Shown: positions 1 through 64,000 of the stretch, piece by piece
How the letters are laid out: every line of letters starts with the position of its first letter
How positions within the stretch are numbered: the first letter of the stretch is position 1
DNA from: a virus
Lineage: Duplodnaviria > Caudoviricetes
Direction: 5' to 3' (one strand)
DNA: 64,000 nt
Virus record (IMG/VR): IMGVR_UViG_3300043388_000012
Span: 1 to 64,000 of that record
The notes under the pieces: model-generated
Database searches by the model: none
What the model saw: the letters and a program-made list of their open reading frames with translations, nothing else
Told to the model about the DNA's origin: nothing
Made by a program: the position numbers and the translations under genes

Positions 1-3
1 CAG

Positions 4-465
4 TTGATCGCGATTGTCGAGAAGCACACTCGCGAAGACTACGGGCAGATCGGCTACGCGAAGCTTCGCATGATCGCGGCTGTGTCAGATGGCGATACGA
101 AGGCGGAGCTGATGTCAGCTGCACGCGGCGGAGCGACGACGAAGCAGATCGCTGCACGTGTATCAGGCGCGACGGCTCCGACAGCTGCGACGAAGAAGCC
201 AGCACCTCCCGAAGAGAAGGGCGAGAAGATCACGCTCATCGGGAAGATCGGTGCTCGTAACCAGGTCGTGAAGTTCCATGATGCAGACTCGGACGGCGAG
301 CTCATCGAAGCCGCGGGCGTGTTCAAGTCGCATACGGCGAGTGCGTACGGAGAGCTCGAAGTTGCAGATGGCGTGTTCCTACGGGTCGGGTTGCGCGTCA
401 ACGACAAGAAGGAATTGGAGGGCCTGACAGTTCGCTTTGTCCGAGCAGCCGACGCGGCGGAATAG
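4..465 (+). CDS. Hypothetical protein, possibly 5'-truncated
   Basis: 153 aa ORF at the window edge, co-oriented with and abutting the polymerase gene; no motif recognised. Confidence 0.6.
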   Translation: MIAIVEKHTREDYGQIGYAKLRMIAAVSDGDTKAELMSAARGGATTKQIAARVSGATAPTAATKKPAPPEEKGEKITLIGKIGARNQVVKFHDADSDGELIEAAGVFKSHTASAYGELEVADGVFLRVGLRVNDKKELEGLTVRFVRAADAAE

Positions 466-3217
466 TGTTTGTGTGGAACTCGTATCAGGCTGGTCGGATG
501 ACAATCACGTCTACCTTGTCGAGAGGGTAGAGCAGGACGTGAAAGTGCGAAGGATGCGGGCCAAGTGGTCCGCATTTTTCGTTGGTCTCGGCGACGATGA
601 TCGACTCACGCTGCAGAGAGCCCGGGAGGTGATTGGGCTCTCAGTCAGTGGCAAGTACACAAGGGTTGACTTCGCAAACAGGTGGGCGCGTAAGGACCTT
701 GTTTGGAAGCTCAACCAAGCGGTTCAAGGCGCGCGCGCCGCAGGTGATATGGAGTCGGCGATCCTCGAAGCCGACGTGATGCCACTGCGGCGGTTCATGA
801 GCGACCATGGCACGGCGACGGTCTCAACTAGTCCTCGCTGTTTGTGGTTCGACTTGGAGACCGACAGCCGCTGCAAGTTCGTCGATGCGGTCGAGCATGG
901 CAAGGCGCGGATCCTGTGCTGGTCAGCGTCGGAGCTACACAACGGCGAAGCGCGCATCGTTGCTTCGGGAGTGCTTGCATCAGACACAGACGCTGCAGAG
1001 AGTGCGTTGATCGAAGACTTCCTGAACGTAGCGCGGCGGTATGACGTGCTGCTTGCATGGTCGGGAGACGGCTTCGACTTCAAGGTGCTCGCGAAGCGCG
1101 TTGACAGGCTCCACGTGAAGCTTGGCGGCATGGCTCCGCTGTGGAATCGATGGTGCTGGCTCGACTGTATGGAGGTCTTCAAGAAGTACCATGCACACGT
1201 GCACGAGAGCGGGGAAGAGAAGACTAGCTTCAAGCTGAACTCTATCGCACAGGCCGTGTTAGGCGAAGGTAAGAAGGAGTTCGCCGCATCGCGCACTTGG
1301 GAGGCATGGGCAGCTGGGGGCGAAGAGAGACAGAAGCTGCTCGAATACAACGAGCAGGACACGATCCTCATGCCGAAGATCGAACGGCAGACAGGTTACG
1401 TAGCGCTGCACGTTGCTGTGTGTTCTGTCACTCGCTGCTTCCCTGACAGTCGATCGCTTCATGCGTCGCAACAAGGCGACGGCTTCTTGCTCCGACTCGG
1501 AGAGATACACGGGCATCGCTGGCCGACGAAAAAAGACTACGAAGAGACAGAGAAGTATGCAGGCGCGTATGTGATGGATCCGACTCGAACGGGAATCATC
1601 GAGAACGTGCATGTTGCCGACTTCGCCTCGCTGTATCCAAGCATCATGCGCAGCTGGAATATAAGCCCGGAGACGGCTCTCTATCGGCTTCAGAGCGATC
1701 CTCCCGAAGGTAGCTGCAGATTGCCCTATACAGACATGCTGCGCTTCTCGAAGGCGGCCAGAGGCATGTTTCCGCGTGCTCTCGACTTCCTTGTAGCGGA
1801 GCGTGCGGCGTACTCACGCAAGCAGGATGCAGCCGAGCCAGGTTCGCCTGATTGGGAGCGCTACAAGCGACTGTCAGGTGCATACAAGATCGTCGCTAAC
1901 TCGTTTTACGGGATCATGGGCAGTCCATATGCGCGGTTCTTCAGCTCGACTGCTGCGGAGGCTGTAACGCAGACGGGCGCTTGGCTGATCAAGAAGGTTG
2001 CGAGCACGAGCAAGGAAGCAGGCCTAGACGCCTTCTACGGCGACACAGACTCCTGCTTTGTGTCAGGTGACTACAACCGGTTCGCAGGCGTAGTCCGCTC
2101 GCTCAATGAATCGTGGAAGCCGATGATGCTCGACGGTCTCGACTGTCAAGAGTGTCACATCAAGTTGGAGTTTGAGAAGTCCTTCAAGCGGATCGTGCTC
2201 GTGTCTGCGAAGCGGTATATCGGGCGCTTCACGATCTACAAGGGCAAGGAAGTCGGCGGCAAAAAGATCGAGGTCAAAGGGCTCGAATACAAGCGCGGCG
2301 ATACGATGCGCTTCGCTCGCTCGATGCAGAAGGAGTTGATAGACCTGCTTCTGGCCGATGAAGTGCCGACTATCGGAGTTGTGCGGCAGTTCGTTGCCGG
2401 ATGGAAAGATCGTGTGCTGAACGGCGAGCTCTCGATCGATGACATCGTATTGAGTCAGAGCGTTCAGGACCTAGACGACTACGCGGAGCGATACACAACT
2501 GCGGTCTGCACTGGCGGCAAGCCAAAGGCCAAGTGCAAGTATGAGTTTCGCTCAACGTCTATCGAGCCGGGGGCTCCGACCAAATGCCCGAAGTGCGGGC
2601 AGGCTCGAAAGGTCGCGTCTCCGCCTGTGCACGTGCGTGTAGCGAAGGTATTGGCAGAGCGCGGCGAAGAGATCCGTTCCGGCACTCGCATCGAGTATCT
2701 GATAGTCAGCGAAGAAGGTGACACTATCGATGCTGTGCCTGCACGCGACGAAGGCGCGATGCAGCAAATCAATCGACAGTACTACTGGAACAAGCGGATC
2801 TATCCAGCGACCGCACGCGTACTCGAGAGCGCGTTTCCAGATGAAGGGTGGGTCGAGACCACTCAAGAGAAGAAGATACGCAAGAAGCGAGAGCTGATTG
2901 AGAAGCACAAAGGCACGGTTGGGCTTCCGCTCTTCGCGGCTCGTGCTGACGATCCTGATGCGCATCTCGTGATTACGCTCGATCGTCAGCTCGATGCGAG
3001 CGTCGACATGCAGAAACTGAAGCGTGTGTTGCAGTCGTGCCGCGGCGAGCGGCCAGTGCGGTTGAAGTTCGTCGGAGTTGGGTCGCTCGGAGTTGGGTCG
3101 CTCGCAGAGTTGAAGCTGAGCCGCTATCCGGTCGCAGTGACCGAACAGACGCTAAAACAGATAGAAAGCGTTTGCGGCGCTGGTTGCGTGTCCTTCGAGG
3201 CTTCGACTCGCAACTAA
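437..3217 (+). CDS. polB: Family B DNA polymerase with 3'-5' exonuclease (start possibly GTG 473)
   Basis: ExoI FDLETD, ExoII AWSGDGFD, ExoIII YNEQD; Pol motif A DFASLYPSIM, motif B KIVANSFYG, motif C YGDTDS, then KRY and KGLE. Confidence 0.97.
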   Translation: MSEQPTRRNSVCVELVSGWSDDNHVYLVERVEQDVKVRRMRAKWSAFFVGLGDDDRLTLQRAREVIGLSVSGKYTRVDFANRWARKDLVWKLNQAVQGARAAGDMESAILEADVMPLRRFMSDHGTATVSTSPRCLWFDLETDSRCKFVDAVEHGKARILCWSASELHNGEARIVASGVLASDTDAAESALIEDFLNVARRYDVLLAWSGDGFDFKVLAKRVDRLHVKLGGMAPLWNRWCWLDCMEVFKKYHAHVHESGEEKTSFKLNSIAQAVLGEGKKEFAASRTWEAWAAGGEERQKLLEYNEQDTILMPKIERQTGYVALHVAVCSVTRCFPDSRSLHASQQGDGFLLRLGEIHGHRWPTKKDYEETEKYAGAYVMDPTRTGIIENVHVADFASLYPSIMRSWNISPETALYRLQSDPPEGSCRLPYTDMLRFSKAARGMFPRALDFLVAERAAYSRKQDAAEPGSPDWERYKRLSGAYKIVANSFYGIMGSPYARFFSSTAAEAVTQTGAWLIKKVASTSKEAGLDAFYGDTDSCFVSGDYNRFAGVVRSLNESWKPMMLDGLDCQECHIKLEFEKSFKRIVLVSAKRYIGRFTIYKGKEVGGKKIEVKGLEYKRGDTMRFARSMQKELIDLLLADEVPTIGVVRQFVAGWKDRVLNGELSIDDIVLSQSVQDLDDYAERYTTAVCTGGKPKAKCKYEFRSTSIEPGAPTKCPKCGQARKVASPPVHVRVAKVLAERGEEIRSGTRIEYLIVSEEGDTIDAVPARDEGAMQQINRQYYWNKRIYPATARVLESAFPDEGWVETTQEKKIRKKRELIEKHKGTVGLPLFAARADDPDAHLVITLDRQLDASVDMQKLKRVLQSCRGERPVRLKFVGVGSLGVGSLAELKLSRYPVAVTEQTLKQIESVCGAGCVSFEASTRN

Positions 3218-3223
3218 GTTCGC

Positions 3224-3889
3224 ATGATGCGACGACGACGTGTTTCGGGCGGAGCCGCCGAGGCTTCTGCTCCGAGTAACCTCGAGGATACACCTTCGCC
3301 AGTAGCTGCAGACGAAGGCGCGGAGCGTTGGGCAGGCGATCCCGAAGAGCCTCCAACACCCGTAGCTGCAGTAAGCGAGCCGGTCGAGCCAGCTCGTAAG
3401 GATCGATTCTCCATGCCGTGGGGATTGGTCATCACCGATGTGTTGAGCATGGACGTGCATAAGACGTTCAAGCGGTTGACTGACGATCTCTCGTTAGGCG
3501 ATGGCGCTACCGAGTACGGATCGGTGCTGCATGCGCTCGATAGGAGCTCGCGAAGTCTGTACGAGGCGACTTGTTTGGCTCGTAAGGCACAGATCGAAGA
3601 CGAGCGGTTTTCAGCGGATCTAGGAGTCAGGCTCGAAGTGCTGCGATCGGCGGCGATTGCATCGCTCGAAGCAGATAAGGCGGCGGGGAGAAAATCGAAG
3701 TCACCAACGCTCGAAGACATCAAGGACAGGATGCTCGCGAGCTGGCCGGACGAAGTTAGGTCTATCAACGCGCGCAAGGCAGAGATGCACGGAGCCTTCC
3801 GCGCGATCGAAGCGTTAGTTGTAGCTTGGAACAAGCGTTGTGATGCGTTGCGCGTGATGGCTCAAGGGCATCGGAACACCGGAGCCTAA
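3224..3889 (+). CDS. Coiled-coil protein, putative UvsY-like recombination mediator
   Basis: Helical C-terminus TLEDIKDRMLASWPDE...AIEALVVAWNKRCDAL resembles the UvsY pattern; lies between polB and the SSB-like/recA genes. Confidence 0.45.
   Translation: MMRRRRVSGGAAEASAPSNLEDTPSPVAADEGAERWAGDPEEPPTPVAAVSEPVEPARKDRFSMPWGLVITDVLSMDVHKTFKRLTDDLSLGDGATEYGSVLHALDRSSRSLYEATCLARKAQIEDERFSADLGVRLEVLRSAAIASLEADKAAGRKSKSPTLEDIKDRMLASWPDEVRSINARKAEMHGAFRAIEALVVAWNKRCDALRVMAQGHRNTGA
3275..3292. promoter_or_regulatory. Motif A site
   Basis: AGTAACCTCGAGGATACA (17/18 match), within ORF 3224. Confidence 0.8.
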
Positions 3890-3910
3890 CGGGCTTCTCA
3901 AGGAGGATGG

Positions 3911-5389
3911 ATGACATCTGCAGGCGGCCTAGGAATAGCGAGCTTCATCAAGCATACAAGCGAAGGCGGAGGCGGGAAGGATTGGCTCAAGGCATGGCAC
4001 AAGGGAGGTAAGGGAGAGGTCACGATCTGGCTGCATACTCGGGCGCCGATCGTTCCAACACTCACTCATTCGTTCATGCTCGAAGACGAGTTCGAGGATA
4101 AAGAGACTGGGCGAATGAAGCCGGTCCTGCGTTATCCGCGGTTTGTTAGTCCGGATGGCGAGAGCGTTGCTCGCAACCAGTACTTCAGAAACGACGACGC
4201 GCACAAGTCGCTGCAGGTTCCTCCCGATCGCGATCCGTTCTTGTTGCTGCGAGAGTGGCTGCGGCTCGCTGATCATCTCCCGCTCGATGCGCCGATTTTC
4301 AAATGGAATGATGAGAAGAACAGGAAGGTCATCGTTTGGGAGCGAGCCGAGATCTCGTTGCTTGTGAAGCGTGGCAAGCAGAACTTCAACCACTCGCTCG
4401 ATGTGAAAGTCGAATACGTGTACGTCGCAGTCGATAACGACAGCGTCAGTTCAGGGCCCGTGCTGATGCGCGAGGGCAAGTTGCTCAGTCAGAAGATCGT
4501 CGAAGTCATCAAGCAGCAGCAGAAGATGCACGGCGAAGAAGAAGGCGATCCGATGCAGCACCCCTATGCATTTCTGCTAACGGCAGAAGATGCATCGAGC
4601 CCGATGAATGTTTACAAGGCGTTCAAAAACGAGAAGGCGGTCTTCACAGATGAAGTGTGGGCTGCGATCTCGGGCGATGACTTCCCTGACCCGCTACCGT
4701 ATGGGCAACCGTCAGAGGGTGATTCGGAGAAGATCCGCGACGCGTTCGAGAAGGCAGCACAGGTCGACCTCCCGCTCGATCAAATCTTCTCGGAAGACCC
4801 GGAGGTTCGTCGTCAGCTACTCAAGCCAACGGGAATGAATAGGCCTCCTGCAAGGGCTTCCAAGGCGGCGCAAACGCGAGCCGCGCAGAACCCCCCGCCT
4901 CCAACTCGCGACGCCAAGCCGCAGCCAGCTACAGCTGCGGCGAAGCCGAATGGAGCGGGAGCAAGTGCGGCGACGACTGCTAGTAAGCCAGCGCCAACGG
5001 CTACCGGGAGCCCGCAACTGCGGCGGAAGAAAGTAGAGCCAGCTCCAGAGCCAGAGCCCGAAGTTGAGAAGGTACCGTGCGAAGACTGTGGCCATCAGAT
5101 GCTCGTCACAGACACGAAGTGTGCTGGTTGCGGCGCGGAGTATGAGCCGATCGTCGATGACACTCCGCCTCCGCAGCCTGAGCCAGCGAAGCCTGCAGGT
5201 GCAAAGCCGGGCACGAAGCCGAAGCCATCTAGCACCGTAGCATCTGCTGCGAAACCAGCTGCAGCTGCTACGGCTGCGAGCGCTCCGACGTCGGCTGATC
5301 TGAATTGCTGGTCGTGCGGCGTTGAGCTCAACGGGGCAACTCAATGCCCGTCGTGCCACGTTGATCAAGGCGACGATCTCCCGTTCTGA
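3911..5389 (+). CDS. Putative single-stranded DNA-binding protein with Pro/Ala linkers and zinc ribbons
   Basis: Ends in GDDLPF (SSB-type acidic tail); CEDC..CAGC and CWSC..CPSC pairs; directly upstream of recA. Confidence 0.55.
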   Translation: MTSAGGLGIASFIKHTSEGGGGKDWLKAWHKGGKGEVTIWLHTRAPIVPTLTHSFMLEDEFEDKETGRMKPVLRYPRFVSPDGESVARNQYFRNDDAHKSLQVPPDRDPFLLLREWLRLADHLPLDAPIFKWNDEKNRKVIVWERAEISLLVKRGKQNFNHSLDVKVEYVYVAVDNDSVSSGPVLMREGKLLSQKIVEVIKQQQKMHGEEEGDPMQHPYAFLLTAEDASSPMNVYKAFKNEKAVFTDEVWAAISGDDFPDPLPYGQPSEGDSEKIRDAFEKAAQVDLPLDQIFSEDPEVRRQLLKPTGMNRPPARASKAAQTRAAQNPPPPTRDAKPQPATAAAKPNGAGASAATTASKPAPTATGSPQLRRKKVEPAPEPEPEVEKVPCEDCGHQMLVTDTKCAGCGAEYEPIVDDTPPPQPEPAKPAGAKPGTKPKPSSTVASAAKPAAAATAASAPTSADLNCWSCGVELNGATQCPSCHVDQGDDLPF

Positions 5390-5403
5390 GAAGGCTTTGA
5401 ACC

Positions 5404-6570
5404 ATGGCTAAGCTACGCACGAAGAAGCCAGCAGCTGACCCCGATCCGATTGAGTCGGACTCGGCTCCGCCCCCTAAGCGCGCGGTCATACCGTTACCGA
5501 AGGGATGGGCGCGAGCAGAGGAAGCGCTTGATCGCATTGAGTCAGTGTCTACGATCTTCCCTGACTTCAATCGTGCGACTCGAGTTGGCGGTCTGCCTGT
5601 GAATCGTATGCACACGGTTCACGGGCAGACACACGGGGGAAAGACTGCGTTCGTGATCGGTCTGATGAAGTCGTTTCTCGATGGCGATCATGTCGCTGGC
5701 TACATCGATGCAGAGCACTCCACTCCGCAGGAGTTCGCCGAAGAGTTGTTAGGCGAGTTGAAGTTGCGCGACCGGTTCTTCGGCAAACGACCAGACACGT
5801 ATGAAGACACGGTCGATGCCGTCAACGACTTCTTGAAGATGATGGCGGAGGTGCGGAAGGGGAGCCCGCAAACGAAGTCGATCGTCGTAGTCGACTCGAT
5901 CAACAAGCTCACTCCATCTCGTGAGCTGGCGAACGTGATGCGCGAAGGCGGCAAGGAAGTTAGCAAAGGCCATGCAGGCCGGTATCGCGCGGCCGTGAAC
6001 AAGTCATGGCTCGACCATCTCTCGCCGCGACTCAAGGCTGCAGGTTGCGCCATGGTGTTCATCGCACAGGAGCGTGAAGGGCAGGAGGATCAACCATGGG
6101 CGGCCGATGGCGGAGTCGAGATCAAGGGCGGTCAGTCGCTCTCGTTTGATTCATCGTTGCTGATACGCGTCTCGAAGGCTCATCCGATGCGAGACCCATC
6201 GACAGCTTCGAAGGAGTGGCCAAAGGGGCAAGTCATCGGGTTCGAGCATCGTGTCAGGATCTATAAGTCGAAAGTGTCACACATGGACGGCGACAGGTCT
6301 GACTGTCTGTTCCATTTCTCGAACGGGAAGCAGACACCAGCTGGGTTCGACATACAGCGCGATGCGCTGCACGTCGGGAAGATGCTCGGGCTAGTCGCTG
6401 TCAGCGGCGCTTGGCTCAGTTACCGCAAGCATCGTTGGCAAGGCGAGATGAAGGCGGCGCAGTGGCTCTCTGACCATCAGGAAGTGACGATCGACATGCT
6501 TGCGCAGATCGAGTCGAAGCTCGCCGCGGAGCGCGCGGAGCATGCTGCATCACGAAAGAGGGCTCTGTGA
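5404..6570 (+). CDS. recA: RecA/UvsX-like recombinase
   Basis: Walker A GQTHGGKT, YIDAEH, Walker B IVVVDSI, FIAQER, GGQSLSFDSSLLIRV. Confidence 0.93.
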   Translation: MAKLRTKKPAADPDPIESDSAPPPKRAVIPLPKGWARAEEALDRIESVSTIFPDFNRATRVGGLPVNRMHTVHGQTHGGKTAFVIGLMKSFLDGDHVAGYIDAEHSTPQEFAEELLGELKLRDRFFGKRPDTYEDTVDAVNDFLKMMAEVRKGSPQTKSIVVVDSINKLTPSRELANVMREGGKEVSKGHAGRYRAAVNKSWLDHLSPRLKAAGCAMVFIAQEREGQEDQPWAADGGVEIKGGQSLSFDSSLLIRVSKAHPMRDPSTASKEWPKGQVIGFEHRVRIYKSKVSHMDGDRSDCLFHFSNGKQTPAGFDIQRDALHVGKMLGLVAVSGAWLSYRKHRWQGEMKAAQWLSDHQEVTIDMLAQIESKLAAERAEHAASRKRAL

Positions 6571-7373
6571 AGCTGCTCGTTTTCAGTGACATTCACTTAG
6601 ACGCTGTGACGGCCGGCAAGCCCCGTAGAGCCGAAGTGGTCGAGTTCCTGCGACTCGTACGAGACATAGCGATTGCAGAGGAGGTCGAGCTAGTCATCTT
6701 CAGCGGCGATGCTCACGACTCCGGCTGGCTGCTCGATCCGCTGTATTCGGCGGAGCTGATCGAAGCGTTGTTCTTGTTTCACACACCGGTCATCGCGATC
6801 CCGGGCAACCATGATGTGGTCGACACCTCGGAGCTGTTTCACGATGCGCCAATCAGCACGCTGACGCCTGTGCGCGCCGCATACAGGTTCCTCAAGGCGC
6901 ACAGGCATCCTGTGCATGTGATGGAGCGGCCGGAGCTTGTGAGAGTCGGCAGAAGCACTACCAAGGATTGGGCGGTGCTCGCCCTGCCCTACGTGTCACG
7001 TGCACATCGGGCAATGAACGATCGATGGCTCGATGAAGCGTTCGAGTCGGCACAGAAACACGTCGACGAAGGGTATGGGTTGATCGTGGTCGGGCACTTG
7101 GTTGTGCCAGGTGCTGCGATGGGCAGCGAATCGCACGAGATGGCGAAGGGGCAAGATCAACTCTTCCCGGTCGAGCGCGTAGCGGCTCTCAAGCCGAAGG
7201 TGGTGATCAATGGGCACTACCACGCGCGGCAGGTCGTGACAGTGATCGTATCGGGCGACTCGCCAGTGACTCCCGGGCTCGAGATCGTGATTCCAGGCTC
7301 TCCGCTACGCTTCACGTTCGGTGAGGCGGATGAGATCGCGAAGGGCGTAACCATCATGGAGCTCTCGAAATGA
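6567..7373 (+). CDS. sbcD: Mre11/SbcD-like metallophosphoesterase nuclease
   Basis: SDIH, SGDAHD, PGNHD, GHL, GHYH and PGSPLRFTFGE motifs. Confidence 0.92.
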   Translation: MKLLVFSDIHLDAVTAGKPRRAEVVEFLRLVRDIAIAEEVELVIFSGDAHDSGWLLDPLYSAELIEALFLFHTPVIAIPGNHDVVDTSELFHDAPISTLTPVRAAYRFLKAHRHPVHVMERPELVRVGRSTTKDWAVLALPYVSRAHRAMNDRWLDEAFESAQKHVDEGYGLIVVGHLVVPGAAMGSESHEMAKGQDQLFPVERVAALKPKVVINGHYHARQVVTVIVSGDSPVTPGLEIVIPGSPLRFTFGEADEIAKGVTIMELSK

Positions 7374-7810
7374 AACATCGCCAGAAGCAGCAGAAGCTAG
7401 CGAGCTCCGGCAAGTTCGTCGACGTAGTCTCCGGCACTCGCGTCGAGTTCGTCGACGTTGCACAGGCAGGCATGCGCGTGTTCTCCAAGGGCATCGATGA
7501 CGAAGGCATCGGCAAGGCGGTGTCGGGTTGCTACGTCAAGTACGCCCCGATCGTGAAGTCGTCGGAGCGTGCATCGCTAGACACGAAGCTCGTTCGCGAG
7601 CGCTTACTAGCAGCAGGGGCAACAGCGGTTGTTGTTGTGCCGGTTGTAGTACCTGACTCAACCGCCGATATGAAGCGGCGTGGTCCGCGAATGGTGAGCG
7701 CAGAGGTTCACCTGAGAGAGTGGTTCGAAGGCGTGAAGGCGGTCTCTCCCAAGCTACTCGAAGCCGCGATCGCAGAGGCAGTCACAACTATCGGTGAGGC
7801 TGGCCTGTGA
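7370..7810 (+). CDS. Hypothetical protein, possibly the detached C-terminal part of Mre11/SbcD
   Basis: Overlaps sbcD and sbcC by 4 nt on each side; the upstream sbcD is short (268 aa). Confidence 0.5.
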   Translation: MKHRQKQQKLASSGKFVDVVSGTRVEFVDVAQAGMRVFSKGIDDEGIGKAVSGCYVKYAPIVKSSERASLDTKLVRERLLAAGATAVVVVPVVVPDSTADMKRRGPRMVSAEVHLREWFEGVKAVSPKLLEAAIAEAVTTIGEAGL

Positions 7811-9756
7811 AAATCGACACACTCACGCTGTCTGGTTGGATGCCGTTCGCAGGAGAGTTCTTTCTCGTGCTACCGGATGGTCCGATCGCTGTGGTCGGCT
7901 CGCATAGCGGTGACACACGGAGGAGCAATCGTGCAGGGAAGACGTCTCTGCTCGAAGCGATTACCTGGTGTCTATTCGGTACGCATCGCAAACGTTTGGA
8001 TGACGATGTGATCAACCGGAGCGTGCAGGAGTGTTCTGTCACGGTAGTGATGGGAGACGTGCGAGTGGAGCGTTCGCGTAAGCGAGGCAGCAGCACGAAG
8101 CTCGTTGTCGGTATGTACGATCTGATCAAAGGAGTGATGGTCGAGTACACAGGCGAGGCAGCACAGAAGCAACTCGAGATCGACCTAGGGATCGGCGTAG
8201 ACGACTATCTCGCTACTCGTTGCTTTCGTCAGGGAGAGGTCGAATCGATCGTGTCGAAGTCGGCAGGCGAGCGGCTCACGCTCGTGAGTGAGTGGCTGCA
8301 ACAAGGCAAGTGGTTCGACGCGAAGAAGCTGCAGGCGCTCAAAACAAACGCAGCTGAAACGAGGCTCGCTGAGAGGCGCGCATCCGTGCAGACGGCGGCG
8401 ACTTTCGTGCTACCCGATGCACAGCGGCACGAGATGGGCGAGCGCTTGAACGCGCTCAAGCTGCAGATGGGCGGGCTCGATATCGAGCTCAAGGCGGTCT
8501 CGAATCAGCTAGCGGAAGCGGCAGGTGCGAAGGTTCAGCTGAACTCGCATCGAGACATCAGGGGGCTTCGGCATCAAGCGGCAGACCTCCGCAAGCGGCT
8601 CTCCAATCGCGGCGAAGTAGACACTCGCAGAGACGAAACGGCGGAGCAGGAAGCTCTCGCTCGCACGTCCATGTCCAACGCGTTTGCGGCGATCAAGGAG
8701 CTGGAGTCGGTTCGTAAGATTGGGTTCGATGGAGTCTGCCCGATCACATGCGAGGAGTGTCCCGCGGCTCAACATGTGACCGATGTTGTGCAAACGGCTT
8801 CAGCGTTGTTCGTTGAGCGGTCACGCTCACACGAAGAGCAACGCAGAGTGTGGGAGCAACTTCGCTCCGAGCACGATGTAGCCAAGCGAGAGTCGACGGA
8901 GCTCGATAGGCTCGCAGTGCAGTATCAAACCGTGGTCGAGCGCGGGAAGAAACTCGCGTCTGAGATCACGATGACAGAGGCGGAAGCCGAAGCCGCATCT
9001 GCGAGTGAAGCACTGAAGGCGGAGATGGATGCCTTACGCCAAAGCTTCGGGGAGATGCTGCAGGAAGCGTCGAAGATCGAAAGCGCGTTGCTCAACGCTA
9101 CGCGTGATGTCGAGCGTTATGCAGTACTGTGCATGGAGGTCGAGCAGGCGGAGAAAGCGGCGATCTCAAGTCGGCTAGCACTGCGCGCGATCTCGAGCGT
9201 GCCAGCGCGCATCGCGGCTCAACAGCTAGGCGAGCTGGAGCAGGAAGCGAACTCCTTGCTCGAAGGCACGGGCGTGAGTCTGCGCTTCTCATGGGCACGA
9301 GAGCTCGCTGACAAGGCTCCAATCTGCGAAGAGTGCGGGTTCGTCTATCCATCCAAGCGCGGCGATACATGCCCGACGTGCAAGGCGGCGCGCGGGAAGA
9401 AGCTAGCTCAAGAGTTGGAGCTGCTTTGCGACGATGGTTCAGGCGCAGAGGAAGATGTTCGGTTCAACAGCGGCGGCACACGGGCGATCGTTGGCTCGTC
9501 TATCCGGCTCGCAGCGTCAGCGATGCTCAGTCGGTTGCGTTCGTCGACAGTGGCATGGGCGATCGTCGATGAACCGTTCGGCTCGCTCGATGCAGAGAAC
9601 CGGGAGCAGTTGGCACGCACGTTCGCGGGCATGCTGAACAGTGTGGGTCTCGAGCAGGCGTTAGTTGTGTCACATGATCCGGCACTGCTCGCCGCTCTGC
9701 CAAGCAGGATCGTGGTCGACAAGGATGGCAGCAACTCAACCGTGAGGGTCGAATGA
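7807..9756 (+). CDS. sbcC: Rad50/SbcC-like SMC ATPase
   Basis: Walker A NRAGKTSLLEAI, coiled coil, central CPITC hook-like motif, signature NSGG, Walker B/D-loop IVDEPFGSLD, H-loop VSHD. Confidence 0.93.
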   Translation: MKIDTLTLSGWMPFAGEFFLVLPDGPIAVVGSHSGDTRRSNRAGKTSLLEAITWCLFGTHRKRLDDDVINRSVQECSVTVVMGDVRVERSRKRGSSTKLVVGMYDLIKGVMVEYTGEAAQKQLEIDLGIGVDDYLATRCFRQGEVESIVSKSAGERLTLVSEWLQQGKWFDAKKLQALKTNAAETRLAERRASVQTAATFVLPDAQRHEMGERLNALKLQMGGLDIELKAVSNQLAEAAGAKVQLNSHRDIRGLRHQAADLRKRLSNRGEVDTRRDETAEQEALARTSMSNAFAAIKELESVRKIGFDGVCPITCEECPAAQHVTDVVQTASALFVERSRSHEEQRRVWEQLRSEHDVAKRESTELDRLAVQYQTVVERGKKLASEITMTEAEAEAASASEALKAEMDALRQSFGEMLQEASKIESALLNATRDVERYAVLCMEVEQAEKAAISSRLALRAISSVPARIAAQQLGELEQEANSLLEGTGVSLRFSWARELADKAPICEECGFVYPSKRGDTCPTCKAARGKKLAQELELLCDDGSGAEEDVRFNSGGTRAIVGSSIRLAASAMLSRLRSSTVAWAIVDEPFGSLDAENREQLARTFAGMLNSVGLEQALVVSHDPALLAALPSRIVVDKDGSNSTVRVE

Positions 9757-10064
9757 AGACGTTAGTCGATTGGCTCTTCTCGTTGTCCCTCATGTTGTTT
9801 CTGCTTTGGCTGATGCCATGGCCCGAGAGTGTTCAGAGGCTCTACAACGCGCTCGTGAAGCGGCTCGAACGCGCGATAAGGGGGAAGTGATGGACGTCAG
9901 AGATGAAGCCTTGATTCGCATCAACGAGATCGTCACGCGTTGGGAGCAGATCCGGCAGCTTGATTATGGCTCTCCTGTCGTAGCGGCGACCTATCACCTC
10001 GCTGCGAATGAGATTCGAGAAGTACTTGAGGAAGTCGCAAGCGCTCCGGGAAGGGAGTCGGACG

Positions 10065-10808
10065 ATGACGCTGAAGACTGAGAGCATCTTCTTTCCAAAC
10101 GTGTTCGGGCTCGACTTGTCGCTCCGAGCTCCCGGGCTAGCTGTAGTCAGCGGCAATCCGCGCAACCATGTTGGCGATGGCCTCGAGGTCGACTCCGCGT
10201 TGATTCGTATCGGCGAAGATGTTCGTGGCCCGCAGAGGCTGTCGGTTGTGTCACATGCCGTGTGGGATTGGATGAAGAGCCGAGGCGCGAAGGCTGGCTC
10301 GCTCGTTGTTCAAGAGGGGTACGGATTCTCTTCGCAGATGGCGCACTCGACCGGCGAGCTTGGCGGCTGTGTGCGGAGAGATCTGTACGAGAATGGCTGC
10401 AACCTGGTTGTGATTCCCCCGTCGACGCTCAAGCGTTGGGTTACGGGCAAGGGCAACGATGACAAGAACGTCGTCATCAAGAAGGCGTTTCAGCGTTGGG
10501 GATTCGACGTCGACGAAGACAATCAGTGCGACGCGTTCACTTGCGCGATGCTCGGGCTAGTCGACGTTAGTGATCGCTACCACTGGACTCAGGTCGAGCT
10601 GGACATACTTACAAAGAAGGTCGAGCGCTATGCGGGACAGGGTCAAGCAAGTTGGCTCGGCGGAAGTCCGAGTGGGAAGGTACCAACTCGCACTCGCAAA
10701 CGTAAAACAGGCGGAGGTGTTGATCTCGGATCCTCCGTACTCAAGCAAGACGTGCAAGGGCCACGACGCAGGCGACGACATGATTCGGGACGGAGTCCCG
10801 CGGCGTAA
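10065..10808 (+). CDS. ruvC: RuvC-like Holliday junction resolvase
   Basis: FGLDLSLRAPGLA, VVQEGY, PSTLKRWVTGKGN, DNQCDAF; ATG 10065 is in frame with the listed ORF. Confidence 0.82.
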   Translation: MTLKTESIFFPNVFGLDLSLRAPGLAVVSGNPRNHVGDGLEVDSALIRIGEDVRGPQRLSVVSHAVWDWMKSRGAKAGSLVVQEGYGFSSQMAHSTGELGGCVRRDLYENGCNLVVIPPSTLKRWVTGKGNDDKNVVIKKAFQRWGFDVDEDNQCDAFTCAMLGLVDVSDRYHWTQVELDILTKKVERYAGQGQASWLGGSPSGKVPTRTRKRKTGGGVDLGSSVLKQDVQGPRRRRRHDSGRSPAA

Positions 10809-11424
10809 GATGGGATATGCGCCATGGCATGAATCCGACGTTGTCGAGTTCGTCGATTCATGGGCTCCGCGCATCCGAGGCTGGTTCGTTGTCTTTACTG
10901 ACCATGTGCTAGCTCCGTTCTATACGCGCGAGTTAGAGGCGAGCGGGAGGCTGGTGTTTCCGCCGATCCCATACGTTGAGCGCGGGATGACAGTACGGCG
11001 ACAGGGCGACGGGCATTCGAGCTGGACAACTTGGGTCATCGCAGCACGACCACGTAACCGAGAGTTCGTGAAGTGGGGCACGCTGCAGGGTGCGTACATC
11101 CTGCCTCCGGGGTTCAAAGAGAAGCGGGTGATCACGGGTCAGAAGACGCTCTGGGTTATGAGCGAGGTCATCAAGGATCACAGTCGGCCAGGTGACTTGA
11201 TCGTTGATCCATGCTGCGGAGCGGGCAGCACGTTAGTTGCGGCTGTAAGGTTGGGTCGAGACGCGTTAGGCGCGGATGGAGATGCGAATGCTGTCGATAT
11301 CGTCAGGGAGAGGCTATCAGATGAACGAACTAGGCATGCGAGAGGTCGAGACGTTCGCCAAGGAGTGGGCGGCGGCAGGCTCGCACGTGGTTCAACACTG
11401 GCAACTGTGGGAGGAAAAGGCTAG
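10630..11424 (+). CDS. Amino (N6A/N4C) DNA methyltransferase, beta-class motif order
   Basis: LISDPPY near the N-terminus; DLIVDPCCGAGSTLVAAVRLGR SAM-binding motif near the C-terminus. Confidence 0.85.
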   Translation: MRDRVKQVGSAEVRVGRYQLALANVKQAEVLISDPPYSSKTCKGHDAGDDMIRDGVPRRKMGYAPWHESDVVEFVDSWAPRIRGWFVVFTDHVLAPFYTRELEASGRLVFPPIPYVERGMTVRRQGDGHSSWTTWVIAARPRNREFVKWGTLQGAYILPPGFKEKRVITGQKTLWVMSEVIKDHSRPGDLIVDPCCGAGSTLVAAVRLGRDALGADGDANAVDIVRERLSDERTRHARGRDVRQGVGGGRLARGSTLATVGGKG

Positions 11425-12590
11425 CGCGGTGTTCGGGTTCATGTACGTGAAGAAAGCCGCCCCGGAGAGCATGCATGCCTTGATGTTCGTAGTGTGCGGC
11501 GTGTGCTTCGGCGGCATTGGTTCGGTCAAGGGCGTTATCCGCAACGCGGCTCCGAGCACGCTAGCTGCAGTCTCGAGCGCGGTCGGGCATCTGCCTGAGT
11601 TCCGAGTGCTGCTCGAAGCAGAGTCGCGGTTCCGCAGCTGTCAGTTGGTTGCTGATTGGATGATCGCATTGCTCCCCGATGGCAAGGTCGCTGTGCGTTC
11701 GGAGCTTCGCAGTTCAGGGGAGACAGAGCATTGACTACCTATCCCGAGCATCCCGAACCAGCACTCACTGCGCATGAGATCCTTGCGCAGCACACAACCA
11801 ATGTCAGTGCGATCACGGCGAAGGTGATGAGCAACGCGATCGTCGAATACAACAACCTGCGAGCGCTGGTCGATGATCTCGCCAGAGAGCGAACGCGGGA
11901 GCTGCTTCGAAGACACGAACCAGCCGAGCCCGAGATCAAGGTGTCTGCCGCTCTCGAGTCTGTGACCGAAGCGCTCGCGACGTTGGCGGATGTGATCGCG
12001 AAGGCGAAGGAGTTCGTACGCCGTGCGGCAGAACAGAACCGGCTAGGAGTTGTCCCGGATGCCGAAGCCGCGCAACTGCTCATGCACGGCAGGCTGCGTG
12101 AAGTCGTTGGTCGGAGCACTTCAGATGCGGGGCACGTCATGACGGGAGCCGATGCGTACGCGAGACAGGCGGATAGCCAAGCCGAGCCAGGGAAGAACGG
12201 TGCTCCTAGATAGGTACGGAGTGATAGCCGTATTCGCGGCTGCGGCTTGGACCGATCAAGCGCGGTTACGGCTTTGGGCGAAGACGGTCGGCGCGGCAGT
12301 CGTAGCCTCGCAGGAGCTCCAGACAGTCGTGCTCCTGACGGATGACCCGTCTGAAGCGAACAACGTCTTAGCGAGGCAGCTCCGGTGCTCGAACGTTGTG
12401 TGCGCCATCGTCAGGACTCCCGGCACAATGCGGTCAACGATAGAGCTAGGGCGGGCTAGGCTCCGACGTGATTTGGCTATGGCGCAACTCGCAGATGCGA
12501 TCTTCGACTTCGGCGAGATGTCAGGCGGGAGGCGCCGATTTCCTGACAAGCAGACCTTTGTGATTCTAGAAGGGCAGGATCGATCTGACT

Positions 12591-12608
12591 TGTAACCTCG
12601 AGGATACA
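12591..12608. promoter_or_regulatory. Motif A site
   Basis: TGTAACCTCGAGGATACA, overlaps the stop at 12595. Confidence 0.85.
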
Positions 12609-12658
12609 GATCAAGAGTCTGGTCGATCTGCACTCGGCGACGAATAAGGTTCGGTGAG

Positions 12659-12874
12659 ATGGGCTTCATGAATGACGCGGTCAGGTGTCCATGCTGCGGC
12701 GCCTTTCCTGCGTGGGCAGTCGATGGCGTTGGGTTACAGGTTCATGCCTTCGTCGTTTGGTGCGACAACTGCAACAAGAGTCACCAGCAACTAGCGTTAT
12801 CGGCGCGCGGGCTCACGCTACGGCGAGCGATCGACATCTGGAATGACAACACCACGAAAGCGCTTCAATCGTGA
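12659..12874 (+). CDS. Lar-like (restriction alleviation) zinc-finger protein
   Basis: CPCCG...VWCDNC...AIDIWN matches the Lar family pattern CPFCG..V.C..C..A...WN. Confidence 0.5.
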   Translation: MGFMNDAVRCPCCGAFPAWAVDGVGLQVHAFVVWCDNCNKSHQQLALSARGLTLRRAIDIWNDNTTKALQS

Positions 12875-14258
12875 ATGAACGGCGCAACCGGCTTCGGCTC
12901 GTTGGCGTCTACGCACAGCACCCTGAAGAGATGCTCACGCATGCCATCTCTGTGACGCTATCGACCGCAGCTGGCATCTATCGCTCAACGCACAAGGAGG
13001 CTCTTTTCACTGTCTGTTGCAACCCGGCAATGCTCGAACGCGCAGCACGGAAGATCTACTCATATGTGCTGCACGAGATGGCTCCAGGGCTGAAGTCAGA
13101 CCCAACACCAGAGGCGTTCGATCAACTCGTCAAAGACGTTGCTGGCATCGCAAAGGAGTCATGAGCAATGAGTGAGTCACACAGCATGCCGCCCGAGTTT
13201 GGTGACCCAAGCGAGATGCGGATGAGCCGGCTCGAAGGTCGGATCGCAACTGTCGAAGACTCGATCGCAAAGGCTGAAGTGCGGAGGGTCGAATCCATGC
13301 GACCGCCGACGTCGGATGATGTTCGAGAGGTGCTGCGCTACGCACGAGCTCTCTACGACGATCATGAAGAGGGCAAGCTCACTGACTCGGAGCGAGCATC
13401 GGTCGTGCTGGCGAAGGCGCTCGAACAGGCAGCAAGGCTTTGGCGGCGCGTCTATCGCGAAGGCGATCCGAGCGCGGACACGTTGGATGTGTTCGTGGAG
13501 TGCATGAATAGGGTGTTGCTCCCATGAAATCCAAAACACCGAACCCAAAGAGCCCGACGCGAAGGCTAGCAATAGCGGAGCGAGTGGTAGCCGAGATGGA
13601 GAGCGGGGCGATGGCTGCGGCTGGCGCCGAAGAAGTGTCGATGAGATTCACTACAGAGTTTCGACGAAAGACTGTCTACAGGCAGTTCGAAGTGCAGGTG
13701 AGTTTCACCCGAACGGAGGACTAGTGACCGACAACGAGATCGAGCAGCTTAGGGGCGAGCTCCGCTTGCTCCGATCGGCGGTCAGCACTGACGTTGCACA
13801 ACGGGCGACGAAGATGCGGAGCAGGATCGCGGATCTCGAAACGGAGCTCCGCAACTCACGAGCAGAGCTGTATGCATTGATCACGTCGGAGCACACGCTC
13901 AACACAGGCCTGCATGCGCTCGACTACGACGCGGCTGTGAGCAGCTTGATCAGCGCGTTGCATGCTGCACGCGGAAGTCTGGTCGACTCGAACGTGCTGA
14001 TGACGATGCAGGTCGTGCGCGAGATGCGCTCTAAGTTGGGGTTGCCATGATGATCGATCGAGCGGTAGCCAAGGAACACTCGATGGCACGAGTGTCTGCC
14101 TACGAGACTGTTAGGTGGCTTGGCGTCGCTACGATGAAGGACGTCATGCAGTATCAAGGGCTCTGCGAGATACGAGCGAAGCGAGCGCTAGAAGAGCTGG
14201 TCGACGACGGCACGTTGATGAAGGACGGGCATCGCTACCGAGTCAGGAAGCCTTGGCC

Positions 14259-14483
14259 ATGAGTGTTCCGCATGAACACATCATGCAGTTTTTCTCGATG
14301 GTCCCTGAGCTGACTCCGCAGCTAAAGGCATTGTGCGAGGTGTTCGAAGACGTGGCGCGGAAGCTGGAGAACGGCTTACCAGCGAACCCGGAGCGAACTG
14401 TAGCTCTGCGCAAGCTACTTGAATCGCGCGACTGCGCAGTGCGTGCGGCGCTGGTCTCTCCGGTCAGAGCGAGGCGAGAGTAA
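14259..14483 (+). CDS. Small helical-hairpin protein, Acb2/Tad1-like candidate
   Basis: VARKLENGLPANPERTVALRKLLESRDCAVRA resembles the hairpin of nucleotide-sponge anti-defence proteins. Confidence 0.45.
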   Translation: MSVPHEHIMQFFSMVPELTPQLKALCEVFEDVARKLENGLPANPERTVALRKLLESRDCAVRAALVSPVRARRE

Positions 14484-15190
14484 CGCGACTTGGCGGCCGC
14501 TCTCGGAAGGAACAAGTATGGGCATCATGTGGGCGATCGCATCGAACCTAGTCGGCAGGTATCCTCGGCTCCGTCGCACCGTACAGCGAGTGATGGGCTT
14601 GACCGATCCTCCTGAGCATCTGTTCGACTGCTTCGATGGAGGCCAGACGTGCGTGTACTGCTATCGGCCGAAGACGCTAACGGTCATGCTGCAGCCATGT
14701 AGGGCGAACGTGTTCGCTAAGCGAGCACCTGTGAGGTTCGAATCATGATGATCGATGGCTACGATTTGATCGACGGGGAACGGGTCATGATGCGGAGTAA
14801 GCCGACCAGATGGGATCGGTTCGTCCACTGGGTTAGGGCAGCGAGCGGAAGGCCAGAATCGATCAAAGCGAATGGCGTCTACACGGTGAGCATCGGAGGC
14901 GTCTACACAGAGAGCGTCGGAGCGGATCGTCGCGAGCCAAAGTGGCTCAAGCCGACACTCTTCAATCGAGCCTTCGTGTGGTTGTTGGCCGCGGTCGGAG
15001 ACCATCGCTACGGCATCCTGTATGACTTCGGAGATTGAGGAGATCCCTACGAGCAGCTTGCTTCGGGAGCTCCGCCGCAGACGTGCATGCGCTCGATTAC
15101 GGCTCTGTACTTACTGCGGCCGCACTCGCGATGCCGAACCATGCATTGAGCTAGCTCGGCATCGCGGCGAAGATGCGCGGTCACTGACTG

Positions 15191-15475
15191 CTACTTCGAA
15201 CCTGGCCGAACCGCTCCGTTGAGCGGCTCGAACTCCAGCCGCACGCGATAGCCCATCGCATAGGCCATCCGGGCAAGCGTTCGCAGAGTCATGCCGTACT
15301 CGGCTCCGAGGATGCGAGACACGGCTTGTTGCTTCTGCCCACTACGCTCGGCTACCTGCAGTTGAGTGAGACCTTCATGCTCCATTGTGGCTCCGAGCAT
15401 GAGAGCAGCATGAGCCAACAAGCTCTCGACCTCGAAGCTCGGAGTGTGTGTCAGCTCTGACAGGTTGTGCTTCAT
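15191..15475 (-). CDS. XRE-family HTH transcriptional regulator
   Basis: MEHEGLTQLQVAERSGQKQQAVSRILGAEYGMTLRTLARMAYAMG. Confidence 0.8.
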   Translation of the reverse strand: MKHNLSELTHTPSFEVESLLAHAALMLGATMEHEGLTQLQVAERSGQKQQAVSRILGAEYGMTLRTLARMAYAMGYRVRLEFEPLNGAVRPGSK

Positions 15476-18400
15476 GTGGCTGGCTTAGGGGCACGTGGGT
15501 CAGGTGTGTCGAGTGGCTGTGCGAGAGCGTCTAGCAGCGCAGCGATCGCAGCGTCGATGAAGTCTCTCCCGGATGGCGGCACTCGCCTGCGCGCTCGCAA
15601 CCGGACTTCAGGATCGGCGAGCACTATGCGTGTGACAGCCCGAGCTAGCCCGGTATCGGTCGAAACCCAGTGAGCCGCTTGCCTGTCTAGAGCAGGTTGC
15701 CATTTGCATGATGAGAGAGTCGGAGATGCAGCTTTCGACTTCTTTTTACGTGGTTTTTGAGTGGTCATTGGGCCTCAAAGCTTCTTCAGCATGTCAGTGC
15801 TGAAAGCGTGTATTTGAGGCGCGAACTGGTCGATCTGAGTCTGCATCGCTGCAGCTTCCCGCGTCTTGTCATTGGCCAGCACTACGAGCCGTTGAGCTTC
15901 GCTCGCATGCTGCTTGGCTTCGTCCCGGAGGGCCGTTTGCTTGCGTACGAGCTGGTCGAGCAACTGCGCTCCCATCTCTAGCCATGCCGTTAGGTCAGAG
16001 ATCGGCTTCGGCGTTGGCTCCAACGTTGGCTCTGGCTTGGTAGCTATCAAGACAGTTTCAGGCTGTCTCGGAGGCGGTCGTATGCCTGGCTGATCCTGGC
16101 TGTACGCTGGCGTGAGCTCATCAACAGCTCGCTCGATGCGATTCCATTGCACGGCCTTCTCACTCTTGTCGTCGAAGAACACGACGCGTACACCTGAACT
16201 CAAGCGCTCAACGATGCGTGCTTTACGCGGCTTCGAGAAGCGAGCGTTGGTTCCAAGTATCTCGTGAACCATCACGTCATCGCCTACGCCAAGCGACCGG
16301 GCTTCTTGCTTGGGAGTGAGTGCGGGAGGTGTCGGGGGCTCGATGGGAGGAGGCAATGACTGCTTGGCTTCCGAAGCCGAAGTCGTCGGCTCGATCGAAA
16401 TGTAACCTTGAGGATACACGCCTGAGTTTGACGTTGACGCAATCGGAGCAGGGGGAGCCGATGACTCAGCCATCAGCGGCGAAGTCGGCAGGCGTTGTTG
16501 CTCTGGCTGCTTCTTGGGAAGCTGTACGAGCTTTTGCTCTGGCTGCGACGGCGGCACGAGCTTCACGTTCGCGAACGCTTGCGGCACTGCTCGCAGGGCT
16601 TCCGATGTAGCGTTGCCGTTGACCGGAGCTGGAGCTTTGGGCGCTTGAACAGGCGGCTTCGGCACCTTCTTCAGCCTCGTGTATGGGATCTTCTGCTTGT
16701 CGCTACGGAGCGAAGTGTCTTTCTCCGTGAACTCAACAAGGGCAAATGCACGCTCCTTCTTCAGGATGATGGCGCGGCGTACAGATGCGGTTGAGTTGCG
16801 CTCGTTGTCTCCGTACTTGCGTTTCTCGACTAGCACTTCTTCCTTGAGAGCAAAGTCTGCAGACGGGTCCTGAAAATCAGCTTGAGCCATGTTGTGTCCT
16901 TGTTGTGTGAGGAGTCCTCGGATGCCGGTCACGATTTGCAGTCAAGTGGGTCGGAGAATGGCTTCTTCAATGTCGTTGAGTATCTGCCGCACTTGAGTCA
17001 GGCCGATTTGAAGCGCGAGCTTCTTCAGCGCCCCAACATGGTCAACGCAGCGCTCGTTGAGCATTGACGGAACGTTGAACATCGACTCGAGATCGTTCGC
17101 AGTGGACGTGAGGATCTCTTGCTCGCCGTTGGGCGAGATGACAGCTGCATGTCCGTTTGAATGCCCATTGCGTTTACGGAGCTTCGGGCCCTGTGTCGGA
17201 GCGATGTACGTACCGTTAGCCTTGAGGGCAATGCGGATGCTGCTCCGGATCTTCGAGACCTGCTTCTGTGTGAGAGTGAGACCGATCGCTTTGGCTTTGG
17301 CGACGGTCTCGGCGTTTGAAAGTGTCTCGGGTAGGCCAGCAACAAAGGCCTTCTTCGTGATCGGTTTGCGGGGCATAGAGTGTGTCCTTTGTTAGTTGTC
17401 GGTTGGGTTGATGGGAAGCGGTAGAGCTCCGGCGCTGTCTGCTGAAAGGCCGACCCATGCAGCCGGCCCTATGATTTTGTAGTAGCCATGCGGCACGACG
17501 AACCGCGTCATTGAGACTGGCTCGCCGTATCCTTGCGGCGCGTAGACGGCGATCGTCAGACCGGTGTTGGTTATGTCTAGAATGATGCCGAGCAACGCAC
17601 CGAACGGCCCTGCGTTGGGGTTGAGTTGGGCAACGTCTCCGATGCGTGGAAGCGGAGGGATGGTCATGAGTCGATCCGGTTCTTCGACTCTTCGGCTACC
17701 AGCCAGCGAAGGTGACGCTGAAGCATGCCGATCTGGTCTTCGCGGCTAGCACTCGATGAGTGCGTTACCCATCCGGGCCCGTTGTTGAAGATGAGCAGAA
17801 AGAAGCCTTCTGTCTTGTAGAGCCGCATTGCGACCTGTCTCGAGATCTCCCGAATCTTGTTCTCGAGTAGCTCACGATCGGCAATCGGCTCTCGACCTGC
17901 CTTCTCTGCATCTGTCATCCGGTCGAGCCGTGCTTTGGTCTCTTCGCTCGGTTCAGCGAGCCACTGAATGATCTGCTTGACGCGAGCAGTGAAGCCGTGC
18001 GGGTTGCGTTGATTCTCTGCCGTCGTTGACATGTACGCGGCAAGCGCTGACAGGATCATGATGTCGTCATCGAGGTCGATCGAGTAGTCGAGTTGCCACT
18101 TCACGAGATGCTCACAGAGCGCGTTAGCCGTCTTCACTTTCTCGGTGAAGCCATCGGGCGCGATACCGAGTATCGCGCTCGTTAGGTCGTTTAGGTCCCG
18201 CTCATAGGTAGCGTCGTCTGACTTGTCATCTGTCATTTGGGTGCGTCCTTTGGTCGCAGGCCAAGTACGGAGCAGAGCACTTCGACGTCTTCGCGGTACA
18301 TCGTTAGTTCGCCCGAGAGAACGCCTCGAATCCAGATGAACACACGCTCGTGTGCTCCCGCTGTCTTCGTTCGAATGCTGCTCACGATGCGCAGATAGGG

Positions 18401-19918
18401 CGGTTCATTGGCATCGGTCACGAACTGCCGCTCACAGCCATCGGGAGCAGCACGCGATGCGCTGTGAGGCAGTACGAGCTTGTCACGTGTCGCTTTGAGT
18501 TCGTCGAGCAGCTCATCGATGCGGCCTTCGCTGAGCTTGAGCGAGTTGAGTAGGTCTTTGACCTTGTCACGCAAGCAGAGCGCTTCGTGTGCTAGCAGTC
18601 CTGCTTCAGTGCGCGGATGGTAGCTGTCACGTGAAAGGCGCCACTTCCACAGAGACAGACTCGCCTCGATGCGCTTATCGATCTCTTCATCGGTGAGCTT
18701 CGGATAGTCGACGAACTTAACGCTGTCGGTCTCGGAGCGCTCTGCCATCTCAGTCTGAAGCGCAGACAGTACGCGATAGGCTTTCTCGACGTTCTCGTGG
18801 CATGGATAGCCGAGCAGGTCGTATGCCCTGCCTGTCTGCTCTGCCCACTTGGCAACGCGTGCTTCGAGCGATTGCAGACTCAGGTCGAGCCGCACGGTAC
18901 GAGCTTCGGACTCGGACGGTGTATGCCTCGAGGTGATGCGGATCGCATCGAGCGCTGTGACCAAGTGGTCGATAGCTGTGGCTAGGCGTTCGTCATGAGG
19001 CATTCAGTTCTCTCCCATGCGCGGCTTTGCTCGGAGCCGGAAAGTGCGGCTCCGTACCTGGTCCCATCACATCGTTGAATATCGCTTCGGCTTGATCGAT
19101 GGAGGCCAAAGACTCCATCACGCCGCATTTCCGCATTAGGGCGACGCGGCGCCCGATGGCGGTCATAGCCGCACGGAGAGCTTCCCCAGTAGGCTCTTCA
19201 TCCGTACCAGCTGACATCTCGTGAACGATTGCAGCCATCAGCCAGAACAAGTCAGCGGGACGCAACCCGGCTTCGCTCATGCGTAGGGTCAGGTCGTGAG
19301 CAACGTGCATGATTGACTCTGCGCGCGCTTCATCCTCCGCAGTAGGCTCTTCATCGTCAGCCATCAGCCCGGCTCTCCAGCTGCTTTCAAAGCAGCATCG
19401 AGCACAGCTAGCGCAGTCGCCACAGGACCATTCGAGCCGTCTTCACTCGGTTCATCGCCACTCATCAACAGGCAATCATGTGCAGCAGAAGCAGCCTTCC
19501 GCAGCACTGCAGCCTTCTCAGTCAACCGTGAAATCACGCGTTCACGTTCACGGAGTAGCTCCGCAGCCACAGTAACGAGATGCTCTGCCACAGCGGGCGA
19601 GGATGGAGCTTCAACAGCACGTGACACAGCCGCAGTCACGTTAGGCACACCAGCCTCGCCCAACAGAGCAACCATCTCAGCCGTACCAACTACACCACCA
19701 AACTCGAGAGTGCAGCGAACAGCCAAGCCGGTCTTAGGCGAAGCATCATCATTCAAAGCAGTCACGAGCAGACGAGTATGCACATGCGTAGTACCGGCTA
19801 GAGCCAGAGCATCAGCACCTAGCAACTCCTTGCCGAACGCAGTGAGAAAGGCCGGAAACGCTACGTCGGTAGCAACCGCTTCTCGTTTCTCGCGCAACAC
19901 ACGTTCGTCGTCAGTCAT
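15472..19918 (-). other. Minus-strand operon of hypothetical genes
   Basis: Contiguous ORFs 15472-15768, 15775-16890, 16942-17376, 17392-17667, 17664-18236, 18233-19003, 18993-19364, 19364-19918; AGGAC-type RBS before 16890 and 17376. Confidence 0.75.
16401..16418. promoter_or_regulatory. Motif A site
   Basis: TGTAACCTTGAGGATACA, intragenic. Confidence 0.85.
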
Positions 19919-20165
19919 CGACCCTCCCTTGAGGGGAAGACCAATAGACCGGCTCAACCGCTTCTGTCCATCCCCTCCGCTGGCTGTGGGACAGATCCGC
20001 GATTGATCGAGAGACGGGCGGAGAGCGTCAACCGTGATCACTCTTGGCACTGCTCGTAGAGCTCAACACTGCTCCGCACTGATCGGCGATGTACCCGTGC
20101 CCCCAGAGCAGAGGAAGACGCTTCATGAACCAGGTCGAAGATCTGGGGGAGAGTGTGGCATGATG

Positions 20166-20181
20166 GAGCCAGATGCGGGAC
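20166..20181 (-). promoter_or_regulatory. Motif B operator in a leftward promoter
   Basis: GAGCCAGATGCGGGAC; TTGACA on the minus strand at 20191-20186. Confidence 0.65.
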
Positions 20182-20239
20182 ACATTGTCAAGCGCGTAAA
20201 CACGAACGGACCCGCTCGTGTTTGTGCTAGACCACCTGC

Positions 20240-20983
20240 ATGCCTCCGCGCAAACAGACCACTGACCCGAGCATCGCGATCGCTTACCTCCGCGTCTCGA
20301 GTGACGAGCAAACCGTTCGGCAGCAACGGGAGGAGATCGAGCGTTGGGCCCGCTCGCAGCGCATCACGATCGCGGAGTGGTTCTCCGATGATGGAGTGAG
20401 CGGAGCGGCGGAGCTCTCCATCGCAAAGCGGCCTGGCATGATGGGAGCCATCGCGGCTCTCAAGACACATCGAGCTGGCTTGCTCGTTGCGTGGAAGCGA
20501 GACCGGCTTGCTCGATGCGTAGCGAGCGCTGCGGCCATCGAGAAGCTCTGCAAGGAGCAAGGCTCGAAGGTCGTAACCGCGGATGGGCTCGATGCGAGTG
20601 ATACGCCAGAGGGCATGCTCGTGCGCTCCATGCTGGACGTGATTGCAGCCTACGAGCTGGAGTTGATCCGTGTACGCACGCGCATAGCGATGGCCTCGAA
20701 GAAAAAACGAGGGGAGGCGGTAGGGTCAGCACCCTACGGCTGGAAAAACTTGGGCCGCATCGAAGTGCAGGGGGGTAAGTCGGTCGGAGGTCGCTTGGAA
20801 AGGGTGCCAGAGGAACAGGCCACCATCGCGCGTATACGCCTCCTGCAGGCATCCGGACTCTCGCATAGGGGGATTGCTCTAGCGCTCACGAGAGAGGGCT
20901 ACAGGGCCCGTGGGAAGGCTTGGCATGCGACCACAGTACAGCGCGTGTTGAGTGCGCTACGCATGGCCAGAGAGGCGGCTTGA
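20240..20983 (+). CDS. Serine recombinase (catalytic domain plus short recombinase domain)
   Basis: AYLRVSSDEQ (catalytic Ser), DGVSG, RPG, WKRDRLAR, GSAPYGW. Confidence 0.92.
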   Translation: MPPRKQTTDPSIAIAYLRVSSDEQTVRQQREEIERWARSQRITIAEWFSDDGVSGAAELSIAKRPGMMGAIAALKTHRAGLLVAWKRDRLARCVASAAAIEKLCKEQGSKVVTADGLDASDTPEGMLVRSMLDVIAAYELELIRVRTRIAMASKKKRGEAVGSAPYGWKNLGRIEVQGGKSVGGRLERVPEEQATIARIRLLQASGLSHRGIALALTREGYRARGKAWHATTVQRVLSALRMAREAA

Positions 20984-21002
20984 AAGACTCGGCACGGGGC
21001 TG

Positions 21003-21020
21003 TGTATCCTCGAGGTTACA
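21003..21020. promoter_or_regulatory. Motif A site (reverse orientation)
   Basis: TGTATCCTCGAGGTTACA, 20 bp after the serine recombinase stop. Confidence 0.85.
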
Positions 21021-24000
21021 CGGCCGATTTCCCTTGCAGCACACATGTGTCATACAGGTGGGCGCGTGGGGTTTGCGTCCGCACTCTGCCTCACGTCCGG
21101 GAGGCCTTACCCCTATTCCCCCTCGAAAAATGATCGGGCAACCCAAAGGGCACCCTGGGTTTCAAAAATAAAATTTCGTATACCGCGCACAGCGGTAAGC
21201 AATGGGCGGGGGCATGGCAAGGAAGAGCAAGGCAAGGCGAGAACGGGACTTACTCGGAGTAGTGCATGAGGCGGCGGGTGAGCTCGCGAAGAGACGAGAG
21301 CATGATTTGAGGCTTGCTCTTTTGCCCGACAAGATCGTGGTGCGTGCAGACACGTTCGTCCGCACGATTTGGTTTGTGCAGTTCTCCGAGGAAGCCAACA
21401 TCCTTGCTTGGATGTACCGGAGCCCGGGGCAACCTTGGAACATCGCATGGCGCTTCAAGTACCCAGACAGAGCGGCAGAAGTGCATCGGGTTATGGTTAG
21501 TGCCGAACCGCAGGAATACGAGCTAGTCGCGGCCGAAGAGAAGCTCTCCGAGGTCTTCCAAGCTGCTTGCGATGCAGAGACACGAGCAGGGCGGTTTGCC
21601 GAGTATGACCGGCTCGATATCCAGCTGATTGGGGAGGAAGCCCTTGCTTGCATCGAGGATCAACCGTGGGCCAAGAACCCGATCATTCTGTGATTGTCCC
21701 CAAAGCGAGCAGACCTGTTTTGGTCATGCTTTTCCGCTGAGAAAAGTCTTTGGTGCGGGACACGTCCGGCTGTAGAGTTCCGCCAACTCTCGTGCACAAG
21801 GTTCTTCCCGGGACTTGTCTCTCTCTTCATCGTGCACGGGAGTTTTCCTCCCTTCCCCTCGAGGGCCCAACTGATGGACGGTCTACACAAGCTCGATGAA
21901 CTCTGCACCGAAGTGCGGGAGGTGACTGAGTCTGACTGCGTTGTCTTGATGGTGATCGTGGGCAATCACATCGGCTACTCGGCGAAGTTTTCATGTGAGC
22001 CGCATCTCCGTACGCAGACGTTGAGCGCGATCGCTTCTCAGTTGCGTCACATCGCAGGTGAAATCGAAGCAGATGCTACCCCGCGACTAGCTTGGGATCA
22101 GAGCGATGGCGTTGTCTGCCCGACGTGCGGTGAGGACTTCACGTTGTGCTCGCACGGCAACGAAATAACTTCGAGGGAACAGTCATGAATGGCGATGTGA
22201 CTTGGAAGGTTTGCGATCGATGCGTAGGCAAGCCGGATGCAGAGCATTTCGCTGAGACCCTCGAGGCATGCACTGACCCTGCGATCAAAGAGCTGGCGCA
22301 GAGCATTCCTGCGGTGACTTGTTATTTCGATACGGCAACCGCTGCAGCACGAAGCTTCCACGTCTGGATTACAGGCTATACACACCATGCTGATGGTTCT
22401 GTCACCATCCGCGCGCTCAACGACGGCAATGACGATCTCTTGCCCGGGATCGGTAGTGAGCGAGTTCCGCCGCAGAACTTAGTGCCGTGCGGCTGTGGCA
22501 AGTGGGTATCTCCAACTCAAGCGCAATGCTTGGAGTCAGGCATAGAAATGCTCGACTTCGTTAGGAGCCGCAGGAGCCGGGGGAAGGCATGACTAACAAG
22601 CCGCCGAAGATTGAAACCACGCAACAGTACTTCGTTACGAAGGGTTGCTTGCAGGGATTCAAGAACAGTTTGTTAGCACTCGATGGTCTGAACCGACCAG
22701 ACATGTGGAAGAAGCTTTATCGAGATGCGTTGCTCTCGATCATCGAAGAGCTCGCCGCCGACGTGAAGGAGTACGAAGACAGCGAGCCGCTGAACGTTCT
22801 CCCGTTCGGACCAATCGAGATCCCTCCGCATAGGCGCAACCGATGACTAAGGTCAAAGACCTTTGGAACGATGCAGAGGGCACGATCGTCTGGCGCGAAG
22901 TCTTCAAGGACGAAGAAACGGGTCAGTGGCTCATTTCCGTGAACGTAGGCGGAAGCACGATCGAGCCTCCAGCGTTCAGCATTGCTCGTGCGCTCAAGTC
23001 CTATCTTGCCGAAGACATCCGGACGGAGGCGATCGTTGCCTATCAAGCGATGGCGCGTTGCCTGCACAGGCTAGCTAACAAAGCGATGCTCGAAGCAGAG
23101 AAGCTACAACCGACTTCGGAGTTCGAGATCCCGATCGAGAAACTCTGCATCGATCTGATGAACGAAAAGGTTGCTGAGATCGCGAAGCACGGCGGCAGAG
23201 CTCTCACGATCGCCGAAGAGCGACTAGCAGCTCATCTGCGCGCGCGGGGTTGGGGGGAGAAGCTATGACCGTCCGTCAGTACACGCCCGAGGAGAAGGCC
23301 CGCTTGGTCGGTGGGCTGTCGGAGGAAGATTGGAATCGATCTTCGATCGAGTTCGAGCGCGTCGTGAGGTGGTCTTTCGAGAGATTGCCGGTCATGACGC
23401 AAGCGGCTGCGCTGCACGGTCTCCTTTGCGGCAACCAGGAGCTTCAGGATGCGCTCGACACCATCGAGCACGTTTGTAAGCAGCAGCCGGTTCCGATGCA
23501 AGCTCCGTGCCACTCGCTGAGCAAGAAGCTCATCTCCGCAGGTTGGGAAGGATGCGAGTAAAGGTCGAGCTGGGTATAAACACGATCTGCATCGAGTACT
23601 TAGGCGGGCAACGTTTCATCGAGATTCAGAGGGCTGGCGGATGACAAGCGACGACGACGATCCTGTGATGCGGCGTACTGCGACGGGCTTGCCCGGAGCC
23701 GCGTGTTTGAAGTGCGGAGCTCTGGCTCAGAACGCGGCCAACGCTCTGGGAGACAAGCTGATACATCCGTTCGCTGGCTGCTTCTCGATCTGTGTCATGT
23801 GCTTCCATCCGCAGGCGTTCACGGAGGACCTTACGAAGTTCCGTGAGCTGACTCCCGAAGAAGCCAAGTCGAAGCCACTTCAGCGAGCACTCGACGCGAT
23901 CAAGCGAGCATTCGCGACGAGGCCTAGCTAAAATGCCGCTCGTTATCCCGTTCGTCTGCGATGTGTGCGGAGCGGGTTGCGTTGCCGAACCATGCTCGGG

Positions 24001-26339
24001 AGAGACGTGCTTTCTCCCGCATCGTGCGGATGGGCACGTGCACTACAGATGCCCGACCGGAGACGCTCCGCCGTTCGCTGTGACCGTCATCAAGAGCAGG
24101 TGGGGCGATCACATTCAGATTACTTCGTCGAAGCGAATGGACCAACCATGAACCGGCTACACGCTCTCGTGCACGCGCTCGAATGCACGGCGATCGTCTT
24201 GGCTGTGATTGCTCCGGTTCGTAGCACGATGCATAAAGTCGCAGCTTGGTTCGCGTTGGGCGTGCTCTGTTTGGTGATCGCGATGGGAGCCGGAGCGGAG
24301 CTGTGGAATCTGAAATGAGACGACGATCGCAGCTACACGAGCTGTTCATTGTGCTCGTTGGCAAGCGAGGCTAACCGATGACCTACGCACGTTGGAGTGA
24401 GGCGTCAGACGTGTACTTGTACGAGTCGGCTAGTACAGACCGCTTCATCTGCTGCGGTTGTTGTTTGATGCCTGTCCCGAAGCCGTTGTCTGAAGTGAAC
24501 CAGCGGGCGCGTGCAAGGATGACTCACGATGAACGGAGCACGGTCTCGCGTTCGTTCGCTAAGCGAGAGCAGTTGATTGAGCACCTTCAAGAACACATCG
24601 CAGCGGGGCATAAGGTTGAGTCGCATGCGATCCTGAAACTACAACACGAGATCGACAATCCTCCGGAGCCATTCGATCCGGCGCGGAGATCGCTAAAGGC
24701 CAAGTTCGAGCGGCTCACTCAACAAGAGCGCGACGCTCTTTTGATCGCGACTCAAGTACTCGCTTCAGAAGATCCGCCGCCGACTAGGGCTCGTCTCGCA
24801 GTGGAGGTCATCACGACTGCGATGGATGACTTGAAGGAGCTCGGAGATCTCGGGCCAACGATCAACGAGTGGAAAGATCGGCTTGTGTTCTCGTTGGGCG
24901 TGCAGCTAGCTCATGTCCGAATGCTGGTGCCGACATGAAGGAGTTTACACCGCGCGGAGCTACGCTCTTTTTGCTAGAGAAGGCTCGTCTTGAAGGCGAC
25001 AGGTTGGCGGTTATGCCTGTCTACGCAGACTTGTTCGCTCGGTACTGCCCGGGAGTCGGCTGGTGTTGGCCATGCAAAGGGCTGCTCTACATGGCGGCGA
25101 CAGATGAGCTGTTGCCGCGAGATGTAGTCGAGACGATCCGCAGCATGCGCGACATATGAAGGGGGACACGTGCGTAAGAAAAAAGATGAGTTTGATCTGA
25201 TCGATGACTTGGATCTCATCGACCGCGATCCGTCGATCGGAATTGCCACGAAGGCACTTCTTCAGTTGCCTGCCTTCAGGAGGCGAGCAAAGAAGGAAGC
25301 CGATCGCATCAGAGGATTGCTCCGGGCAGCGCGCGACAAGGAGGCCACATGAGAGTCGTCACGTCGAAGGTCGTTGTCACAGAGATGGGAGCGGCTTCGT
25401 TCTTCCGCATGTGCCTGACGTTGGGTCAGCGCTACATCGAGCAGGCGATCGTGGCGCTGGAGATGCAGGAGCAGATCGCTCCGAGCGATACCGCGGCAGA
25501 GCATCGCTACTGCAGTCAGGCGATGAACCGACTCCTTCCGATCGATGCAACCGAGTGGTTGAAGCAGGAGCGAGCGAAGGTTCGTGCTGAGTTTTGGGGG
25601 CTGATCTCGGCTGCAAGGAACGTGGTCGATGCGAACACTAGAGAGCGCGGGAGGACTTCCAACGCAATCGTAACGCCGCTCGATGCCACGATGGCGAGTC
25701 TCCGAAACTCGCTCAAACAGTTGCCGATGATGGCGGCAGAGAACGAGACCAAACTGACCGGCTCGCGCGAGAAGGAGACCGCGTGGCTCATCCGGAGCTC
25801 AACTTGTTAGTTGCATCGTGGTTCGAGCGAGCTATCGCACGTGTGCGAGCGAGCTCTTCGAGCTGCTAGGCGGAGGTCGCAAGTGAGCCCTAACTACTTC
25901 TTCGGCGATCTCCGTTGGACGAAAGACCGCCCGACGATCAAGGCACCTGTCGCTCTCTCGTGTGCCGAGTGCAAGGAGAGCATCGCAGCGAGTGACAGCG
26001 GCGTTGTTATGCAGAGCGTGATCATTGATCTCGATGATTCTAGTAATCACGTTGTCGGAGCAGCTGGCGGAGCTCCTGTGTTGCTTTCGCCCCCAAAAGA
26101 TCAAGCGATGATCCATTCGGTCGCTGTGCATGAAGAGTGTTTCATGCGTCAGATCGTCGGGAGTGTTGGGCATCAGACACGGCGATGCTCGTGCTACGGC
26201 GGCGACTACGACGATCCGCCTGGCATGTCGAAGCGCGAAGCAGCCAAGGTCGCTTACACGATCTTTCTCACGCACCGTGCAGCGCTCGCAGAAGGCTTCA
26301 TCCCGGGAGGCGATGCCAACTGATGGACGCGTATAGCCC

Positions 26340-26649
26340 ATGAGTCCATCAGAACTCGCCTACCAGGAAGCCACAGAAGCGATCTACGTTCGCGAGATCG
26401 ATGACGGGTGGGTCATTAGTGTTCTTCGGATGGTGTATTCCGATCGAGTGTGTATCGGTCGAATCGAAGATACCTCCACGTATGACGATGGCTGGTGTTA
26501 CCCCAACCGAGCGATGGCGCTGCGCTCCGCGCAAGCGTTGGAACGGGGTGGCAGACCCTCCCGACGGTTGGATAAAACAGGTCTCTACGGGGCGTTGTCG
26601 TGTGAATGGAGATCCGAATCGGGAATCGAAGGGATGGCCGGAGCCATGA
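26340..26649 (+). pseudogene. Small phage gene broken by a single-base frameshift (or sequencing error)
   Basis: Removing one T at 26538-26539 joins YDDGWCYPNRAMALRSAQA to WNGVADPPDGWIKQVSTGRCRVNGDP in the other frame. Confidence 0.55.
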
Positions 26650-26956
26650 GTAGCGAGCCAAACTTCATCGCTGTGTGGAGGTATGAATGATCATCGAAGT
26701 TGTCGCAGAAGACCTCCGGGAGCTAGTCATGCAGTTGGAAGGGGCGATCTTTCCTTACGAAGACGTTACGGACGCAAGGATCAACGCGTTTCGTCGTATT
26801 CGCGCGGTTCTGTTGCGAGAAGGCGTTTACCCAGAGTCGGCCTATCATCGAGCACAGATGCGTCCGTCGACCTTCGAGCAGCTACCGACTGCCGAGAAGT
26901 GGAAGATCGATCGAGCTCTCGGGCTTCTCGATTGGGATGGCACTGACGATCGATCT

Positions 26957-26995
26957 CCGGTCGAGCCGGTCGAGCCGGTCGAGCCGGTCGAGCCG
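26957..26995 (+). repeat. 9-bp tandem repeat (CCGGTCGAG)x4, encoding PVEPVEPVEPVEP
   Basis: Read directly from the sequence. Confidence 0.95.
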
Positions 26996-27926
26996 ATGAA
27001 CATCGATGCGAAGGTATCGCCGATCTTCCAAGGGGTGCATGCAGACCGGTACGAGACGAATCCTGCGGAGCTCGATGCTGCCCAGCTCTGGGAAGTCGAG
27101 AACACACAAGTAACGTCGTTAGGCCGGGAGGCAGGAACGATGCTCAACGTGTGGACTCAGTCTTTCAGCCTGCTCGGACGCTTGCTCTCTCGAGATCCCG
27201 ACCGCGGCATCAACCCGAGCCCTCGAGACTGGTTGGTTGCTTCGACGGTAGTGCAGTGGCTCGGTACTCTCCGCGGTCGCACGTTCTTGGCTCAACTTCA
27301 GGTAGCATCATCGCTGCGGCGGGAGCCGTGAGACGTTGGGAGATCGCGTTCTACGTTTTGGTGCTGGCTCTGATATTGGCCCTGCAGTTGGCACGCGAGC
27401 TCTATATCGATTCGCACGCACAGCCAGGCTGGAGCGACGAACCAGGTACGTTCGATCCGTCGAAGGTCAAGGGGGAATGATGGGCACGAAGCTCGCACGG
27501 CGATCGTTGTTTCAAGGCATCGGAGCCGTTGTCTTCGCGAAGGCGTTGGAGCGGCTCCCTGTGCTTCCCGCAAAGTGGGCATCGGACTTCGACGAGCTAG
27601 TGCGCACTTCGAGCATCGTTACGTTGGAGCCGGGCGATACGTTGCACTGGGTAAGGGATGCTGTCGGAGGTTATGCAGTCGTGATCGCAGCGGCAGCAGC
27701 GATCTACAGCGCTCCGCTCCGCGCGCGTTTGACGTAGCTCGCCGCTGACTGCGAGACTGCAGACCGCGGAGCTTGGAGCGATGCGGCATGGTATGTAGGG
27801 AGAGCCTGCATCATCCGTCGGAGATTTTCGGTAGGTCTTCAAGGTGGCACGGGGCATGAAACACTGCTCGCTTCAAGCTGCGCGTTAGCTGGCTAGGTCT
27901 CCTGATCTTCAGGCAGGCTACTGATC

Positions 27927-28718
27927 ATGTCAGCACCGACAACGATCAACCCTGTCGAATGGGAGCGCATCGTAGCGGTATATGCGAAGCACGACGGCAG
28001 GCTTCATCAGACCGCGATGGAGCTCGGTTGGCCGATCGCTCGCACAACCCGCGTGTTCAAGCGCGGCTATCCATCGATTGGCTATCCGCCGATTCGAACC
28101 ATCTTGGCTAAAGATGCGTTCTCGGCGAATGAGATCAGAGCTGAACGCCAGTTGATGGAAGGCAGTCTCCCGCCGTCAGCGGGCCCGCTCGACAAGCTAC
28201 CGCAAGCGACCGACCATGAACGCGCGGTTGTGATCTCCAGCGCCGAAGAGCTCCGCATCAAGGAGATGGTGCGGCGCGAAGAAGAGCGGGAGCGAGCGCG
28301 GAAGGACTCGCTCAAGAGTCGCTCTGAAGAAGCGACTCTCGTGCAGATCAATCGGCGCAACGCGATCGCGCTCAACCTGATGACTGCACAGGTGCTGCGC
28401 GGAGCTGGTCAGCTTAGCGGGAGCCTGCAGAAGCAGCTTGAGAAAGAAGCCACGAACGGCACGCTCAAGATGGGCGAGAAGCTGCAGCTTATTCGTGCGG
28501 CCGCATCTATCGCGCGCTTCAACGCTGAAGCTTCGGTGATGGCAGTGAAGGCAGAGCGCATGGTCATGAACACGCCGATCGATGCTGGCCCTGACATACC
28601 GATCGAGACTGATGGCGATGCTGTTGCGGATGCCGCTGTATGGATCGAGAAAGTTCAGAAGGCGATCCTGCGAGCACAACGCAGAGGCTTGATCACGGCG
28701 GCGAGCAAGAAGGGGTGA
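27927..28718 (+). CDS. Putative terminase small subunit
   Basis: N-terminal HTH-like segment then helical body; lies just upstream of terL. Confidence 0.5.
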   Translation: MSAPTTINPVEWERIVAVYAKHDGRLHQTAMELGWPIARTTRVFKRGYPSIGYPPIRTILAKDAFSANEIRAERQLMEGSLPPSAGPLDKLPQATDHERAVVISSAEELRIKEMVRREEERERARKDSLKSRSEEATLVQINRRNAIALNLMTAQVLRGAGQLSGSLQKQLEKEATNGTLKMGEKLQLIRAAASIARFNAEASVMAVKAERMVMNTPIDAGPDIPIETDGDAVADAAVWIEKVQKAILRAQRRGLITAASKKG

Positions 28719-28938
28719 TCATGGAGTTGGTCGAGCGTGCTCGCGTGCGTGCGGATGGCGACAAGCCGACAGGGCATGTTGCATGGTCCGAGTATGCGAC
28801 CGCGTATAACATCCATGTTTGGAGACATGGCCACGTGCTTACAGCTCGCGAGTTCCTAGAGTCAGGCGGCTTCCGATACGGAGAGCTGCTCGACCTGCTC
28901 GGCTGTGAGCCAAAGACTTGGGAGCCTGTGTCGCTCTG

Positions 28939-31725
28939 ATGCGTTACCGAGTGAAATGGGCGGCGACGATCGCGGCATCCACGCTCGCAGCGTCAACGAC
29001 GCTAGCTAGTCCGGGTCATGATGTTCTAGCCAGTGAGGCGGCGAGCGAGAATGTAACCTCGAGGATACAAAAACCGCGGCTCCGAGTGCGTATCGTTCCG
29101 CCTCCTGTGCGGCCGCAGGAGCCGAGCAAGGAACCGAAGCCCCCGTTGCGCCTTGAGACGCCTCCCGGGTTTCCTGAGCCAGCTCCGGAGCCGGATGACG
29201 TCGAAGACGACGGGGCAACCGATCAAGAGATTCAGATGGCTCTGCTGCACAAGGCGGCGGAGGCGAAGGCCAAGTATCACGAGCTCTGCCGCAACGACAT
29301 AGACGCCTTCTGTGAGTACGTACTGAAAGACGTCGACGGCAAGGCGATCGAGCAGAACGCCTTTCACGAGCAGCTTCAGCGCGATCTGACAGTACACAGG
29401 CAGATCGTTGTCATCAGCCATCCTGAGAGCGGGAAGGCGCTGACGCTCGATACAGAGATTCCGACGCCAGACGGCTGGCGGACGATGGGATCGCTGAAGT
29501 GCGGCGATCGTGTGTTCGGAGGCGATGGCAAGCCGTGCTTAGTTACGTTTGCGACGCCTGTGCAGCTGGGTCGACGCGTGTTCGAAGTTGAGTTCGAAGA
29601 TGGCTCGATTCTCAAGGCGGATGCCGATCATCAATGGCATGTTCGCAAGCGGCAGGCGTTCGGCACTCGAGTTGTCACAACGCTCGACATGCAGCGCAAG
29701 CTCACGGAGTCAGACGGTCATTTTGTGTGGTCGGTACCGTGCACTGGAGCAGTGCAGTATGAGCGACACAGGTTGCTTGTTGACCCGTATGTGTTGGGAG
29801 CATGGCTCGGCGACGGCACTGCGAGCGATGCTTCGTTGACGTTCGGCGAGGCGGATAGCTTCGTTTGGGAAGAGTGCGTTGCACGAGTCGGCGGCAGAGC
29901 TCCGCGCGTGGATAGGCACAACGGGCATGTGAAGACCGGGACTCTCGGGTCAGGGTGGGGAGCGATCCGCGGTAGGTTGCGTCGCTTGCGAGTGCTGGAT
30001 GACAAGCATATCCCGACCAACTATCTGACGGCTTCTGTGTACGATCGACGGGAGCTGCTAGCCGGCCTGCTCGATACTGACGGGAGCGTGAGTCGAGCAG
30101 CCGGAGGAAGCTCACGAGTCGAGCTCACGCTCTGCAACGGCAGGCTCGCGAGTGACTCACTCGAGTTGATTCGGTCGCTGGGTTTCCGCGCAACGATGAA
30201 GGAGTCCGACTCCTGTTTGAACGGGCGCGTAGTCGGTCGGCGTTGGCGGATCTGTTTCACAGCGCGTGAGCCGGTGTTCCGGTTGCCACGGAAGCTCGCG
30301 AAGCAGCAGCTAGGCGGCTCGACTCGTACGAGTTGGAAGCATGTCGTTGCGATTCGCGAGATCGAGTCGGTCCCGGTTCGCTGCATTGCGGTCGATAGTG
30401 AGAACCGAACGTATCTCGCTGGCCGGGCGTACACGGTCACGCACAACACCTCTCAGATAGCCGTTGGGCGCGTGTTGTTTGAGCTAGGGCGCAACCCGAA
30501 CTTGCGCGTGATGCTGCTCTACAACGCGGAAGAAGCCGCGGTCAACACGCTCTCGACGATCAAGAAGTACATCGAAGACAGCGAAGAGCTGCATGCGGTC
30601 TTCCCCAATCTCAGACGCGGGCAGATTTGGAAAGATGACGCGATCGTTGTTCAGCGCTCTGCCTACGATCGTAACCCGTCGATCGTTGCAGTCGGTTACA
30701 ACAGCCGACGCATCGGCGGTTCGCGCGTCGACTTCCTAGTCATCGATGACTTGCTCGACCAGACAGTCACGGCGAGCGAGATACAGCGCCGCAAGCTGTC
30801 GAGCTGGGTAAAGAGCACGGTCCTAACGCGTATCACTGCGCACGCAATGATCGCGTTTCTCACGAACGCTTGGCATCCGCGCGACCTCGCACACGAGTCG
30901 GTCAAGGATCGCGGCTGGCATCTCATCAAGCGGCCGATCCGTAATCCGGATGGCGCGATCTCCTGGCATCTGTGGACTGAAGAGCGGCTCAAGCTCAAGC
31001 GCAAGGATCTCGGAGCTCTCGAGTACGCACGTTCGTTCGAGTGCGATCCGCGCGATGACTCTTCGCGTGTGTTCCGGCCTGAACACGTCGAGTATGCGCA
31101 GAAGAAGCGCGGAGCCGGTTACGGCTTCTTGCACTCGCTCGATATCATGCCCGATCGCTCGCTCGTTGTGACCGGCATCGACTTGGCGGCTGGCGACGAC
31201 ACGAAGAAGATCGGTGCTCGCACTGCGATCGTCAGCGTGTTCTTCCATCCCAATCAGGATCGGCAGGTCGTGCGCATCCGCTCCGGTCGTTGGCGCGCGC
31301 GGCAGATTTTGGATGAAGTTGCGGCGGTCGGTCATCTCTTCCCGCGCAACCATTGGATCGTGGTCGAGAACAACGGTGTTCAGCGCTGGATTCTCGACCT
31401 GGCTAACGAGCATGACATGGACGTCGGCGTTGCTCTCGTGCCGTTCCGTACAGGCCGCAACAAGAGTGATCCTCGCTTCGGCGTGGCATCGATGGCGGCC
31501 GAGTACGAGGCTCGCCGTTGGATTTTGCCGGATGCCTGCGAGACCGAAGACGAGCAGAACGAAGTCGAGAGCGTCGTATCGCAGATGATCGATTATGTGC
31601 CGGAAGCGCATACGGGCGATGCGCTAATGGCGAAGTGGTTCGCGCGCGAAGTCGGCAGGAAGATCTTCATGCGGTTCTTCGGACCCGGAGCTACTGGCGG
31701 TTCCATCGTGCGCGCGATCGGGTAG
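28939..31725 (+). CDS. terL: Terminase large subunit with intein
   Basis: Walker A PESGK|T split by the intein, Walker B FLVIDD, nuclease TGIDLA, VENNG, HTGDALMA; ATG 28939 overlaps the preceding TGA. Confidence 0.92.
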   Translation: MRYRVKWAATIAASTLAASTTLASPGHDVLASEAASENVTSRIQKPRLRVRIVPPPVRPQEPSKEPKPPLRLETPPGFPEPAPEPDDVEDDGATDQEIQMALLHKAAEAKAKYHELCRNDIDAFCEYVLKDVDGKAIEQNAFHEQLQRDLTVHRQIVVISHPESGKALTLDTEIPTPDGWRTMGSLKCGDRVFGGDGKPCLVTFATPVQLGRRVFEVEFEDGSILKADADHQWHVRKRQAFGTRVVTTLDMQRKLTESDGHFVWSVPCTGAVQYERHRLLVDPYVLGAWLGDGTASDASLTFGEADSFVWEECVARVGGRAPRVDRHNGHVKTGTLGSGWGAIRGRLRRLRVLDDKHIPTNYLTASVYDRRELLAGLLDTDGSVSRAAGGSSRVELTLCNGRLASDSLELIRSLGFRATMKESDSCLNGRVVGRRWRICFTAREPVFRLPRKLAKQQLGGSTRTSWKHVVAIREIESVPVRCIAVDSENRTYLAGRAYTVTHNTSQIAVGRVLFELGRNPNLRVMLLYNAEEAAVNTLSTIKKYIEDSEELHAVFPNLRRGQIWKDDAIVVQRSAYDRNPSIVAVGYNSRRIGGSRVDFLVIDDLLDQTVTASEIQRRKLSSWVKSTVLTRITAHAMIAFLTNAWHPRDLAHESVKDRGWHLIKRPIRNPDGAISWHLWTEERLKLKRKDLGALEYARSFECDPRDDSSRVFRPEHVEYAQKKRGAGYGFLHSLDIMPDRSLVVTGIDLAAGDDTKKIGARTAIVSVFFHPNQDRQVVRIRSGRWRARQILDEVAAVGHLFPRNHWIVVENNGVQRWILDLANEHDMDVGVALVPFRTGRNKSDPRFGVASMAAEYEARRWILPDACETEDEQNEVESVVSQMIDYVPEAHTGDALMAKWFAREVGRKIFMRFFGPGATGGSIVRAIG
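29052..29069. promoter_or_regulatory. Motif A site
   Basis: TGTAACCTCGAGGATACA, in the 5' part of terL. Confidence 0.85.
29437..30447 (+). mobile_element. Class-3 intein with LAGLIDADG homing endonuclease (337 aa)
   Basis: Starts ALTLDT, ends THN before T; block B HQW, block F VRCIAV, block G T; YVLGAWLGDG and LLAGLLDTDG. Confidence 0.92.
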
Positions 31726-31735
31726 AGTTCGGCGC

Positions 31736-32191
31736 ATGCCCATCGTCGAATGCAACCATCTTCGAGTTGAGTTCTTCAGCGCAGCAGGACAACACGTCTG
31801 CAAGGATTGCGCTGCAACATGGCCAGAGCGACCTGCTCATGCCAGCTTAGGCAGAGGCGGCGAGCCCGGACGTTTTCCAGGCGAGCCGGCACAAACCGGG
31901 GGCGATGGAGTTGTCGTGTTGGAGCTGACTCCGTTCGAGCCCGATTGGGGTTCGCCTCCCGGAGCAACGATCGAAGACATCGTCAAAGAACGTCAGCTCA
32001 ATCGGCAAGAAGTTGCGAAGCAGCTAGGCGTGTCGCGATACGTGTTCGAGCTTGTAGTCAAAGGCCGAGAACCGCTGACTGATGAGCTCGCTGAGAAGTT
32101 GGCGGAGACGCTTGGCAGCACGGCTGAGTTTTGGAAGACAAGAGAGAAGCAGTATCGAGACAGTCTCTCCAGGCTCGCGAGCAAGCCGTGA
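31736..32191 (+). CDS. higA: HigA-like XRE antitoxin/regulator, no adjacent toxin
   Basis: PPGATIEDIVKERQLNRQEVAKQLGVS...LTDELAEKLAETLGSTAEFW. Confidence 0.75.
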   Translation: MPIVECNHLRVEFFSAAGQHVCKDCAATWPERPAHASLGRGGEPGRFPGEPAQTGGDGVVVLELTPFEPDWGSPPGATIEDIVKERQLNRQEVAKQLGVSRYVFELVVKGREPLTDELAEKLAETLGSTAEFWKTREKQYRDSLSRLASKP

Positions 32192-32345
32192 TCGATTGGT
32201 GCATGCAGAACCCGTTTCTCACCTTCATCCTTGGATGGATCTTCATGGAGGGTTCTTTCAGTCTCGGTAACCGATGCGTCGATTCGTTCAACAAGGCGAT
32301 GAAGCTGCAACAGGGCAACAGAGATGACGATGAGGATTCGACAAA

Positions 32346-33099
32346 ATGACGGGCAACGCATCGATGCAGCGGCTCAAGCTCGACTTGACCATGTGTCCGC
32401 GGTTGATCCCGTATTTTGGTGCGAAGGCGTTCACGCTCATGTATCCGTCTCCGCAGCATGATGCGTTGATAGAGCCGTTCGCAGGCGGAGCCTCGTATGC
32501 GCTCCGTTACCCTGACCGGAAGGTGATTCTTGTCGAGAAGTCCATCGCTGTGGCGCTACTTGATCGATGTCTCTGCGTTCGAGATCCGAAGCCTGCCGCT
32601 CGTCAGCGATGTGGATGATCTCGGCAACGTTCCGCAGGAGGCTAAATGGCTCGTTGGATGGTGGCTTGACCCGACCACGTATAAGCCAGCCAAACGAGCT
32701 AGCGTTAGGTGGCATCATGCGCAGGCACTCCGGGAGGGCAATCATCCTCGATGGTATTGGGGAGCCGAGCGACGGGGCTTGATTGCTCGGTTAGTCGAGC
32801 GCATCAAGCATTGGAAGATCGTCGAAGGCGGCTACGAGAGCTCGCCCAACATCGAAGCAACGTGGTTCGTTGATCCGCCGTATCAGGTCAAAGGCTCGAC
32901 TTACGTGCATGGCTCCAAAGACATCGACTACGAGCAGCTTGGCGGATGGTGTCGGGAGCGAGCTGGTCAAGTCGTTGTCTGCGAGAACATCGGCGCGGAT
33001 TGGCTTCCGTTCAGGCGGCTCGGCAAGGAGACCGTACGCAAGGCAGTGAAGGGCAAGCTTCAACGCAACAGCGAAGTCTTCTGGACGAACTCGCTGTGA
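32346..33099 (+). pseudogene. Dam-like adenine methylase split by a frameshift near 32540-32550
   Basis: PYFGAK and IEPFAGGASY in ORF 32346-32618; LWRYLI and FVDPPY in ORF 32530-33099. Confidence 0.8.
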
Positions 33100-33243
33100 C
33101 TGAGCTCGACCACGATCACTGTCCATACGACTGCGAGCATCCGCAGCCGTTCAGACGTGGCGATCAATCCTTCTGTGGGCGTTGCTGGTTTACCTGCGGC
33201 ATCCTGACACCAATGGCGCGTTGCACCCCTAAAACGTGCGGTA

Positions 33244-34056
33244 TTGGTGTCCCGATTACGGAGAGCACACAATCAGATCCGCATGAGCGTCGAGACGGTT
33301 AGTACGTTTCCAGATCTAATTCCGTGCAGGGTCTTCGCAGACCTTCGGTCAACAGTCGCAGCGTCGATGCCGTATCTGAAGTGGAGATACAACGGCCTAG
33401 GCGTGCTGCAAGCCTACCTCGAGGAAGGTGAGAGTGAAGAGCTCCGCGTTCACGTCTGGCATCCAGACCTCGAGAAGCCGGGCATCCGCGACAGCGGCAA
33501 AATCCACGATCATCGGTTCGACCTCCGCTCGACTGTGCTGCTCGGCTCGATCGGCCATGTTGAGTTCCGCCTGACTCCGCATCCGGAAGGCCAATGGGAG
33601 ACGCATGACGTCGTCAACGCTCGCAAGGCGATGGCGGATGAGAGCGTGTACAAGGCAGGCTTGTTCGACGGGCAGGTCGACTCACGCGGCGAGTACTTCC
33701 ACGCGAAGACGACTCCGTTCACGTTCCGAGAGCGGGACGTGTATCTCTACCCTCAAGGCTGCTTTCACGAGAGCTTCGTTCAGGACCTTTGCGTCACTCT
33801 CGTGCGCAAGATGAACCAACAAGAACGTAAGGCACGCATCCTCTCTCCGCGTGGCCATGTGGTGACTCACGCGTTCGCAGAGCCGATGCCGGAGGCGAAG
33901 TGGCGTCCGTTTCTCGAGCTGGCAACCGAGCGGCTTCGAGAAGCCGGCAAGGCGCGGCAACCACGGCGAGCGTCGATGCCGCCGACGATCGAGCTCCGGG
34001 ACAACATCAGGCTGAAAGATATGACGGGGCAACCACCACAGGGGGGGCAGCAGTGA
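33244..34056 (+). CDS. Cupin-like protein
   Basis: LRVHVWHP...IHDHRFDLRSTVLLG...FHES, a cupin-type His cluster. Confidence 0.5.
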   Translation: MVSRLRRAHNQIRMSVETVSTFPDLIPCRVFADLRSTVAASMPYLKWRYNGLGVLQAYLEEGESEELRVHVWHPDLEKPGIRDSGKIHDHRFDLRSTVLLGSIGHVEFRLTPHPEGQWETHDVVNARKAMADESVYKAGLFDGQVDSRGEYFHAKTTPFTFRERDVYLYPQGCFHESFVQDLCVTLVRKMNQQERKARILSPRGHVVTHAFAEPMPEAKWRPFLELATERLREAGKARQPRRASMPPTIELRDNIRLKDMTGQPPQGGQQ

Positions 34057-34348
34057 CCGCCGCCGTCAGTTGCATGCATAGTCTGCGTTCGCTGCTCTGG
34101 GTATGGCTGATTTCACCAAAATGCACGGCCGTGCTCTTTGCGTCGCTGTCAGTGCTGCTAGTCGTGCTCTCCGTGTTGTTCGGTGCTTCGTGCAAGGTGA
34201 GTTACTGCGCCGTGAAGCCGGACGAATACGACGAGTTCATGACCGGATGTCTGCAGAACGTGGATAGAGGCGATGCCGTTGGGGAGTGCGGCAGGCGAGC
34301 TACCTTTTTAGGGTATGCGGCGCGTGTCGACGGAGAGTGCCCGGCTCG

Positions 34349-34594
34349 TTAGCCGCAGTAGGCTCGGAGTCGACGTCGCACCGTGTTGCCGCAGACTCCG
34401 AGCTTCTCAGCGGCTTCGGGGATGGTGAGCCTCCCAGCGATCACTGCCTTGATGACGCGGTCACTGAGAGGCAGCGGAGGCCTTCCGCCTTCGGGCAAGC
34501 CTGCCTTCTTCCGCCGCCTTTGTTCAGCGGCGTTCGCCTTCCTGACGACAGCGCGGCACTTCTTGCAGAGCAGGTATTCGTACTTGATCGGCAT
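34349..34594 (-). CDS. Small Zn-finger/HTH protein
   Basis: CKKC plus LTIPEAAEKLGVCGNTVRRRLR. Confidence 0.65.
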   Translation of the reverse strand: MPIKYEYLLCKKCRAVVRKANAAEQRRRKKAGLPEGGRPPLPLSDRVIKAVIAGRLTIPEAAEKLGVCGNTVRRRLRAYCG

Positions 34595-34651
34595 CGCTTG
34601 CCCGAGATACTACGGCAGAACCGACCATGCTCAAGCTCCGCGTGAAATCCG

Positions 34652-37600
34652 ATGAATGACGAACAGAAGCTAAAGGACGTGACAGCGCGGCTGGAGCGCT
34701 CGATCGAAACCGAAGTGAGGCTTCGACGGTCGGGGCGGAGTTGGTTCCGTTCGTTCATGGCCATGGCCGAAGGGGTCGGTATGGGCGGGCTCTGCCTGTG
34801 GGCGATCTTCGAGTGTCCGGAGAGCTCGCAAGGATATGTGTTACTCGGAGTGTGTAGCGCTTCGGTGATCGCGATGATGGTGAGCAAGTATTTTCAGGAA
34901 CAGGCGATGAAGCAGCTGTGCATCGATCTCGAGCGTATGGGCAAACACGATCAAGTGATGATGGCGAAGTTCTTGGAGCGAATCGAGGCTCAACATGCGA
35001 ATGGCGAAGCTGCGACGGCTCCACAGGAATCGACTTACTGAACTGCTTTATGAGTGCTTCGTGCTCGTGAAGATAGTCGTGCGCATCTTGGCTCTGCATC
35101 TCAGCATAGCATCGCTCAACGGCCTGCTTTTGTTCCGCGGCCGTACCTGGCTCCAGCTGTTCGTGCTTTGCGTCATCACTGCGGCACTGTCGTTTTTCGT
35201 GTCCCGGATGGCGTTGACGAGCAACTAGGATCCTTGTCAGGCAACGAGTAGCGGGCTCTGCTCTCCCGGTCGCTGGTGACGCGGGAGAGCGGTTCTTACT
35301 AAGATGCCGTAGTTTTGAGCGCATGAGTCCGCGCCGTCAGAGTCATCTGTTGTTGAAGCGACTTCGCATCGCTCTCGAAGCACAACGAATGCACGTTGCC
35401 AGACTGCAGGAGCTGTTGAGCTTCAGCACGAACTTCAGTCAGGTCGAAGCGAAGGCGGTCGCGGATGCGGTCGCAGGCGTTACCGATGCAGCAGCCAAGA
35501 TTGAAGAAGCGATCGAGCTGACAGATGAAACAACCGTTGTCGGCTTTCTCAGACGAAAGAAACCACCATGAGCGAGCAGGCGCGCGTCGAGTCACCGGGT
35601 TACAGCGTTGGTTATCCCGTCTCAGACGTAGCGATGATCGACAACGCGACGAAGGTCTTTGAAGCGCTCGAAGCGCTCCCATCAGACAAGGTCCGAGCCC
35701 GAGTGATTCTCTCGGCTATCGCGTACTACGTACCGGGAGCGTTCACGGCGAAGCAGATGGGAGCTTTGCTGGAGCAAGCGAAGTGAGCCGGTCTCGCAGA
35801 GGCGGTTGTCGCTGCAGACGTGGGCATGGTTGCAAGTCGGAGCTTCCGCCGAACGTCAAACGCAACGAGCGGCGTGATAGTTCGCGGCGTGATGCACGAG
35901 AGGTGTTGCAGGTCTTCGATAACTGGCGGTTCAAAATCCCGAAGGAACTACGATGACAAGAGATGAGGTCAAGCAGTGGCACGAAGCACATCCGTTCGGT
36001 GCTCGTGATGAGGCGTACATGGATGGCTTGTTAGCTAACGTCAAGAAGCGTTGGCTAGAGCGTCCGCGTGAGCGGTTCGGACAGATGATCGTCAACACGA
36101 CTTTTCTGCAACTGCTGTTTCAGCTGCTCGACGAAGATTGGTGTGACGAATGAGAGTCCCATACGAGACGGCATCGAGCGGACAACGCGCACTAGCTGAG
36201 ATCGAGAAGACACTGCATCGTTTTGGCTGTCAGTCGTTTGGAGCCATGCAGGACTTCGAACGTAAGACGCTCATCATACAGTTCAAGTACCGCAACATGC
36301 AGATGCACGTTGAAGCTTCGATGTCAGGCTACGCGGCTCAGTGGCTCAAGGCGCATCCGTGGTCGAACCGCATGCGGCGAGCCAAGGTCGACCACGAACG
36401 CGAAGCGCTGCGAGTCGCGAGCTTCGCTGTGTATTCAATCTTGAGAGATTGGATCAAGGGGCAAGTGATGGCCATCGAGTCCGGGATCCTGACGTTCGAA
36501 GGCGCGTTTCTCGGCCAGATCATGCTGCAGAGCGGCGGCTCCGTTCTTCAGCACCTGCAGAAGCAGCAGTTGCTACCCACGGAGGCAAGCTCATGACGAA
36601 GAAGAAGAAACGCACTCGAAAGCAGAGCTCGCCGTTCGTCATCCGGCTCGATGGTGAGTTGTTGCGCTTGGCAAATGCTGTGATGGATCTGGCGGAGGAA
36701 GCAGCCTGTATGGTGATCACACGTTCGTCGGTTCTTCGAGCAGCAATGGGACGCGGACTCGGACAGATGCGGGATGAGTTGCTAGCAAAGGCGAAGAAGT
36801 CATGAGCAAAGAGGATCGATGGTGGGCGACATTCAACGTGTCACTAGGTGGCCTTCGCGCTGGCACCAATGAACATTGGCTGACGAAAGTCGATGGAGAA
36901 AGCCGGGAGTACAAGTTTCGTGCTGGCGAGACAGAAGCGATCTACGGCATTGCAAAATCAGACGCGGACCGAGCACACGGCTCGCTCGTAGGCTCGGAAG
37001 ATTGAACCCATGAAGGCAGGTAGCGATCAACGTTGGGTTTGTACCGCATGCGGCAAGTTCACGGAGCTCGGAGGGGATGCGCTCGATTTGCACGATACGT
37101 CATGCGTGCACTATGCAGCGTTGTGCCACGGGACGCGTGAGCCGGGTCAGCCGTGGAAGGCAGTTCCTACAGATGCTGTCGCATGGCACGACGATAAAGG
37201 GGAGCCGACAACATGAACACACGCGAGATTGCAGAGCAGGTCGCTGCTCTCTTGGACATTTGTTATGCACGCGCGCTCTACCTACGAGCGGTCGACTACG
37301 CGCACAAGTTGTCTACCGTCTCCGAAGAGCCTCGGTTGAATAGACTGTCTGATGCAGCCAACGTCGGCGCGCTCGCGAAGCGCAACGCTGCTTACGTGAA
37401 GGCGTTCATACGCGAGCTGCAGTCAGAGGCTAAATGAAGATCGGTGGAACCACGTTCAGGCAACGACTCGAAGGCGCGGCGGAACGGCTGGAGCTCTTAG
37501 CCGTTCGCTCGTCTCCGCTGATTGCATCGCTCATCAAGCTCGAAGTCGTCGCAGTACGAGAAGCATCGATCATGCTCGAAGATGAGCCGTGCAACGCATG

Positions 37601-37921
37601 CAATGGACGCGGCGAGAACGATAGAGGCGCGTGCACGAACTGCGGCGGAACGGGGGCTCTGTGACTGACTGCATTCACCTCGAGTTCGTGGTCGAAGCGG
37701 AAGTCACGCGGCTCGTCGACCTTATGACGCGGCTAGAGAAGACAGACGGCGCAGCATCGGCCTTCATGGCTGCGATCAAGATCCGTTGTCGCGAGTGCGG
37801 CCTGTACTTCACGTTCGAAGGACTGCCGCGCGGAGTTTCGTTTTACCATCCGCTTGTCAGCTCGGACCGAACAGAGCTCCGGGCTCCGATCAAGCCAGCT
37901 CCGCGAGAGAGGCTCGACTGA
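34652..37921 (+). other. Run of small hypothetical genes, including an RHH-like gene at 36593-36805
   Basis: ORFs ending at 35041, 35571, 35786, 36153, 36596, 36805, 37005, 37216, 37437, 37664, 37921, mostly with stop/start overlaps. Confidence 0.7.
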
Positions 37922-38256
37922 TGACCAAGGAAGCGCAGCAAACCGACCCGCTCGACATGACGTTGCGCGAGCTTCTGGCGGCACTCGTTGATCGAGCAGG
38001 AGCCAGCGCGAACGATGAAGAATGGATCAACATCCGCGGAGAGGTTTACCCATGGCGGCGCATCATCGCAGCTGCGGAGCGCGGCGAGTGCGAGGTGAGC
38101 CGCGTCGGTCGGCGGTTGATGATGCGGCGTTCGGAGCTGAGCAAGTTCTTGGCTGCAAGGCGCATCGGTCCGAAGAAGGTTGAACCTAAGACCGATGCGC
38201 CTACGAGCGAGCTAGACAGGTCAGTGCAGCGAGCGCTTCGCCGTAACGGGCTCTAG
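37921..38256 (+). CDS. xis: Excisionase-like winged HTH protein
   Basis: AAERGECEVSRVGRRLMMRRSELSKFL; convergent with and overlapping the integrase end. Confidence 0.65.
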   Translation: MTKEAQQTDPLDMTLRELLAALVDRAGASANDEEWINIRGEVYPWRRIIAAAERGECEVSRVGRRLMMRRSELSKFLAARRIGPKKVEPKTDAPTSELDRSVQRALRRNGL

Positions 38257-39560
38257 TGTTTCGAGAGCCGTGAGACGTTCATGGCGGCGAGCTCTGGGAT
38301 CGCGAGAGAGATATCGGGGAACGGACCCGGGTTGAGCTGGAGGTCTTCGAGGCTCCGCGCCGCTCGGACGTAGCGATCCATGATCTCCTTCGTGATGTGA
38401 CCGGTTCGATCTGTGATCCATCCATCGCTTTTGCCAGCTCGCTTAGCCCAAGTGACGAAGGTCGCTCGCAGGTCGTGAAAGCGCAACGCTTGGATCTTGT
38501 CTGTGTTGCTGAAGAGTATCCCTCGAGTGACACCAGCGCAGAGCAGATCCTTGCGAAGGGTCTCGGCTTCGAAGCGGCGTCTGCAGTGCAGTGTGGAGAT
38601 GACCGGCTTCGAGTCAGAGGGCCAGCCGCAGTATTCTCGCCATCTACGTAAGAGCTCGATGAGCGAACCGATTCCCGGTGACTCCGCGTCGCGTTGCACG
38701 AACATCACGGGATGATCGTTCTTGTTCACGAGACTCAGGATCGTTGAGTGGGTCAGGTCGATCGAGCTCCAGAGAAAGAACTCGATGCGGCTCTCTTCGT
38801 CGGCGGTAGCACGCGATCGGTTGCCGATTGGGATCGAGCCTTTGCGCAGACCCGTGTACGTAGCTAGCGCGTAGTACACGCGGCGTTCGATCGGGATGGC
38901 GATGCACATCAAGAGAGCAAGGAGCTCGACCGGGTAAAGGTAGCTGTAGAGCTTTGACGGGCCTTTGCTCGGGAGCAGGTCATCGCTGACAGGGTTGTCT
39001 TCGCGAAGCCGACCGGGGCGGATGGCAAGGTCGAAGAGCCGATGCGTGACCATGTACACTTGCCGCTTCGTGCCTTGCTTCGGGTTCTTCTTGTATCGAC
39101 GCTTGTAGGCGACCCATGCAGCTGCGAAGGCTCGCTCGACGTCCTGCTCAGTGACCGCGGAGACCGCCATGTCTCCGAGGTATGGGTACACGTGTTGTTC
39201 GAGGCGACGCACGTCATCTTCGGCAGACTTCTTGATCTTGAGTCGTTTCACTTCGCCGTATTTTTGATGCAGCTTGCCCGACGTCCATTCCTCTCCGAAT
39301 GCTCTGACCTTCTTTTCAGCTCGGAGCCGTTCGGGCATCTCTGCTGCGGGGTTTCGAAATGCAGTCGAGAACTTTTTCGCCGCAGCTTGAGCGGCATCCT
39401 TGTCTGCTTCCTTGTTCGTGTAGAGAGGTCGACCATCGTCGGCAAGCATCTCTTCGCGGATGCGGCTTCCGCGAACGCTGATCTTCGCAACGTAGCGGCC
39501 GCCCTTCGTAGGCAACCACTCGGCAGAGCCTGTCGCTGGCTTGGTTTCGCTTGGTTTCAT
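38253..39560 (-). CDS. int: Tyrosine integrase
   Basis: TGLRKGS (R), FHDLRATF (HxxR), TGH, MDRY (Y); likely start ATG 39560, downstream of the arm repeats. Confidence 0.93.
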   Translation of the reverse strand: MKPSETKPATGSAEWLPTKGGRYVAKISVRGSRIREEMLADDGRPLYTNKEADKDAAQAAAKKFSTAFRNPAAEMPERLRAEKKVRAFGEEWTSGKLHQKYGEVKRLKIKKSAEDDVRRLEQHVYPYLGDMAVSAVTEQDVERAFAAAWVAYKRRYKKNPKQGTKRQVYMVTHRLFDLAIRPGRLREDNPVSDDLLPSKGPSKLYSYLYPVELLALLMCIAIPIERRVYYALATYTGLRKGSIPIGNRSRATADEESRIEFFLWSSIDLTHSTILSLVNKNDHPVMFVQRDAESPGIGSLIELLRRWREYCGWPSDSKPVISTLHCRRRFEAETLRKDLLCAGVTRGILFSNTDKIQALRFHDLRATFVTWAKRAGKSDGWITDRTGHITKEIMDRYVRAARSLEDLQLNPGPFPDISLAIPELAAMNVSRLSKH

Positions 39561-39581
39561 GCGCTTTGCTGCTTCCCGTGG

Positions 39582-39630
39582 GGAGAATCGTCCAGACAGC
39601 TCGGAGAATCGTCCATGCAACTGTCCAGAC
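39582..39630. repeat. Left arm-type Int-binding repeats
   Basis: GGAGAATCGTCCA at 39582 and 39603, plus related TGTCCAGAC ending at 39630. Confidence 0.75.
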
Positions 39631-39705
39631 GGGTTTGTTCAGTGGGTTTCTGGAGGCTAGGACCCGTCAAAACCCGCTGAAACGGCTTCTAGCATGCGAT
39701 CCCTA

Positions 39706-39765
39706 CGGACTCAAAATCCGGTATCCCTTGCAGGATGTGCCGGTTCGACCCCGGCCTCGGCTACC
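39706..39765 (+). other. attP core: 3' portion of tRNA-Leu(CAA)
   Basis: CGGA-CTCAAAA-TCCG anticodon arm, ATCC-CTTGCA-GGAT variable arm, GCCGG-TTCGACC-CCGGC T arm, CTCGGCT-A-CC; no 5' half upstream; adjacent to int. Confidence 0.88.
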
Positions 39766-39828
39766 GCTTGAAATCGTGGGGCTTTTGACTGAAGCAGCCT
39801 GCAAACTAGAGCCGGATAACGGGGGAGC

Positions 39829-39850
39829 TCTGGACGATTCTATGGACAAT
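39829..39850. repeat. Right arm-type repeats, inverted relative to the left arm
   Basis: TCTGGACGATTCT is the reverse complement of AGAATCGTCCAGA (39584-39596); followed by ATGGACAAT. Confidence 0.75.
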
Positions 39851-39877
39851 ACTCCCGATGTTCAGTGAGCTTGGCGG

Positions 39878-40327
39878 ATGCCGACCAAAGCCGCGCGAAG
39901 TGCCGCTGTAGAGTCTGCTCTCCGCCTCCTGACGCTCCGGAAGGCTTCATGGGCGGAGCAGACACTCGCCGCCGAAGTGCTGGCCCTACGAGGCGAGCTA
40001 GCGGCTCTGCTGCGCAAGCAGGACACGGCACGACGGCAAGCAGGAAGGCGGAGCGAGCTGGAGAGAACCGCTCGGCAGACAGAGTTGCGGTTCGCTGAAG
40101 AGCAGGCCCTACGGATCGCGATTGCCCATTGGCGCGGCCACACGCTGAAGGACGTGGCGAACGTGTTCGGCTACTCGCTGTCGACCGTGCAGAAGCGCTT
40201 GCGATGGGCGCGGGCGAACTTCCCTGTGTTGTGCGATCCGGCCTGCGAGCGATGCCGGAAGATGCCGATCAACATCACCCCTTGCAAGGCATGTCTGAGC
40301 TCGCTACCGCTTCGGCGTGCTCGATGA
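39878..40327 (+). CDS. Sigma-region-4-like HTH plus Cys cluster protein
   Basis: GHTLKDVANVFGYSLSTVQKRLRWAR; CERC..CKAC. Confidence 0.6.
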   Translation: MPTKAARSAAVESALRLLTLRKASWAEQTLAAEVLALRGELAALLRKQDTARRQAGRRSELERTARQTELRFAEEQALRIAIAHWRGHTLKDVANVFGYSLSTVQKRLRWARANFPVLCDPACERCRKMPINITPCKACLSSLPLRRAR

Positions 40328-42049
40328 ACGGAGGATCGATGACAGACCACGATCGGCGAGAGTGCTCGATACCAGGTTGCAAGTACTGCGGCGGTAGTGC
40401 CGAGATCTTCCGAGCGAGCGACGCTTCGCCCGAACACAGGAAGATGCTCGATGCAGCGATGCAATTGCGGCCGCAGTGGCTGGCGAAGGCGCGAGAGCTC
40501 GGGATGACAACGAGCAAGCACGAGGGGTACATGTGTTACAACTCGTGCGAGACAACCGATCATCACTTCGCCATCATGAGCTACGACGTCATCATCGCTG
40601 ACGCGCAAGGCGTCGACTTGGAAGGAGCACCTCCGAGTCTCGAACGCATCCGCGTTACAGCGATGCATGGCCGCGATTCGTCATCTCCTGGCATAGCACG
40701 AATGGGAACAACTCTCGATTGGCTATACCCGTGCGGCTGTGGTCGATGGGAGATGCCAACCGATGAGCAGACTGACGCGATGAAGCGGAAGGTAGCCAAG
40801 ATGGGCGCCGCCGACTTCGCTCGTCAGCAACGTCGTGCGCTCACGAAGAAGCGCCCGAGCTGATGGAAACGTATGTTGCGATCTTCGCCGATGGCGAGTG
40901 CTGCGGCTTCACGAGCAAGCGGAACTTCGACGGTTGGACTCAGGAGATGCGGGACGGCTTTTGCGAAGATACGGATGGCATGATCGAGTTCGAGGGCCCG
41001 TCCTATCCGGGGGAGTTGGCTAGCCTGTGGGAGGTCGAGACTGTGTTTGCAGAAGCCAAGAGACTCGCGTCCGAGGCGGTCAAAGCCCGTTGACGTGAAC
41101 GCGACCATGTGCCAACACGGGCGGCATGCGAGTCACCGGCTATGCACTACGCGAAGCGATCAAGCGGCATACGCTGCGGCGCGATACTGCCGCGTCCATG
41201 TTCGAGAACACGCTCAAGCGTTTTCCCGACGAACACAAGCCTACTCCGGATGAAGTGATGAACACGTTCGTTACGGCTGACCTTGCGATCGCGGCGCTGC
41301 AAACGGCGCAGATGCGATACAACATAGAGCAGGTCGTGAAGATCGGAGGCCGCTCCATCTCGCTCGCTGAAGCGATCAAGCGAGTCGGCGGAGTTGGGCG
41401 ATCCGAGAAGATGTGGCGCAGTGCGGCAGCACCATCCAAGCGCGATGCCTATGGCAGAGATGACGATGAGCGCGATCCTTCTCGCGTTCGTTCGGTAGTT
41501 ACGCTAACGCCGCTCGAAGCAGCCGATCGCGCGCTGCTCGCAGGCAAGCAAGCCGCGGAACTGCGGCAGGCGATCGCGGTCGCGAATGCGGCTGCGCTCG
41601 ATATCGAGAGCTTGAGTGCGGAGCTGATGGAGTAATCCTTCGGCATCTGCATGAGAGAAGGGGTAGCGAACGAGACGCAAAACTATTGCCGGCGAGAGCC
41701 GGTGGAATTTCGTTTCTGGGGTTCGGTCTGCACTTCAGCCTCTATCTGCTCGTTGGCTCACAATTGCTCGTTGCCAGGCGGTGAGTGAATGCGCTGTAGA
41801 TCCTGGTCACGAGATCTGCTCGATGCTTGTCCGTTCGCTACCCTGTTTTTATGACTCCCGAAGAAGCGCGCGAGCAGTACACAGTGGCTTGGCTCGCCTA
41901 TCGGCTGCTCACGACTGAGCGAGACACGATGACCAAGCTTGAGCGCATGATGGACGAAGCCCAACCGTTCATCGCGGCGAGCCCATCAGATCCTGCTTGG
42001 AAGGAGTTCGTGAAGACGCTTCCGGGCTTCCCTATGCGTCAGCGTAAAG

Positions 42050-42619
42050 ATGCCGTACGCAAAACCGACCGATAAGCAGCTCTCCGCGATCGCCGAAGTC
42101 GTCACAGACAGGCATGTGCACGATCTCGGAGCCGGTGACTGTCACTTGGCCGTGTTGCTTCTGCTCGAATGCAACGCGCGCACTGTGACGGTAGTCGACT
42201 ACGTGTTGCCAAGGGATGGTCGCAGGCGAGCTCTCGAGTACATGTTGCCGGGAGATCTCATCTTCGTCGATGCCATGTTCGAGAAGTACGTACTGAGCAA
42301 GCCGATCGATGTGGCATTCCTCTCTTGGCCTCCGAACAGGTTCGTACCTGGCTTGCTCGATCTGGTCGCTAGCGCACGGACGATCATCTATCTCGGCTCG
42401 AACGCCGATTGCAGTGCGTGTGGTGGTCTCGATCTCCTGCAGTACTTCTTGAGCCGTGAGCTGCAACGGTTCATCCCGGATAGGCAGAGCTCGTTGCTCG
42501 TGTTGGGCGATGTACTCGCACAACCGAGAGAGCCAACGGGCGAAGAGCGAGCCGGGATCGATGGCTGGAATGGTGGCCCGGTACTCAGCTTCGAAGCAGC
42601 GCACGGGAAGGATCCGTGA
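42050..42619 (+). CDS. Class I SAM-dependent methyltransferase-like protein
   Basis: VHDLGAGD glycine-rich motif I; DVAFLSWP. Confidence 0.55.
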   Translation: MPYAKPTDKQLSAIAEVVTDRHVHDLGAGDCHLAVLLLLECNARTVTVVDYVLPRDGRRRALEYMLPGDLIFVDAMFEKYVLSKPIDVAFLSWPPNRFVPGLLDLVASARTIIYLGSNADCSACGGLDLLQYFLSRELQRFIPDRQSSLLVLGDVLAQPREPTGEERAGIDGWNGGPVLSFEAAHGKDP

Positions 42620-43153
42620 CTCTCGGAGAGCCGGTTCTCGTGATCTTCGTGGTGTTGTTTCTTGCGGTGATCTTCGCGGAAGGCAGTGGCCCCGATGACC
42701 GCGATCACTGGGATGAGTGACGCTCGCAGGTCTTCCCGGTGTCATCAAAGCAGGCTCGAAGGCAGTCGGGGCATTCGTCCGACCGTTCGAGCAAGGTCTC
42801 GAAGAGTGCCTTCGGCGTGATGACCTGAATCATGAAGTCGAGCACCGTAGCCGATGGGTCGTGTTCGAGCATGGCTTCGCAGAGCAGCGCGAACTCGGCT
42901 AGCTTCCGGATCCTTCGTCGCGGTTTCGCGGATCTCTCGCAGTCTGGCTTGAAAGGCGGCGAGCGGTTCTTCGTAGTCGGATGGCATGCCAACTTGTCTA
43001 GCAGACAAGAAACCCGGGGGAGGTGATGGCCGGTCACCTGTGGCCGCCGTTCGTCGGAAACGTAGAACGGGACTCCACAGCTCTAGCCAATGCAGGGGTA
43101 TTGTCATCGGCATGCGCAGTGCTGTTGTATGCGGGCATGCAAAGGGAGGGCAC

Positions 43154-43513
43154 GTGAACAGAACTCGCAGGCAGTGTAAAAAATGCCCGTGGAAGGTCGG
43201 ATCGAACGCGTTCGATATCCCGAAAGGCTACGACCGCGAGAAGCACTGCGCGTTGAAGAACACGATCGCGAAGGGCCACTTCGATCCGAACGCGACTGAG
43301 CTCCGCCTGATGGCATGTCACGAGAGCAATGTCGGTAGAGAGGTTGTCTGTGTCGGCTGGCTGCATAACCAGCTGACTGAAGGAAACAACGTCCTGCTTC
43401 GGCTAGGCGTAGTCCGCGGCAAAATCAGCGCTGACTACAGACTCGATGGCGAGCAGCATCTTTCGTTCGAAGACACGTTGCCGAAAGGGGGAAGCGATGG
43501 CTCAACGGTATAG
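43154..43513 (+). CDS. Cys/His-rich protein, DUF6283-like
   Basis: CKKCPW...MACHES...CVGW. Confidence 0.45.
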   Translation: MNRTRRQCKKCPWKVGSNAFDIPKGYDREKHCALKNTIAKGHFDPNATELRLMACHESNVGREVVCVGWLHNQLTEGNNVLLRLGVVRGKISADYRLDGEQHLSFEDTLPKGGSDGSTV

Positions 43514-45316
43514 GCACAAGTCGGCGTTCTGCATGATCACGTATAGCAACGGGGCAGAGACCGAAGAGATTTGGAACTCTCGCGATGGCGGCGCGCCAAA
43601 GGCGATCGAGTCAGCTGTCACAGGCGAGACGTTGAAGTATGTCGGAACAGGCGAACGCGTCGTTGACCATGTACCCAAAGTTGGAGATCGGATCTTCGTC
43701 GATCTGACCGACGTGAGAAAGCACGCACTCGTTAGGCAGATCTTCGAGCAACGAGAGCTGACTGATGGCGAGCAGTTGCGGCGTAAGTTTCCGACGCGAG
43801 AAGCAGCGCTCGCTAGCTTGTTGGAGTTCTTCGACGAGCATCAGCACAAGATGTCTGACTTGTTAGTTGTGACGTCTGGTTTCATCGAAGAGCTGCAGGC
43901 GAGTCGGAAGCCAGCTGAAGAACGCGACGATATTCGGTATTTCGATCGAAAGATGAAGCCGATCACGCGCGATGAATACAACCGGTTGCGGATGGACGAA
44001 CGGTATCGGCTTCTCGCTCGCAACCAACTTGGTCCAAGTACGTTCGTAGCAACGATCTGGTTAGGCTTCGACCCAGACGAGAAGAGCCAGCCGGAGATCT
44101 TCGAATCGATAGCTTACTATCGCGAAGGCGACAGTGACATGCGAGAGATCGCGAGCCGGAGCTACTACACAGAGAATGAAGCACTCGAAGGCCACTTCGA
44201 GTTAGCCGACCGAGTGAAAACCACGATCGAGCTAGCCAAAGCATTAGGCGAAGCAGGCATGTCTGAACCGACACCTGTGATCGCTCTCATGCTCGAGAGC
44301 TTGGCCAAAAAAGCAGGTCTCGAGCCTCATCCCGAAGTGATGAACGCGATGGCGGAGATGCTTGAGGAGTTGAAGCCCACAGTTGCAGCTGAAAAAGATC
44401 GAGATCGGCAAGCCTCGATAGCTGAGTTCGAACAAGCGACCGGCAGGAAAGCTTACGAGTTGAGCGGCAAGTGTCCTGTGTGCGGCGACAGAGTTGAGAT
44501 CGCAACCATCGTCGGAGGCGTAGGCTTACCGAGACCAAAAGACTTCGCGATTTGCGCTAACTGCGGATCGGTCAATCGCTACAACGACGAGATGCAGCTT
44601 CAAGTTGTCAGACCAGATGACGAAGCCGAGATCACGGTGGAGATAAGGAATCTTTCGAAAAGGATTCAGGTGCGTGGGCGAGTTCGTCACAAGAACTAAC
44701 TAGCTCTGTATGGACCGACGCCAACAAGAACTGTTTCCGAAAGAGCAGCCCGAGAAGTGGTCTCTGTATCAGAACGCGAAGCTGTACGAGCCTCCGAAGC
44801 CCCCTCTCGATGCGTCCGAGCGCGAGAGGGCTTTGGTTGCTGCGCTAGCGAAGGCGAAGGTGCAACTGCAGGAGCTCCGCGCAAGGCTCGTGCGTGCAGA
44901 CTGCATCGCGAAGACATGGATCGAAGTCCCGCATCATCCAGACACTGGTAGCTGGCGCGAAGCTCAAGTCGCGTGCGGTGAGATGATGGTCAAGGTGCTG
45001 TGCGCGGAGAACGATGTCAGCCTGTCGACTGCTTTGGCCGAATGGCGTCAACAGCAAGCGAGGCTAGATGCTGGCAGGTAGCGCGCTCGCGAGCACGGTA
45101 GATCCCACACGCACTCTGGCTCGTTGAACTGATTCAGCTTCAACTCGAAGCCGTGCGCGTACTCTCTGCCCGGTAGCTTCAGAGCCGGTCGCTTGCAGTG
45201 TACGCACTCAACGCTGAGTCCCTGCTTGCCGCCGAAGAAGCTACCGACCGGCTTCGCTGTGACGTCGATGCGCATCCCATGATCTTCCGCGTTACGCGAG
45301 CGGGCTCGCAAGATTT

Positions 45317-45334
45317 TGTATCCTCAAGGTTACA
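45317..45334. promoter_or_regulatory. Motif A site (reverse orientation)
   Basis: TGTATCCTCAAGGTTACA flanked by TTT/AAA, intergenic. Confidence 0.85.
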
Positions 45335-45724
45335 AAACTGACTTTCAACCCTAGGGCGCTGGAGCTAGCCCGGATAGGTGTTTCACATCCGGGACAGAAC
45401 GGCGAACGTTACGAGCTGTGTCTCTTTGCGGCCAAAGGGTCGACCAATGGCGGCGAATGGCTACGGCTCGATCACGGGGTCACGATGACCAAATCCTGAT
45501 TTAGCCGGCTGAAGATCGGTGTGGCATACAACTTGAGGTGATCTTGCCGATCTTAGTTGGTTTCCACGCTCACAAATGTCATACGGAACATCCTCTCGAA
45601 ACCTTCGCATTCGAGGGACACAAAAACCGGTTGTTTGAACGCCAACGTTCAAGTTGGGGTGGGGCCCGAGTATGTGCAGACTGATGGAGACCCTCCGGCA
45701 TCGCGTGCAAGGCTGGTGTCAGCC

Positions 45725-46564
45725 ATGAAGCGCTCGAAAGTTCCTCCGGGTATGTACGGCTCTGAGTCGGAGCTATGCCAGACGTTGATCGATGCCGCGC
45801 GAGCAGGCGGCTATCAAGCGCATCCAGAGTGCGGCGCATGGGACGCCATGATCGTTGATCGAGGAACCGGAGCGCAGATCGGTGTGCACTCGAAGCTCAG
45901 GCCAAACGTCGACGTTCTCTCTCAGGCTTTGGCAGACGAAAGGCTACCTGGCCCTGAGATTCACGCTGTACTTGTACCTGCCGCGTCATCGGCTTTCCTC
46001 GAGGTCGCAAAGGGGCTTCGGATCTACGTGCTGCAAGGCGTGTTCCTCGATTGGCTCGACCTCCCGGAGGTCTTCCGTTACGCGGTTCGTTGGATGCATC
46101 CGAACAGGCATTGGGTCCCTGAAGTCGAGATGCGCTTCCCCGCTGGCGTACCTGCTCCGCGCAAAATGACTCCGTGGAAGGTCGCAGCCGTGAAACTCTG
46201 CTTGATGGCTCGCGAGAAGGGCTTCGTGACGCGCGATGACATGCGCAAGTTGGAGCTCGATCCCAGATGGTGGCTAGCTCCGAAGTACGGAGCCGTTCTC
46301 ACGAAGCGCGTCGTCAATGGAGAGAAGCAACGCGGCGAGTACGTACTTCGTGACCCGTCATCGCGGCTCGTGCCGGACTTCAAGTTTCCCGAGATCACAG
46401 GAGCGCTCCAAGCTCGTGACTTGAAGGGCCCGCGCTTGCGTGTGAAGCAACCGCCGCAGAAGACGCGATCGACGTTGCTACCTCCATCGTCAGAAGCAGC
46501 CGAAGACGTGGCAACCGGGCTCCAGCTCAAGCCTGGCAATGAAAGGCTGGTCGCGTGTGACTAA
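45725..46564 (+). CDS. Degenerate PD-(D/E)xK-fold-like protein
   Basis: ESELC...WDAMIV...QIGVHSKLRPN, with His at the expected E position. Confidence 0.4.
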   Translation: MKRSKVPPGMYGSESELCQTLIDAARAGGYQAHPECGAWDAMIVDRGTGAQIGVHSKLRPNVDVLSQALADERLPGPEIHAVLVPAASSAFLEVAKGLRIYVLQGVFLDWLDLPEVFRYAVRWMHPNRHWVPEVEMRFPAGVPAPRKMTPWKVAAVKLCLMAREKGFVTRDDMRKLELDPRWWLAPKYGAVLTKRVVNGEKQRGEYVLRDPSSRLVPDFKFPEITGALQARDLKGPRLRVKQPPQKTRSTLLPPSSEAAEDVATGLQLKPGNERLVACD

Positions 46565-46738
46565 CAGAGAGGCAGCAAAGCTGTTAGCCGAGCGGCAAAA
46601 GATGTTTGCGGATCAGACGAAGATGATCTCGCACGTCGCAGATAAGGCGTTCACTGACCGAGTTCTCAAGGCCTATAGTCTAGCGATCGACGCATTGCTC
46701 AGGTCAGAAACGACGTAGCTCGCAAATAAGTCTGGTGT

Positions 46739-47089
46739 ATGAACCGGACGGACGATCGAAGGTGGGGCAGAAGCAAGTTGCTGCGGCATGGGCATCTGCT
46801 CCGCGCGTTACGTGAAGATGCCGGACTGTCTCAAGCGCGGCTCTGTCAGCGGATCGGAATGAGTCCAGCACAGCTCTCGGAAGTCGAGCGCGGGATACAA
46901 CCGCTCTCCCTCCGACGTGCAAACCAGATCGCCAAGGTGCTCGGCAGTTCGTTCGCAGAAGTTGTGCAAGCTGTGCTTCAGGATCGCGTCGAAGATGCCG
47001 GGTTCAGCGAGCTGCAGGTGTCTGTCGTTCCGATCGCGGTTACGGCGACTGTCAACGGACATTCGCACGAAGCTGACAAGCTCCCATAG
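46739..47089 (+). CDS. XRE/Cro-CI HTH regulator (repressor candidate)
   Basis: LRALREDAGLSQARLCQRIGMSPAQLSEVERGIQPLSLRRANQIAKVLG. Confidence 0.87.
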   Translation: MNRTDDRRWGRSKLLRHGHLLRALREDAGLSQARLCQRIGMSPAQLSEVERGIQPLSLRRANQIAKVLGSSFAEVVQAVLQDRVEDAGFSELQVSVVPIAVTATVNGHSHEADKLP

Positions 47090-47106
47090 TGTGGGTTTGA
47101 CAGGCT

Positions 47107-47122
47107 ATCCCTAATGCGGGAC
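47107..47122 (+). promoter_or_regulatory. Motif B operator/promoter of the lipoprotein gene
   Basis: ATCCCTAATGCGGGAC; TTGACA 47097-47102. Confidence 0.7.
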
Positions 47123-47135
47123 GCTTGTCCGCATC

Positions 47136-48035
47136 ATGGCGAAGTTGGCCCTAGCTCTGTTGATCGTGTGCTCTGGTGTCGGATGCATTGGCGCGGAGCC
47201 TGACTCGATCGAGCAGGATGTAGGCGTCGGTACGTACGATCCGGAGCCGGCTCCCATACAGAGGGTCAGCAAGCCGGTCGCAGAAGCTCCCGAGCCATCG
47301 AAGCCGGTCGAGACTACCTCGCAGCCAGCCGTGCAGCCCCTACCTGCCGCGAAGCAAGCTCCGGTCAAGGCAGAGCCGGTCGCAGCTGCTCCGACCGCTG
47401 TAGAGCCTGCAGCTCAACCCGAGCAAGCCGCACAGCCTGAACCGGAGATCGCACAGGAGCCGACTCCGGCTCCCGAGATGACTCCCCCTGTCGTCGTGCC
47501 TGTTCCGGTTCAGGCTGCTCCCGAGCCAGCTCCGGTTACACCTGTCATCGTACCTGCTCCGGAAACGCCCGTCGTGCCTACTGTGTGTCAGCCGGATGTT
47601 TGCGAAGACCCGTATCACTCATGCACTCCGCCGCAAACCGGAGCGCTCGACGAAGGTCACACCGATGCAGGTTCGTGGGCTCGTACGTACACGCTCCACT
47701 CCGTGACTGACATGGATCTCATCTCGTTACCGTTCATGATGCGTAAGAGCTCGACGCTCACAGCGAAGATCGAGACTGACTTACCTCCGGGAGACGAGTA
47801 CTTCCGTTGTGCTGGCGACTCGTACGATGACGGGCATACATGCGGAGCTGGCACAGGTTGGGTCCTGCACAAGGGATGCTTGATCATCGCCTCGGAGTTC
47901 ACGGTTACCTGCCGCGTTACGCCTCCGGCTATCTCGTTCGGCATGCTTTACCTCCTGTTTCACCAGCCTCCGACCGATGGCGAGCTGAAGATCGCCAGCC
48001 GCTGCGAGTACGATGTAGCCGTCAGTTGGCACTGA
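47136..48035 (+). CDS. Predicted lipoprotein with Pro/Glu-rich stalk and Cys-rich domain
   Basis: MAKLALALLIVCSGVGC hydrophobic leader with lipobox-like Cys. Confidence 0.6.
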   Translation: MAKLALALLIVCSGVGCIGAEPDSIEQDVGVGTYDPEPAPIQRVSKPVAEAPEPSKPVETTSQPAVQPLPAAKQAPVKAEPVAAAPTAVEPAAQPEQAAQPEPEIAQEPTPAPEMTPPVVVPVPVQAAPEPAPVTPVIVPAPETPVVPTVCQPDVCEDPYHSCTPPQTGALDEGHTDAGSWARTYTLHSVTDMDLISLPFMMRKSSTLTAKIETDLPPGDEYFRCAGDSYDDGHTCGAGTGWVLHKGCLIIASEFTVTCRVTPPAISFGMLYLLFHQPPTDGELKIASRCEYDVAVSWH

Positions 48036-48061
48036 AATCTGCGAATAGCCCTTGCGCGTGA

Positions 48062-48077
48062 GTCCCGGATAGGGGAC
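48062..48077 (+). promoter_or_regulatory. Motif B operator/promoter
   Basis: GTCCCGGATAGGGGAC; TTGCGC-17 nt-GACACT. Confidence 0.78.
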
Positions 48078-48117
48078 ACTTTACTCCAGACGAGCAAACC
48101 GCTCGGAAGGAGTAGCC

Positions 48118-49110
48118 GTGAGGAAGTTGTTTTCGCAGGTCTCGGAAGACGTCAGCTGCATCGTTGGTTGGGCCATGTTTGCGTACACGCTCGGAGGCTC
48201 GAAGCTGCATCTGATGGATGCAGTGCGGCGCATCGTGGGCAAGTCCGACCGCTGAAGCGTTGGCGCTCCCGAGTCGATCATGACTCGGGTTGCGCGAGCT
48301 CTTCAGCTCGATGGAGGTCACATGCCGCTGCATACGTACGGATTCGCAAACGAGCACAGCAACCTGATTGGCTACAAGGCCGATCAATCACGTGAAAGCG
48401 CGCGCGATTGGGCGAGAGAATGGCTCGAACAGCATCCCGAAGCGACCTGCGTTGAGGTCTGGCGAGACGGCAGGGATGAAGATGGTGAGCCGTTTCCTTC
48501 GTTCGTTGTCCGTAGAGAGCCCGCGGAGGCTCAATCATGAAGCGTGATGTTCTGATGTTTTGCGGCGGTTTTGCTGTGGCGATCGCGCTGGCTAGCCAAG
48601 CCGTGCATGCTGATCCGACTCCGGCTCTCGACCGTCAGCTGATGGATGCGATTGCGCGCTCGCTCGCCGATCAAGTTCGTGCGACAGAGAAGGTTGCGAA
48701 CGCGACTGAGCGCGTTGCAAGCCAGGTCGAACGGGCAGGAGAGCGATGCAGATGACAACTCCACAGCAGCCGGCAATCACACTCGAGATGCAGCTCAAAG
48801 GGCTCGAATGGAAGCTGCACGAGGGCCAATGGCAGCCTGTCTGTGGCACGTGCAAGGGCAACTGTGGCCAGTGCGGCTTGACCGGCATCATCGGCAACGA
48901 TGTGCAGGCGAGCATGGAAGCTCTCGCGAAGAACCTAACCAGGGGCTCGTGACGATCACTCAAGCGCTGAAGCTAGCGGAGCTCGTGCGGAAGGTTGGGC
49001 CCGAGACTCCCGCGCATGAAGCTCTAGTCACGCTAGCGGCCGCATACATCGAGCTCCTGAACCCGAAGGAGCCGAAGCCGGATAAGCGGCTAATCGGACC
49101 CAAGCGCTAA
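48118..49110 (+). other. Small-gene operon behind the motif-B promoter at 48052
   Basis: 48118-48255 (AAGGAG RBS, below ORF-track cutoff), 48280-48540, 48537-48755 (signal-peptide-like), 48746-48952, 48949-49110. Confidence 0.65.
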
Positions 49111-49811
49111 GCGCACAAAACGCTAGGCGGGCGTTTGCGTCGGCGCGTCGACTCGCAGAACTCGCACATCGTTTGGCGGCCAGTGCGGCGAACGAACGGA
49201 TCGCCGCAGCGCTTGCAGTCCGGAGTCGCGATCGTGAGCTTCCCAATCCAACTAACGTCGCCTCCGTTGTTGTCTCTGAGCTTCGAGAGCGCGCTGTTCT
49301 CGATCTGTCTGACGCGCTCACGAGTGATCGACATGTACTCGCCGATCTCCTCGAGGGTCATCCCGCATGGATGCTTGCGCACAGCATCTTTCGCAGCTGT
49401 ATGGTTATCCCACTCGAGATCCGCCCATGGGTCTGGTATGTGCGCAGGGGCTCGACCTCTCCGCTTCGGCGCAATCGGCGGCGGAGGCGGTTGGCGTACT
49501 CGGAGCCGCGGTAACGTCGGCTGCGGCGAGATGAAGGCAGGCATGATCTGCCGCACTCGGAGCCGAGGAACCGCGGGAGGCGTTGGAGGTATCTGGCGAA
49601 CTCTCAGGCGAGGCGATGCGACTGAAAAGGGAATCATCGCGACCGGAGGCGGTTGACGATTCTGGAGGCCTGAGAGAGCTGCTATCGGGGTTGTTGATCG
49701 AATTCTGTACCGCACCAGGGAGTTTTGCATCTGCCCTGCATGTAGGTGGCTAGTCACCACAAAACACTGAAGGTCGAATTCGGTTTTTGACGAACTCTTG
49801 ACGTTGAGCAA
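49107..49811 (-). CDS. Stand-alone sigma70 region-4 protein with Pro/Arg repeats and C-terminal Zn finger
   Basis: MTLEEIGEYMSITRERVRQIENSALSKLR; CKRC..CEFC; no region 2 recognised. Confidence 0.85.
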   Translation of the reverse strand: MLNVKSSSKTEFDLQCFVVTSHLHAGQMQNSLVRYRIRSTTPIAALSGLQNRQPPPVAMIPFSVASPRLRVRQIPPTPPAVPRLRVRQIMPAFISPQPTLPRLRVRQPPPPPIAPKRRGRAPAHIPDPWADLEWDNHTAAKDAVRKHPCGMTLEEIGEYMSITRERVRQIENSALSKLRDNNGGDVSWIGKLTIATPDCKRCGDPFVRRTGRQTMCEFCESTRRRKRPPSVLCA

Positions 49812-49826
49812 TCACCTTGACGTGAA

Positions 49827-49842
49827 GTCCCGGATGCGGGAC
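49827..49842 (+). promoter_or_regulatory. Motif B operator (perfect arms) between the sigma-4 and Fis-like genes
   Basis: GTCCCGGATGCGGGAC; TTGACG-17 nt-GACACT. Confidence 0.85.
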
Positions 49843-49861
49843 ACTCAAGGAGTTGAAAGGG

Positions 49862-50158
49862 ATGGTCACTGTGAAGAAAATGCTGAAGTTGCGCGCGATT
49901 CAAACGCTGCACGGTAACGAGGCGGCGACTCAGGAGATTCTGCGAGCTCTCAAGCTCTCACAAGGCAACATGCGCGATGCGTGTGCGGCGTTGGGTATCG
50001 GGAAATCTTCGATGTATCGCTTGATCGAAGACCTGAACGCACAAGCTGCGATCGACAAGCTCGTTGCCTCCCTCGGCGTGAAGATTCAGGGCAAGGAGTT
50101 GTCTGCCGCCGCAGCTCCGGTCAAGGGCCCGAAGCCGCGCGTGAAGAAGGTCGCATGA
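49862..50158 (+). CDS. Fis-type HTH protein
   Basis: ILRALKLSQGNMRDACAALGIGKSSMYRLI. Confidence 0.75.
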   Translation: MVTVKKMLKLRAIQTLHGNEAATQEILRALKLSQGNMRDACAALGIGKSSMYRLIEDLNAQAAIDKLVASLGVKIQGKELSAAAAPVKGPKPRVKKVA

Positions 50159-50508
50159 TGCTCGACGTCAGCGCGTTGCTCGAAGCTGGCTATCGTCCGC
50201 ACAAGTGTGACAACCCGGTAGCTGACAACACGGTTTATCAAAAGGTGATCCGAAGCGGGGGAGAGAAGCTCTACTTCGTCAATGTCACCTTTTGGTATTT
50301 CGATAAGCACTTTCCGGATAGAGGCGCGCAGACTAGCGCGAGTTGTGAAGCCCGGCTCTACCTGCCCGAAGCTAATCCGCTTGTAGGGTCTGCAGGCTTC
50401 ACGCTCGCACTGCATCTTGAGATGACCGCGACAGTCGCTGAAATCGAGGCGTTTTACGCTACTGCGTACAAGGCGATGCAGTGCGTGCCTGACCTGCACA
50501 ACAACTAG
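50155..50508 (+). CDS. Hypothetical protein
   Basis: ATGA-coupled to the Fis-like gene; followed by a terminator. Confidence 0.65.
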   Translation: MMLDVSALLEAGYRPHKCDNPVADNTVYQKVIRSGGEKLYFVNVTFWYFDKHFPDRGAQTSASCEARLYLPEANPLVGSAGFTLALHLEMTATVAEIEAFYATAYKAMQCVPDLHNN

Positions 50509-50525
50509 AACGCGTCGAAACGAAG

Positions 50526-50557
50526 AAGCCTGCGAGCACTTGTCTCGCAGGCTTTTT
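50526..50557. terminator. Intrinsic terminator, possibly bidirectional
   Basis: AAGCCTGCGAG-CACTTGT-CTCGCAGGCTT followed by TTT, between convergent genes. Confidence 0.8.
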
Positions 50558-50794
50558 GCGTTTGGCTCAGTGCGGCCGCAAGCTCGGATCTTCGTATCCT
50601 ATCGGGGCTTCGTCAGGGAGTTGGGCATGGGTGCCCGACCTCCTTGGCGGAGTTTTAGGCGCCTCTCAGAGCCGCAAAATGCGGTTCGAGGTGCTAACCC
50701 TCGTACGCTCGGAAGCGCGTCCGCTGCAGCCTGCTAGAGCCGTCCTTCTCTGGTCGGCTAAGGCGTTCGTCACTCGCCTCCGGTGACTCCGCTC

Positions 50795-51205
50795 CTAGCC
50801 AGAGCTGGGTAAGGAGGCATTCATGCAGTCTTCGCAGAACTCCGGATGACGCATCGTTCGGCGCGCACTCCGAAGCGAGCTCTCTCCGAGAATCGTTGCG
50901 TGAGCCGAGCACACAACTGCGTAGCGGGCTCCGCAGTCGATGCCCTGCTCCGATGCCACGTAGACAACGATCCGGGAGCCTGAAGCCGCGTAGACAGCTT
51001 CTGCGATGTGCCCTGCTTCCCTGCGCGCGGGAAACCTCCGGGCAATATGCCGCTCGCAGAGGTAACGGACTTCGCCAGTGAAGCCGCACACTCGGCAGTA
51101 GCGGCCTAGATCGACACAAGCCTTCGCAGAGTGGTCGGGAGCCGCGCAGTGCTCGCAGGCATCGCACACGGCTTGCACGATCCGGAGCTCGTTACGTTTG
51201 CCCAT
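50795..51205 (-). CDS. Cassette gene, Cys-rich, predicted leaderless
   Basis: ATG 6 nt after -10 CACACT of a motif-B promoter. Confidence 0.75.
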   Translation of the reverse strand: MGKRNELRIVQAVCDACEHCAAPDHSAKACVDLGRYCRVCGFTGEVRYLCERHIARRFPARREAGHIAEAVYAASGSRIVVYVASEQGIDCGARYAVVCSAHATILGESSLRSARRTMRHPEFCEDCMNASLPSSG

Positions 51206-51214
51206 GATCAGAGT

Positions 51215-51230
51215 GTGCCGGATACGGGAC
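51215..51230 (-). promoter_or_regulatory. Motif B operator/promoter
   Basis: GTGCCGGATACGGGAC. Confidence 0.85.
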
Positions 51231-51318
51231 ACAAAAGCAAGTCGACCCGAGCCATTTTCTGACTCCAGGTCGACTTGCTTTGGGAGGCGGCATCCTACCG
51301 CCTCTGCTGCCCTGCTCT

Positions 51319-51525
51319 TCAGTGAGCGGCTAGCTCCCGATACAGCGCGTTCGTGCGCTCGCTCGCATCGGCAAAGCTCTGCAGGGTGCGAGTGCTCTTA
51401 CTCACATCGTGCCGCTCGCTTGCGGCGTGTTCCGCCTTGAGAGCGATCGCGATATCCGCGCGGATTGCGTCGGCGGAGCGCTTGGGTTGCTTCTTCGTGG
51501 TCCGGCTTTGTTTCGTCTTCGGCAT
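51319..51525 (-). CDS. Cassette gene, predicted leaderless
   Basis: ATG 6 nt after -10 TACTCT. Confidence 0.75.
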   Translation of the reverse strand: MPKTKQSRTTKKQPKRSADAIRADIAIALKAEHAASERHDVSKSTRTLQSFADASERTNALYRELAAH

Positions 51526-51534
51526 GTGTTTAGA

Positions 51535-51550
51535 GTACCGGATGCGGGAC
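51535..51550 (-). promoter_or_regulatory. Motif B operator/promoter
   Basis: GTACCGGATGCGGGAC. Confidence 0.85.
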
Positions 51551-51590
51551 AGAATGCAAACCGACTCACGTCGATTTTGGCGCCAGTATC

Positions 51591-51833
51591 CTACACCCCT
51601 AGTTCGCGGCGAGCAGCTGCGATGGCGAGCTCCGCCGCTTCTTGCGTAGTGAAGTAGGCGATGTTCGAACCCCCGTCGACGTTCCGCACTGGCCAGCCGA
51701 GGATATCCGCCATCATCGCGACTGCGATGCGCGGGAAAGCAGCCTTCAAGCCGCGGTTCTTCGCGTAGTCTGCCGCATACGTCAGCACGGCTTGTGCCGC
51801 TGTCTTGTCGGCGGCGGTTGTCTTCTTGGCCAT
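51591..51833 (-). CDS. Cassette gene, predicted leaderless
   Basis: ATG 6 nt after -10 CACACT; MAKKTTAADK... Confidence 0.75.
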   Translation of the reverse strand: MAKKTTAADKTAAQAVLTYAADYAKNRGLKAAFPRIAVAMMADILGWPVRNVDGGSNIAYFTTQEAAELAIAAARRELGV

Positions 51834-51842
51834 GATCAGAGT

Positions 51843-51858
51843 GTGCCGGATGCGGGAC
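51843..51858 (-). promoter_or_regulatory. Motif B operator/promoter
   Basis: GTGCCGGATGCGGGAC. Confidence 0.85.
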
Positions 51859-51909
51859 AGATATGCAATCCGATTGGAGGCGGCAAAGATGCCGCCTCCG
51901 GGGGAGCTC

Positions 51910-52215
51910 TCAGACTGCGAAGGCGGCCGCAATGACAGGAGCGCACAGCCGGGCATATTCATCGCGCGCAGCGCTCCGGTTGCCTACCAAAACACCGTTC
52001 ACTTCGATTTGATCCCAAGCGCGGACATCGTTTGAGTCATACGAGGCGACTTTCATCGACACACATACTTCGATGCCGTTCGGGATCGAGAGGCAGAATG
52101 CTTTGATGTGCGTGTTCGCCATGATCTCGCCGCAGTGGTAGGCGAAGGTCGAGAGCACGTGCTCTTGAATCTGTTGTTTTGAGGTAGTAGCAACTTTGGG
52201 GGACTTCTTGCTCAT
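51910..52215 (-). CDS. Cassette gene, predicted leaderless
   Basis: ATG 6 nt after -10 CACCAT. Confidence 0.75.
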   Translation of the reverse strand: MSKKSPKVATTSKQQIQEHVLSTFAYHCGEIMANTHIKAFCLSIPNGIEVCVSMKVASYDSNDVRAWDQIEVNGVLVGNRSAARDEYARLCAPVIAAAFAV

Positions 52216-52224
52216 GTCTTTATG

Positions 52225-52240
52225 GTGCCGGATGCGGGAC
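52225..52240 (-). promoter_or_regulatory. Motif B operator/promoter
   Basis: GTGCCGGATGCGGGAC. Confidence 0.85.
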
Positions 52241-52290
52241 AGATACGCAAGCTGATTTGAGGCGGCAGGAAGCCGCCTCCGGGGAGAGCT

Positions 52291-52599
52291 TCAGCGCGGC
52301 TTGAGCGCCATATGCGGTTCGACAACGTAGTCGAAGCACTCGGATGCTTTGCCGATGATGCGCCCAACCTGTTTCCAGGACTTGGCTTGACGCACATTGC
52401 AGTCACGGTCGATGAACGCGCGCACGCCGTTCTTAGGGCAGGAGATGCGGGCATACTTGGGCCCGATAGTCGCCTCGAAGTCGCGATAGAGCGGGACCTT
52501 GCCATCACACTCGATGAGCTTGACGCGTACATTGCAGGCTTCGATGAAGGCTGCGACGAAGCCCGAGAAACTGTCAGCGGCTGAGTTGCTGTTGTCCAT
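52291..52599 (-). CDS. Cassette gene, predicted leaderless
   Basis: ATG 6 nt after -10 TACTGT; GPKYARI...VRAFID...AKSWKQ. Confidence 0.75.
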   Translation of the reverse strand: MDNSNSAADSFSGFVAAFIEACNVRVKLIECDGKVPLYRDFEATIGPKYARISCPKNGVRAFIDRDCNVRQAKSWKQVGRIIGKASECFDYVVEPHMALKPR

Positions 52600-52608
52600 G
52601 TCTAAACA

Positions 52609-52624
52609 GTACCGGATGCGGGAC
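52609..52624 (-). promoter_or_regulatory. Motif B operator/promoter
   Basis: GTACCGGATGCGGGAC. Confidence 0.85.
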
Positions 52625-52690
52625 AGATAAGCTAGGCGGTTCGAGACGATTTTGGAGGCGGCGTCCTACACACACGCCTCCGGGGGAGCT

Positions 52691-52939
52691 TCAGTGCGTG
52701 AAGCCTTCCCAGCTGCAAGCCGGTTTGCTGGCGTCCTTCCGGAAGCCAATGGCTCCGAGTTGCTCACACTGAATCCAGCCGGAGAGGGAGAGGTTTTGCC
52801 GCAAGCCGCAGCCACATTTTGGGCAAACACCAGAGGCAACGACTGCTCGCGTCTCCGCTTGTTGGGCTGCGATCCGAGCATCGCTCGCAGCGCGCTCCGC
52901 CTTGCGTGCCGATCGTTCCGTTTTGCTCATGCGTGCCAT
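52691..52939 (-). CDS. Cassette gene with Zn ribbon, leadered
   Basis: GGAG RBS before ATG 52939; CPKCG..C..C. Confidence 0.7.
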   Translation of the reverse strand: MARMSKTERSARKAERAASDARIAAQQAETRAVVASGVCPKCGCGLRQNLSLSGWIQCEQLGAIGFRKDASKPACSWEGFTH

Positions 52940-52981
52940 GCGTTTACTCCGAGGTGCGTTGCGTTGCTGACAGTTGATAGA

Positions 52982-52997
52982 GTTCCGGATACGGGAC
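52982..52997 (-). promoter_or_regulatory. Motif B operator/promoter
   Basis: GTTCCGGATACGGGAC. Confidence 0.85.
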
Positions 52998-53013
52998 AGA
53001 TACGCAAGCCGAT

Positions 53014-53160
53014 TCAGGTCGACTTTTTGGCGGCGCATTGCGCGCGGTTGATCTGCTCCCAAAGTGCTTCGAGAGCGAGCGTCAGAGCTTTGGCTTCGTC
53101 CGTATCTCCCATGCGGGAGAGCTTGGCTTCGATGATGTGAACCGCGGTGATTTTTTCCAT
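53014..53160 (-). CDS. 48 aa cassette gene absent from the ORF track, predicted leaderless
   Basis: MEKITAVHIIEAKLSRMGDTDEAKALTLALEALWEQINRAQCAAKKST; ATG 6 nt after -10 TACTGT. Confidence 0.7.
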   Translation of the reverse strand: MEKITAVHIIEAKLSRMGDTDEAKALTLALEALWEQINRAQCAAKKST

Positions 53161-53169
53161 GTCCAAACA

Positions 53170-53185
53170 GTACCGGATGCGGGAC
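53170..53185 (-). promoter_or_regulatory. Motif B operator/promoter
   Basis: GTACCGGATGCGGGAC. Confidence 0.85.
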
Positions 53186-53239
53186 AGATAAGCAAGCCGA
53201 GTTCAAGGGGGAGATACCCTCCCCCTTGGTAGGCAAGTC

Positions 53240-53542
53240 TTAGAACTTACCGACGTTGCGGCGGATTTCCGCAACGATGGTGATTTGGATGCCGCATGCG
53301 GCGGCCCATTCGAGCCAGCCTTCGCGCAAGCGCTCGATCGCGTACTCCTCGGACTTGTGTCCGTTGATGCAGTCAACCGCGGCAGGTCGACCGCGGCCTT
53401 TGATCGTTTCCGCCCATTTTACGAGCGAGACCGAGTCTTTCGACCCTTTGATCGAGATGCCGACAATGGAGTTGCCCGGAGTGAAGAAAGACGTGCCAGT
53501 GATGATTTGGAGTTGCGCGATGCTGTTGTTGTTCGTGGTCAT
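53240..53542 (-). CDS. Cassette gene, leadered
   Basis: GGAG RBS; MTTNNNSIAQ...; downstream hairpin CAAGGGGGAG..CTCCCCCTTG (53204-53228). Confidence 0.7.
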   Translation of the reverse strand: MTTNNNSIAQLQIITGTSFFTPGNSIVGISIKGSKDSVSLVKWAETIKGRGRPAAVDCINGHKSEEYAIERLREGWLEWAAACGIQITIVAEIRRNVGKF

Positions 53543-53582
53543 GTTGTTCGGCTCCGGGTTGTTGCGTTGACTTGGTAAACGT

Positions 53583-53598
53583 GGCCCGCATCCGGGAC
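53583..53598 (-). promoter_or_regulatory. Motif B operator, leftward promoter at the divergence centre
   Basis: GGCCCGCATCCGGGAC. Confidence 0.82.
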
Positions 53599-53662
53599 AG
53601 ATGCAAACCGAATCGAGCCGATTTTGCGGGCGATGTAGGCAAGCCGATTTCGGGTTGCACGT

Positions 53663-53678
53663 GTCCCGCATCCGGGAT
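53663..53678 (+). promoter_or_regulatory. Motif B operator, rightward promoter at the divergence centre
   Basis: GTCCCGCATCCGGGAT. Confidence 0.85.
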
Positions 53679-53689
53679 AGGTTAGACGT

Positions 53690-54145
53690 ATGGACAACGG
53701 CAACGACAAACCAACGATTCAGAGCTTCGGCGTGCTGGCTGGCGCGTACCTGAACCACGCGAAAGACACTGCGTTTCTCACGCATGCGTGCGAGGTCGAC
53801 TCGAACGGCTATCCGGTCAAGGTCCTCTGCAACCGAGTGAAGGCAGAGCACATCTGTCCGGATGGCTACTCGGACGAAGAGTTAGCGGGCCCTGCTACCT
53901 GCCCTGCCTGTGCGAAGAAGGACCCTCGGCATCTCACACGAGAGCGCAAGGAGGCGTTGATCTGGCGACATACGTCGAAGGATTACCGCGGAGTCGTTGG
54001 CGGCGCGAAGACGATCCTTGTGCTCCGGTTGGGCGGAACTACGCTCGTACCGCTCTCCGGTCTCACGGATGCGGAGCTAGCGAGCGAGCTCAAGAGCGCG
54101 CAGCACGCCGAAGCCAAGCGGCTGGCGAAGAAGACGGCGAAGTGA
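53690..54145 (+). CDS. Cassette gene, predicted leaderless
   Basis: TTGCAC-17 nt-TAGGTT-6 nt-ATG. Confidence 0.78.
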   Translation: MDNGNDKPTIQSFGVLAGAYLNHAKDTAFLTHACEVDSNGYPVKVLCNRVKAEHICPDGYSDEELAGPATCPACAKKDPRHLTRERKEALIWRHTSKDYRGVVGGAKTILVLRLGGTTLVPLSGLTDAELASELKSAQHAEAKRLAKKTAK

Positions 54146-54372
54146 TGGATGCGATCACATGGACGCTACAGGCAGGTACTCCGCACTACGCGTCTAGCTG
54201 CGGCCGCTACGTTGCTCTGTATGTGCGCACGAGCCGGACAGGCTTCGCGATCTACCGAGTGTTCCGGGCAAGCCTGCCGTATGCACAGCGGAAAGAACGC
54301 AACGCGCTCTCGGTCGGCGGCTTGCCAGCTCTCGCCTATTGGGAGCGCAAGGAGCTCCCAGAAGGAATGTAA
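54145..54372 (+). CDS. Hypothetical gene coupled to 53690-54145
   Basis: TGATG overlap; its stop TAA lies inside motif A at 54368. Confidence 0.6.
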   Translation: MDAITWTLQAGTPHYASSCGRYVALYVRTSRTGFAIYRVFRASLPYAQRKERNALSVGGLPALAYWERKELPEGM

Positions 54373-54385
54373 CCTCGAGGATACA
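54368..54385. promoter_or_regulatory. Motif A site
   Basis: TGTAACCTCGAGGATACA, overlaps the stop at 54372. Confidence 0.85.
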
Positions 54386-54437
54386 CGGAGGCGTGTAGGA
54401 TGCCGCCTCCAAAATCGGTGCGAGTCGAGTTGCATCC

Positions 54438-54453
54438 ATCCCGCATCCGGGAC
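54438..54453 (+). promoter_or_regulatory. Motif B operator/promoter
   Basis: ATCCCGCATCCGGGAC. Confidence 0.85.
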
Positions 54454-54492
54454 ACATTGAGATTGTCAGCAGCAACCGAAGGACGAACGAAG

Positions 54493-54726
54493 ATGACCGC
54501 GAACACTTGGTACACGATGAGCTTCCGCGATGGTGTGGTCGTCTACTTCCTCCCGAACGGCGAGATTCAAAAGAACAGCAAGCGAGTTGGCTTGCTCGTG
54601 ACAGTCGATACCACGCGACCGCGCGCCAAGCCGAGCTCCAAGAAGTCCGCTGTTCATCCTCTCGAGTTCAGCGGCTGGAAGGTCGCAGAGATTGTGCCTG
54701 CCGCCGTCGCACTTCTCGGGATGTGA
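54493..54726 (+). CDS. Cassette gene, leadered
   Basis: GAAGGA RBS downstream of the motif-B promoter at 54430. Confidence 0.7.
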   Translation: MTANTWYTMSFRDGVVVYFLPNGEIQKNSKRVGLLVTVDTTRPRAKPSSKKSAVHPLEFSGWKVAEIVPAAVALLGM

Positions 54727-54837
54727 GCAACACCTACACGGGAAATCGGATCGGGACGGAGCGTATGACACCTAACCTCGAAGCTCGTGCGGTTGCGGAG
54801 GCTTGCGAGCAATCGGTCTAGACCGGCTTGCACATCT

Positions 54838-54853
54838 GTCCCGCATCCGGCAC
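54838..54853 (+). promoter_or_regulatory. Motif B operator/promoter
   Basis: GTCCCGCATCCGGCAC. Confidence 0.85.
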
Positions 54854-54862
54854 AGTAACGGT

Positions 54863-55105
54863 ATGAACACGGCAACGAAAACGGCTCTCCAGACCAACGC
54901 AACGCGGATCGCGACCTGGATGGCGGCCGCCGACGAGGATGGCGATGGCTCGCCGATTCAAGGGATGGCTGCGAAAGTCTCCGAGCTGGCGCAAACCCTG
55001 CTCGCGATTCGCGATACCGCATGGTCGCGCACTCTCCTGACAGTGCTCCCGATGCACCTGCGAGACCGCGTGATCGCGGCAGGCCGCCAGCTGAAAGCAG
55101 CCTAG
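54863..55105 (+). CDS. Cassette gene, predicted leaderless
   Basis: TTGCAC-17 nt-CACAGT-6 nt-ATG. Confidence 0.75.
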   Translation: MNTATKTALQTNATRIATWMAAADEDGDGSPIQGMAAKVSELAQTLLAIRDTAWSRTLLTVLPMHLRDRVIAAGRQLKAA

Positions 55106-55227
55106 GGGGAAGGAGCTAGGGAGCCTCGAACGGGCTCCCGGAGGCACTACGGAGCCGGAATAGCCCGGCTCCCGAGCTCTGGAGCTGAAGCGGATCGGAT
55201 CGGCCCCGATCGATGGTAGGATAGGGT

Positions 55228-55437
55228 ATGCGAACAAAGTCAAAAGTGAGTGCGAAACAGCAAGCAGCTCGGGAGCTTCTTGCGGCAGAGCTTCCGCCTG
55301 TGTCGGACAAAATCATGCTCCGTGAGTTTCTGCGGCTGAAGGGGCTAACACGCGACGATCTCGCTACGTCTGACGTCGATGACTTGCAGCGCCTACAAGC
55401 CTACTTTCAGGCAGTTGAGCGGATTTTCCACGTGTAG
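55228..55437 (+). CDS. Small gene without a motif-B operator
   Basis: TAGGAT 5 nt before ATG. Confidence 0.55.
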   Translation: MRTKSKVSAKQQAARELLAAELPPVSDKIMLREFLRLKGLTRDDLATSDVDDLQRLQAYFQAVERIFHV

Positions 55438-55477
55438 GCATCGAGCGCTAAAAATCGGAGCCGATCGTGTTGCATGT

Positions 55478-55493
55478 CTCCCGTATCCGGGAC
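55478..55493 (+). promoter_or_regulatory. Motif B operator/promoter
   Basis: CTCCCGTATCCGGGAC. Confidence 0.85.
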
Positions 55494-55504
55494 ACAATCT
55501 CTCT

Positions 55505-55834
55505 ATGGCAACCGAACACACCGTAGCACTGACGATTCTCGCGCAACTCGGCAACCGCTGCATGCAGATGATCGGCGCGAAGAACATCCTGACCTCCGAG
55601 AACGCGCTCACCTTCAAGATTGGGCGCAACGCTAAGAGCGTGTCGCACATCCGCATCTCCCTTGATGCTGATGACACCTACACGATCGAAGCTCTCCGAG
55701 TGCGGAAGCAGAACGGTGTGCCGAAGTGCACGACGGTCGAGATTAGCTCGTGTGTGTACGTTGACCGGATGCACAAGACGATCGAGCGCTTCACGGGCAT
55801 GTATACGAGCCTCGGCACGATGGGCGCGAAGTAG
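55505..55834 (+). CDS. Cassette gene, predicted leaderless
   Basis: TTGCAT-17 nt-CACAAT-6 nt-ATG. Confidence 0.78.
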   Translation: MATEHTVALTILAQLGNRCMQMIGAKNILTSENALTFKIGRNAKSVSHIRISLDADDTYTIEALRVRKQNGVPKCTTVEISSCVYVDRMHKTIERFTGMYTSLGTMGAK

Positions 55835-55846
55835 GCGGTTGCCGAA

Positions 55847-55870
55847 GCGGGAGGTATATATACCTCCCGC
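55847..55870. repeat. Perfect 24-bp palindrome GCGGGAGGTATATATACCTCCCGC
   Basis: Read directly; core AGGTATATATACCT recurs at 55890-55903. Confidence 0.95.
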
Positions 55871-55934
55871 ACATCGGCGTTTCACCTACAGGTATATATA
55901 CCTCTCCCGGAACTTCAGAGATCGGCTTGCGTGT

Positions 55935-55950
55935 GTACCGGATGCGGGAC
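55935..55950 (+). promoter_or_regulatory. Motif B operator/promoter
   Basis: GTACCGGATGCGGGAC. Confidence 0.85.
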
Positions 55951-55961
55951 ACAATCTGATC

Positions 55962-56333
55962 ATGAGCAACGCGGTCAAGTTCCTCGGTACCTCGGATGAA
56001 GTCACAACCTGTGACTGCTGCGGCAAGGCGAATCTCAAGAGCACGGTCGCTCTGTCCATCGATGAAGCCGAGCCTGTGCATTTCGGCGTTACCTGTGCGG
56101 CGCGCGCGTTGAAGACTGGCGTAAACGAGGTCAAGCGCGGCACTGCTGCAGCCGACCGGGAGCGCGCAGAAGCGGAGCGCAAAGCACGCGCCGAAGCGGA
56201 GCGAGTTGCTTCGGCTCCTTGGTACGCCTTCCTTGCGGCTCACGGCATGGGCGACAACAACTTCAGCCGCATCGAGTCACTTGGCGGCTACAAGGCGGCG
56301 CGCGCGCGGTTCGAGGCGGAGCAGGGCAAGTAG
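55962..56333 (+). CDS. Cassette gene with Zn finger, predicted leaderless
   Basis: TTGCGT-17 nt-CACAAT-6 nt-ATG; CDCCG..HFGVTCA. Confidence 0.78.
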   Translation: MSNAVKFLGTSDEVTTCDCCGKANLKSTVALSIDEAEPVHFGVTCAARALKTGVNEVKRGTAAADRERAEAERKARAEAERVASAPWYAFLAAHGMGDNNFSRIESLGGYKAARARFEAEQGK

Positions 56334-56372
56334 GATACCGGCTCCAGAATCGGATCGGGGCGGCTTGCGATA

Positions 56373-56388
56373 GTCCCGCATCCGGGAC
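56373..56388 (+). promoter_or_regulatory. Motif B operator/promoter (perfect arms)
   Basis: GTCCCGCATCCGGGAC. Confidence 0.87.
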
Positions 56389-56399
56389 ACTATGACTGC

Positions 56400-56648
56400 A
56401 TGGACACAGCAAACACGGCGGAACGGTTGGCGGCGAAACTGACTCAGGAACTGAATCGGATCGTGGGCGACCGGGGCAAGGTTATCCACGTTGTCACCGA
56501 AGGTCTCGGGCATGGCTGGTGTGTGGTCTTCGACACGGAACATGCCGCGCTCAAGGCGTACCACACCTACAGGTACTCGAAGGGTATTACCTTCGGCGAG
56601 TCGAAGAACCTGAACGGCTGGTATATCTCGACTGAACCCACGGTGTAG
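56400..56648 (+). CDS. Cassette gene, predicted leaderless
   Basis: TTGCGA-17 nt-CACTAT-6 nt-ATG. Confidence 0.78.
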   Translation: MDTANTAERLAAKLTQELNRIVGDRGKVIHVVTEGLGHGWCVVFDTEHAALKAYHTYRYSKGITFGESKNLNGWYISTEPTV

Positions 56649-56676
56649 GCACAATCGGATCGGGGCCCTTGCATGG

Positions 56677-56692
56677 GTCCCGCATCCGGGAC
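56677..56692 (+). promoter_or_regulatory. Motif B operator/promoter (perfect arms)
   Basis: GTCCCGCATCCGGGAC. Confidence 0.87.
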
Positions 56693-56703
56693 ACAATCTA
56701 TTC

Positions 56704-56973
56704 ATGCAATCGAATCAAGCAACGCAGACGAAGACGAAGAAGCCGAGCAAAACTGCCATGAAGTTCCTCGGCCTTGCCGCCAAGGTCAACAGCTGGTCGC
56801 ACAAGCTCGAAGGTACGCACATCGCCAACATGAAAGATTGGTGGATTGAGCTTGAAGCCGCGGGTTACTGCGAGATCACGCACACGGTAGGTGCGATGTG
56901 GTGCAAGATTACGCCTGCCGGTCGCATCGCACTCGACGCGCACATCGCATCGGGCGGTAAGGTAGCGCGCTGA
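56704..56973 (+). CDS. Cassette gene, winged-helix-like, predicted leaderless
   Basis: TTGCAT-17 nt-CACAAT-6 nt-ATG; WIELEAAGYC...WCKITPAGRIAL. Confidence 0.75.
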   Translation: MQSNQATQTKTKKPSKTAMKFLGLAAKVNSWSHKLEGTHIANMKDWWIELEAAGYCEITHTVGAMWCKITPAGRIALDAHIASGGKVAR

Positions 56974-57041
56974 AATCCTAAGGGATGACGGGGGGAGCAG
57001 GACGGCTCCCCCAGAATCGGCATTGCTCGGCTTGCATATCT

Positions 57042-57057
57042 GTCCCCCATGCGGGAT
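57042..57057 (+). promoter_or_regulatory. Motif B operator/promoter
   Basis: GTCCCCCATGCGGGAT. Confidence 0.8.
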
Positions 57058-57066
57058 AGTTACTGC

Positions 57067-57492
57067 ATGGACAGCAACGCAGTACTGGTTGATGTGACTC
57101 GGTTCATGTACGCGGGAAACGCGAGTTTCACCGTAGTTTCCAACGCGACGGGCGTGCGCTTCACGTTCAAGGTTCGCGCCAAGGAAGTCGAAGGCGGCGC
57201 CACGCTTCACTTTGTGTCGGTCCTGACAGGCTCCGATAACGAGAGCGATTACACGTTCCTCGGAACCATCTTCAACCGCACGAGCTTCCGGCATGGCGCG
57301 CGATCGAGCATCGGAGTGGCAGCGCCATCGGCGAAGGCCTTTGCATGGTTCTTCCGCAATGTTGCAGGCGGTAAGCTGCAAGGCGCGACAGTGCATCACG
57401 AAGGCCGCTGCGGCCGCTGCGGCCGGAAGCTGACGGTTCCTGAGTCGATCCTGACCGGGCTAGGGCCCGAGTGCGCTGGTAAGGCGGCCTGA
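57067..57492 (+). CDS. Cassette gene with DUF6011-like Zn finger, predicted leaderless
   Basis: TTGCAT-17 nt-GATAGT-6 nt-ATG; CGRCGRKLTVPESILTGLGPEC. Confidence 0.75.
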   Translation: MDSNAVLVDVTRFMYAGNASFTVVSNATGVRFTFKVRAKEVEGGATLHFVSVLTGSDNESDYTFLGTIFNRTSFRHGARSSIGVAAPSAKAFAWFFRNVAGGKLQGATVHHEGRCGRCGRKLTVPESILTGLGPECAGKAA

Positions 57493-57621
57493 TAGCGAGC
57501 AACCCGGAGGCGGCAAGGAAGCCGCTTCCCAGCTCGCTGGAGCGGAGCAGGAGAGCGGGAAGCTAGCTCAACCTGTCCCGCAAATAGCGCGGCTCTCCGA
57601 GCCTGTGAGAGCTTCCGGTCA

Positions 57622-58329
57622 GTGGAGACAGCAACCCGATCGAAGCCGAAGCCGCGCACGAGACTGAAGCAGAGCTCGCCAAAATCGAGACCGCCGATCG
57701 AGCTGAAGTCGAGACCGCCGAAGCAGGCGAAGTCGAGACCGCCAAAAGCCGATCGGAGTGTATCCTCGAGGTTACACGTGCAGATGGTTCCGCTGAGTCA
57801 GCTCCTAGAGTGGCCAGGAAACCCTAAAGAGCACGACTTGGAGACTCTGGGGGAGAGTTTCGAGAGGTTCGGCTACGTCGAGCCTATCGTGTATGACGAA
57901 GGCAGTAAGCGGATCGTTGCTGGCCACGGTAGGCGCGAAAAGTTGCTGGCATGGAAGCAGAGCGGGAAAGCTCCCCCTGCTCGTGTCGTTGTGCGTAATG
58001 GCGAGTGGTATGTGCCTGTGCTGCGCGGAGTCTCGTTTCCAAACGCACACGAAGCCGAAGCGTACCTACTCACCAGCAACCAAGGTGTGATCCGAGGGGG
58101 GTACAACGCAACCGCGCTCGCAGAGATGCTCTCCAGACATGTGGATGATTCGAACGGTATCGGTTGGAGCTCCGACGAGATCAGCGACCTGATAGGCAAA
58201 GCGCAGAAGGCCGCTCAAACGTCTTACAACGAGTCGATCGCTCCGGATGAACCGGAAGCATACGAGCAACCGAAGCCCGTTACGCATACCTGTCAGAACT
58301 GCGGAGCGACGGTTGCCTGCAATCAATAG
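57622..58329 (+). CDS. ParB-N (ParB/Srx) domain protein; start may be 57784
   Basis: VPLSQLLEWPGNPKEH...FGYVEPIVYD...IVAGHGR. Confidence 0.8.
   Translation: METATRSKPKPRTRLKQSSPKSRPPIELKSRPPKQAKSRPPKADRSVSSRLHVQMVPLSQLLEWPGNPKEHDLETLGESFERFGYVEPIVYDEGSKRIVAGHGRREKLLAWKQSGKAPPARVVVRNGEWYVPVLRGVSFPNAHEAEAYLLTSNQGVIRGGYNATALAEMLSRHVDDSNGIGWSSDEISDLIGKAQKAAQTSYNESIAPDEPEAYEQPKPVTHTCQNCGATVACNQ
57685..57743 (+). repeat. TCGAGACCGCC x3 with a 24-nt period
   Basis: Copies at 57685, 57709 and 57733. Confidence 0.85.
57759..57776. promoter_or_regulatory. Motif A site (reverse orientation)
   Basis: TGTATCCTCGAGGTTACA, 8 nt before the ParB-domain ATG 57784. Confidence 0.85.
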
Positions 58330-58395
58330 CGCGGTGATCTCGAAGCTCAAAACGTGCAGGTGTTACGCTCCAGTCGTTTGGAGGCTTGAGAACCA

Positions 58396-58698
58396 ATGCG
58401 GCTTGAATCGTATCCACTCAACATTAAAGCGACAGCTGGCAACGGAACGTCGCAGCTAGTTCGCGACTTGCGTGAGAAATACGTTCAGATCGGCGGCGGA
58501 GCGTTCACAGGCTCGTTGCAAGTCGAAGTGAGCTTGAACGGCGGCACTGACTATTTCGCGTCGGGCGCTGCGATCACTGCTCCGATCGTGTTCAGCATCC
58601 CAGAGCCTGCGACGCATATCCGCATCGTTACCGGCTCGCTCTCGCTAGGTGCCCCGACCGCCTGTGTCAACGGCTACAACACCCGAACAGAGGGCTGA
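58396..58698 (+). CDS. Small beta-rich protein, possibly structural
   Basis: Coupled to the portal gene; LQVEVSLNGGTDYF. Confidence 0.55.
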   Translation: MRLESYPLNIKATAGNGTSQLVRDLREKYVQIGGGAFTGSLQVEVSLNGGTDYFASGAAITAPIVFSIPEPATHIRIVTGSLSLGAPTACVNGYNTRTEG

Positions 58699-60665
58699 TG
58701 GGAGCGGACGGCGAACAGTCTGCGGAGCAGCACATCGACGCTTCGCTACCGCGGGAGGTCATCGTCAAGGCATACGCGATCGGCAACGATCGGGTGAGCC
58801 TCGAGAAGGCAGATCAACAGTCAACGACTGACTCGATCTCGACCTTGTTCGGCGATGCGGCGATGAAGATCGATGCGATCGATCCTCCGTATGACCCGGA
58901 GCGGTTGTGTCGTGTGTACGAATACTCGAGTCTGTTGCGTCAGAACGTCGACGCTTACAAAACGAACATCGACGGCTTCGGCCATGTGTTCGAGCCTGTG
59001 ATTCAGCTCAAGGAAGCGGGAGCTCGCGACCTGGTCTCTGACGCGATCGAACTTGAGCGCGCTGAGAAAGCGAATACGGGCGCAGAAGGCGGGTTCGCCG
59101 AGTTTCAGCCGGTGACTCCAGATGACATCACTAAGAAGATCGAGGCGCTCAAGTACCTAATGCGCCTCGAAGAAGCTCGTATCAAGAGCTTCTTCCAATC
59201 GTGCGTTGCAGAAGAAAGCTTCACTTCACTTCGTCGTAAAACTCGAGAAGACATCGAGGTCACAGGTAACGGTTACTGGGAAGTGCTCCGCAACGATGCT
59301 GGCGGGATTTCGCAGTTCGTACACATGCCAGCTCGCTCGGTTCGAGTCACGAAGAACAAGGGCAACCCGGCTACCGTCTCGCAGCAGGTTCGTACAGGTC
59401 TCTTCACGTTCCGAACCGAGACCTATCGGCGGAAGTTTCGACGCTACGTGCAGACGAGCGGCGATGATTCGCGCTACTTCAAAGAGTTCGGAGACCCTGC
59501 AGTCGTATCGAGCAAGTCAGGCCGTGAGTTCGCAACACTCGAAGAACTGCAGGCCGCAGAAGAAGGCGTCGACGCTGCAAACGAGGTCTTTCACTTCAAG
59601 ATTCACAGCGTGAAGAGTGGCGCCTATGGCGTGCCTCGTTGGATCGGCAACCTGCTAAGTGTGCTCGGCTCTCGCAGTGCCGAAGAAGTGAATCTCGCGT
59701 ACTTCAACAACAAGAGTGTGCCTCCGATGGCCATTCTCGTCTCAGGCGGTAGGCTCGGCGAAGAGTCGGTCAAGCGCATCGAAGACTTCGTTGAGACGAA
59801 GCTCAAAGGCGCGAACAACTTTCATAAAATCCTCGTGATCGAGGCGGAGACTACAGCCGGCTCGCTCGGTATGGCAGAGAACACTGGGAGCATGCGCGTC
59901 GAGATCAAGACACTGACCGACGCGCAACTCAAAGATGGTTTGTTTCTGCAGTATGACGCGGCGAACATGGATAAGGTCGGCATGGGCTTTCGCCTGCCGC
60001 GCTTGCTCCGCGGCGACATCCGAGACTTCAACCGCGCATCCGCGGAAGCCGCGCTCGACTTCGCTGAGTCACAAGTCTTCGTGCCTGAACGCAACGACTT
60101 CGACTTCGCTATGAACCGGTTCATTCTGCCCTGCTTCGGGATCAAATATTGGACGTTCAAGTCCAATGGCCCGCGGCTCTCTGATGCGCAGAGTTGGGGT
60201 GAGATGATCACGAAGCTCACGACCGCGGGCATCCTCACTCCCGAAGACGCCCGTGAACTCGTAGGCAAGAAGGTGCTCGCCTCCGAGCTGGCGGTCATCG
60301 ATGCCGATTGGGTCAAGCAGCCACTCGCTCTGACCATCGCTGGCATCCAAGCCGACACAGTTCTCGATGGTGAGATCCCGATGATCGATGCAGCCGGTTC
60401 GGTTGCTGGCGGAGTGTCGGCAGATCCGAACGTCGGCATATCGATCGGCGATCCGAGCCTCGCGATGAAGGCGAAGTCGATTCTCGCTCGCAAGGCGAAG
60501 TCGCTCCTGAAGCTCCGCGATGCCTTCATGAAGGAAGAAGCGACTGCAGCCGTCGCATCGTACAAGCGCGAACGTGCAGCCGAGCAGGCGGCGAGCGGAG
60601 AGCTCGTGATCAAGATGTCTGCGGCTGACATCGCATCTCAGCTCGGTATCACGAAGGTCTCGTAA
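58698..60665 (+). CDS. Phage portal protein (PBSX-like)
   Basis: GNGYWEVLR, YGVPRWIG, YFNNKSVPPMAILVSGG, FRLPRLLRGD, FNRASAEAA. Confidence 0.88.
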   Translation: MGADGEQSAEQHIDASLPREVIVKAYAIGNDRVSLEKADQQSTTDSISTLFGDAAMKIDAIDPPYDPERLCRVYEYSSLLRQNVDAYKTNIDGFGHVFEPVIQLKEAGARDLVSDAIELERAEKANTGAEGGFAEFQPVTPDDITKKIEALKYLMRLEEARIKSFFQSCVAEESFTSLRRKTREDIEVTGNGYWEVLRNDAGGISQFVHMPARSVRVTKNKGNPATVSQQVRTGLFTFRTETYRRKFRRYVQTSGDDSRYFKEFGDPAVVSSKSGREFATLEELQAAEEGVDAANEVFHFKIHSVKSGAYGVPRWIGNLLSVLGSRSAEEVNLAYFNNKSVPPMAILVSGGRLGEESVKRIEDFVETKLKGANNFHKILVIEAETTAGSLGMAENTGSMRVEIKTLTDAQLKDGLFLQYDAANMDKVGMGFRLPRLLRGDIRDFNRASAEAALDFAESQVFVPERNDFDFAMNRFILPCFGIKYWTFKSNGPRLSDAQSWGEMITKLTTAGILTPEDARELVGKKVLASELAVIDADWVKQPLALTIAGIQADTVLDGEIPMIDAAGSVAGGVSADPNVGISIGDPSLAMKAKSILARKAKSLLKLRDAFMKEEATAAVASYKRERAAEQAASGELVIKMSAADIASQLGITKVS

Positions 60666-62773
60666 TGCGCCGGGCGGTCACGCTCGCAGACGGCATCGTA
60701 GCGGCCGAAGAACTCGCTTCGGCGTTGCTCGGCTTCTCGGTCCACAAGGCAGTCGACCCCCTCTCTCCGAGTGGGTTTCTGCTCATCGGGCAGAAGGTAG
60801 CTAAGCAACTCGAGAACGCGGTCAAAGGCGCAGAAGCGGCAGCTGTCGCGGATGTGATTCACAAGCTCGGCTTCGATTGGACGAAGCTCTCCCCCGATGC
60901 GGCAACCGCTGCGATGAACGCCGTAAACAAGGCGATCGGCGATGCCTACGCGAAGCACATCCTACCGAAAATCAACGAGACGCTAGAGGTCGAAGGCCCG
61001 AAGGTGATGGGCGCGACGAAGAAGTCGGTCAAGGTACACCAGAAGATCGAGATCTCCGGAGACCTTGCACAGCGTGATCTCGTCGCAGAAAAGGCGATCC
61101 GCAACTCACACGTGAACTTCATCCGAGACTCAGCCGGAGACCGCGCGGCTACGCTCTCGAAGAAGGCTCGTTCGATGGTCGCTACTGGTCTCGGGCAGGG
61201 GCTAGGCACAGACCAGATCGGGAAGGACTTGCATGCATTCTTCCGGGAGAACATCCCGCGACCGCCGTCTTACTGGCGCACGGTCGCTGATTCGTTCGTC
61301 GGCAGGGCCCGAGCTTCTTCGCAGATCTACGCATACGAGACCGCGAAGATTCAGAGCTTCGAAGTCGTCGCTGTCATCGATGAAGTGACTACAGACCAAT
61401 GTCGATTCATGAACGGCAAAGTCTTCTCGGTCACGGTTGGGCGAGCGCTCGTAGAGACGATGAACGCGCTCGAAGAGCCGGAGGATGTGAAGTATGCCGC
61501 TCCGTGGATTCGTAAGGGCAGAGACGATGCAGGCAACATGCGGCTCTTCGTGCCGCACTCGAACGGCACAACGACAACCATCGCGAAGATCGATCGTAGC
61601 GGCGTAGGGCGCGCCGACGATGCAGGCAAGTTCAGCGGCGGCAAGGATGCAGACGGGCTAGGCAAGCTTGGCGTCTCGTTGCCGCCCTACCATGGCCGAT
61701 GCCGCACGGTGATCGTTGCTGCGGCGGAGACGTTCGAGCAAGGCGCTCCGGTGATGGTACCGGGAGCTGACCTAGAGCCGACTCCTGCTGCAGAGCCGGT
61801 AGCAACTCATTCGGCGGAGCCGGAGACTCTGGAGGTCAACCAACCAGCTGCTTGGATGACGGCAGAGACTCTCGACGTCACAGAAGAGATCGCTCTAAAA
61901 GGCAGTGCTACCGATGTTCGTCGGCTCGTTGTTCAGGACGGCGAAGCCAAACACAAAGCTATTTGGAAGTCCGTTACAGGAGAGTTCCGACACGAAAACG
62001 AGTGGGGCAGACCTCTGCGAGATGGTGTCAAAGCAGGCACTTTCTATCAGCGCGAAGCAGCTGCGTTCGACTTTGACTCCCTGCTTGGCGGAGAGACGGT
62101 CATCCCTATGACCGTTGCTCGCAACCGAGGAACTATGCCGGGAAGCTTGCAGGCGTTCGTACCGAAGTCGAAGACGACTAACCTGACTGATTGGAAGGCT
62201 GATGGAGGGGGCACTGTTGCGTATACTCCTGACGATAAGCTAGCCCTCAAGCTCGCCGCAGACCCTGACGTTCGTCGACAGTTTCTGCTCGATGCGCTGA
62301 TGGCAAACGATGACCGGCATGGAGCGAATACCCTCTGGCGAAAAGTCGGCGATGCGATGAAGCCGGTCGCGATCGACAACGGGTTAGCGTTTCCCGAGAA
62401 GCCTTGCCGCTTCTTGTTCGCGATTGAGAATCGAGGATTTGAGCAAGCCCTCCTGCGGCTCGATGCACACAGCATCGAGTTACTCAACAAGTTGAGCCTC
62501 GAAGACGTCGCAGCCGTTCTCAAAAAGTACGAAGGGATTACAGAAACCCAGATCAGCGCCACGCTTGGTCGAATCAAGGCACTGCAGAAGGATCCTCAAC
62601 AACTACATAAGGGTATGACCGAACACGAAGCCCCCGCACAGGTCATGAGCATGTGGTTGAAAATGACACTCGAAGATCGTGCTATAACGAAAGGACCGAT
62701 CGGCGATTACAGCGCATGGGCTGTTCTCTCCGCGGATGACCTGGCAGAGATTGCGAAGCTGTCCAAGCGATGA
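60665..62773 (+). CDS. MuF/SPP1 gp7 minor head protein fused to a PI3/4-kinase/HipA-like domain
   Basis: AVIDEVTTDQCRFMNGKVF and PPYHGRCRT (MuF); then KAIWK, REAAAF, GSLQAF, NDDRHGAN, AIDNGLAFP. Confidence 0.82.
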   Translation: MRRAVTLADGIVAAEELASALLGFSVHKAVDPLSPSGFLLIGQKVAKQLENAVKGAEAAAVADVIHKLGFDWTKLSPDAATAAMNAVNKAIGDAYAKHILPKINETLEVEGPKVMGATKKSVKVHQKIEISGDLAQRDLVAEKAIRNSHVNFIRDSAGDRAATLSKKARSMVATGLGQGLGTDQIGKDLHAFFRENIPRPPSYWRTVADSFVGRARASSQIYAYETAKIQSFEVVAVIDEVTTDQCRFMNGKVFSVTVGRALVETMNALEEPEDVKYAAPWIRKGRDDAGNMRLFVPHSNGTTTTIAKIDRSGVGRADDAGKFSGGKDADGLGKLGVSLPPYHGRCRTVIVAAAETFEQGAPVMVPGADLEPTPAAEPVATHSAEPETLEVNQPAAWMTAETLDVTEEIALKGSATDVRRLVVQDGEAKHKAIWKSVTGEFRHENEWGRPLRDGVKAGTFYQREAAAFDFDSLLGGETVIPMTVARNRGTMPGSLQAFVPKSKTTNLTDWKADGGGTVAYTPDDKLALKLAADPDVRRQFLLDALMANDDRHGANTLWRKVGDAMKPVAIDNGLAFPEKPCRFLFAIENRGFEQALLRLDAHSIELLNKLSLEDVAAVLKKYEGITETQISATLGRIKALQKDPQQLHKGMTEHEAPAQVMSMWLKMTLEDRAITKGPIGDYSAWAVLSADDLAEIAKLSKR

Positions 62774-63024
62774 AGCGCCTAGTGCAAGTTGATCCAGAGA
62801 CGTACAAACCCGCGGGAGTGGTCTGCACGTTCGAGCTTGTCGGAGACAAGGTCGAAGTAGTCCCTGCGGATGGTCTCGACCGATGGCGGAACGTCGCAGA
62901 GCTCGTGTTGGGGAGCGAGATCCTGACTCCGAGCGACGGCAAGGCGTATTACGATGCTCTCGGATCGATTCGCGGCTCCTATTTTTTCGTCGAAGAAGTT
63001 CCGGAGACCGAAGCAACCAAGTAG
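62770..63024 (+). CDS. Small acidic protein
   Basis: ATGA-coupled to the MuF-kinase gene. Confidence 0.6.
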   Translation: MKRLVQVDPETYKPAGVVCTFELVGDKVEVVPADGLDRWRNVAELVLGSEILTPSDGKAYYDALGSIRGSYFFVEEVPETEATK

Positions 63025-63036
63025 TTTCTCCCTGCT

Positions 63037-63327
63037 ATGGCAGGCGAACTACTCGAGTTGATCACGAGTCACGATCCGTCGCTCAAGCAGCGCGTGTTGA
63101 CACGCGTGCAGCACGTTATCGCTGACTCGTTTAGAGCAGACAAGTCACGCCGCACAACCTCCGAGGTAGTGCGGCGGTTCAAGATCCTCGAGACCTTGAT
63201 GCGAGAGCTCCGGCATGACTACGGATGGGCGTTCGAACGGATTCTCGACGCTATGCCTGTAGCGCTCCGATGCAAGCTCGACGGCATCCCGTGGGCGCCC
63301 GATTTGAAGCGCAACTCTTGGGTGTAA
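63037..63327 (+). CDS. Hypothetical protein
   Basis: Its stop codon lies inside motif A at 63323. Confidence 0.6.
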   Translation: MAGELLELITSHDPSLKQRVLTRVQHVIADSFRADKSRRTTSEVVRRFKILETLMRELRHDYGWAFERILDAMPVALRCKLDGIPWAPDLKRNSWV

Positions 63328-63340
63328 CCTCGAGGATACA
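63323..63340. promoter_or_regulatory. Motif A site
   Basis: TGTAACCTCGAGGATACA, overlaps the stop at 63327. Confidence 0.85.
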
Positions 63341-63409
63341 ATCTGGAGCTGCACGGCTTATTGCGATCTGTATGTTGGCCAGCGTCTACTTTGGGCAACA
63401 GGAGATCCG

Positions 63410-64000
63410 ATGCCAACTCTTACCGAACAAGTCGATGCAGCGAACGCGAAGCTCGATGCGCTTCTAGCCGCTCCGGCTACCGTCGTTGCTCCGACTGCCG
63501 AACCGGTCGAGATGACCGCGGCCGAAGCTCTGCTTCACATCACTGACGAACTGTCCAAGGGTGTTTCGACAGAGCGAGCAACCTATCTCAAGGGCATCGT
63601 GACTGAGATCGCGAAGAACAACTTCGAGTCCCATGGCGAAGGCGCCATGCCGATCAAAATCGTCAACGACCCGACGCAACTCAAGCCGGGCACGGCTCCG
63701 ATCGCTCCGGTTCAGTCTCTGACGTCAGCGACTCCGGAGAGCAACTTCGCAGACAACATGAGCGCGGTTCAGAAGGTCGCTCTCATCGTGAAGATGCTCA
63801 CTGACAAGGAAGAGCTCAAGGCTCGGATCGCGAAGTCAGCGCTCACTGAAAAGATGGCTCAGATCAAGTCGATGTTCGGTCTGACCGATACCGACATGAA
63901 AGACAGCTACGACGTTCGTTGGAAGGTCGGAGACCTGATCTCTCTGCTGCAGGAAGCGATCAAGATGGAGAACTTCGTTAGCGGAGGCGGCGGCAAAGAC
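63410..64000 (+). CDS. Partial gene running off the window (head module, possibly scaffold-like)
   Basis: CAGGAG RBS, ATG 63410, open to the end: MPTLTEQVDAANAKLDALL... Confidence 0.7.
   Translation, partial: MPTLTEQVDAANAKLDALLAAPATVVAPTAEPVEMTAAEALLHITDELSKGVSTERATYLKGIVTEIAKNNFESHGEGAMPIKIVNDPTQLKPGTAPIAPVQSLTSATPESNFADNMSAVQKVALIVKMLTDKEELKARIAKSALTEKMAQIKSMFGLTDTDMKDSYDVRWKVGDLISLLQEAIKMENFVSGGGGKD

Follow-up and report, generated by a model that had tools for sequence, protein, structure and literature searches.

The family-B DNA polymerase (PolB) of an uncultured phage ends in a domain of about 80 residues that, in sequence profile and predicted fold, resembles the tau-binding domain at the C-terminus of the bacterial replicase, DNA polymerase III (Pol III) alpha or DnaE, and this domain stands directly behind a peptide of the kind that binds the beta clamp. 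We lean towards reading the C-terminus as two Pol III holoenzyme docking modules – the peptide GLPLF and a captured homologue of the tau-binding domain – and PolB as the replicative polymerase of its phage. A polymerase equipped with both a clamp hook and a tau-binding-like domain was probably made to join the host replisome, a foreign enzyme built to plug into the host replication machine. The bacterial replisome is commonly seen as an assembly centred on a family-C polymerase, on the grounds that no other family has the tau contacts that organise the fork. Full-text literature searches gave no description of a PolB that combines a clamp motif with a DnaE tau-binding domain.

The window (the whole 64,000-nucleotide stretch of DNA analysed) comes from a record that is itself a fragment, with a CheckV completeness of 75%, and that begins 436 nt upstream of polB. 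The gene occupies positions 437–3217, on the plus strand like all other features described here, and has a TTG start, 926 codons, and a stop at 3215–3217, its assignment resting on translation and on matches in Pfam, PHROG, and the PDB. The protein matches PF00136 (DNA_pol_B) over residues 350–685 (E 1.1e-48, 166.7 bits against a Pfam cut-off of 23) and PHROG 262 (E 1.5e-60), and the nearest PDB sequences are archaeal PolB (1tgo, 1.8e-39) and E. coli Pol II (1q8i, 4.5e-24), with 27% identity between the phage core and that of Pol II. The PF00136 match delimits the palm/fingers/thumb core (1484–2491; residues 350–685), and an RNase H-like 3′-5′ proofreading exonuclease domain (902–1381; residues 156–315) recognized by Pfam RNase_H_2 and DNA_pol_B_exo2 precedes it. 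The exonuclease residues D139, E141, D214, Y304, and D308 are invariant among 24 aligned homologues, as are those of polymerase motif A (D395/Y400), motif B (K484/N488/G492), and motif C (D536/T537/D538, DTD), and the open reading frame encodes an intact proofreading family-B polymerase. The thumb also contains a four-cysteine, zinc-ribbon-like insert (2507–2596), in which alignment A1 shows C691, C700, C717, and C720 to be conserved to at least 90% each; the most distant member of A1, P0027, is without the insert.

A DNA-level search of 50,697 isolate phage genomes gave no close relative, the top protein identity there being 27–29%. In IMG/VR, a search with back-translated peptides of the tail was negative, and relatives were recovered through alignment of the whole protein. 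Contigs related to the phage fall in metagenome-assembled genome (MAG) bins of five unrelated groups, namely Parcubacteria, Armatimonadetes, Methylocystis, an unclassified proteobacterium, and Planctomycetota, and there are no tRNA genes in the window.

The thumb is followed by a flexible linker rich in lysine and arginine (2852–2920; residues 806–828, assigned from sequence), which leads into GLPLF (2921–2935; residues 829–833), a putative beta-clamp-binding motif. An earlier, sequence-only reading of this DNA had placed the peptide after the polymerase core and a tail behind it, a layout that translation bears out through to residue 926 and the stop codon. It had also classed the peptide with QLxLF-type motifs. 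The hydrophobic positions of such motifs (L-x-L-F) are present, but the canonical leading glutamine is glycine here and aspartate (DLPLF) in close relatives. P831, L832, and F833 are at least 90% conserved in the 24 homologues. The conservation of these three residues amid variable flanking sequence indicates that the motif is more than chance, and distant relatives have Qxx[LF]F-type peptides. Its location is also that of a clamp motif, with a flexible basic linker lying upstream throughout the polymerase family and the motif at or near the C-terminus in forms that have no tail: close tail-less relatives stop 10–25 aa beyond DLPLF, and distant ones at or just past their Qxx[LF]F-type peptides.

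This arrangement has a cellular counterpart in E. coli Pol II, a repair and restart polymerase that, like the phage enzyme, is a proofreading family-B polymerase, and that uses a short peptide at its C-terminal end (QLGLF) for the beta clamp. The layout of Pol II is that of the tail-less phage relatives; the PolB described here differs from it by the addition of the zinc-ribbon-like insert and the tail, Pol II having no tau-binding domain. Judged from the alignments, the clamp-like motif is a family-wide feature placed as in Pol II, and GLPLF is a candidate for binding to the host beta clamp (DnaN).

The folded portion of the tail, of about 80 aa (2963–3199; residues 843–921), is predicted to have the fold of the Pol III alpha tau-binding domain, with the order beta-alpha-beta-beta-alpha-beta, and the tail sequence ends at residue 926 (nt 3214). 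The likeness to DnaE had first been noted by eye, and it is upheld by both profile and structural comparison. A profile built from 13 phage tails (A2) has as its only significant PDB matches the C-termini of Pol III alpha, those of M. tuberculosis DnaE1 (7pu7_A 1111–1182, E 5.5e-5) and T. aquaticus Pol III alpha (2hpi/3e0d, E 7e-4). Searched against 1.84 billion proteins, it gave 314 matches that include both PolB tails and genuine DnaE C-termini, with DnaE fragments matched at E 1e-7 to 1e-4; among the best 150 of the 314 there are 17 PolB proteins and at least 30 proteins with DnaE HHH/OB domains upstream, and one (P0063) itself exceeds the cut-off of PF20914, the Pfam model of the tau-binding domain. 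The best tail-profile matches in two MAG genomes not selected for DnaE fall at the C-terminus of open frames 1211–1212 aa long, and in 201 genomes from the phylum of the Methylocystis MAG open frames of roughly DnaE size (1172–1256 aa) were reached in six only (E <= 0.01). Alignment of the tail profile with DnaE C-terminal domains by hhalign gave a probability of 99% and an E value of 4e-18 over 81 columns, in a test that is partly circular because the same profile chose its DnaE set.

More restricted searches returned little. Pfam found nothing with the window tail alone as a single sequence at E values up to 10, and PF20914, a short and insensitive model that rose above its cut-off in just one of 14 control genomes, had no match in this phage genome and one weak match (E 0.15) among the 13 tails. 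A profile of the clade to which the window belongs aligned with E. coli alpha alone in a collinear, weak match (P 0.005).

The predicted structure points to the same family. An AF2 model of the tail made without templates has a pLDDT of 79.7, and the structural comparison VIA matches it to T. aquaticus alpha (2hpi_A 1126–1205; Z 9.2, rmsd 2.6 Å over 78 aa) and to E. coli alpha (5fku_A 1079–1160; Z 7.3), with the next match at Z 3.8; the top five Foldseek matches to the model are all Pol III alpha. In E. coli alpha, residues 1079–1160 form the tau-binding domain (PMC4703070), and alpha is bound by domain V of tau (PMC10850973). Middling Z-scores are frequent with small folds, the domain is short, and single-sequence searches find nothing, all of which would suit convergence, or an accidental match to a small alpha/beta fold of a common type. 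We nonetheless consider such an origin of the likeness exceedingly improbable: searches of two kinds, by sequence profile and by structure, both place Pol III alpha at the top, well clear of the next match, the matches run from end to end and in each family sit at the very C-terminal end of the protein, and genuine DnaE fragments appear in the protein library down to E 1e-6 to 1e-7.

By sequence profile and modelled fold, then, the tail is homologous to the DnaE C-terminal domain, and it may be predicted to bind host tau. The phage tail shares with the Pol III alpha domain a fold, detectable profile homology, and a position at the extreme C-terminus downstream of a clamp motif, putative in the phage. 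It differs in being carried by a family-B rather than a family-C polymerase and in following the clamp motif directly, with no OB domain between the two; the window tail also lies below the reach of PF20914, and tau binding is in its case a prediction.

Of the 24 homologues, 14 have the tail, as do 12 of the 31 related loci from IMG/VR; since about half of the polymerase family is without it, the tail is an accessory and not a requirement. A tree of the domain (84 columns) has too little resolution to separate one capture from several. Across the family, motif and tail are separated by a linker of anywhere from about 10 to about 100 residues, a variability that could fit a tail with a regulatory or structural role inside the polymerase itself, for example by touching the clamp or the DNA or by covering the clamp motif, and with no external protein partner. 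The whole tail of E. coli alpha does move between clamp-bound and clamp-free positions, but its clamp contact is made through the OB domain, which PolB does not have, and not through the tau-binding domain (PMC4703070). Long proline-rich linkers moreover suggest an independent binding module on a tether, and an internal role seems to us improbable.

Replication gene content was surveyed in this record and 31 related phage records (32 in total), of which 21 are near-complete (>=90%). Phage clamp and loader genes elsewhere in the genome, which the sequence-only reading had set against its own proposal, are absent or rare in this sample: no clamp loader (PF13177) scored above cut-off in the 32 records, gp45 and PCNA are each found in 0 of 32, and a beta clamp (DnaN) is found in one. 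On this sample, the phage family is without clamp loaders, and almost always without clamps. The one related record that does carry a clamp has a DnaN-type one. The DnaE catalytic core (PF07733, family C) is in none of the 32 records; the phage polymerases have just the C-terminal domain in common with DnaE, and PolB is the sole polymerase found in the family.

It had also been stated that the window shows no clamp, loader, or helicase. This is true of the window, but the family has a DnaB-like helicase and a DnaG-like primase beyond the contig end. DnaB_C is present in 26 of the 32 records, and a relative with a 96%-identical PolB encodes a DEAD-box helicase, a DnaB-like helicase, a DnaG-like primase, and a UvrD-like helicase in the 10 kb upstream. 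Judging by this relative, the phage's own helicase and primase lie just past the contig end. The window itself opens with the 3′ part of a 390-aa gene (1–465), complete in a relative (L058:8857–10029), which is predicted to consist of a Cys4 ribbon, a ParB/Noc-like DNA-binding domain, and a C-terminal beta-barrel; Foldseek matches of its model to ParB/Noc have a probability of ~1 but an E value of just 0.1. Considered as a cryptic clamp, this neighbour was rejected on its AF2 model, and two others were likewise rejected as clamps, a 492-aa protein whose sole lead is gp32-like and a 239-aa protein with weak sigma-factor matches.

With a DnaB-like helicase and a DnaG-like primase encoded beside PolB in the family, and several adjoining genes with no assigned function, the tail could have the DnaE C-terminal fold but bind a phage partner – the helicase, the primase, or a neighbour – and so couple polymerase to helicase without host tau. 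The partner-binding modes of the domain are known to vary by lineage (PMC4703070). We regard this as unlikely, though less so than an internal role, given that the same helicase/primase module occurs in tail-less relatives and that no gene in the 10-kb flanks convincingly tracks the tail; a comparison of flanking gene content with tail presence gave nothing decisive, the top gene being UvrD-like (uncorrected p 0.013). Sequences like domain V of tau (PF12170) were not found in the phages with a weak model that scored in just 3 of 14 control genomes. To our knowledge, tau is the only known partner of the alpha C-terminal domain.

In the docking mechanism that we favour, the phage would provide a DnaB-like helicase, a DnaG-like primase, recombination proteins, and a polymerase, but no processivity clamp or loader. 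GLPLF, on its flexible basic linker, would fasten PolB to the beta clamp of the host, and the tail would grip tau within the host's DnaX clamp loader; through this second contact the loader would stay at the phage fork, and a second polymerase might stay there with it, in much the way that tau serves Pol III. Because host alpha relies on this same domain, the tail would be expected to compete with alpha for tau. Competition might even be its chief purpose, the tail acting as a decoy that occupies host tau, strips Pol III cores off the loader, and halts host replication, with little role in phage synthesis. The disabling of host replication is common among phages, and the tail, itself a copy of the host domain in kind, is dispensable in half of the family. 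However, a decoy has no need of fusion to a polymerase right behind a clamp hook, the order of motif and domain mimics that of alpha, and there are no free-standing tail copies in the flanks or in this genome, and we think it quite improbable that the tail serves mainly in this way.

Docking of this type would be distinct from the ways in which well-studied phages achieve processivity. The polymerase gp43 of T4 and RB69 acts through a C-terminal clamp peptide, with T4 encoding its own clamp (gp45) and loader (gp44/62), and T7 gp5 is a family-A polymerase that uses host thioredoxin as processivity factor. Unlike T4, whose type of clamp motif is covered elsewhere (PMC3201878), the family described here has no loader of its own that we could find and a clamp, of DnaN type, in one of 32 records; unlike T7, it has a family-B polymerase and, as proposed, a different host factor. 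Phage SPP1 similarly has a helicase of its own and enlists the clamp and tau complex of the host, and its helicase G40P binds host tau (PMC5737612). SPP1 differs in using host PolC and DnaE and in placing the tau contact on the helicase, whereas here the phage's own polymerase bears the putative contact, in the form of a captured alpha domain.

As a tentative extension, which we would place somewhat short of an even chance, a hybrid replisome may operate in widespread uncultured phages of 70–115 kb, in which PolB replaces the Pol III core on the host tau loader and beta clamp by way of the DnaE-captured domain, the phage helicase and primase drive the fork, and the tails are tuned to their hosts. 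Such tuning would be expected because the C-terminal domains of tau vary among bacterial lineages, and if the hybrid replisome is real, tails could be a determinant of host range and a marker for host prediction. If docking is correct, the clamp-loader hub accepts a polymerase of another family, and capture of a host-replicase domain is a new route by which phages take over host replication. The natural tail-bearing and tail-less relatives would then also constitute a system for isolating what tau binding contributes to a polymerase.

The tail of this phage has one further peculiarity, a perfect 15-bp tandem duplication of 2.2 copies (3072–3104; score 66 and 100% matches in Tandem Repeats Finder), through which a GVGSL unit of five residues occurs twice in the loop between beta2 and beta3. 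The insert is missing in homologues P0003–P0012, and it is the site of the pLDDT minimum in the tail model.

The source record is linear (82,209 bp, without end repeats, and with a CheckV completeness of 75%), and the window represents its first 64 kb. The ORF at 437-3217 (+) encodes, on translation, a 926-aa protein – referred to here as PolB – with Pfam matches to DNA_pol_B (residues 350-685, E 1.1e-48) and to an RNase H-like 3'-5' exonuclease (residues 156-315), and a match to PHROG 262, 'DNA polymerase' (E 1.5e-60). Its closest solved relatives by sequence are the archaeal PolB 1tgo (1.8e-39) and E. coli Pol II 1q8i (4.5e-24), and it shares 27% identity with Pol II over the core. Because the exonuclease and polymerase catalytic residues are all invariant across 24 homologues, we conclude from the sequence that PolB is an intact proofreading family-B replicase. 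The thumb is followed, in order, by a four-cysteine insert, a Lys/Arg-rich linker, the pentapeptide GLPLF, nine residues, and a tail of about 80 residues (2963-3199) with which the protein ends. The zinc-ribbon-like thumb insert (2507-2596; C691, C700, C717 and C720) is kept in the window's wider clade and is missing from the most distant aligned homologue. Four distant family members (L011, L028, L029 and L030) have PolB open frames of 1177-1416 aa, 250-500 residues beyond the others, and the extra sequence falls inside the polymerase region, where it may represent inteins or other insertions.

The sequence-only reading had described GLPLF as resembling a clamp-binding peptide, and its coordinates and sequence for both motif and tail are correct, with GLPLF at residues 829-833 (nt 2921-2935). 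A search with PolB residues 690-926 returned 26 homologues, whose alignment shows conservation of at least 90% at P831, L832 and F833 and variable residues around them. The close relatives in this alignment are of two forms: 14 carry the tail, and the remainder end 10-25 residues past DLPLF. An alignment-based scan of IMG/VR identified 31 further loci of this PolB family, carried by phage contigs 42-114 kb in length. In these more distant enzymes (about 35% identity) the motif position is also preceded by a basic linker and is occupied by classic bacterial beta-binding-type peptides such as GQGQLF, QRSLF and QLGLF, which in many form the final residues of the protein, much as E. coli Pol II ends in QLGLF. 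The leading Gln has become Gly in the window phage, and the reading of GLPLF as a putative clamp motif relies on conservation and position across the family rather than on a single pentapeptide.

The tail alone has no Pfam match. We describe it through a profile (A2) built from 13 aligned tails, comprising the window's own and 12 taken from IMG/VR loci. Against PDB sequences A2 gives three significant matches, all at the very end of Pol III alpha; E is 5.5e-5 for M. tuberculosis DnaE1 (1111-1182 of 1184) and 7e-4 for T. aquaticus alpha (1127-1181), and the following match has E 0.09. Among 1.84 billion representative proteins there are 314 matches at E <= 0.001, and in the best 150 of these PolB lies upstream of the match in 17 and a DnaE HHH plus OB region in 30, with about 15 repetitive false positives and the remainder mostly short C-terminal fragments; several such fragments that were scanned derive from DnaE, and one passes the cut-off of PF20914, the Pfam tau-binding domain model. 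In two MAG genomes unselected for DnaE, the top A2 matches fall at the C-terminus of open frames 1211-1212 aa long. Alignment of A2 with 30 DnaE C-termini by hhalign gives a probability of 99% (E 4e-18, 81 columns), a partly circular comparison since the DnaE set was found with A2.

A template-free AlphaFold2 model of the window tail, computed from the 13 phage sequences only, has a mean pLDDT of 79.7 and a beta-alpha-beta-beta-alpha-beta topology. The top five Foldseek hits are Pol III alpha chains (4iqj, 2hpi, 3e0d), and an independent structural search against representatives aligns the model with T. aquaticus alpha 1126-1205 (Z 9.2, rmsd 2.6 A, 78 residues) and E. coli alpha 1079-1160 (Z 7.3), the following match having Z 3.8. 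The likeness to the DnaE tau-binding domain that had been noted by eye is thus borne out by profile, library and structural searches alike, and the tail is very probably a homologue of that domain. A perfect 15-bp tandem duplication (3072-3104, 2.2 copies) adds a second five-residue GVGSL unit to the beta2-beta3 loop of the tail; it occurs only here and in the relative of 96% identity, which suggests that slippage added the unit in frame not long ago and that the loop accommodates it.

On a tree of 52 PolB family members the tail requires about seven gains or losses, at least four of them forced by well-supported branches. The window PolB belongs to a supported clade whose 14 members all bear the tail and which is nested among motif-only forms, so in this lineage the tail was most likely added behind a pre-existing C-terminal clamp hook. 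The tree of the 84-column tail domain is too poorly resolved to separate one DnaE donation from several, and the tail is confined to PolB genes in all loci examined.

The record begins 436 nt before PolB, and the upstream region is therefore seen not in the window but in the relative L058 (PolB identity 96%). The replication module there runs from a DEAD-box helicase through two small ORFs, a DnaB-like helicase (484 aa), a DnaG-like primase (320 aa), a UvrD-like helicase, a 239-aa protein and a 390-aa protein to PolB, and then through a small ORF, a 493-aa protein, UvsX/RecA, SbcD and a small ORF to SbcC; from PolB onward these genes match those of the window. The gene for the 390-aa protein, directly upstream of PolB (window 1-465; full gene L058:8857-10029), is kept in relatives, and its product is modelled with a ParB/Noc-like DNA-binding domain together with a Cys4 ribbon and, at the C-terminus, a beta-barrel, which rule it out as a hidden clamp; it could bind the origin or organise the replisome. 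The 492-aa protein between PolB and UvsX (3911-5389) has no Pfam or PHROG match, and among its protein-atlas neighbours are clusters in which 11-19% of members have gp32 (PF08804), making it a possible diverged single-strand-binding protein. With this gp32-like lead as the sole one, it too was rejected as a hidden clamp.

We surveyed gene content in the window record and 31 related phage records (n=32), 21 of them at least 90% complete. None of the 32 has a clamp loader match (PF13177) over the cut-off, a T4 gp45-type clamp, a PCNA or a Pol III alpha core (PF07733); 26 encode a DnaB-like helicase (DnaB_C), and one, G019, encodes DnaN. This DnaN-type beta clamp (G019:C1:67342-67698 (-), in a 410-aa frame; PF00712 E 1.9e-11) occurs in a phage whose PolB ends in GQGQLF without a tail, and DnaB_C was not found in this sole DnaN-encoding record. 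Given the survey, and given that the neighbours are not clamps, the family, which supplies polymerase, helicase and primase, must rely on the host for both clamp and clamp loading.

Pol III alpha has an internal beta site followed by an OB domain and the tau-binding domain, and the phage order of clamp motif and then tau-binding domain copies this arrangement. On the simplest reading, GLPLF would anchor PolB on host beta, and the tail would hold host tau, retaining the loader at the phage's fork, allowing polymerases to couple through tau, and competing with host alpha. Pol II and Pol IV bind the clamp only, and Pol III binds both clamp and tau; on this reading tail-less relatives would act like Pol II or Pol IV, and tail-bearing PolBs like Pol III. 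The alpha-binding domain of tau is domain V (PMC10850973), and there is already one phage protein that holds host tau, the SPP1 helicase G40P (PMC5737612). The E. coli and T. aquaticus tau proteins have unrelated C-terminal domains, which lie at opposite faces of the alpha tail (PMC4703070), and a shared tail fold is therefore no proof of partner; the main rival explanation is that the tail binds a phage-encoded protein, although no gene in the PolB flanks convincingly tracks tail presence.

A full-text literature search found no description of any polymerase, of a phage or of family B, that carries a tau-binding domain or the C-terminal domain of DnaE, and a 2011 survey of viral replicases that examined viral PolBs for additional domains and for clamp motifs reported nothing similar (PMC3201878). 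The combination of PolB, clamp motif and DnaE-type tail is a new domain architecture assembled from known parts, and is of high interest for replication and phage biologists.

Elsewhere in the window, a serine recombinase/invertase (20240-20983) and a tyrosine integrase (38253-39620 (-)) suggest a temperate lifestyle or invertible segments in this phage, which is of a roughly 110-kb class and has its own replisome genes. The large terminase (28918-31725) is unusually long at 935 aa; its terminase matches form two stretches and start only at about residue 150, a pattern that may stem from an extended N-terminus or an insertion.

Follow-up and report, generated by a model that had tools for sequence, protein, structure and literature searches.

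An 18-bp near-palindrome with a lineage-specific sequence, dispersed over the genomes of related phages at conserved gene borders

The closest published counterpart of the element described here, Motif A, is the 17-bp repeat of the Cluster O mycobacteriophages (TGTTCGG-NNN-CCGAACA in Corndog, 34 copies), for which the authors predicted a dimeric binder and assigned no function (PMC4351075). In both cases one short TGT...ACA palindrome is scattered genome-wide, mostly in intergenic positions or near gene starts, is not tied to promoters and has an orientation without meaning, and the Cluster O phages also encode proteins with ParB-like domains. Motif A is likewise present in many copies, far above chance, mostly between genes or at gene ends and with no fixed link to promoters. 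It differs in being 18 bp long, with no free spacer and a central CG, and in having fewer copies (10–21 per ~100 kb). In addition, its sequence (hereafter the word) changes by lineage while the positions stay, one lineage is stably asymmetric, and neither the phage family nor the probable host phylum is related to those of Cluster O.

The Cluster A stoperators, bound by repressors of the L5 gp71 type, are 13 bp long, asymmetric and read by a monomer (PMC6550527, PMC9283540), and they are oriented with transcription according to work cited in a passage of the Cluster O paper (PMC4351075). Tens of these repressor sites lie across early and late genes, in short intergenic gaps, and their sequence co-evolves with the repressor between related phages. 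In the genomes compared here, the Motif A sites clearly co-evolve as a set; none of the candidate proteins could be assigned to them as a repressor. Unlike stoperators, Motif A is dyad-symmetric or nearly so and is not oriented with transcription, both orientations being found within genes of the + strand.

ParB-family clamps also regulate from dispersed sites, as described for BisD (PMC12409273) and for KorB, a CTP clamp with 12 OB operators on plasmid RK2 (PMC11790492). As with KorB, copies of the palindrome are scattered across the replicon, their distances from promoters vary, and the genome itself encodes a protein of ParB fold whose gene is preceded by a site. However, KorB has a canonical helix-turn-helix (HTH) and a ParA partner (IncC), whereas the phage ParB-like protein has neither a recognisable HTH nor, in our searches, the ParA-type ATPase partner of ParB-parS and KorB-OB systems; its C-terminus is a zinc knuckle or a methyltransferase, and its binding to DNA is a prediction.

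The Ogr-dependent late promoters of phage P2 have the consensus TGT-N12-ACA (PMC3931495). Motif A has exactly this outer consensus and this span of 18 bp, and in some relatives a -35-like hexamer is seen by eye ~10 nt after the site. P2 has four Ogr sites, at about -55, whereas Motif A has 10–21, some of them 7–16 nt from a start codon, at no fixed distance upstream of a promoter (7–223 nt to the next start) and with inner 12 bases that are fixed within each phage. A search for Ogr/Delta (PF04606) in five genomes gave no credible match: the best (E = 0.005) was below the cut-off and contained an internal stop.

Motif A in the phage genome

The window, i.e., the whole stretch of DNA analysed, comprises 64,000 nt (bases 1–64000) of an 82,209-bp contig from an uncultured phage (G000) of ~110 kb, which carries ~10 copies of the 18-letter near-palindrome. 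An exact pattern search found eight copies in the window, and the ninth, at 3275, has one mismatch (AGT for TGT). No other match was found in the window with up to three mismatches, and shuffled sequences give an expectation of 0.00 exact matches and 0.03 with up to three mismatches. The repetition described in an earlier, sequence-only reading of this DNA is therefore real. The sites and the two candidate reader proteins are the following:

3275..3292, + strand: Motif A with the AGT mismatch, 58 nt past the PolB stop (3217)
12591..12608, + strand: Motif A, of which TAA (12593–12595) is the stop of gene 12152–12595
16401..16418, + strand: Motif A with the centre CTTGAG, within ORF 15775–16932 of the minus strand
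21003..21020, - strand: Motif A, intergenic, 20 nt past the serine recombinase gene (20240–20983)
29052..29069, + strand: Motif A, between the small-terminase-like gene (27927–28718) and the large terminase gene
45317..45334, - strand: Motif A with the centre CTCAAG, intergenic, 223 nt upstream of a two-gene block (45557–46564)
54368..54385, + strand: Motif A, in the early cassette region
57759..57776, - strand: Motif A, in front of the ParB-like gene, 7 nt from its ATG (57784)
63323..63340, + strand: Motif A, of which TAA is the stop of gene 63037–63327
81180, - strand: Motif A, tenth copy in the contig, outside the window
46739..47089, + strand: XRE/Cro-type HTH protein of 116 aa, candidate reader (Pfam HTH_31 2e-14, HTH_3 1e-13)
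57784..58329, + strand: ParB-like protein of 181 aa with a C-terminal zinc knuckle, candidate reader (PHROG 620 at 3e-21)

The form common to all copies is TGTAACC-TCGA-GGATACA, CTTGAG replacing CTCGAG at the centre of three of them. The motif is asymmetric: every copy has an A at position 5 and an A at position 14, one half being TGTAACC and the other TGTATCC. Of the ten copies, six are in the forward orientation (3275, 12591, 16401, 29052, 54368 and 63323) and four in the reverse one (21003, 45317, 57759 and 81180), in agreement with the two orientations reported earlier. The flanks have no conserved base and no similarity among copies, and their inspection revealed no T-run after the sites. 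The distance to the next start varies from 7 to 223 nt. Thus, the earlier statements that the flanks are unrelated and that the motif is not tied to -35/-10 boxes both hold. Mobile palindromes of the MITE/REP type would be insertions at non-orthologous places that add length. Here, the positions are orthologous despite different words, and the sites make use of existing stop codons or coding sequence without being inserted.

The copies are mostly located between genes, an overlap with a stop codon being counted in three. For about 85–90% of the sites, by an estimate based on the individual results, there is no frame that continues through the site with a coding signal on both sides. Three copies had been placed inside genes. 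This is correct for 3275 and 16401, which are intragenic beyond doubt and lie in codons of disordered, low-complexity linkers: the former corresponds to codons 18–23 of a UvsY-like gene (3224–3889), in the N-terminal linker, and the latter to a Pro/Ser-rich linker whose codons read G-V-Y-P-Q-G-Y, in an ORF that has no homologue in the relatives. The third, 29052, is most likely upstream of the start of the intein-containing large terminase (29086–31725), with in-frame starts at 29086 and 29107 and a homology to relatives that begins later. Three overlaps with stop codons had also been proposed; at 12591 and 63323 the TAA of TGTAA does serve as the stop codon, so that these two overlaps are real, while that at 54368 depends on whether a small unannotated ORF is real.

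The site at 12591 is 50 nt upstream of a Lar-like gene (12659–12874), that at 21003 is 182 nt before 21202, and that at 63323 is 70 nt upstream of 63410. The two-gene block downstream of 45317 is followed by the XRE regulator. Between 54368 and the Motif B promoter at 54439 there is a GC hairpin.

One word per lineage, at conserved positions

At least 11 related phage contigs, which are probably those of Myxococcota phages of ~100–113 kb, carry an 18-bp word of the same build, in 2–21 copies each. The word opens with TGT, or with AGT in one lineage, and closes with ACA; the 12 bases in between have CG at their centre, and the inner letters differ by lineage. It is a perfect palindrome in G001 (TGTAACC-TCGA-GGTTACA, 14 copies), and reads TGTGGCC-CCGG-GGCCACA in G006 and G008 (13 and 10 copies), TGTCYCC-TCGA-GGRGACA in G009 (93% complete, 17 copies), AGTCTCC-CCGG-GGAGACT in G012 (6 copies) and TGTTCAC-CCGG-GTGAACA in G013 (complete, 21 copies). 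Further variants are present in L086, L090 and L091. Two relatives, whose contigs cover the portal region, lack the motif.

The positions of the sites are conserved across lineages. Six of seven genomes have a site at the 3' end of PolB or at the beginning of the gene that follows, in different reading frames, and the stop codon of the family of gene 12152 is overlapped by a site in four genomes (counterparts of 12591 at the same position in G001 (102599), G006 (93917) and G008 (14049)). Sites are found 5' of the large terminase TerL, of an SF2 helicase and of the ParB-like gene across genomes with differing words. The junction between the small- and large-terminase genes carries a site in G000, G001, G009 and G013, and one is nearby in G006 and G008. 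The site 5' of the XRE-associated block is also present in G001 (18614), L089 (1342) and G012 (38329), that at 63323 has counterparts at the same position in G001 (41555), G012 (61308) and L088 (14286), and that at 21003 is equivalent to a copy at 900 in G001. Where there is no intergenic room, the site is encoded in a disordered linker and the reading frame varies; in G006, the variant halves TGTAG and TGTAA supply the stop codon. Several sites precede a start codon by 7–16 nt, e.g., that of the tape-measure gene, within what is presumably a single late operon, an unusual location for a transcription regulator.

All the copies inside one lineage change together. Conservation in related phages, on which the sequence-only reading had made itself dependent, is thus what is found: the same gene borders are kept and the words change in step. 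The asymmetric form makes up 17 of 17 copies in three diverged phages (G000, L088 and L089), a result that has P = 8e-6 if A and T are free. In the portal tree, this form is paraphyletic to G001 (support 97/96 and 94/95); therefore, all 14 copies of G001 turned symmetric after the split. The site upstream of the ParB-like gene has in L089 an orientation which differs from that in G000 and L088. A simple homodimer would not predict the stable asymmetry.

The halves of the motif vary independently of each other. Position 5 in G009 is T/T in nine sites, C/C in two and mixed in six, compared to ~7 mixed sites expected under independence, and only one half is altered in 7 of the 13 sites of G006. 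The spacing of the sites is more even than random (CV of 0.57–0.70 versus ~0.9; single P values of 0.007–0.12, ~0.001 by Fisher combination). The Motif A sites are real and under strong selection.

A possible docking site for a phage protein

The explanation that we favor, with a probability of about 45%, is that a co-evolving phage protein docks at Motif A, genome-wide at the borders of gene blocks, and probably acts on transcription; we infer the binding of a protein, the phage origin of this reader and the effect on transcription. A phage-encoded, sequence-specific DNA-binding protein would read the 18 bp as two 9-bp halves around the central CG, and in the G000 lineage it would read TGTAACC and TGTATCC differently. 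About 10–20 sites per genome would be kept at borders such as those after PolB and before the large terminase, the SF2 helicase, the ParB-like gene, the tape-measure gene and the XRE block. Sites and reader would co-evolve, and each lineage would therefore have its own word. The bound protein may be a roadblock, an insulator or a long-range regulator, like those of stoperators or KorB operators, by a mode of action that would differ from that of a classical operator inside a promoter. The relatives also support the earlier proposal that the motif may represent a second genome-wide binding system, apart from the promoter-embedded Motif B. Of the functions that it listed, a transcription roadblock or regulator may apply, and so may DNA organization.

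Among the phage proteins examined, none could be tied to the sites as their reader; the candidates left are the XRE regulator and the ParB-like protein. The recognition helix of the XRE protein contains AQLS in the three phages with a TGTAACC-type word, CSIS in G006 and G008, and AHLS in G012, and the family is absent from G009 and G013. The sigma-like protein, Ogr and ParA are disfavored as readers, and so is the serine recombinase, which has no tblastn homologue (E < 1e-5) in G009 and G013.

Alternative explanations and the ParB-like protein

The sites could instead be hairpins in RNA or DNA, i.e., terminators without a U-tract, mRNA stabilizers or processing sites. Many of them are 0–6 nt past a stop codon, which is terminator territory, and the forms of the relatives fold at -12 to -18 kcal/mol. 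However, hairpin strength is not conserved: the G000 form, which is ancestral for its clade, reaches only -3.4 to -3.8 kcal/mol (z-score ~-2). The changes are not compensatory and are confined to one half, no stable compensated stem with a U-tract is found, both orientations relative to transcription occur, and a hairpin would not need an identical sequence at all copies, so that this explanation is highly improbable. We give just as little credit to binding sites for a host protein, the differing words reflecting differing hosts. The GC content of the phages ranges from 57 to 68%, and their hosts therefore probably differ; TGT...ACA ends are common in CRP-family sites. Nevertheless, none of 401 sampled genomes of the phylum Myxococcota is copy-rich for the generic pattern (17 have one copy and one has three), and between the close relatives L089 and G001 all the copies have changed in step.

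Distributed pac-like packaging sites, read by the small-terminase-like protein, are also very unlikely. A site is at or near the terminase junction in every lineage (G013 has three in or around the small-terminase-like gene), the protein is confidently modelled as an N-terminal three-helix bundle followed by long helices, as in small terminases, and the assemblies self-close with overlaps of 120–127 bp, which fits permuted headful genomes. Packaging specificity diverges between related phages. On the other side, the protein has no family or fold match, and its putative recognition helix (HTH) does not co-vary with the lineage word: G000 and G001 have the same word but different helices, and the helix of G006, whose word is another, is not more divergent. 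We know of no phage with 10–20 pac sites. Crossover sites of a phage serine or tyrosine recombinase are the least probable of all, and the recombinase target suggested earlier is disfavored. The central CG is constant in the build of the word (three G000 copies having the CTTGAG centre), sites are found at the junction of some gene-order differences between genomes, and G000 and G001 carry one 20 nt past the serine recombinase gene, while in G006 a site precedes that gene by ~190 nt. Against this, the enzyme is not present wherever the sites are, G009 and G013, which lack it, being the richest in sites (17 and 21). Moreover, the element is conserved through its centre and over 18 bp only, by which it differs from hix/res-type sites, and a genome with ten or more such sites active in essential regions would be scrambled.

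Finally, the sites may be parS-like loading sites for the ParB-like protein, the model of which suggests a CTPase fold, and which would then spread or slide on phage DNA; we regard this as fairly unlikely. The ParB-like gene is present in all seven motif-bearing genomes and in neither of the two motif-free relatives. A site is 7–19 nt upstream of it in seven phages (G000, G001, G006, G008, L088, L089 and L090), including G008, where the gene is inverted and the site is still at its 5' end. The predicted model (pLDDT 90) matches the ParB/Noc/KorB fold with Z ~10 over residues 1–151, beyond the N-domain. The even spread of the sites would fit, and the word resembles both parS, which has TGT at its outer ends, and the Noc site, which has CCCGGG at its centre. 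Conversely, the putative recognition-helix stretch is poorly conserved and is modelled as one continuous helix, the G009 protein consists of the N-domain alone while its genome still holds 17 good sites, and no site adjoins the gene in G009, G012 and G013. A 37%-identical homologue is encoded by Microbacterium phage Margaery, which shows no dispersed palindrome in the 50 kb examined. A classical partition system based on parS, one of the comparisons made earlier, is disfavored, since Pfam ParB_N is below significance on the ParB-like gene and no ParA was found (PF13614 gives only weak P-loop matches, in the DnaB-like helicase).

In G006 and G008, the ParB-like protein is part of a fusion with a DNA methyltransferase, and the genes found downstream of its gene in relatives encode a C5 methylase, a UDG, an Asn-synthase-like protein and a SAM methyltransferase. 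In other relatives, the ParB-like gene is the first of a DNA-modification gene cluster. The protein might carry or recruit the modification enzymes encoded next to it, marking the phage DNA as self. That the 18-mers are loading sites by which a ParB-fold protein recognizes the DNA of its phage, covers the genome from evenly spread positions and brings DNA-modifying enzymes to it is quite unlikely. If true, the widespread class of phage ParB-methylases would have its first target site and its first role, and the stably asymmetric word of the G000 lineage would point to non-equivalent subunits, each reading one half.

Motif A copies and their placement among genes

An exact search of the window with the Motif A pattern, a dispersed 18-bp near-palindrome, gives eight matches, and a ninth copy, at 3275, which begins with AGT and not TGT, is recovered when up to three mismatches (<=3) are allowed. 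Dinucleotide-preserving shuffles of the window give chance expectations of 0.00 exact copies and 0.03 copies at <=3 mismatches. The nine-copy repeat described in the sequence-only reading is thus borne out, and so are its unrelated flanks: the copies have nothing in common outside the motif. A tenth copy lies beyond the window, at 81180, within the 82,209-bp IMG/VR record of this phage (G000; estimated completeness 75%). Once oriented, the ten copies (10/10) follow TGTAACC-T[C/T]GA-GGATACA, which is made of the halves TGTAACC and TGTATCC; six are oriented one way and four the opposite way. Isolated half-sites preceded by TGT do not occur beyond the full sites. The copies are placed as follows.

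Placement of Motif A copies relative to genes
12591 and 63323: the TAA in TGTAA supplies the stop codon of the upstream gene
54368: possible overlap with the stop codon of a small unannotated ORF
57759: 7 nt before the ParB-like gene
81180: 13 nt before the tape-measure gene
29052: 16-37 nt before the large terminase gene
3275: intragenic, in the N-terminal linker of the UvsY-like protein (disordered, low-complexity)
16401: intragenic, in a Pro/Ser-rich linker (disordered, low-complexity)

The copies at 3275, 16401 and 29052 had been taken as gene-internal. This holds for the first two, which are the only truly intragenic copies of G000, both in disordered low-complexity stretches, and most likely fails for 29052, which would precede the large terminase. 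Similarly, the proposed overlap with stop codons stands for 12591 and 63323, and 54368 may have one through the small ORF. By our own estimate, from the per-site output of a codon-usage test that covered every site in seven genomes, about 85-90% of sites are not in a read-through frame with coding signal on both sides. The spacing of sites is more even than chance (coefficient of variation 0.57-0.70 vs about 0.9), and our Fisher combination of five P values for this evenness gives about 0.001. The sites lie at the borders of gene blocks, now just before and now just after promoter-like sequence, and they are retained where the replication, packaging and tail modules begin or end.

The region 437-11424 is a T4-style recombination and replication block, which encodes in order a family-B polymerase (PolB), the UvsY-like protein, a 492-aa unknown protein, a RecA/UvsX-like protein, SbcD-like and SbcC/Rad50-like proteins and a protein with a methyltransferase-like C-terminus.

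Related phages: conserved positions and changing words

An exact-pattern scan of IMG/VR returned a complete 109.5-kb relative (G001), of which only about 29 kb can be aligned with G000 (65-76% identity). Its word, TGTAACC-TCGA-GGTTACA, is a perfect palindrome with 12 exact and 2 near copies, and the palindrome extends to 24 bp. Further relatives were gathered with the portal, capsid and ParB-like proteins as queries. Each relative's word is 18 bp long and built like that of G000, with an inner sequence of its own; no such word was found in two more distant phages (G010, G011) which have only structural genes in common with the others.

Words of the related phage contigs
G006 / G008: TGTGGCC-CCGG-GGCCACA, 13 / 10 copies
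G009: TGTCYCC-TCGA-GGRGACA, 17 copies
G012: AGTCTCC-CCGG-GGAGACT, 6 copies, partial contig
G013: TGTTCAC-CCGG-GTGAACA, 21 copies, all perfect
L086, L090, L091: further word variants, 1-2 copies each, partial contigs
L088, L089: G000-type asymmetric word, 3 and 4 copies, partial contigs, none symmetric

The gene ends that carry sites were compared by means of ORF clusters from cross-genome BLAST. Six of seven genomes, over five word classes, have a site at the PolB 3' end, and the start of the large terminase gene has one in all lineages. Sites in three to four genomes each are found at the SF2 helicase start, the primase end and the ends of the 12152 and 63037 families; in the G000/G001/G006 clade one is found at the starts of the ParB-like and tape-measure genes. 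Despite inversion of the ParB-like gene in G006, its 5' end still carries the site. After PolB, the site sits in linker codons of the next gene in differing reading frames (G000, G012, G013), and in G006 both PolB and the 12152 homologue end on stop codons supplied by the variant halves TGTAG and TGTAA. Therefore, the DNA word is selected in its own right at these places. Lack of conservation in related phages was part of what the sequence-only reading named as refuting it: the gene borders do keep their sites, with a word that differs per lineage. Motif A is a real, conserved and co-evolving feature.

A search of a phage database gave no nucleotide match to cultured phages. The closest relative of G000 is probably a 110,983-bp contig, because its ParB-like protein is 84% identical to that of G000. 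The host phylum is suggested by capsid relatives encoded on contigs of Myxococcales and Kofleriaceae MAGs. A MAG of the Myxococcota phylum (G211) has three identical copies of TGTTTCC-CCGG-GGAAACA, on contigs C49, C106 and C535, which are probably pieces of another phage of the family with yet another word. In an unrelated 8.6-kb element (L016, IMGVR_UViG_3300021400_004078) there are 13 TGT-N12-ACA palindromes, all different and most of them with TTT and AAA as flanks. They fall into two clusters (943-1448 and 6473-7386), each of which adjoins a gene for a Cro/C1-type HTH protein; one of the clusters has a large serine integrase gene on one side and an XRE gene on the other. The clusters look like operator arrays in which the inner sequence is different in each palindrome. 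The large terminase gene (29086-31725) encodes a LAGLIDADG intein in G000 and G006, and is without it in G001, where the UvrD-like helicase also gives a weak intein match.

Motif B, TCCCG-N4-CGGGA, has about 17 copies in G000 between 47108 and 57043, concentrated in two diverging arrays of small genes. Many lie within promoter spacers, flanked by a -35 of TTGCA type and a -10; an ATG comes within a few bases of this -10, and the transcripts look leaderless. Motif B lies inside promoters, is largely specific to G000 (17 sites vs 0-6 in relatives) and is a system separate from Motif A. In G013, GCTACC[AT]T occurs at eight minus-strand sites between 10814 and 107360, in most cases with an ATG 7-11 nt later; these look like leaderless promoters, and a Motif-A-type site lies no more than 65 nt away from three of the eight, on one side or the other. 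The 12-nt blocks CTTATTGCGATC and AGCGTCTACTTT are the same in G000 (63341-63409) and G001 (41573-41640), downstream of orthologous sites, although the two genomes are only about 70% identical; they may form a late promoter that is conserved and whose spacer is unusually long.

Asymmetry of the word and the nature of the site

In the portal tree, G000, L088, L089 and G001 form one clade (97/96), in which L089 is sister to G001 (94/95). By this topology, the asymmetric word is the older state within the clade, and all 14 copies of G001 turned symmetric once its line had separated from that of L089. The genomes with the asymmetric word have 17 hetero copies out of 17, which has P = 8e-6 if A and T were free at that position. 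The orientation of the orthologous site upstream of the ParB-like gene differs in L089 from that in G000 and L088; therefore flips occur, yet no symmetric copy was found. We infer that the asymmetry comes from a putative reader, a sequence-specific DNA-binding protein docking at Motif A, that treats the two halves differently, and see no other explanation. Restriction avoidance was considered as a cause and rejected: in G000 neither AAC-N6-GTT (21 vs 10.5 expected) nor ACC-N4-GGT (11 vs 8.4 expected) is depleted, and CYCGRG is not avoided either.

The site could also be read as a hairpin. The words of the relatives have fold energies of -12 to -18 kcal/mol, and that of G000 reaches -3.4 to -3.8 kcal/mol (z-score about -2). 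The variants in G006 and G009 are non-compensatory: at position 5 in G009, nine sites are T/T, two C/C and six mixed (about seven mixed expected if the halves are independent), and one half only deviates in 7 of 13 sites of G006. The sites are not followed by a T-run and their flanks are without conservation. This pattern fits two half-sites read independently on duplex DNA, and not a stem.

Candidate readers and possible function

Sister phages differ in step at every copy of the word. A host factor as reader was considered using 401 sampled genomes of the phylum of the MAG carrying a related capsid gene: the generic pattern occurs once in 17 of them and three times in one. A phage-encoded reader would therefore be the simpler reading. 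Searches for Ogr/Delta and ParA genes found neither. The genes considered in G000 are listed here.

Genes considered as possible readers in G000
3224-3889: UvsY-like gene
12152-12595: gene with a site at its 3' end
20240-20983: serine recombinase
27927-28718: small-terminase-like gene
46739-47089: XRE gene
49107-49811 (-): sigma-70 region 4, then a CxxC-15-CxxC zinc ribbon, then a basic tail
57784-58329: ParB-like gene

The serine recombinase has no homologue in G009 and G013 (tblastn, E below 1e-5), which tells against it as reader and against the earlier idea of a recombinase target. The sigma-70-region-4 protein is kept in all seven genomes (G013 and L091 lack its zinc ribbon), and its recognition helix, the canonical 4.2 helix ITRERVRQIE, is invariant over all word classes; it was rejected as reader and may act on host RNA polymerase or in -35 recognition. 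The small-terminase-like protein, the candidate for a packaging role, has a good predicted N-terminal three-helix bundle; the protein has no match in PDB sequences or folds or in PHROG, and its helix does not co-vary with the word. In most genomes a site is present at the 5' end of the UvsY-like gene, which was not retained, as its sole lead is a feature-based look-alike cluster with UvsY in 15% of members. An atlas search with gene 12152-12595 gave no usable match.

The XRE two-gene block has a site upstream in G000, G001, L089 and G012, and a site lies beside XRE in G006 and G008. The recognition helix reads AQLS, CSIS or AHLS by word class, a contrast confounded with phylogeny. XRE was rejected as a universal reader, since the family was not found in G009 and G013 by profile search (E up to 10).

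The ParB-like protein is present in every motif-bearing genome and missing from the two motif-free ones, and a site precedes its gene in seven genomes. Its modelled structure matches the ParB/Noc/KorB fold (Z about 10), with no clear HTH, and its profile has no meaningful match among PDB sequences. The protein is cut to the N-domain in G009, and a Microbacterium phage with a homologue has no dispersed palindrome in the 50 kb covered. In relatives (L086, L089, L090, L091) the gene is followed by those of a C5 DNA methylase, a UDG, an Asn-synthase-like amidotransferase and a SAM methyltransferase, and in G006 (27233-28570) and G008 the protein is fused to a DPPY-type DNA methyltransferase. From this gene order, the ParB-fold protein looks like the first gene of a DNA-modification module.

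The reading we favour, with a probability of about 0.45, is that a putative reader at gene-block borders would act on transcription genome-wide, as a roadblock, insulator or long-range regulator. A ParB-type loading role ranks second and is unlikely; packaging, hairpin, recombinase and host-factor readings are each very improbable.

The 2015 description of dispersed palindromes in Cluster O mycobacteriophages left their function open. This 17-bp repeat is the closest published case to Motif A; its authors, who did not settle on a function, predicted that it is bound by a dimer with no role in transcription initiation (PMC4351075). Stoperators are likewise dispersed and co-evolving, but differ in being asymmetric and oriented, with a monomer as reader (PMC6550527, PMC9283540). 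The operators of KorB, which has a ParB fold, resemble Motif A as palindromes at variable distances from promoters (PMC11790492). The P2 late promoters have the same TGT-N12-ACA outline (PMC3931495), but their activator family is absent here. Dispersed palindromes themselves are known and unexplained; what Motif A adds is the positional series over word classes and the switch from an asymmetric to a symmetric word.

The family forms an evolutionary series in which the same gene borders bear a site in every lineage, with a differing word, and in which one dated switch made an asymmetric word symmetric at every copy. This series points to a trans-acting reader with evolving specificity and gives clear contrasts for finding it. 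Were the reader a global regulator, large uncultured phages would have in this array a layer of control over the whole genome; were it the ParB-like protein, the array would account for a common phage protein class without known function.

Follow-up and report, generated by a model that had tools for sequence, protein, structure and literature searches.

The stretch of DNA analysed here (the window, 64,000 nt) comes from an uncultured phage of approximately 110 kb, of which an 82-kb contig was scanned. Between 47.1 and 57.1 kb, small genes are preceded by copies of a 16-bp, dyad-symmetric palindrome with a symmetric AT centre. The pattern GTCCCG-N4-CGGGAC with no more than two mismatches was matched 20 times, compared with 4.3 ± 2.1 times in shuffled sequences, and a count of 20 was reached in none of 100 shuffles. 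The first-pass annotation had listed 20 palindromic operators and had proposed a genome-wide motif search. A PWM scan of the entire 82-kb contig recovered 19 strong sites (16.9–26 bits), all intergenic and all within 47107–57057. The twentieth, at 20166..20181 (−), is a half-site only (PWM 15.0). This doubtful half-site is situated between the gene 19364–20041 (−) and a serine recombinase gene (20240–20983, +), 74 nt ahead of the latter. It has a minus-strand TTGACA 4 nt upstream, and the hexamer nAnnnT (A2/T6) is missing at 17 nt. Matches at 37041 and 75651 have the same score, are intragenic and are at chance level, and an intragenic match at 33723, which the earlier list did not contain, is probably also due to chance. 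The exact 16-mer gave only single chance-level matches across IMG/VR, one relative excepted, and no near-identical DNA was found among cultured phages.

The array consists of eight leftward and eight rightward units diverging from approximately 53.6 kb, with three extra plus-strand units at 47–50 kb. The first of these three predicted operators (47107..47122, +) is the weakest of the 19, with two mismatches. It follows the −35 hexamer TTGACA at a gap of 4 nt, with the −10 hexamer GACGCT at 17 nt. Its gene (47136–48035, +) encodes 299 aa with a signal-peptide-like N-terminus, and the ATG is 13 nt past the palindrome. The second predicted operator (48062..48077, +; gap 4, −10 GACACT) precedes the operon 48118–49110, with a 40-nt leader and a Shine–Dalgarno sequence. 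The third (49827..49842, +) is a perfect consensus, located between two divergent regulator genes and directly 5′ of the candidate repressor gene. Here the −35 is TTGACG, the gap is 4 nt, and AAGGAG is followed by the ATG at 49862.

The eight leftward promoters (51215–53583) are on the minus strand. Five of their predicted operators have a gap of 4 nt and precede genes predicted to be leaderless: 51215..51230 (gene 50795–51205, 136 aa, ATG 9 nt past the palindrome), 51843..51858 (51591–51833, 80 aa, with a 10-bp GC hairpin upstream), 52225..52240 (51910–52215, 101 aa), 52609..52624 (−10 TACTGT; 52291–52599, 102 aa), and 53170..53185 (53014–53160, 48 aa). The operator predicted at 51535..51550 has a gap of 3 nt, a 16-nt spacer and the −10 TACTCT, and its gene (51319–51525, 68 aa) is also predicted to be leaderless. 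Leaders with GGAG were found at 52982..52997 (gap 4; gene 52691–52939, 82 aa; 42-nt leader) and at the innermost leftward unit, 53583..53598 (gap 2; 53240–53542, 100 aa; 40-nt leader). The orthologue of gene 52691–52939 in the related genome G002 lies behind a different palindrome.

The rightward units are all on the plus strand. The innermost predicted operator, 53663..53678 (gap 2, −10 TAGGTT), has the ATG of a putatively leaderless gene (53690–54145) 11 nt past the palindrome, and a second gene follows at 54145–54372. The next, 54438..54453 (gap 2), precedes gene 54493–54726 (77 aa) with a 39-nt leader and a Shine–Dalgarno sequence. The remaining six predicted operators precede genes with predicted leaderless starts: 54838..54853 (gap 4; 54863–55105, 80 aa), 55478..55493 (gap 2, −10 CACAAT; 55505–55834, 109 aa), 55935..55950 (flipped, gap 2; 55962–56333, 123 aa), 56373..56388 (perfect, gap 2; 56400–56648, 82 aa), 56677..56692 (perfect, gap 2; 56704–56973, 89 aa), and 57042..57057 (gap 4; 57067–57492, 141 aa, DUF6011). 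Each promoter leads to one small gene of no assigned function, or to a pair. PHROG and Pfam scans of the cassette proteins matched only DUF6011 and two PHROG families with no assigned function, and most of the approximately 150 genes have no family at all.

The promoter anatomy around the palindrome is highly regular. A position between a −35 and a −10 box about 17 nt apart, as first described, was confirmed at all 19 strong sites. The −35 starts with T(T/A)G and the −10 has the A2/T6 pattern in 19/19 sites, and they are 17 nt apart at every site except 51535, where the distance is 16 nt. The earlier description gave sigma70-type promoters with a TTG(A/C)NN −35 box; the −35 is TTGCRT-like and matches TTGACA at only three of six positions. 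These features (TTGCRT, 17 nt, nAnnnT) suggest promoters of the host primary-sigma type. An E. coli-type consensus scan misses these promoters; terminator counts from such a scan were at the shuffle level. In 13 units, the ATG is exactly 6 nt past the −10 (9 or 11 nt past the palindrome), and their mRNAs are therefore predicted to be leaderless, starting at the ATG. Five units with leaders of 19 to 42 nt carry GGAG-type sites, and unit 47107 has neither feature.

The palindrome takes up most of the 17-nt spacer, and its distal end runs into the −10, where it covers either the first base or the first three. Its gap to the −35 is 2 nt at seven sites and 4 nt at eleven, the two registers reported at first, and one site has 3 nt. 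G14 of the palindrome, which coincides with the first base of the −10 in register 3/4, is replaced by C, T or A in 8 of 12 register-3/4 sites versus 0 of 7 register-2 sites (Fisher p = 0.013), in agreement with the change of the distal arm noted before for the 4-nt register. Decay of the arm only where it must double as the −10 is expected from two competing constraints. The four central nucleotides are asymmetric, and with respect to the promoter they are inverted at 48062, 49827, 53583 and 55935; they are also deviant at 47107 and symmetric at 57042. The −35, −10 and ATG distances are fixed, yet the palindrome shifts by 2 nt between registers and is inverted at four sites; it therefore behaves as a module separate from the polymerase contacts. 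This supports the view that the palindrome is not a component of the polymerase recognition sequence.

The gene directly behind the perfect operator 49827 (49862..50158, +) encodes HTH98, a 98-aa protein of probable Fis/NtrC type (HTH_8). HTH98 matched Pfam HTH_8 (PF02954) with E = 1e-3 and 19.2 bits, which is below the 22-bit cut-off, and PF02954 is precomputed for 8 of 15 HTH98 homologues. A profile search of the PDB returned weak matches (E = 0.02–0.6) to the DNA-binding domains of ZraR, NtrC and NtrC4. Foldseek with a mediocre model (pLDDT 66) gave no significant match, and its top rows were NtrC4 and NtrC1 domains. The protein-atlas neighbours of HTH98 are HTH_8 clusters, one of them a NinH cluster. 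The recognition helix GKSSMYRLI is invariant in all four palindrome-carrying genomes and in 15 metagenomic homologues, and it is altered in the more distant relatives G006 and G007. A type-matched operator-like copy lies directly 5′ of the HTH98 gene in seven contigs; this copy is degenerate in several of them, including G001, G002 and G003. The closest HTH98 homologues are 94%, 85% and 77% identical to it, and a metagenome scan with HTH98 added one partial contig. From its own operator and the helix covariation described below, HTH98 is most likely the protein that binds the palindrome, and it would repress its own gene.

Two other putative DNA-binding proteins are encoded next to the operators. 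The divergent partner of HTH98 (49107..49733, −) has an HTH similar to sigma-70 region 4.2, a Cys4 zinc ribbon and N-terminal RxRVR repeats. It matched Sigma70_r4 with E = 1.4e-11, and among solved structures it most resembles region 4.2 of primary sigma factors. The synteny of this gene with the HTH98 gene is kept in five relatives. An XRE-family HTH gene (46739..47089, +), with HTH_3 and PHROG regulator matches, ends 18 nt before the first operator.

Relatives G001, G003 and G002 have the same palindrome at the same promoter position together with leaderless starts, G002 with fewer sites. It has 8 palindrome sites, compared with 5 for a reversed-pattern control. G002 also puts another palindrome before orthologous cassettes, and a TTGAAATCG...ATTCAA module shared by G002 and G003 is absent from the contig studied here. 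In G006, another palindrome, of 20 bp, is repeated 10 times within 5.3 kb; its copies adjoin −35-like hexamers and extend into TACnnT. G007 has a third operator type, also a 20-bp palindrome. Across the three types compared, the operator type tracks the recognition helix of HTH98, but two of these types come from distant phages that differ throughout, and an undetected DNA-binding protein could match the pattern as well.

We propose, with a probability of about 0.6, that a dimeric repressor made by the phage uses the palindrome as its operator; it is most likely the autoregulated HTH98, which would block approximately 19 promoters. Because the palindrome fills the spacer and overlaps the −10, a protein bound to it would exclude RNA polymerase, and its dyad symmetry suits a dimer. 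A repressor dimer on the palindrome would thus keep RNA polymerase off each promoter, HTH98 would repress its own gene through the perfect operator 49827, and the repressor would gate approximately 19 promoters of small, mostly leaderless genes. The anatomy, its conservation in relatives and the covariation can be read directly from the sequences; that a protein binds as a dimer and represses, and which sigma factor is used, we infer from them. The idea of one repressor acting on about 20 promoters was already part of the first-pass annotation. It is partly supported by the overlap with spacer and −10, the two registers, the two orientations and the covarying HTH; the number of promoters falls to about 19, with 20166 reduced to a half-site.

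The sites may be real repressor operators and yet be bound by another protein, whether one of the two neighbouring gene products (the sigma-region-4-like zinc-ribbon protein or the XRE protein), a phage protein that escaped detection, or a regulator of the host. We consider this unlikely, although it has several points in its favour. The sigma-like gene flanks the perfect operator 49827 in divergent orientation and is more conserved than the other candidates (69–71% identity), the XRE gene ends close to the first site, and the many genes without a family could hide a regulator. However, the helix TRERVRQIE of the sigma-like protein is the −35-reading helix of primary sigma factors and is unchanged in genomes with other palindromes, so this protein was not retained as the first-choice binder. 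The XRE helix differs between G000 (this phage)/G002 and G001/G003, all of which have the same palindrome, and a host factor would need coincidence to explain why the operator type tracks a phage HTH. Two further phage proteins fit worse as binders, HTH94 because its gene is missing from the relatives and HTH81 because it is missing from the complete genome G002. It is improbable that the palindrome is instead a positive element, either an activator site or a specificity element for a phage-redirected polymerase, for example via the sigma-like protein. The sigma region 4.2 look-alike encoded beside the array and the weak match of the −35 hexamers to TTGACA would suit this. On the other hand, the palindrome is fixed neither in register, of which there are two, nor in orientation with respect to the −35, −10 and start, and its centre near −18 to −20 is an occlusion position. 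MerR-type spacer activators place their dyad in a spacer of 19–20 nt, whereas the spacer here is of the optimal length, 17 nt, at all sites but one, which has 16 nt.

The palindromes could also be recombination sites, at which the serine recombinase (20240–20983), with the Fis-like protein as its accessory factor, shuffles or inverts cassettes, the exchange within the spacer always rebuilding a promoter. Fis assists serine invertases such as Hin and Gin; a resolvase-family gene was found in G000–G003 but in neither G006 nor G007; G000 and G002 differ in the order and orientation of their cassettes; and the half-site lies shortly ahead of the recombinase gene. We nevertheless regard this as very improbable. 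The sites and the recombinase gene have no consistent adjacency in the relatives, and a 16-bp site with a symmetric AT centre contrasts with the 26-bp hix/gix sites and their asymmetric (2-bp) core. Recombination also leaves the −10-dependent decay of the arm and the strict promoter placement unexplained. It is hardly credible that the palindromes work at the RNA level, as hairpins that terminate or process read-through transcripts. In RNA, a site can form a 6-bp stem capped by a tetraloop (−8.7 kcal/mol), but the palindrome is upstream of the predicted starts, there is no U tract 3′ of it, and about half of the units have separate GC hairpins farther upstream. Pairs that are broken in variants, as at position 14, are not compensated, and the sequence itself is conserved as well as the pairing.

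If HTH98 is the repressor, it may silence a prophage, as the lysogeny control suggested in the first-pass annotation would require, or shut off early genes during lytic growth, or do both, and we give these two roles about equal odds. Genes of the tyrosine-integrase family were found in five of six related genomes (G000–G003 and G006), and these are not all orthologous. A search of 185,579 GTDB species genomes with the portal protein and HTH98 found no prophage relatives. Within the early region, the gene of this candidate repressor follows a consensus operator of its own, so a Cro-like early shut-off fits at least as well.

One repressor with many operators is already known from P1, L5 and SPbeta. 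The C1 repressor of P1 has 22 dispersed operators, asymmetric 17-mers spread over the whole genome, and resembles the circuit proposed here in that one phage repressor uses about 20 operators overlapping separate promoters and its own gene is under operator control (PMC8546580). C1 is not an HTH_8 protein, whereas here dyad-symmetric 16-mers are packed into 10 kb of one-gene, mostly leaderless units. L5 and other Cluster A phages have more than 20 sites per genome, and repressor and site co-evolve into immunity types (PMC9283540, PMC6550527), so that many sites and the joint variation of the sites with a repressor, here the candidate HTH98, are common to both systems. In L5, a repressor monomer binds asymmetric 13-mers that are orientation-dependent and lie mostly inside transcription units, where they stop elongation (PMC9283540, PMC6550527). 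The sites of this phage differ from such stoperators, being palindromic, located in promoter spacers and also flipped. In SPbeta, a large temperate phage, an element recurs in about 10 promoter regions; computational work had predicted it well before the protein that binds it came to light (PMC10516654). The binder, MrpR, has a tyrosine-recombinase fold, and the 15-bp SPBRE motif controls ordinary operons (PMC10516654), in contrast to the HTH_8-type candidate, the 16-bp palindrome and the small units here. Lambda NinH, a Fis mimic encoded by a phage, sets a precedent for a Fis-like phage protein that works as a homodimer (PMC7166090). NinH is likewise a small protein with a Fis-type HTH, but it is a DNA-bending accessory factor that is not known to govern a regulon of promoters as master regulator, and its sequence similarity to HTH98 is weak.

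The terminal-repeat module of SPO1 and the T4 early promoters also combine small genes of no assigned function with their own strong host-type promoters, near a genome end in phages with terminal repeats. To our knowledge, these early arrays have no single palindromic operator in every promoter. We speculate, as a doubtful extension, that phages of about 110 kb with terminal repeats possess a so far undescribed two-part system, composed of a Fis-type autorepressor of exchangeable specificity and a free-standing copy of sigma region 4.2. The autorepressor would gate a pulse of about 20 self-contained leaderless early genes, and the sigma copy, with its zinc ribbon and RxRVR repeats, would act on the same −35 hexamers or on the host polymerase. 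The promoter–operator modules would be the units swapped and inverted between phages.

If the reading with HTH98 as repressor holds, the array offers 19 natural promoters with graded −35, −10 and operator variants, one small repressor and two registers. With most mRNAs leaderless, this would be a ready series for the study of promoter occlusion and leaderless expression. The approximately 20 genes of no assigned function would then form one co-regulated early set in an unstudied phage lineage, and such sets are the usual place of host-takeover and anti-defence functions. The three natural operator/helix pairs provide a direct route to specificity swaps.

A palindrome scan of the window with at most two mismatches to the 16-bp GTCCCG-N4-CGGGAC type returned 20 occurrences, compared with 4.3 ± 2.1 in shuffled sequences. 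Scanned with a weight matrix derived from these sites, the full contig yielded 19 strong, clustered sites of 16.9–26 bits, set apart from a tail of ≤15 bits. All strong sites lie within 47107-57057, and all 19 are intergenic under a self-trained gene model. The tail included 20166 and two intragenic sites. The first-pass annotation had listed 20 copies; its count stands for the 19 strong sites, and 20166, which has just one good arm, drops out of the set. The window covers the first 64 kb of a linear IMG/VR contig of 82,209 bp, with a CheckV completeness of 75% and a GC content of approximately 0.59. The contig encodes a family-B DNA polymerase, a RecA-like protein, an SbcC-like protein, a tyrosine integrase-like protein (38253-39560, minus strand) and a portal protein (58698-60665). 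Cultured phages are all distant: no DNA match was found among them, and the best portal match was 34% identical.

Each site was read in the direction of its downstream gene. The palindrome is preceded by a T(T/A)GNNN hexamer, in most cases TTGCAT, TTGCGT or TTGCAC; the gap between them is 2 nt at 7 sites, 3 nt at one and 4 nt at 11, hereafter registers 2, 3 and 4. An A2/T6 hexamer follows 17 nt past this -35 at 18 sites and 16 nt past it at 51535. In 13 units the ATG lies exactly 6 nt past the A2/T6 hexamer, which is 9 or 11 nt past the palindrome, and no Shine-Dalgarno sequence is present; their transcripts are predicted to be leaderless. Five of the remaining six units have leaders of 19–42 nt with GGAG-type sites, and the unit at 47107 has its ATG 13 nt past the palindrome without such a site. 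Eight promoters point leftward (51215 to 53583) and eleven rightward, with a divergence point at about 53.6 kb between eight leftward and eight rightward units. Pfam and PHROG scans found a family for almost none of the cassette proteins.

The earlier description called these promoters sigma70-type; we use the term for the pattern TTG..., 17 nt, nAnnnT. They do not closely resemble the E. coli consensus, and a generic E. coli-type promoter scan misses the promoters of the array. The same pattern is usual in bacteria rich in leaderless mRNAs, among them Actinomycetota and Deinococcota.

Distances among the -35, the -10 and the start are constant, and the palindrome slides against these elements by two bases. 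At 48062, 49827, 53583 and 55935 its asymmetric centre also runs opposite to the promoter; the centre differs at 47107 too and is symmetric at 57042. Because it slides and flips against fixed promoter elements, the palindrome is, on sequence grounds, a module of its own superimposed on the promoter. In registers 3 and 4 the -10 begins at palindrome position 14. Of the 12 sites in these registers, 8 have C, T or A at that position, and all 7 register-2 sites have G (p = 0.013), which bears out the most specific of the earlier remarks, that the distal arm changes where it overlaps the -10. With a dimer occupying about -27 to -10, sigma and polymerase would be kept from contacting the spacer and the -10. 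The palindrome might instead be an activator site, which is unlikely because the spacer already has the optimal 17 nt and the palindrome register is variable.

Related phage contigs were found by portal searches. The contig G001 is a 73 kb fragment, and G002 (109.5 kb) and G003 (110.3 kb) both have direct terminal repeats; the portals of the three are 64–67% identical to that of the window. At ≤3 mismatches the palindrome occurred 11, 8 and 9 times in G001, G002 and G003, and reversed-pattern controls gave 0, 5 and 2. Several of these copies have an identical anatomy, including the leaderless-type ATG 9 nt past the palindrome. G002 and G003 also carry a second promoter family (680-3840 of L036 and 2720-3530 of L035, respectively), with a different inverted repeat (TTGAAATCG ... 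CGGATTCAA type) on either side of the -35 and then TACAGT, 6 nt and ATG. This family was not found on the contig of the window. Orthologues of two window cassette genes lie behind the second-family repeat in G002, one of them inverted relative to the other, and these arrangements indicate that operators and cassettes are swapped between phages. The contig G006 lacks the 16-bp palindrome and has a 20-bp palindrome ten times in the 5.3 kb adjoining its r4-like/HTH98 gene pair; the copies abut -35-like hexamers and overlap TACnnT hexamers. A third palindrome type was found in G007.

Five HTH proteins are encoded in the window. The perfect palindrome at 49827 is enclosed by a divergent pair: r4-like (49107-49733, minus strand), a sigma region-4.2-like protein with a Cys4 ribbon, and HTH98 (49862-50158, plus strand), a 98-aa protein with a Fis/NtrC-type HTH. 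These two and the XRE gene (46739-47089) are present in G001–G003 and absent from two relatives without the palindrome, and synteny of the r4-like/HTH98 pair extends to G006 and G007, which are more distantly related. All four genomes with the 16-bp palindrome, and 15 metagenomic homologues, share an invariant HTH98 recognition helix, which is altered in G006 and in G007. Seven contigs have an operator-like copy of the matching type directly 5' of the HTH98 gene, several of them degenerate. The r4-like helix, which corresponds to the helix that reads the -35 in primary sigma factors, is identical across these genomes whichever palindrome they have. The XRE helix is not constant among genomes with a common palindrome, and the other two HTH proteins of the window were not found in relatives carrying it. 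Since the HTH98 helix tracks the palindrome, its gene has its own operator copy and the other HTH proteins fit less well, we consider HTH98 the best candidate for the binder, with a probability of roughly 60%. The signals that place it in HTH_8 are weak but concordant. The HTH98 promoter contains a consensus operator, so the circuit would form a negative feedback loop.

The array had been read as a lysogeny control. Maintenance of lysogeny and early shut-off appear about equally probable as the role of the circuit. Tyrosine-integrase-family genes in the window's contig, G001–G003 and G006 speak for lysogeny, although they are not all orthologous. Two scans of 185,579 species genomes with portal and HTH98 queries found no prophage relatives, the complete genomes have terminal repeats, and the regulated genes resemble an early host-takeover array; these points are against lysogeny or neutral to it.

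Repressors with many operators are already established, and the Streptomyces phage phiC31, with its conserved inverted repeats, is a further likely analogue. P1 carries 22 asymmetric operators for its C1 repressor (PMC8546580), the operators and stoperators of the L5 repressor number more than 20 (PMC9283540, PMC6550527), and in SPbeta about 10 promoters have SPBRE elements that are bound by MrpR (PMC10516654). NinH of lambda is a phage-encoded Fis mimic that is active as a homodimer (PMC7166090). The new features here are a dyad-symmetric operator within each promoter of a densely packed array of single-gene units, transcripts predicted to be leaderless, a candidate repressor of HTH_8 type and three natural operator/helix pairs.

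Further elements surround the promoters. An AATCG(G) element lies about 10–12 nt 5' of the -35 and is kept in G001–G003 and G006, regardless of operator type. Roughly half of the units carry a GC hairpin that lacks a U tract 5' of this element, and a TGTAGGAT motif often precedes the element as well. The pentamer GCAAC occurs at about +4 to +16 in 10–11 of the 19 units (p = 7e-7), and this enrichment just 3' of the predicted start, within 47.1–57.1 kb, is seen in units with and without a leader. Directly 5' of the perfect HTH98 operator, at 49790-49826, TTGACG occurs three times, with starts spaced 11 and 19 nt.

In the r4-like protein, the near-exact sigma-70 region 4.2 helix is followed by the Cys4 zinc ribbon and a basic tail and preceded by 3–4 RxRVR repeats and a KRRGRAP stretch. 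Its family has about 35 members, all metagenomic or on viral contigs. The protein might compete for the -35 or dock onto polymerase. A P(R/K)xRV(K/R) peptide is common to its N-terminal part and the C-terminus of HTH98. Most HTH98 homologues, whose last residues are VA, VAA or AAA, keep the peptide at their C-terminus; it may serve as a shared docking site or as a degradation signal.

Motif A, another repeat, is an 18-bp near-palindrome of the TGTAACCTCGAGGATACA type with 10 copies at operon boundaries (window 3275, 12591, 16401, 21003, 29052, 45317, 54368, 57759 and 63323; contig 81180). It occurs 15 times in G002 as a perfect palindrome and was not found in G001, G003, G006 or G007. The same distribution is shown by orthologues of the integrase-like gene 38253-39560 and by the XRE helix type of the window's contig and G002. 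A small serine recombinase (20240-20983, plus strand, 247 aa) with a resolvase domain and a 'Recombinase' domain fragment is conserved in G001–G003; no counterpart turned up in G006 or G007. A LAGLIDADG/homing-endonuclease segment at residues ~365-439 of the 924-aa product of 28951-31725 (plus strand) points to an intein. In G002, the portal match also exceeds those in the other relatives by about 950 nt. A k-mer table revealed four tandem copies of a 9-nt unit at 26957-26993, inside the gene 26687-27331.

Follow-up and report, generated by a model that had tools for sequence, protein, structure and literature searches.

Repressor sites that recur at several promoters are familiar from phiC31, in which conserved inverted repeats lie at the early promoters, and from the multi-site repressor regulons of lambdoid OR and OL; the cI message made from PRM of phage lambda is a leaderless mRNA. 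In the hyperplastic regions of T4-like myoviruses, promoter-early stem-loop (PeSL) regulatory cassettes (Arbiol et al. 2010, PMC2839356; Comeau et al. 2014, PMC4122927) join a short stem-loop, an effective transcription terminator, to a sigma-70-like early promoter. These units are repeated between the small non-essential ORFan genes of a variable region, and they bound the indels and replacements that distinguish close relatives. The stoperators of Cluster A mycobacteriophages (PMC9283540, PMC6550527, PMC5712189) are many genome-wide copies of one repressor site, a 13-bp asymmetric sequence that is bound by a monomer and blocks elongation in transcribed regions in an orientation-dependent manner; recombination between copies causes deletions (PMC5712189). 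Leaderless mRNAs, which begin with a 5'-terminal AUG and have no Shine–Dalgarno sequence and an unstructured 5' end, number 375 in Caulobacter crescentus and 171 in Sinorhizobium meliloti (PMC4117421).

The locus described here belongs to an uncultured 82-kb phage, of which a stretch of 64,000 nucleotides (the window) was analysed. The phage has no DNA-level match in phage records and is probably temperate; its PBSX-family portal protein is 30–34% identical to the nearest phage-record matches (Bacillus, Rhizobium and Rhodobacter phages). Between 50.8 and 57.5 kb, 18 small genes diverge from about 53.63 kb, accompanied by 16 copies of one expression module, the core of which comprises a −35 box TTGC(A/G)T, a 17-nt spacer containing the palindrome GTCCCG-N4-CGGGAC, and a −10 hexamer NANNNT. 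The preliminary description of this DNA had given the same gene count and point of divergence, had called the genes unrelated, which agrees with the lack of paralogues among the 18 in an all-against-all BLASTP comparison, and had placed back-to-back operators at the centre, where both were located. The features of the array are as follows.

50795..51205, minus strand: cassette gene, 136 aa, Cys-rich, predicted leaderless; module −35 box at 51240
51319..51525, minus strand: cassette gene, 68 aa, predicted leaderless; 18-nt spacer, −10 hexamer TACTCT; kept in the relative L142
51591..51833, minus strand: cassette gene, 80 aa, predicted leaderless; TAG stop falls within the next module's GTAGGAT element
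51910..52215, minus strand: cassette gene, 101 aa, predicted leaderless; GGAGGCGGC/GCCGCCTCC hairpin 3' of the gene
52291..52599, minus strand: cassette gene, 102 aa, predicted leaderless; degenerate −35 box TAGCTT
52691..52939, minus strand: cassette gene, 82 aa, leadered; −35 box at 53007, then a conserved GTCAGCAAC leader and GGAG
53014..53160, minus strand: cassette gene, 48 aa, predicted leaderless; kept in the relative L040
53240..53542, minus strand: first leftward gene, 100 aa, leadered with Shine–Dalgarno; 99% identical in L040
53570..53689, unstranded: array centre, two promoters back to back; the minus-strand one has its −35 box at 53606 and its operator at 53583-53598, the plus-strand one at 53655 and 53663-53678
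53690..54145, plus strand: first rightward gene, 151 aa, predicted leaderless; −10 hexamer TAGGTT; top coding score of the array
54145..54372, plus strand: 75-aa gene coupled to 53690..54145 through a TGATG overlap; the L040 orthologue is also 75 aa
54484..54726, plus strand: cassette gene, ~77–80 aa, leadered; module at 54430, GTCAGCAGCAAC leader, AAGGA
54863..55105, plus strand: cassette gene, 80 aa, predicted leaderless
55228..55437, plus strand: remnant ORF with no module of its own; a 71-aa gene joined to a PIN-like gene's C-terminal 27 aa
55505..55834, plus strand: cassette gene, 109 aa (phrog_9437), predicted leaderless
55962..56333, plus strand: cassette gene, 123 aa, predicted leaderless
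56400..56648, plus strand: cassette gene, 82 aa, predicted leaderless
56704..56973, plus strand: cassette gene, 89 aa, predicted leaderless
57067..57492, plus strand: cassette gene, 141 aa (DUF6011, phrog_20259, a member of a very large phage family), predicted leaderless
51205, 51525, 51833, 52215, 52599 and 53160, minus strand: predicted leaderless ATGs, 6 nt after NANNNT
53690, 54863, 55505, 55962, 56400, 56704 and 57067, plus strand: predicted leaderless ATGs, 6 nt after NANNNT

Both genes fused in 55228-55437 are intact in L040, and the ORF is best read as a deletion remnant rather than an independent cassette. An ORF at 54149-54460 was rejected as spurious, the true gene there being the 75-aa gene found also in L040.

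The standard expression module of the preliminary description is real, and it is bigger than had been claimed. It extends over about 90 bp: a (G)TAGGAT..CCGCCTCC hairpin comes first, then AAAATCGG, the −35 box, the operator, the −10 hexamer and the coding sequence as far as about +15. The GTAGGAT element or GC-rich hairpin that opens it often contains the stop codon of the preceding gene, GC stems of 7–10 bp are found in hairpins upstream of most module promoters, and the AAAATCGG A-tract, at about −56, occupies the position of an UP element. The frame of −35 box, 17 nt and −10 hexamer occurs in 16 of 16 modules, counting 51525, with its 18-nt spacer, and 52599, with its degenerate box TAGCTT; these two are the exceptions to an exact 17 nt between NANNNT and TTGC(A/G)T, found at 11 of the 13 leaderless-type starts. 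Judged by the E. coli consensus, which may not be that of the host, these are weak hexamers, and a generic promoter scan missed them. The module promoters look like host sigma-70-type promoters, a resemblance consistent with early expression. The operator is a 16-bp palindrome that lies in the promoter spacer and overlaps the −10 hexamer; it is present at 20 promoters, and its core motif occurs 32 times where 1.8 occurrences are expected. Because it is found in two registers, 2 nt apart, relative to the fixed −35/−10/ATG positions, the operator is a separate element.

In 13 of the 16 modules the ATG stands exactly 6 nt past the −10 hexamer, so that its A is the seventh base. These are the 13 starts singled out in the preliminary description, and each has the spacing claimed for it and no Shine–Dalgarno core (0/13 with GGAG, GAGG or AGGA at −16 to −4); none is followed within its first 40 codons by an in-frame start with such a core. 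The operator-free pattern TTG-N21-A-N3-T-N6-ATG has 11 matches in 64 kb, all of them within the array, against an expectation of 0.84 ± 0.96 for the window (100 shuffles). The three leadered modules, with −35 boxes at 53007 (minus), 53606 (minus) and 54430 (plus), carry Shine–Dalgarno sequences. The preliminary description had the start at or next to the A of the ATG; the spacing makes that A the expected start site, and on this promoter geometry the mRNAs are predicted to be leaderless.

The coding sequences themselves point the same way. From +4 to +27 the leaderless-type genes contain 35% A, 32% C and 9% T. Their first 35 nt fold more weakly than other gene starts (−3.0 versus −5.1 kcal/mol, p=0.003), their 5' ends fold more weakly than windows from the interior of those genes (p=0.0005), and the unusually low structure covers the first 35–50 nt. 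A/C-rich, weakly folded 5' ends match determinants reported for Caulobacter leaderless mRNAs (PMC8459731), and by composition and calculated folding those of the array look adapted to leaderless translation.

The operator and the spacing between −10 hexamer and ATG are kept in phages of 94–64% portal identity, namely L040 (7 exact modules), L141, L142, L139, G001 (11 operator sites versus 0 for a control pattern) and L039. Comparison of gene content across the relatives, an approach put forward in the preliminary description, revealed one cassette insertion and three replacements, with junctions within modules. The insertion is an additional cassette in L040 that has module copies on both sides. 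The 55962..56333 gene is swapped in L040 for an unrelated 116-aa gene (junction at +15; replaced tract 55977-56345), the 56704..56973 gene is also replaced there (junction at +10; replaced tract 56714-57015), and in L142 an unrelated gene takes the place of 50795..51205 (junction 5 nt inside; replaced tract 50833-51200). Each replacement thus begins 5–15 nt after the ATG; where the downstream junction was also mapped relative to the following module, for 55977-56345 and 56714-57015, it lies 17–20 nt before that module's −35 box. Two cargo homologues elsewhere have Shine–Dalgarno leaders: that of 55505..55834 in Agrobacterium phage Milano (phrog_9437) has a leader with an annotated RBS (GGAG), and the DUF6011 homologue of 57067..57492 in Brevundimonas phage Kabachok lies behind a GGAG leader. 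The predicted leaderless state would therefore be a property of the module.

Operators are also present at promoters outside the array.

49817..50158, plus strand: operator-bearing promoter TTGACG-17-GACACT and 98-aa Fis-type HTH gene (49862-50158)
47097..48090, plus strand: two operator-bearing promoters, with −35 boxes at 47097 and 48052
20163..20191, minus strand: distant operator-bearing promoter TTGACA-17-CTCCAT, facing the leftward operon at 15.8–20.0 kb

Among eight loci, each only ~10–22 kb long, the HTH gene and the operator are both present in 6/6 and both absent from 2/2 (L138 and L140). This phyletic co-occurrence makes the 98-aa protein the best candidate for the operator-binding repressor.

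We consider it rather likely that the array is a variable early accessory region under repressor control, that its building unit is a portable module for leaderless expression, and that this module doubles as recombination homology. Each ~90-bp repeat would drive a cassette gene from a host sigma-70-type promoter. With the A of the ATG as the seventh base past the −10 hexamer, transcripts made by host RNA polymerase should begin with AUG and so be leaderless; the next ~15 nt of coding sequence are A/C-rich and weakly structured. The operators would be bound by a dimeric HTH protein of the phage, for which the autoregulated Fis-type protein is the likeliest candidate, and some 20 promoters would be shut together, whether during lysogeny or through feedback early on. 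Their near-identity would let the modules undergo homologous recombination with one another, by which single genes could be inserted, deleted or replaced, and under the leaderless design an incoming ORF would need no RBS of its own. The module would thus hand over translation initiation together with transcription to its cargo.

No cargo gene could be assigned a function with Pfam, PHROGs, PDB, Atlas and one fold search: the 136-aa product of 50795..51205 has no Pfam or PHROG match, Atlas gave no lead for the 151-aa product of 53690..54145, and the DUF6011 protein of 57067..57492 yielded a confident structure model yet no informative fold match. The host-takeover or anti-defence role that had been suggested may apply by likeness to variable early regions, and robustness of cassette expression to translation shut-off is speculation.

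It is possible, though unlikely, that the genes are transcribed mainly as two long divergent polycistronic RNAs from the central promoters and that the ATGs are internal, Shine–Dalgarno-independent starts, the modules acting chiefly as repressor road-blocks, as RNA processing or stabilising sites, or as recombination sites. Such messages would leave unexplained why the ATG is fixed at the seventh base after NANNNT in 13 modules; between the window and L040 the 6-nt stretch has drifted in sequence but keeps its length in 7/8 modules. Nor would they account for the Shine–Dalgarno leaders of the three modules that have no ATG at this point, or for the unusually low structure of the first 35–50 nt. 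However, the module hairpins are without U tracts, which would allow read-through and polycistronic transcripts; a terminator scan found no excess (9 terminator-like sites versus 7.9 expected), and several intergenic gaps in the array are only 6–31 nt. Shine–Dalgarno use is, moreover, low throughout the phage. The idea that operon genes elsewhere rely on an RBS or coupling holds only in part: of the 108 non-array ORFs, just 40 have a core at the longest-ORF start, and 70 have one when any candidate start is counted. In Caulobacter, 75% of genes have no Shine–Dalgarno sequence (PMC4117421).

We think it quite unlikely that the palindrome plus ACT is the recognition element of a phage-directed transcription complex, with the cassettes of a delayed-early or middle class. 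Candidate redirectors would be the sigma-region-4.2/zinc-ribbon protein (49107-49811) acting on host RNA polymerase, or the Fis-type HTH protein as an activator. The stand-alone region 4.2 protein is conserved beside the array in all relatives, although L138 and L140, which have neither palindrome nor HTH gene, encode it as well, and neither a phage RNA polymerase nor a full sigma factor is evident among the large ORFs. The weakness of the −10 hexamers would fit such a complex, as would L039, in which operator, GACACT and ATG spacing (GTCCCGCATGCGGGACACT-N6/7-ATG) are kept while TGGCGC or TGGCTT takes the place of TTGNNN 17 nt upstream; there the conserved element could be more than an operator. 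In contrast, the most conserved positions of the window, L040, L139, L141, L142 and G001 include the TTGC(A/G)T or TTGACA box with its spacing of exactly 17 nt, the palindrome slides by 2 nt against the promoter frame as a positioning element would not, and a site within an optimal 17-nt spacer is in the classic location for a repressor. Repeated imperfect palindromes between one-gene cassettes, and gene content that varies among close relatives, also recall an integron-like or other site-specific gene-capture array in which the palindrome-containing repeat is the recombinase site. This we regard as highly improbable. Integron arrays have an adjacent integrase, attC sites and promoterless cassettes in one orientation, whereas these cassettes have their own promoters and lie in two orientations, and the tyrosine integrase and serine recombinase encoded elsewhere in the genome are at least 11 kb from the array. 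The same palindrome occurs in promoters distant from the array, and the exchange junctions fall at varying points inside long homology, as expected for homologous recombination.

As a repressor-controlled accessory region, the array shares with the phiC31 and lambdoid regulons a palindromic, predicted dimeric-HTH site that is repeated at many early promoters, overlaps the promoter core and is present in the promoter of the candidate repressor's own gene. It differs in having about 20 sites, each in a complete and near-identical promoter module, and in a candidate repressor that is a Fis-type HTH protein, not CI-like. With stoperators it shares one putative repressor site in many copies across the genome, but the site is a 16-bp palindrome inside promoter spacers. 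Known leaderless mRNAs and the array have in common the 5'-terminal AUG, predicted in the array, the lack of Shine–Dalgarno sequences and the unstructured 5' end; in the array the predicted leaderless state would be systematic for a whole accessory block through a shared module. A non-exhaustive literature search found no paper on such a systematic leaderless module in a bacteriophage. The preliminary description had spoken of an undescribed system, which is too broad for the parts: PeSL-type cassettes, multi-operator repressor regulons and leaderless mRNAs are all known. The nearest described precedent is the promoter/stem-loop cassette of T4-like phages, which the array resembles in its stem-loop and early-promoter units, in their repetition between small ORFans of a variable region, and in the exchanges that they bound. 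The array works like PeSL but falls outside the T4-like set, since it comes from a different group of phages. Its hairpins, which have no U tracts, are only putative terminators, each unit also contains a palindromic operator, and in 13/16 units the start codon at the predicted +1 brings translation initiation into the module. It is this combination and systematic use of known parts that appears undescribed.

The promoters of the array share one rigid geometry. Copies of the 13-nt core CCCGCATCCGGGA with at most 2 mismatches number 32, against 1.8 expected, and nearly all lie within 47–57 kb. When the 16 array modules are anchored on the upstream TTG, they fall into a fixed frame, with a –35 box of TTGC(A/G)T, a 17-nt spacer, and a –10 hexamer whose second base is A and sixth base T (CACAAT, CACACT, CACCAT, CACAGT, CACTAT, TACTGT, TACTCT, TAGGTT, and GATAGT are seen). 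An ATG stands six bases past the –10 hexamer exactly in this frame in 12 modules, and in a thirteenth (51525) with an 18-nt spacer. By established promoter geometry the –10 hexamer covers –12 to –7, so the A of these ATGs is the expected +1. No Shine-Dalgarno core is found upstream of any of the 13, nor does any have an in-frame alternative start with such a core; the 6-nt spacing without Shine-Dalgarno reported in the preliminary description is therefore borne out. A pattern defined independently of the operator, TTG-N21-A-N3-T-N6-ATG, has 11 matches in the 64 kb, all in the array, versus 0.84 expected. The architecture is real and well above chance. A generic promoter scan did not call the array promoters, because TTGCAT and CACAAT are weak against the E. 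coli consensus.

The module extends beyond the promoter. On its upstream side are AAAATCGG, located around –56 to –49, and a (G)TAGGAT..CCGCCTCC element, which contributes either the 3′ arm and loop to a GC hairpin or the TAG stop codon to the gene before it. On the downstream side, conservation covers roughly the first 15 transcribed bases, which are rich in A and C (ATGGACAACAGCAAC and variants) in coding and leader versions alike; from the –35 box to +15 the module measures ~60 bp. Over positions +4 to +27 the composition of the 13 genes is 35% A, 32% C, and 9% T. Folding of the first 35 and 50 nt is weaker in these genes than at the starts of the phage's other genes (p = 0.003 and 0.0009, respectively) and weaker than in windows inside the same genes (p = 0.0005 and 0.0006). 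In E. coli, CA-rich downstream sequence has been reported as an enhancer of leaderless translation. In Caulobacter, the efficiency of leaderless initiation is reported to be set by start-codon accessibility, zero leader length, and AUG (PMC8459731).

Three modules (53007–, 53606–, and 54430+) have no ATG at +1. They carry a common leader, GTCA(GC)AACGCAAC, with GGAG or AAGGA before the start codon:

52941–52960: leader, beginning 5′ with GTCA(GC)AACGCAAC
53552–53577: leader, same 5′ start
54465–54483: leader, same 5′ start

Every array module has either an ATG at +1 or a leader with a Shine-Dalgarno sequence, and none lacks both. Since the non-ATG modules carry the shared leader and GGAG or AAGGA, the phage has two explicit solutions for starting translation. 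In the related locus L039 (905–925) the same GTCAGCAGCAGCAAC directly follows the ATG; because it is leader in the window, conservation of the initial transcribed sequence does not depend on its being translated. At the other end of the transcripts, no U tract follows the hairpins and terminator-like sites are not enriched; one-gene transcription units are therefore only putative, and nested or read-through transcripts are likely.

The array contains 8 leftward and 10 rightward genes of 48–151 aa without paralogues among them, in agreement with the earlier count of about 18 small, unrelated, divergent genes, and codon-usage scores favor most of them as real. Second in the rightward arm comes 54145–54372 (75 aa, TGATG overlap), whose frame is conserved in the relative L040; ORF 54149–54460 was rejected on this account. 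Pfam and PHROGs searches of all 18 cargo genes returned only DUF6011/phrog_20259 and phrog_9437, both families without an assigned function. Sequence searches of the PDB with two cargo proteins gave nothing usable, Atlas searches with two others gave no usable lead, and no Rfam family was found in 46–58.5 kb. The DUF6011 family is very large, with 4,384 cluster representatives at E ≤ 0.001. The AlphaFold model of the 141-aa DUF6011 protein is confident (pLDDT 93.9), and its fold is uninformative: Foldseek returned no match at E ≤ 0.001 and the best VIA-align result reached only Z 5.2. The DUF6011 gene (141 aa) and the phrog_9437 gene (109 aa) have homologues in phages that infect Brevundimonas, Caulobacter, Rhizobium, Sinorhizobium, Agrobacterium, and Rhodobacter; those in Brevundimonas phage Kabachok and Agrobacterium phage Milano are preceded by GGAG leaders. 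The predicted leaderlessness belongs to the module, not to the cargo.

The record from which the window is taken (its first 64 kb) is 82,209 bp long, with an estimated completeness of 75% and a G+C content of 56–60%. The window codes for a family-B DNA polymerase, a recombinase, an SbcC-like protein, the large terminase, the portal, and a MuF-like head protein, as well as a tyrosine integrase and a serine recombinase. DNA-level searches of phage records with the array or the first 20 kb found no match, the ParB-like protein used as a probe found no relatives, and a scan of IMG/VR for the exact operator gave 30 single matches that, except for L033 (the genome G001), look like chance. Portal searches revealed a family of phages of ~105–120 kb. 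The closest, L040 (portal identity 94%), has the same modules, seven with ATG exactly 6 nt past the –10 hexamer and one at 7 nt; relative to the window, the 6-nt stretch has kept its length and changed its sequence. L141 and L142 contain the left arm, with three exact leaderless-geometry modules in each. More distantly, L139 (66%) has TTGCTA-17-GACAGT-6-ATG preceded by AAAATCGG, and G001 (64%) has 11 operator sites versus 0 for a reversed control pattern, including TTGCAT-17-GACACT-6-ATG, TTGACA-17-GACACT-6-ATG, and two with GTG in the ATG position. In L138 (8578–9624) and L140 (8664–9665), with portal identities of 62–64%, the stretch between the portal gene and the gene for a sigma-70 region 4.2 protein contains a YpsA-like gene and a ~340-aa gene, and no array. 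The precomputed Pfam label of the latter, "AcrVA2-like," was not reproduced by our own Pfam scan and was therefore given no weight.

Two other accounts of the promoters were considered. Transcription of the modules might depend on a phage factor; the main point in its favor comes from L039 (portal identity 70%), where three copies of GTCCCGCATGCGGGACACT-N6/7-ATG have a poor box at –35. The alternative of a haloarchaeal virus, with leaderless genes behind a TATA box near –28, was rejected. The TTGNNN-17-NANNNT frame agrees with bacterial promoters, the portal in the window matches phage records and bacterial genomes, and the tested cargo homologues lie in phages of bacteria.

The comparison of gene content across related phages that had been proposed at the outset was run against L040, L141, and L142, and the swaps it uncovered are mostly bounded by modules. 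L040 has one extra cassette (1537–1864) with module copies on both flanks. Two whole genes of the window, 55977–56345 and 56714–57015, are exchanged in L040 for unrelated ones, with junctions 15 and 10 nt past the ATG, respectively, and 17–20 nt ahead of the next –35 box. A third replacement, relative to L142, involves 50833–51200, with its junction 5 nt past the ATG, and L141 has different cassettes beyond 51303. One internal deletion, in the window relative to L040, is not at a module. At 2586–3175 in L040, a gene of 71 aa overlaps a PIN-like gene of 125 aa (Pfam PIN match at E = 2e-4, narrowly missing the cut-off), and window 55228–55437 is a fused remnant in which the 71-aa gene is joined to the last 27 residues of the PIN-like gene. 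The overlapping pair in L040, with its weak PIN match, is arranged much like VapBC and lies inside the cassette array.

The palindrome GTCCCG-N4-CGGGAC sits in the spacer and extends into the –10 hexamer. Two registers of it, 2 nt apart, occur while the positions of the –35 box, –10 hexamer, and ATG stay fixed; in module 55927+ its asymmetric center is inverted. A repressor bound inside an optimal 17-nt spacer blocks RNA polymerase, and the palindrome behaves as a putative operator. It is also present in four promoters outside the array, listed here by –35 box with the candidate regulators:

20191, minus strand: operator-bearing promoter
47097, plus strand: operator-bearing promoter
48052, plus strand: operator-bearing promoter
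49817, plus strand: operator-bearing promoter
46739–47089: XRE-type HTH protein
49107–49811, minus strand: sigma-70 region 4.2 plus zinc-ribbon protein
49862–50158: 98-aa Fis-type HTH protein, directly behind an operator promoter

In a sample of eight partial loci, the 98-aa gene is found wherever the operator occurs (the window, G001, L139, L141, L142, and L143), each time with an operator just upstream, whereas L138 and L140 have neither and keep the XRE gene and the sigma-region-4 gene (61–69% identity). Because it is co-present with the operator and the other two genes persist where the operator is absent, the 98-aa protein is the favored candidate for the operator binder. The sigma-region-4/zinc protein, also found where the operator is absent, was set aside in this role. 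Its ORF is long, with a frame conserved in all relatives examined, and gene callers frequently report just its final ~91 aa. At the N terminus are four R-x-R-[VI]-R repeats; the protein also has the motif KRRGRAPAHIPDPWADLEW, a CxxC...CxxC ribbon, and an HTH that is almost the same as sigma-70 region 4.2, the reader of the –35 box. As region 2 is missing, it does not qualify as a sigma factor, and it might act as a competitor of host sigma or redirect it.

Signals for the host conflict. Portal relatives in prokaryote genomes (L058–L137) are overwhelmingly from Myxococcota assemblies, at 43–52% identity, whereas the two cargo genes with homologues point to alphaproteobacterial phages. Beside the integrase, 39698–39768 resembles an attP core made of the 3′ half of a tRNA-Leu(CAA); it had no match in five genomes holding portal relatives, and in ~400 Pseudomonadota genomes it reached at best 82–86% identity over most of its length. 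Many late-operon genes (window 58396–64000 and record 64001–70000) are without a recognizable Shine-Dalgarno core, and of the 108 ORFs outside the array only 40 have one at the start of the longest ORF, which suggests a host with low Shine-Dalgarno dependence. In Caulobacter, 9.6% of coding sequences have leaderless mRNAs, and these match leadered mRNAs in how well they are translated (PMC4117421). If the host is an alphaproteobacterium, the phage would be exploiting ordinary cell biology systematically; in any other host, the mechanism might be more unusual.

The module would bring with it a promoter, an operator, the start of the transcript, the AUG, and a few A/C-rich codons at the head of the gene; recombination within the first 5–15 coding nucleotides would thus install any foreign ORF and express it immediately. 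A wholly leaderless accessory set could also stay translated when phage or host impairs Shine-Dalgarno-dependent initiation. That the module is in this full sense an RBS-free device for gene capture and expression, whose leaderless set keeps translating under such impairment, seems to us improbable; if true, it would amount to phage-wide leaderless translation, a use not described for bacteriophages. The compact module, with its predicted repressor control, may offer a portable expression part for bacteria with efficient leaderless translation. The cassettes also constitute a pool of at least ~25 small ORFans with rapid turnover; host-takeover and anti-defense functions usually turn up among genes of this kind.

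The best interpretation of the region is an early accessory region under repressor control, made of portable modules, predicted leaderless start included, that resemble PeSLs, the promoter/stem-loop cassettes of T4-like phages. Confirmation of the start sites would mean that, in this phage group, one interchangeable module expresses an entire class of accessory genes as leaderless mRNAs; PeSL-type shuffling would reach beyond T4-like phages, and translation initiation would join what mobile regulatory cassettes can carry. The array is not a categorically new system and builds on known kinds. The insertions and replacements that separate the window from its relatives match the exchange pattern described at PeSLs by Arbiol et al. 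and Comeau et al. (PMC2839356, PMC4122927), and Cluster A mycobacteriophages likewise recombine between repeated repressor sites (PMC5712189).
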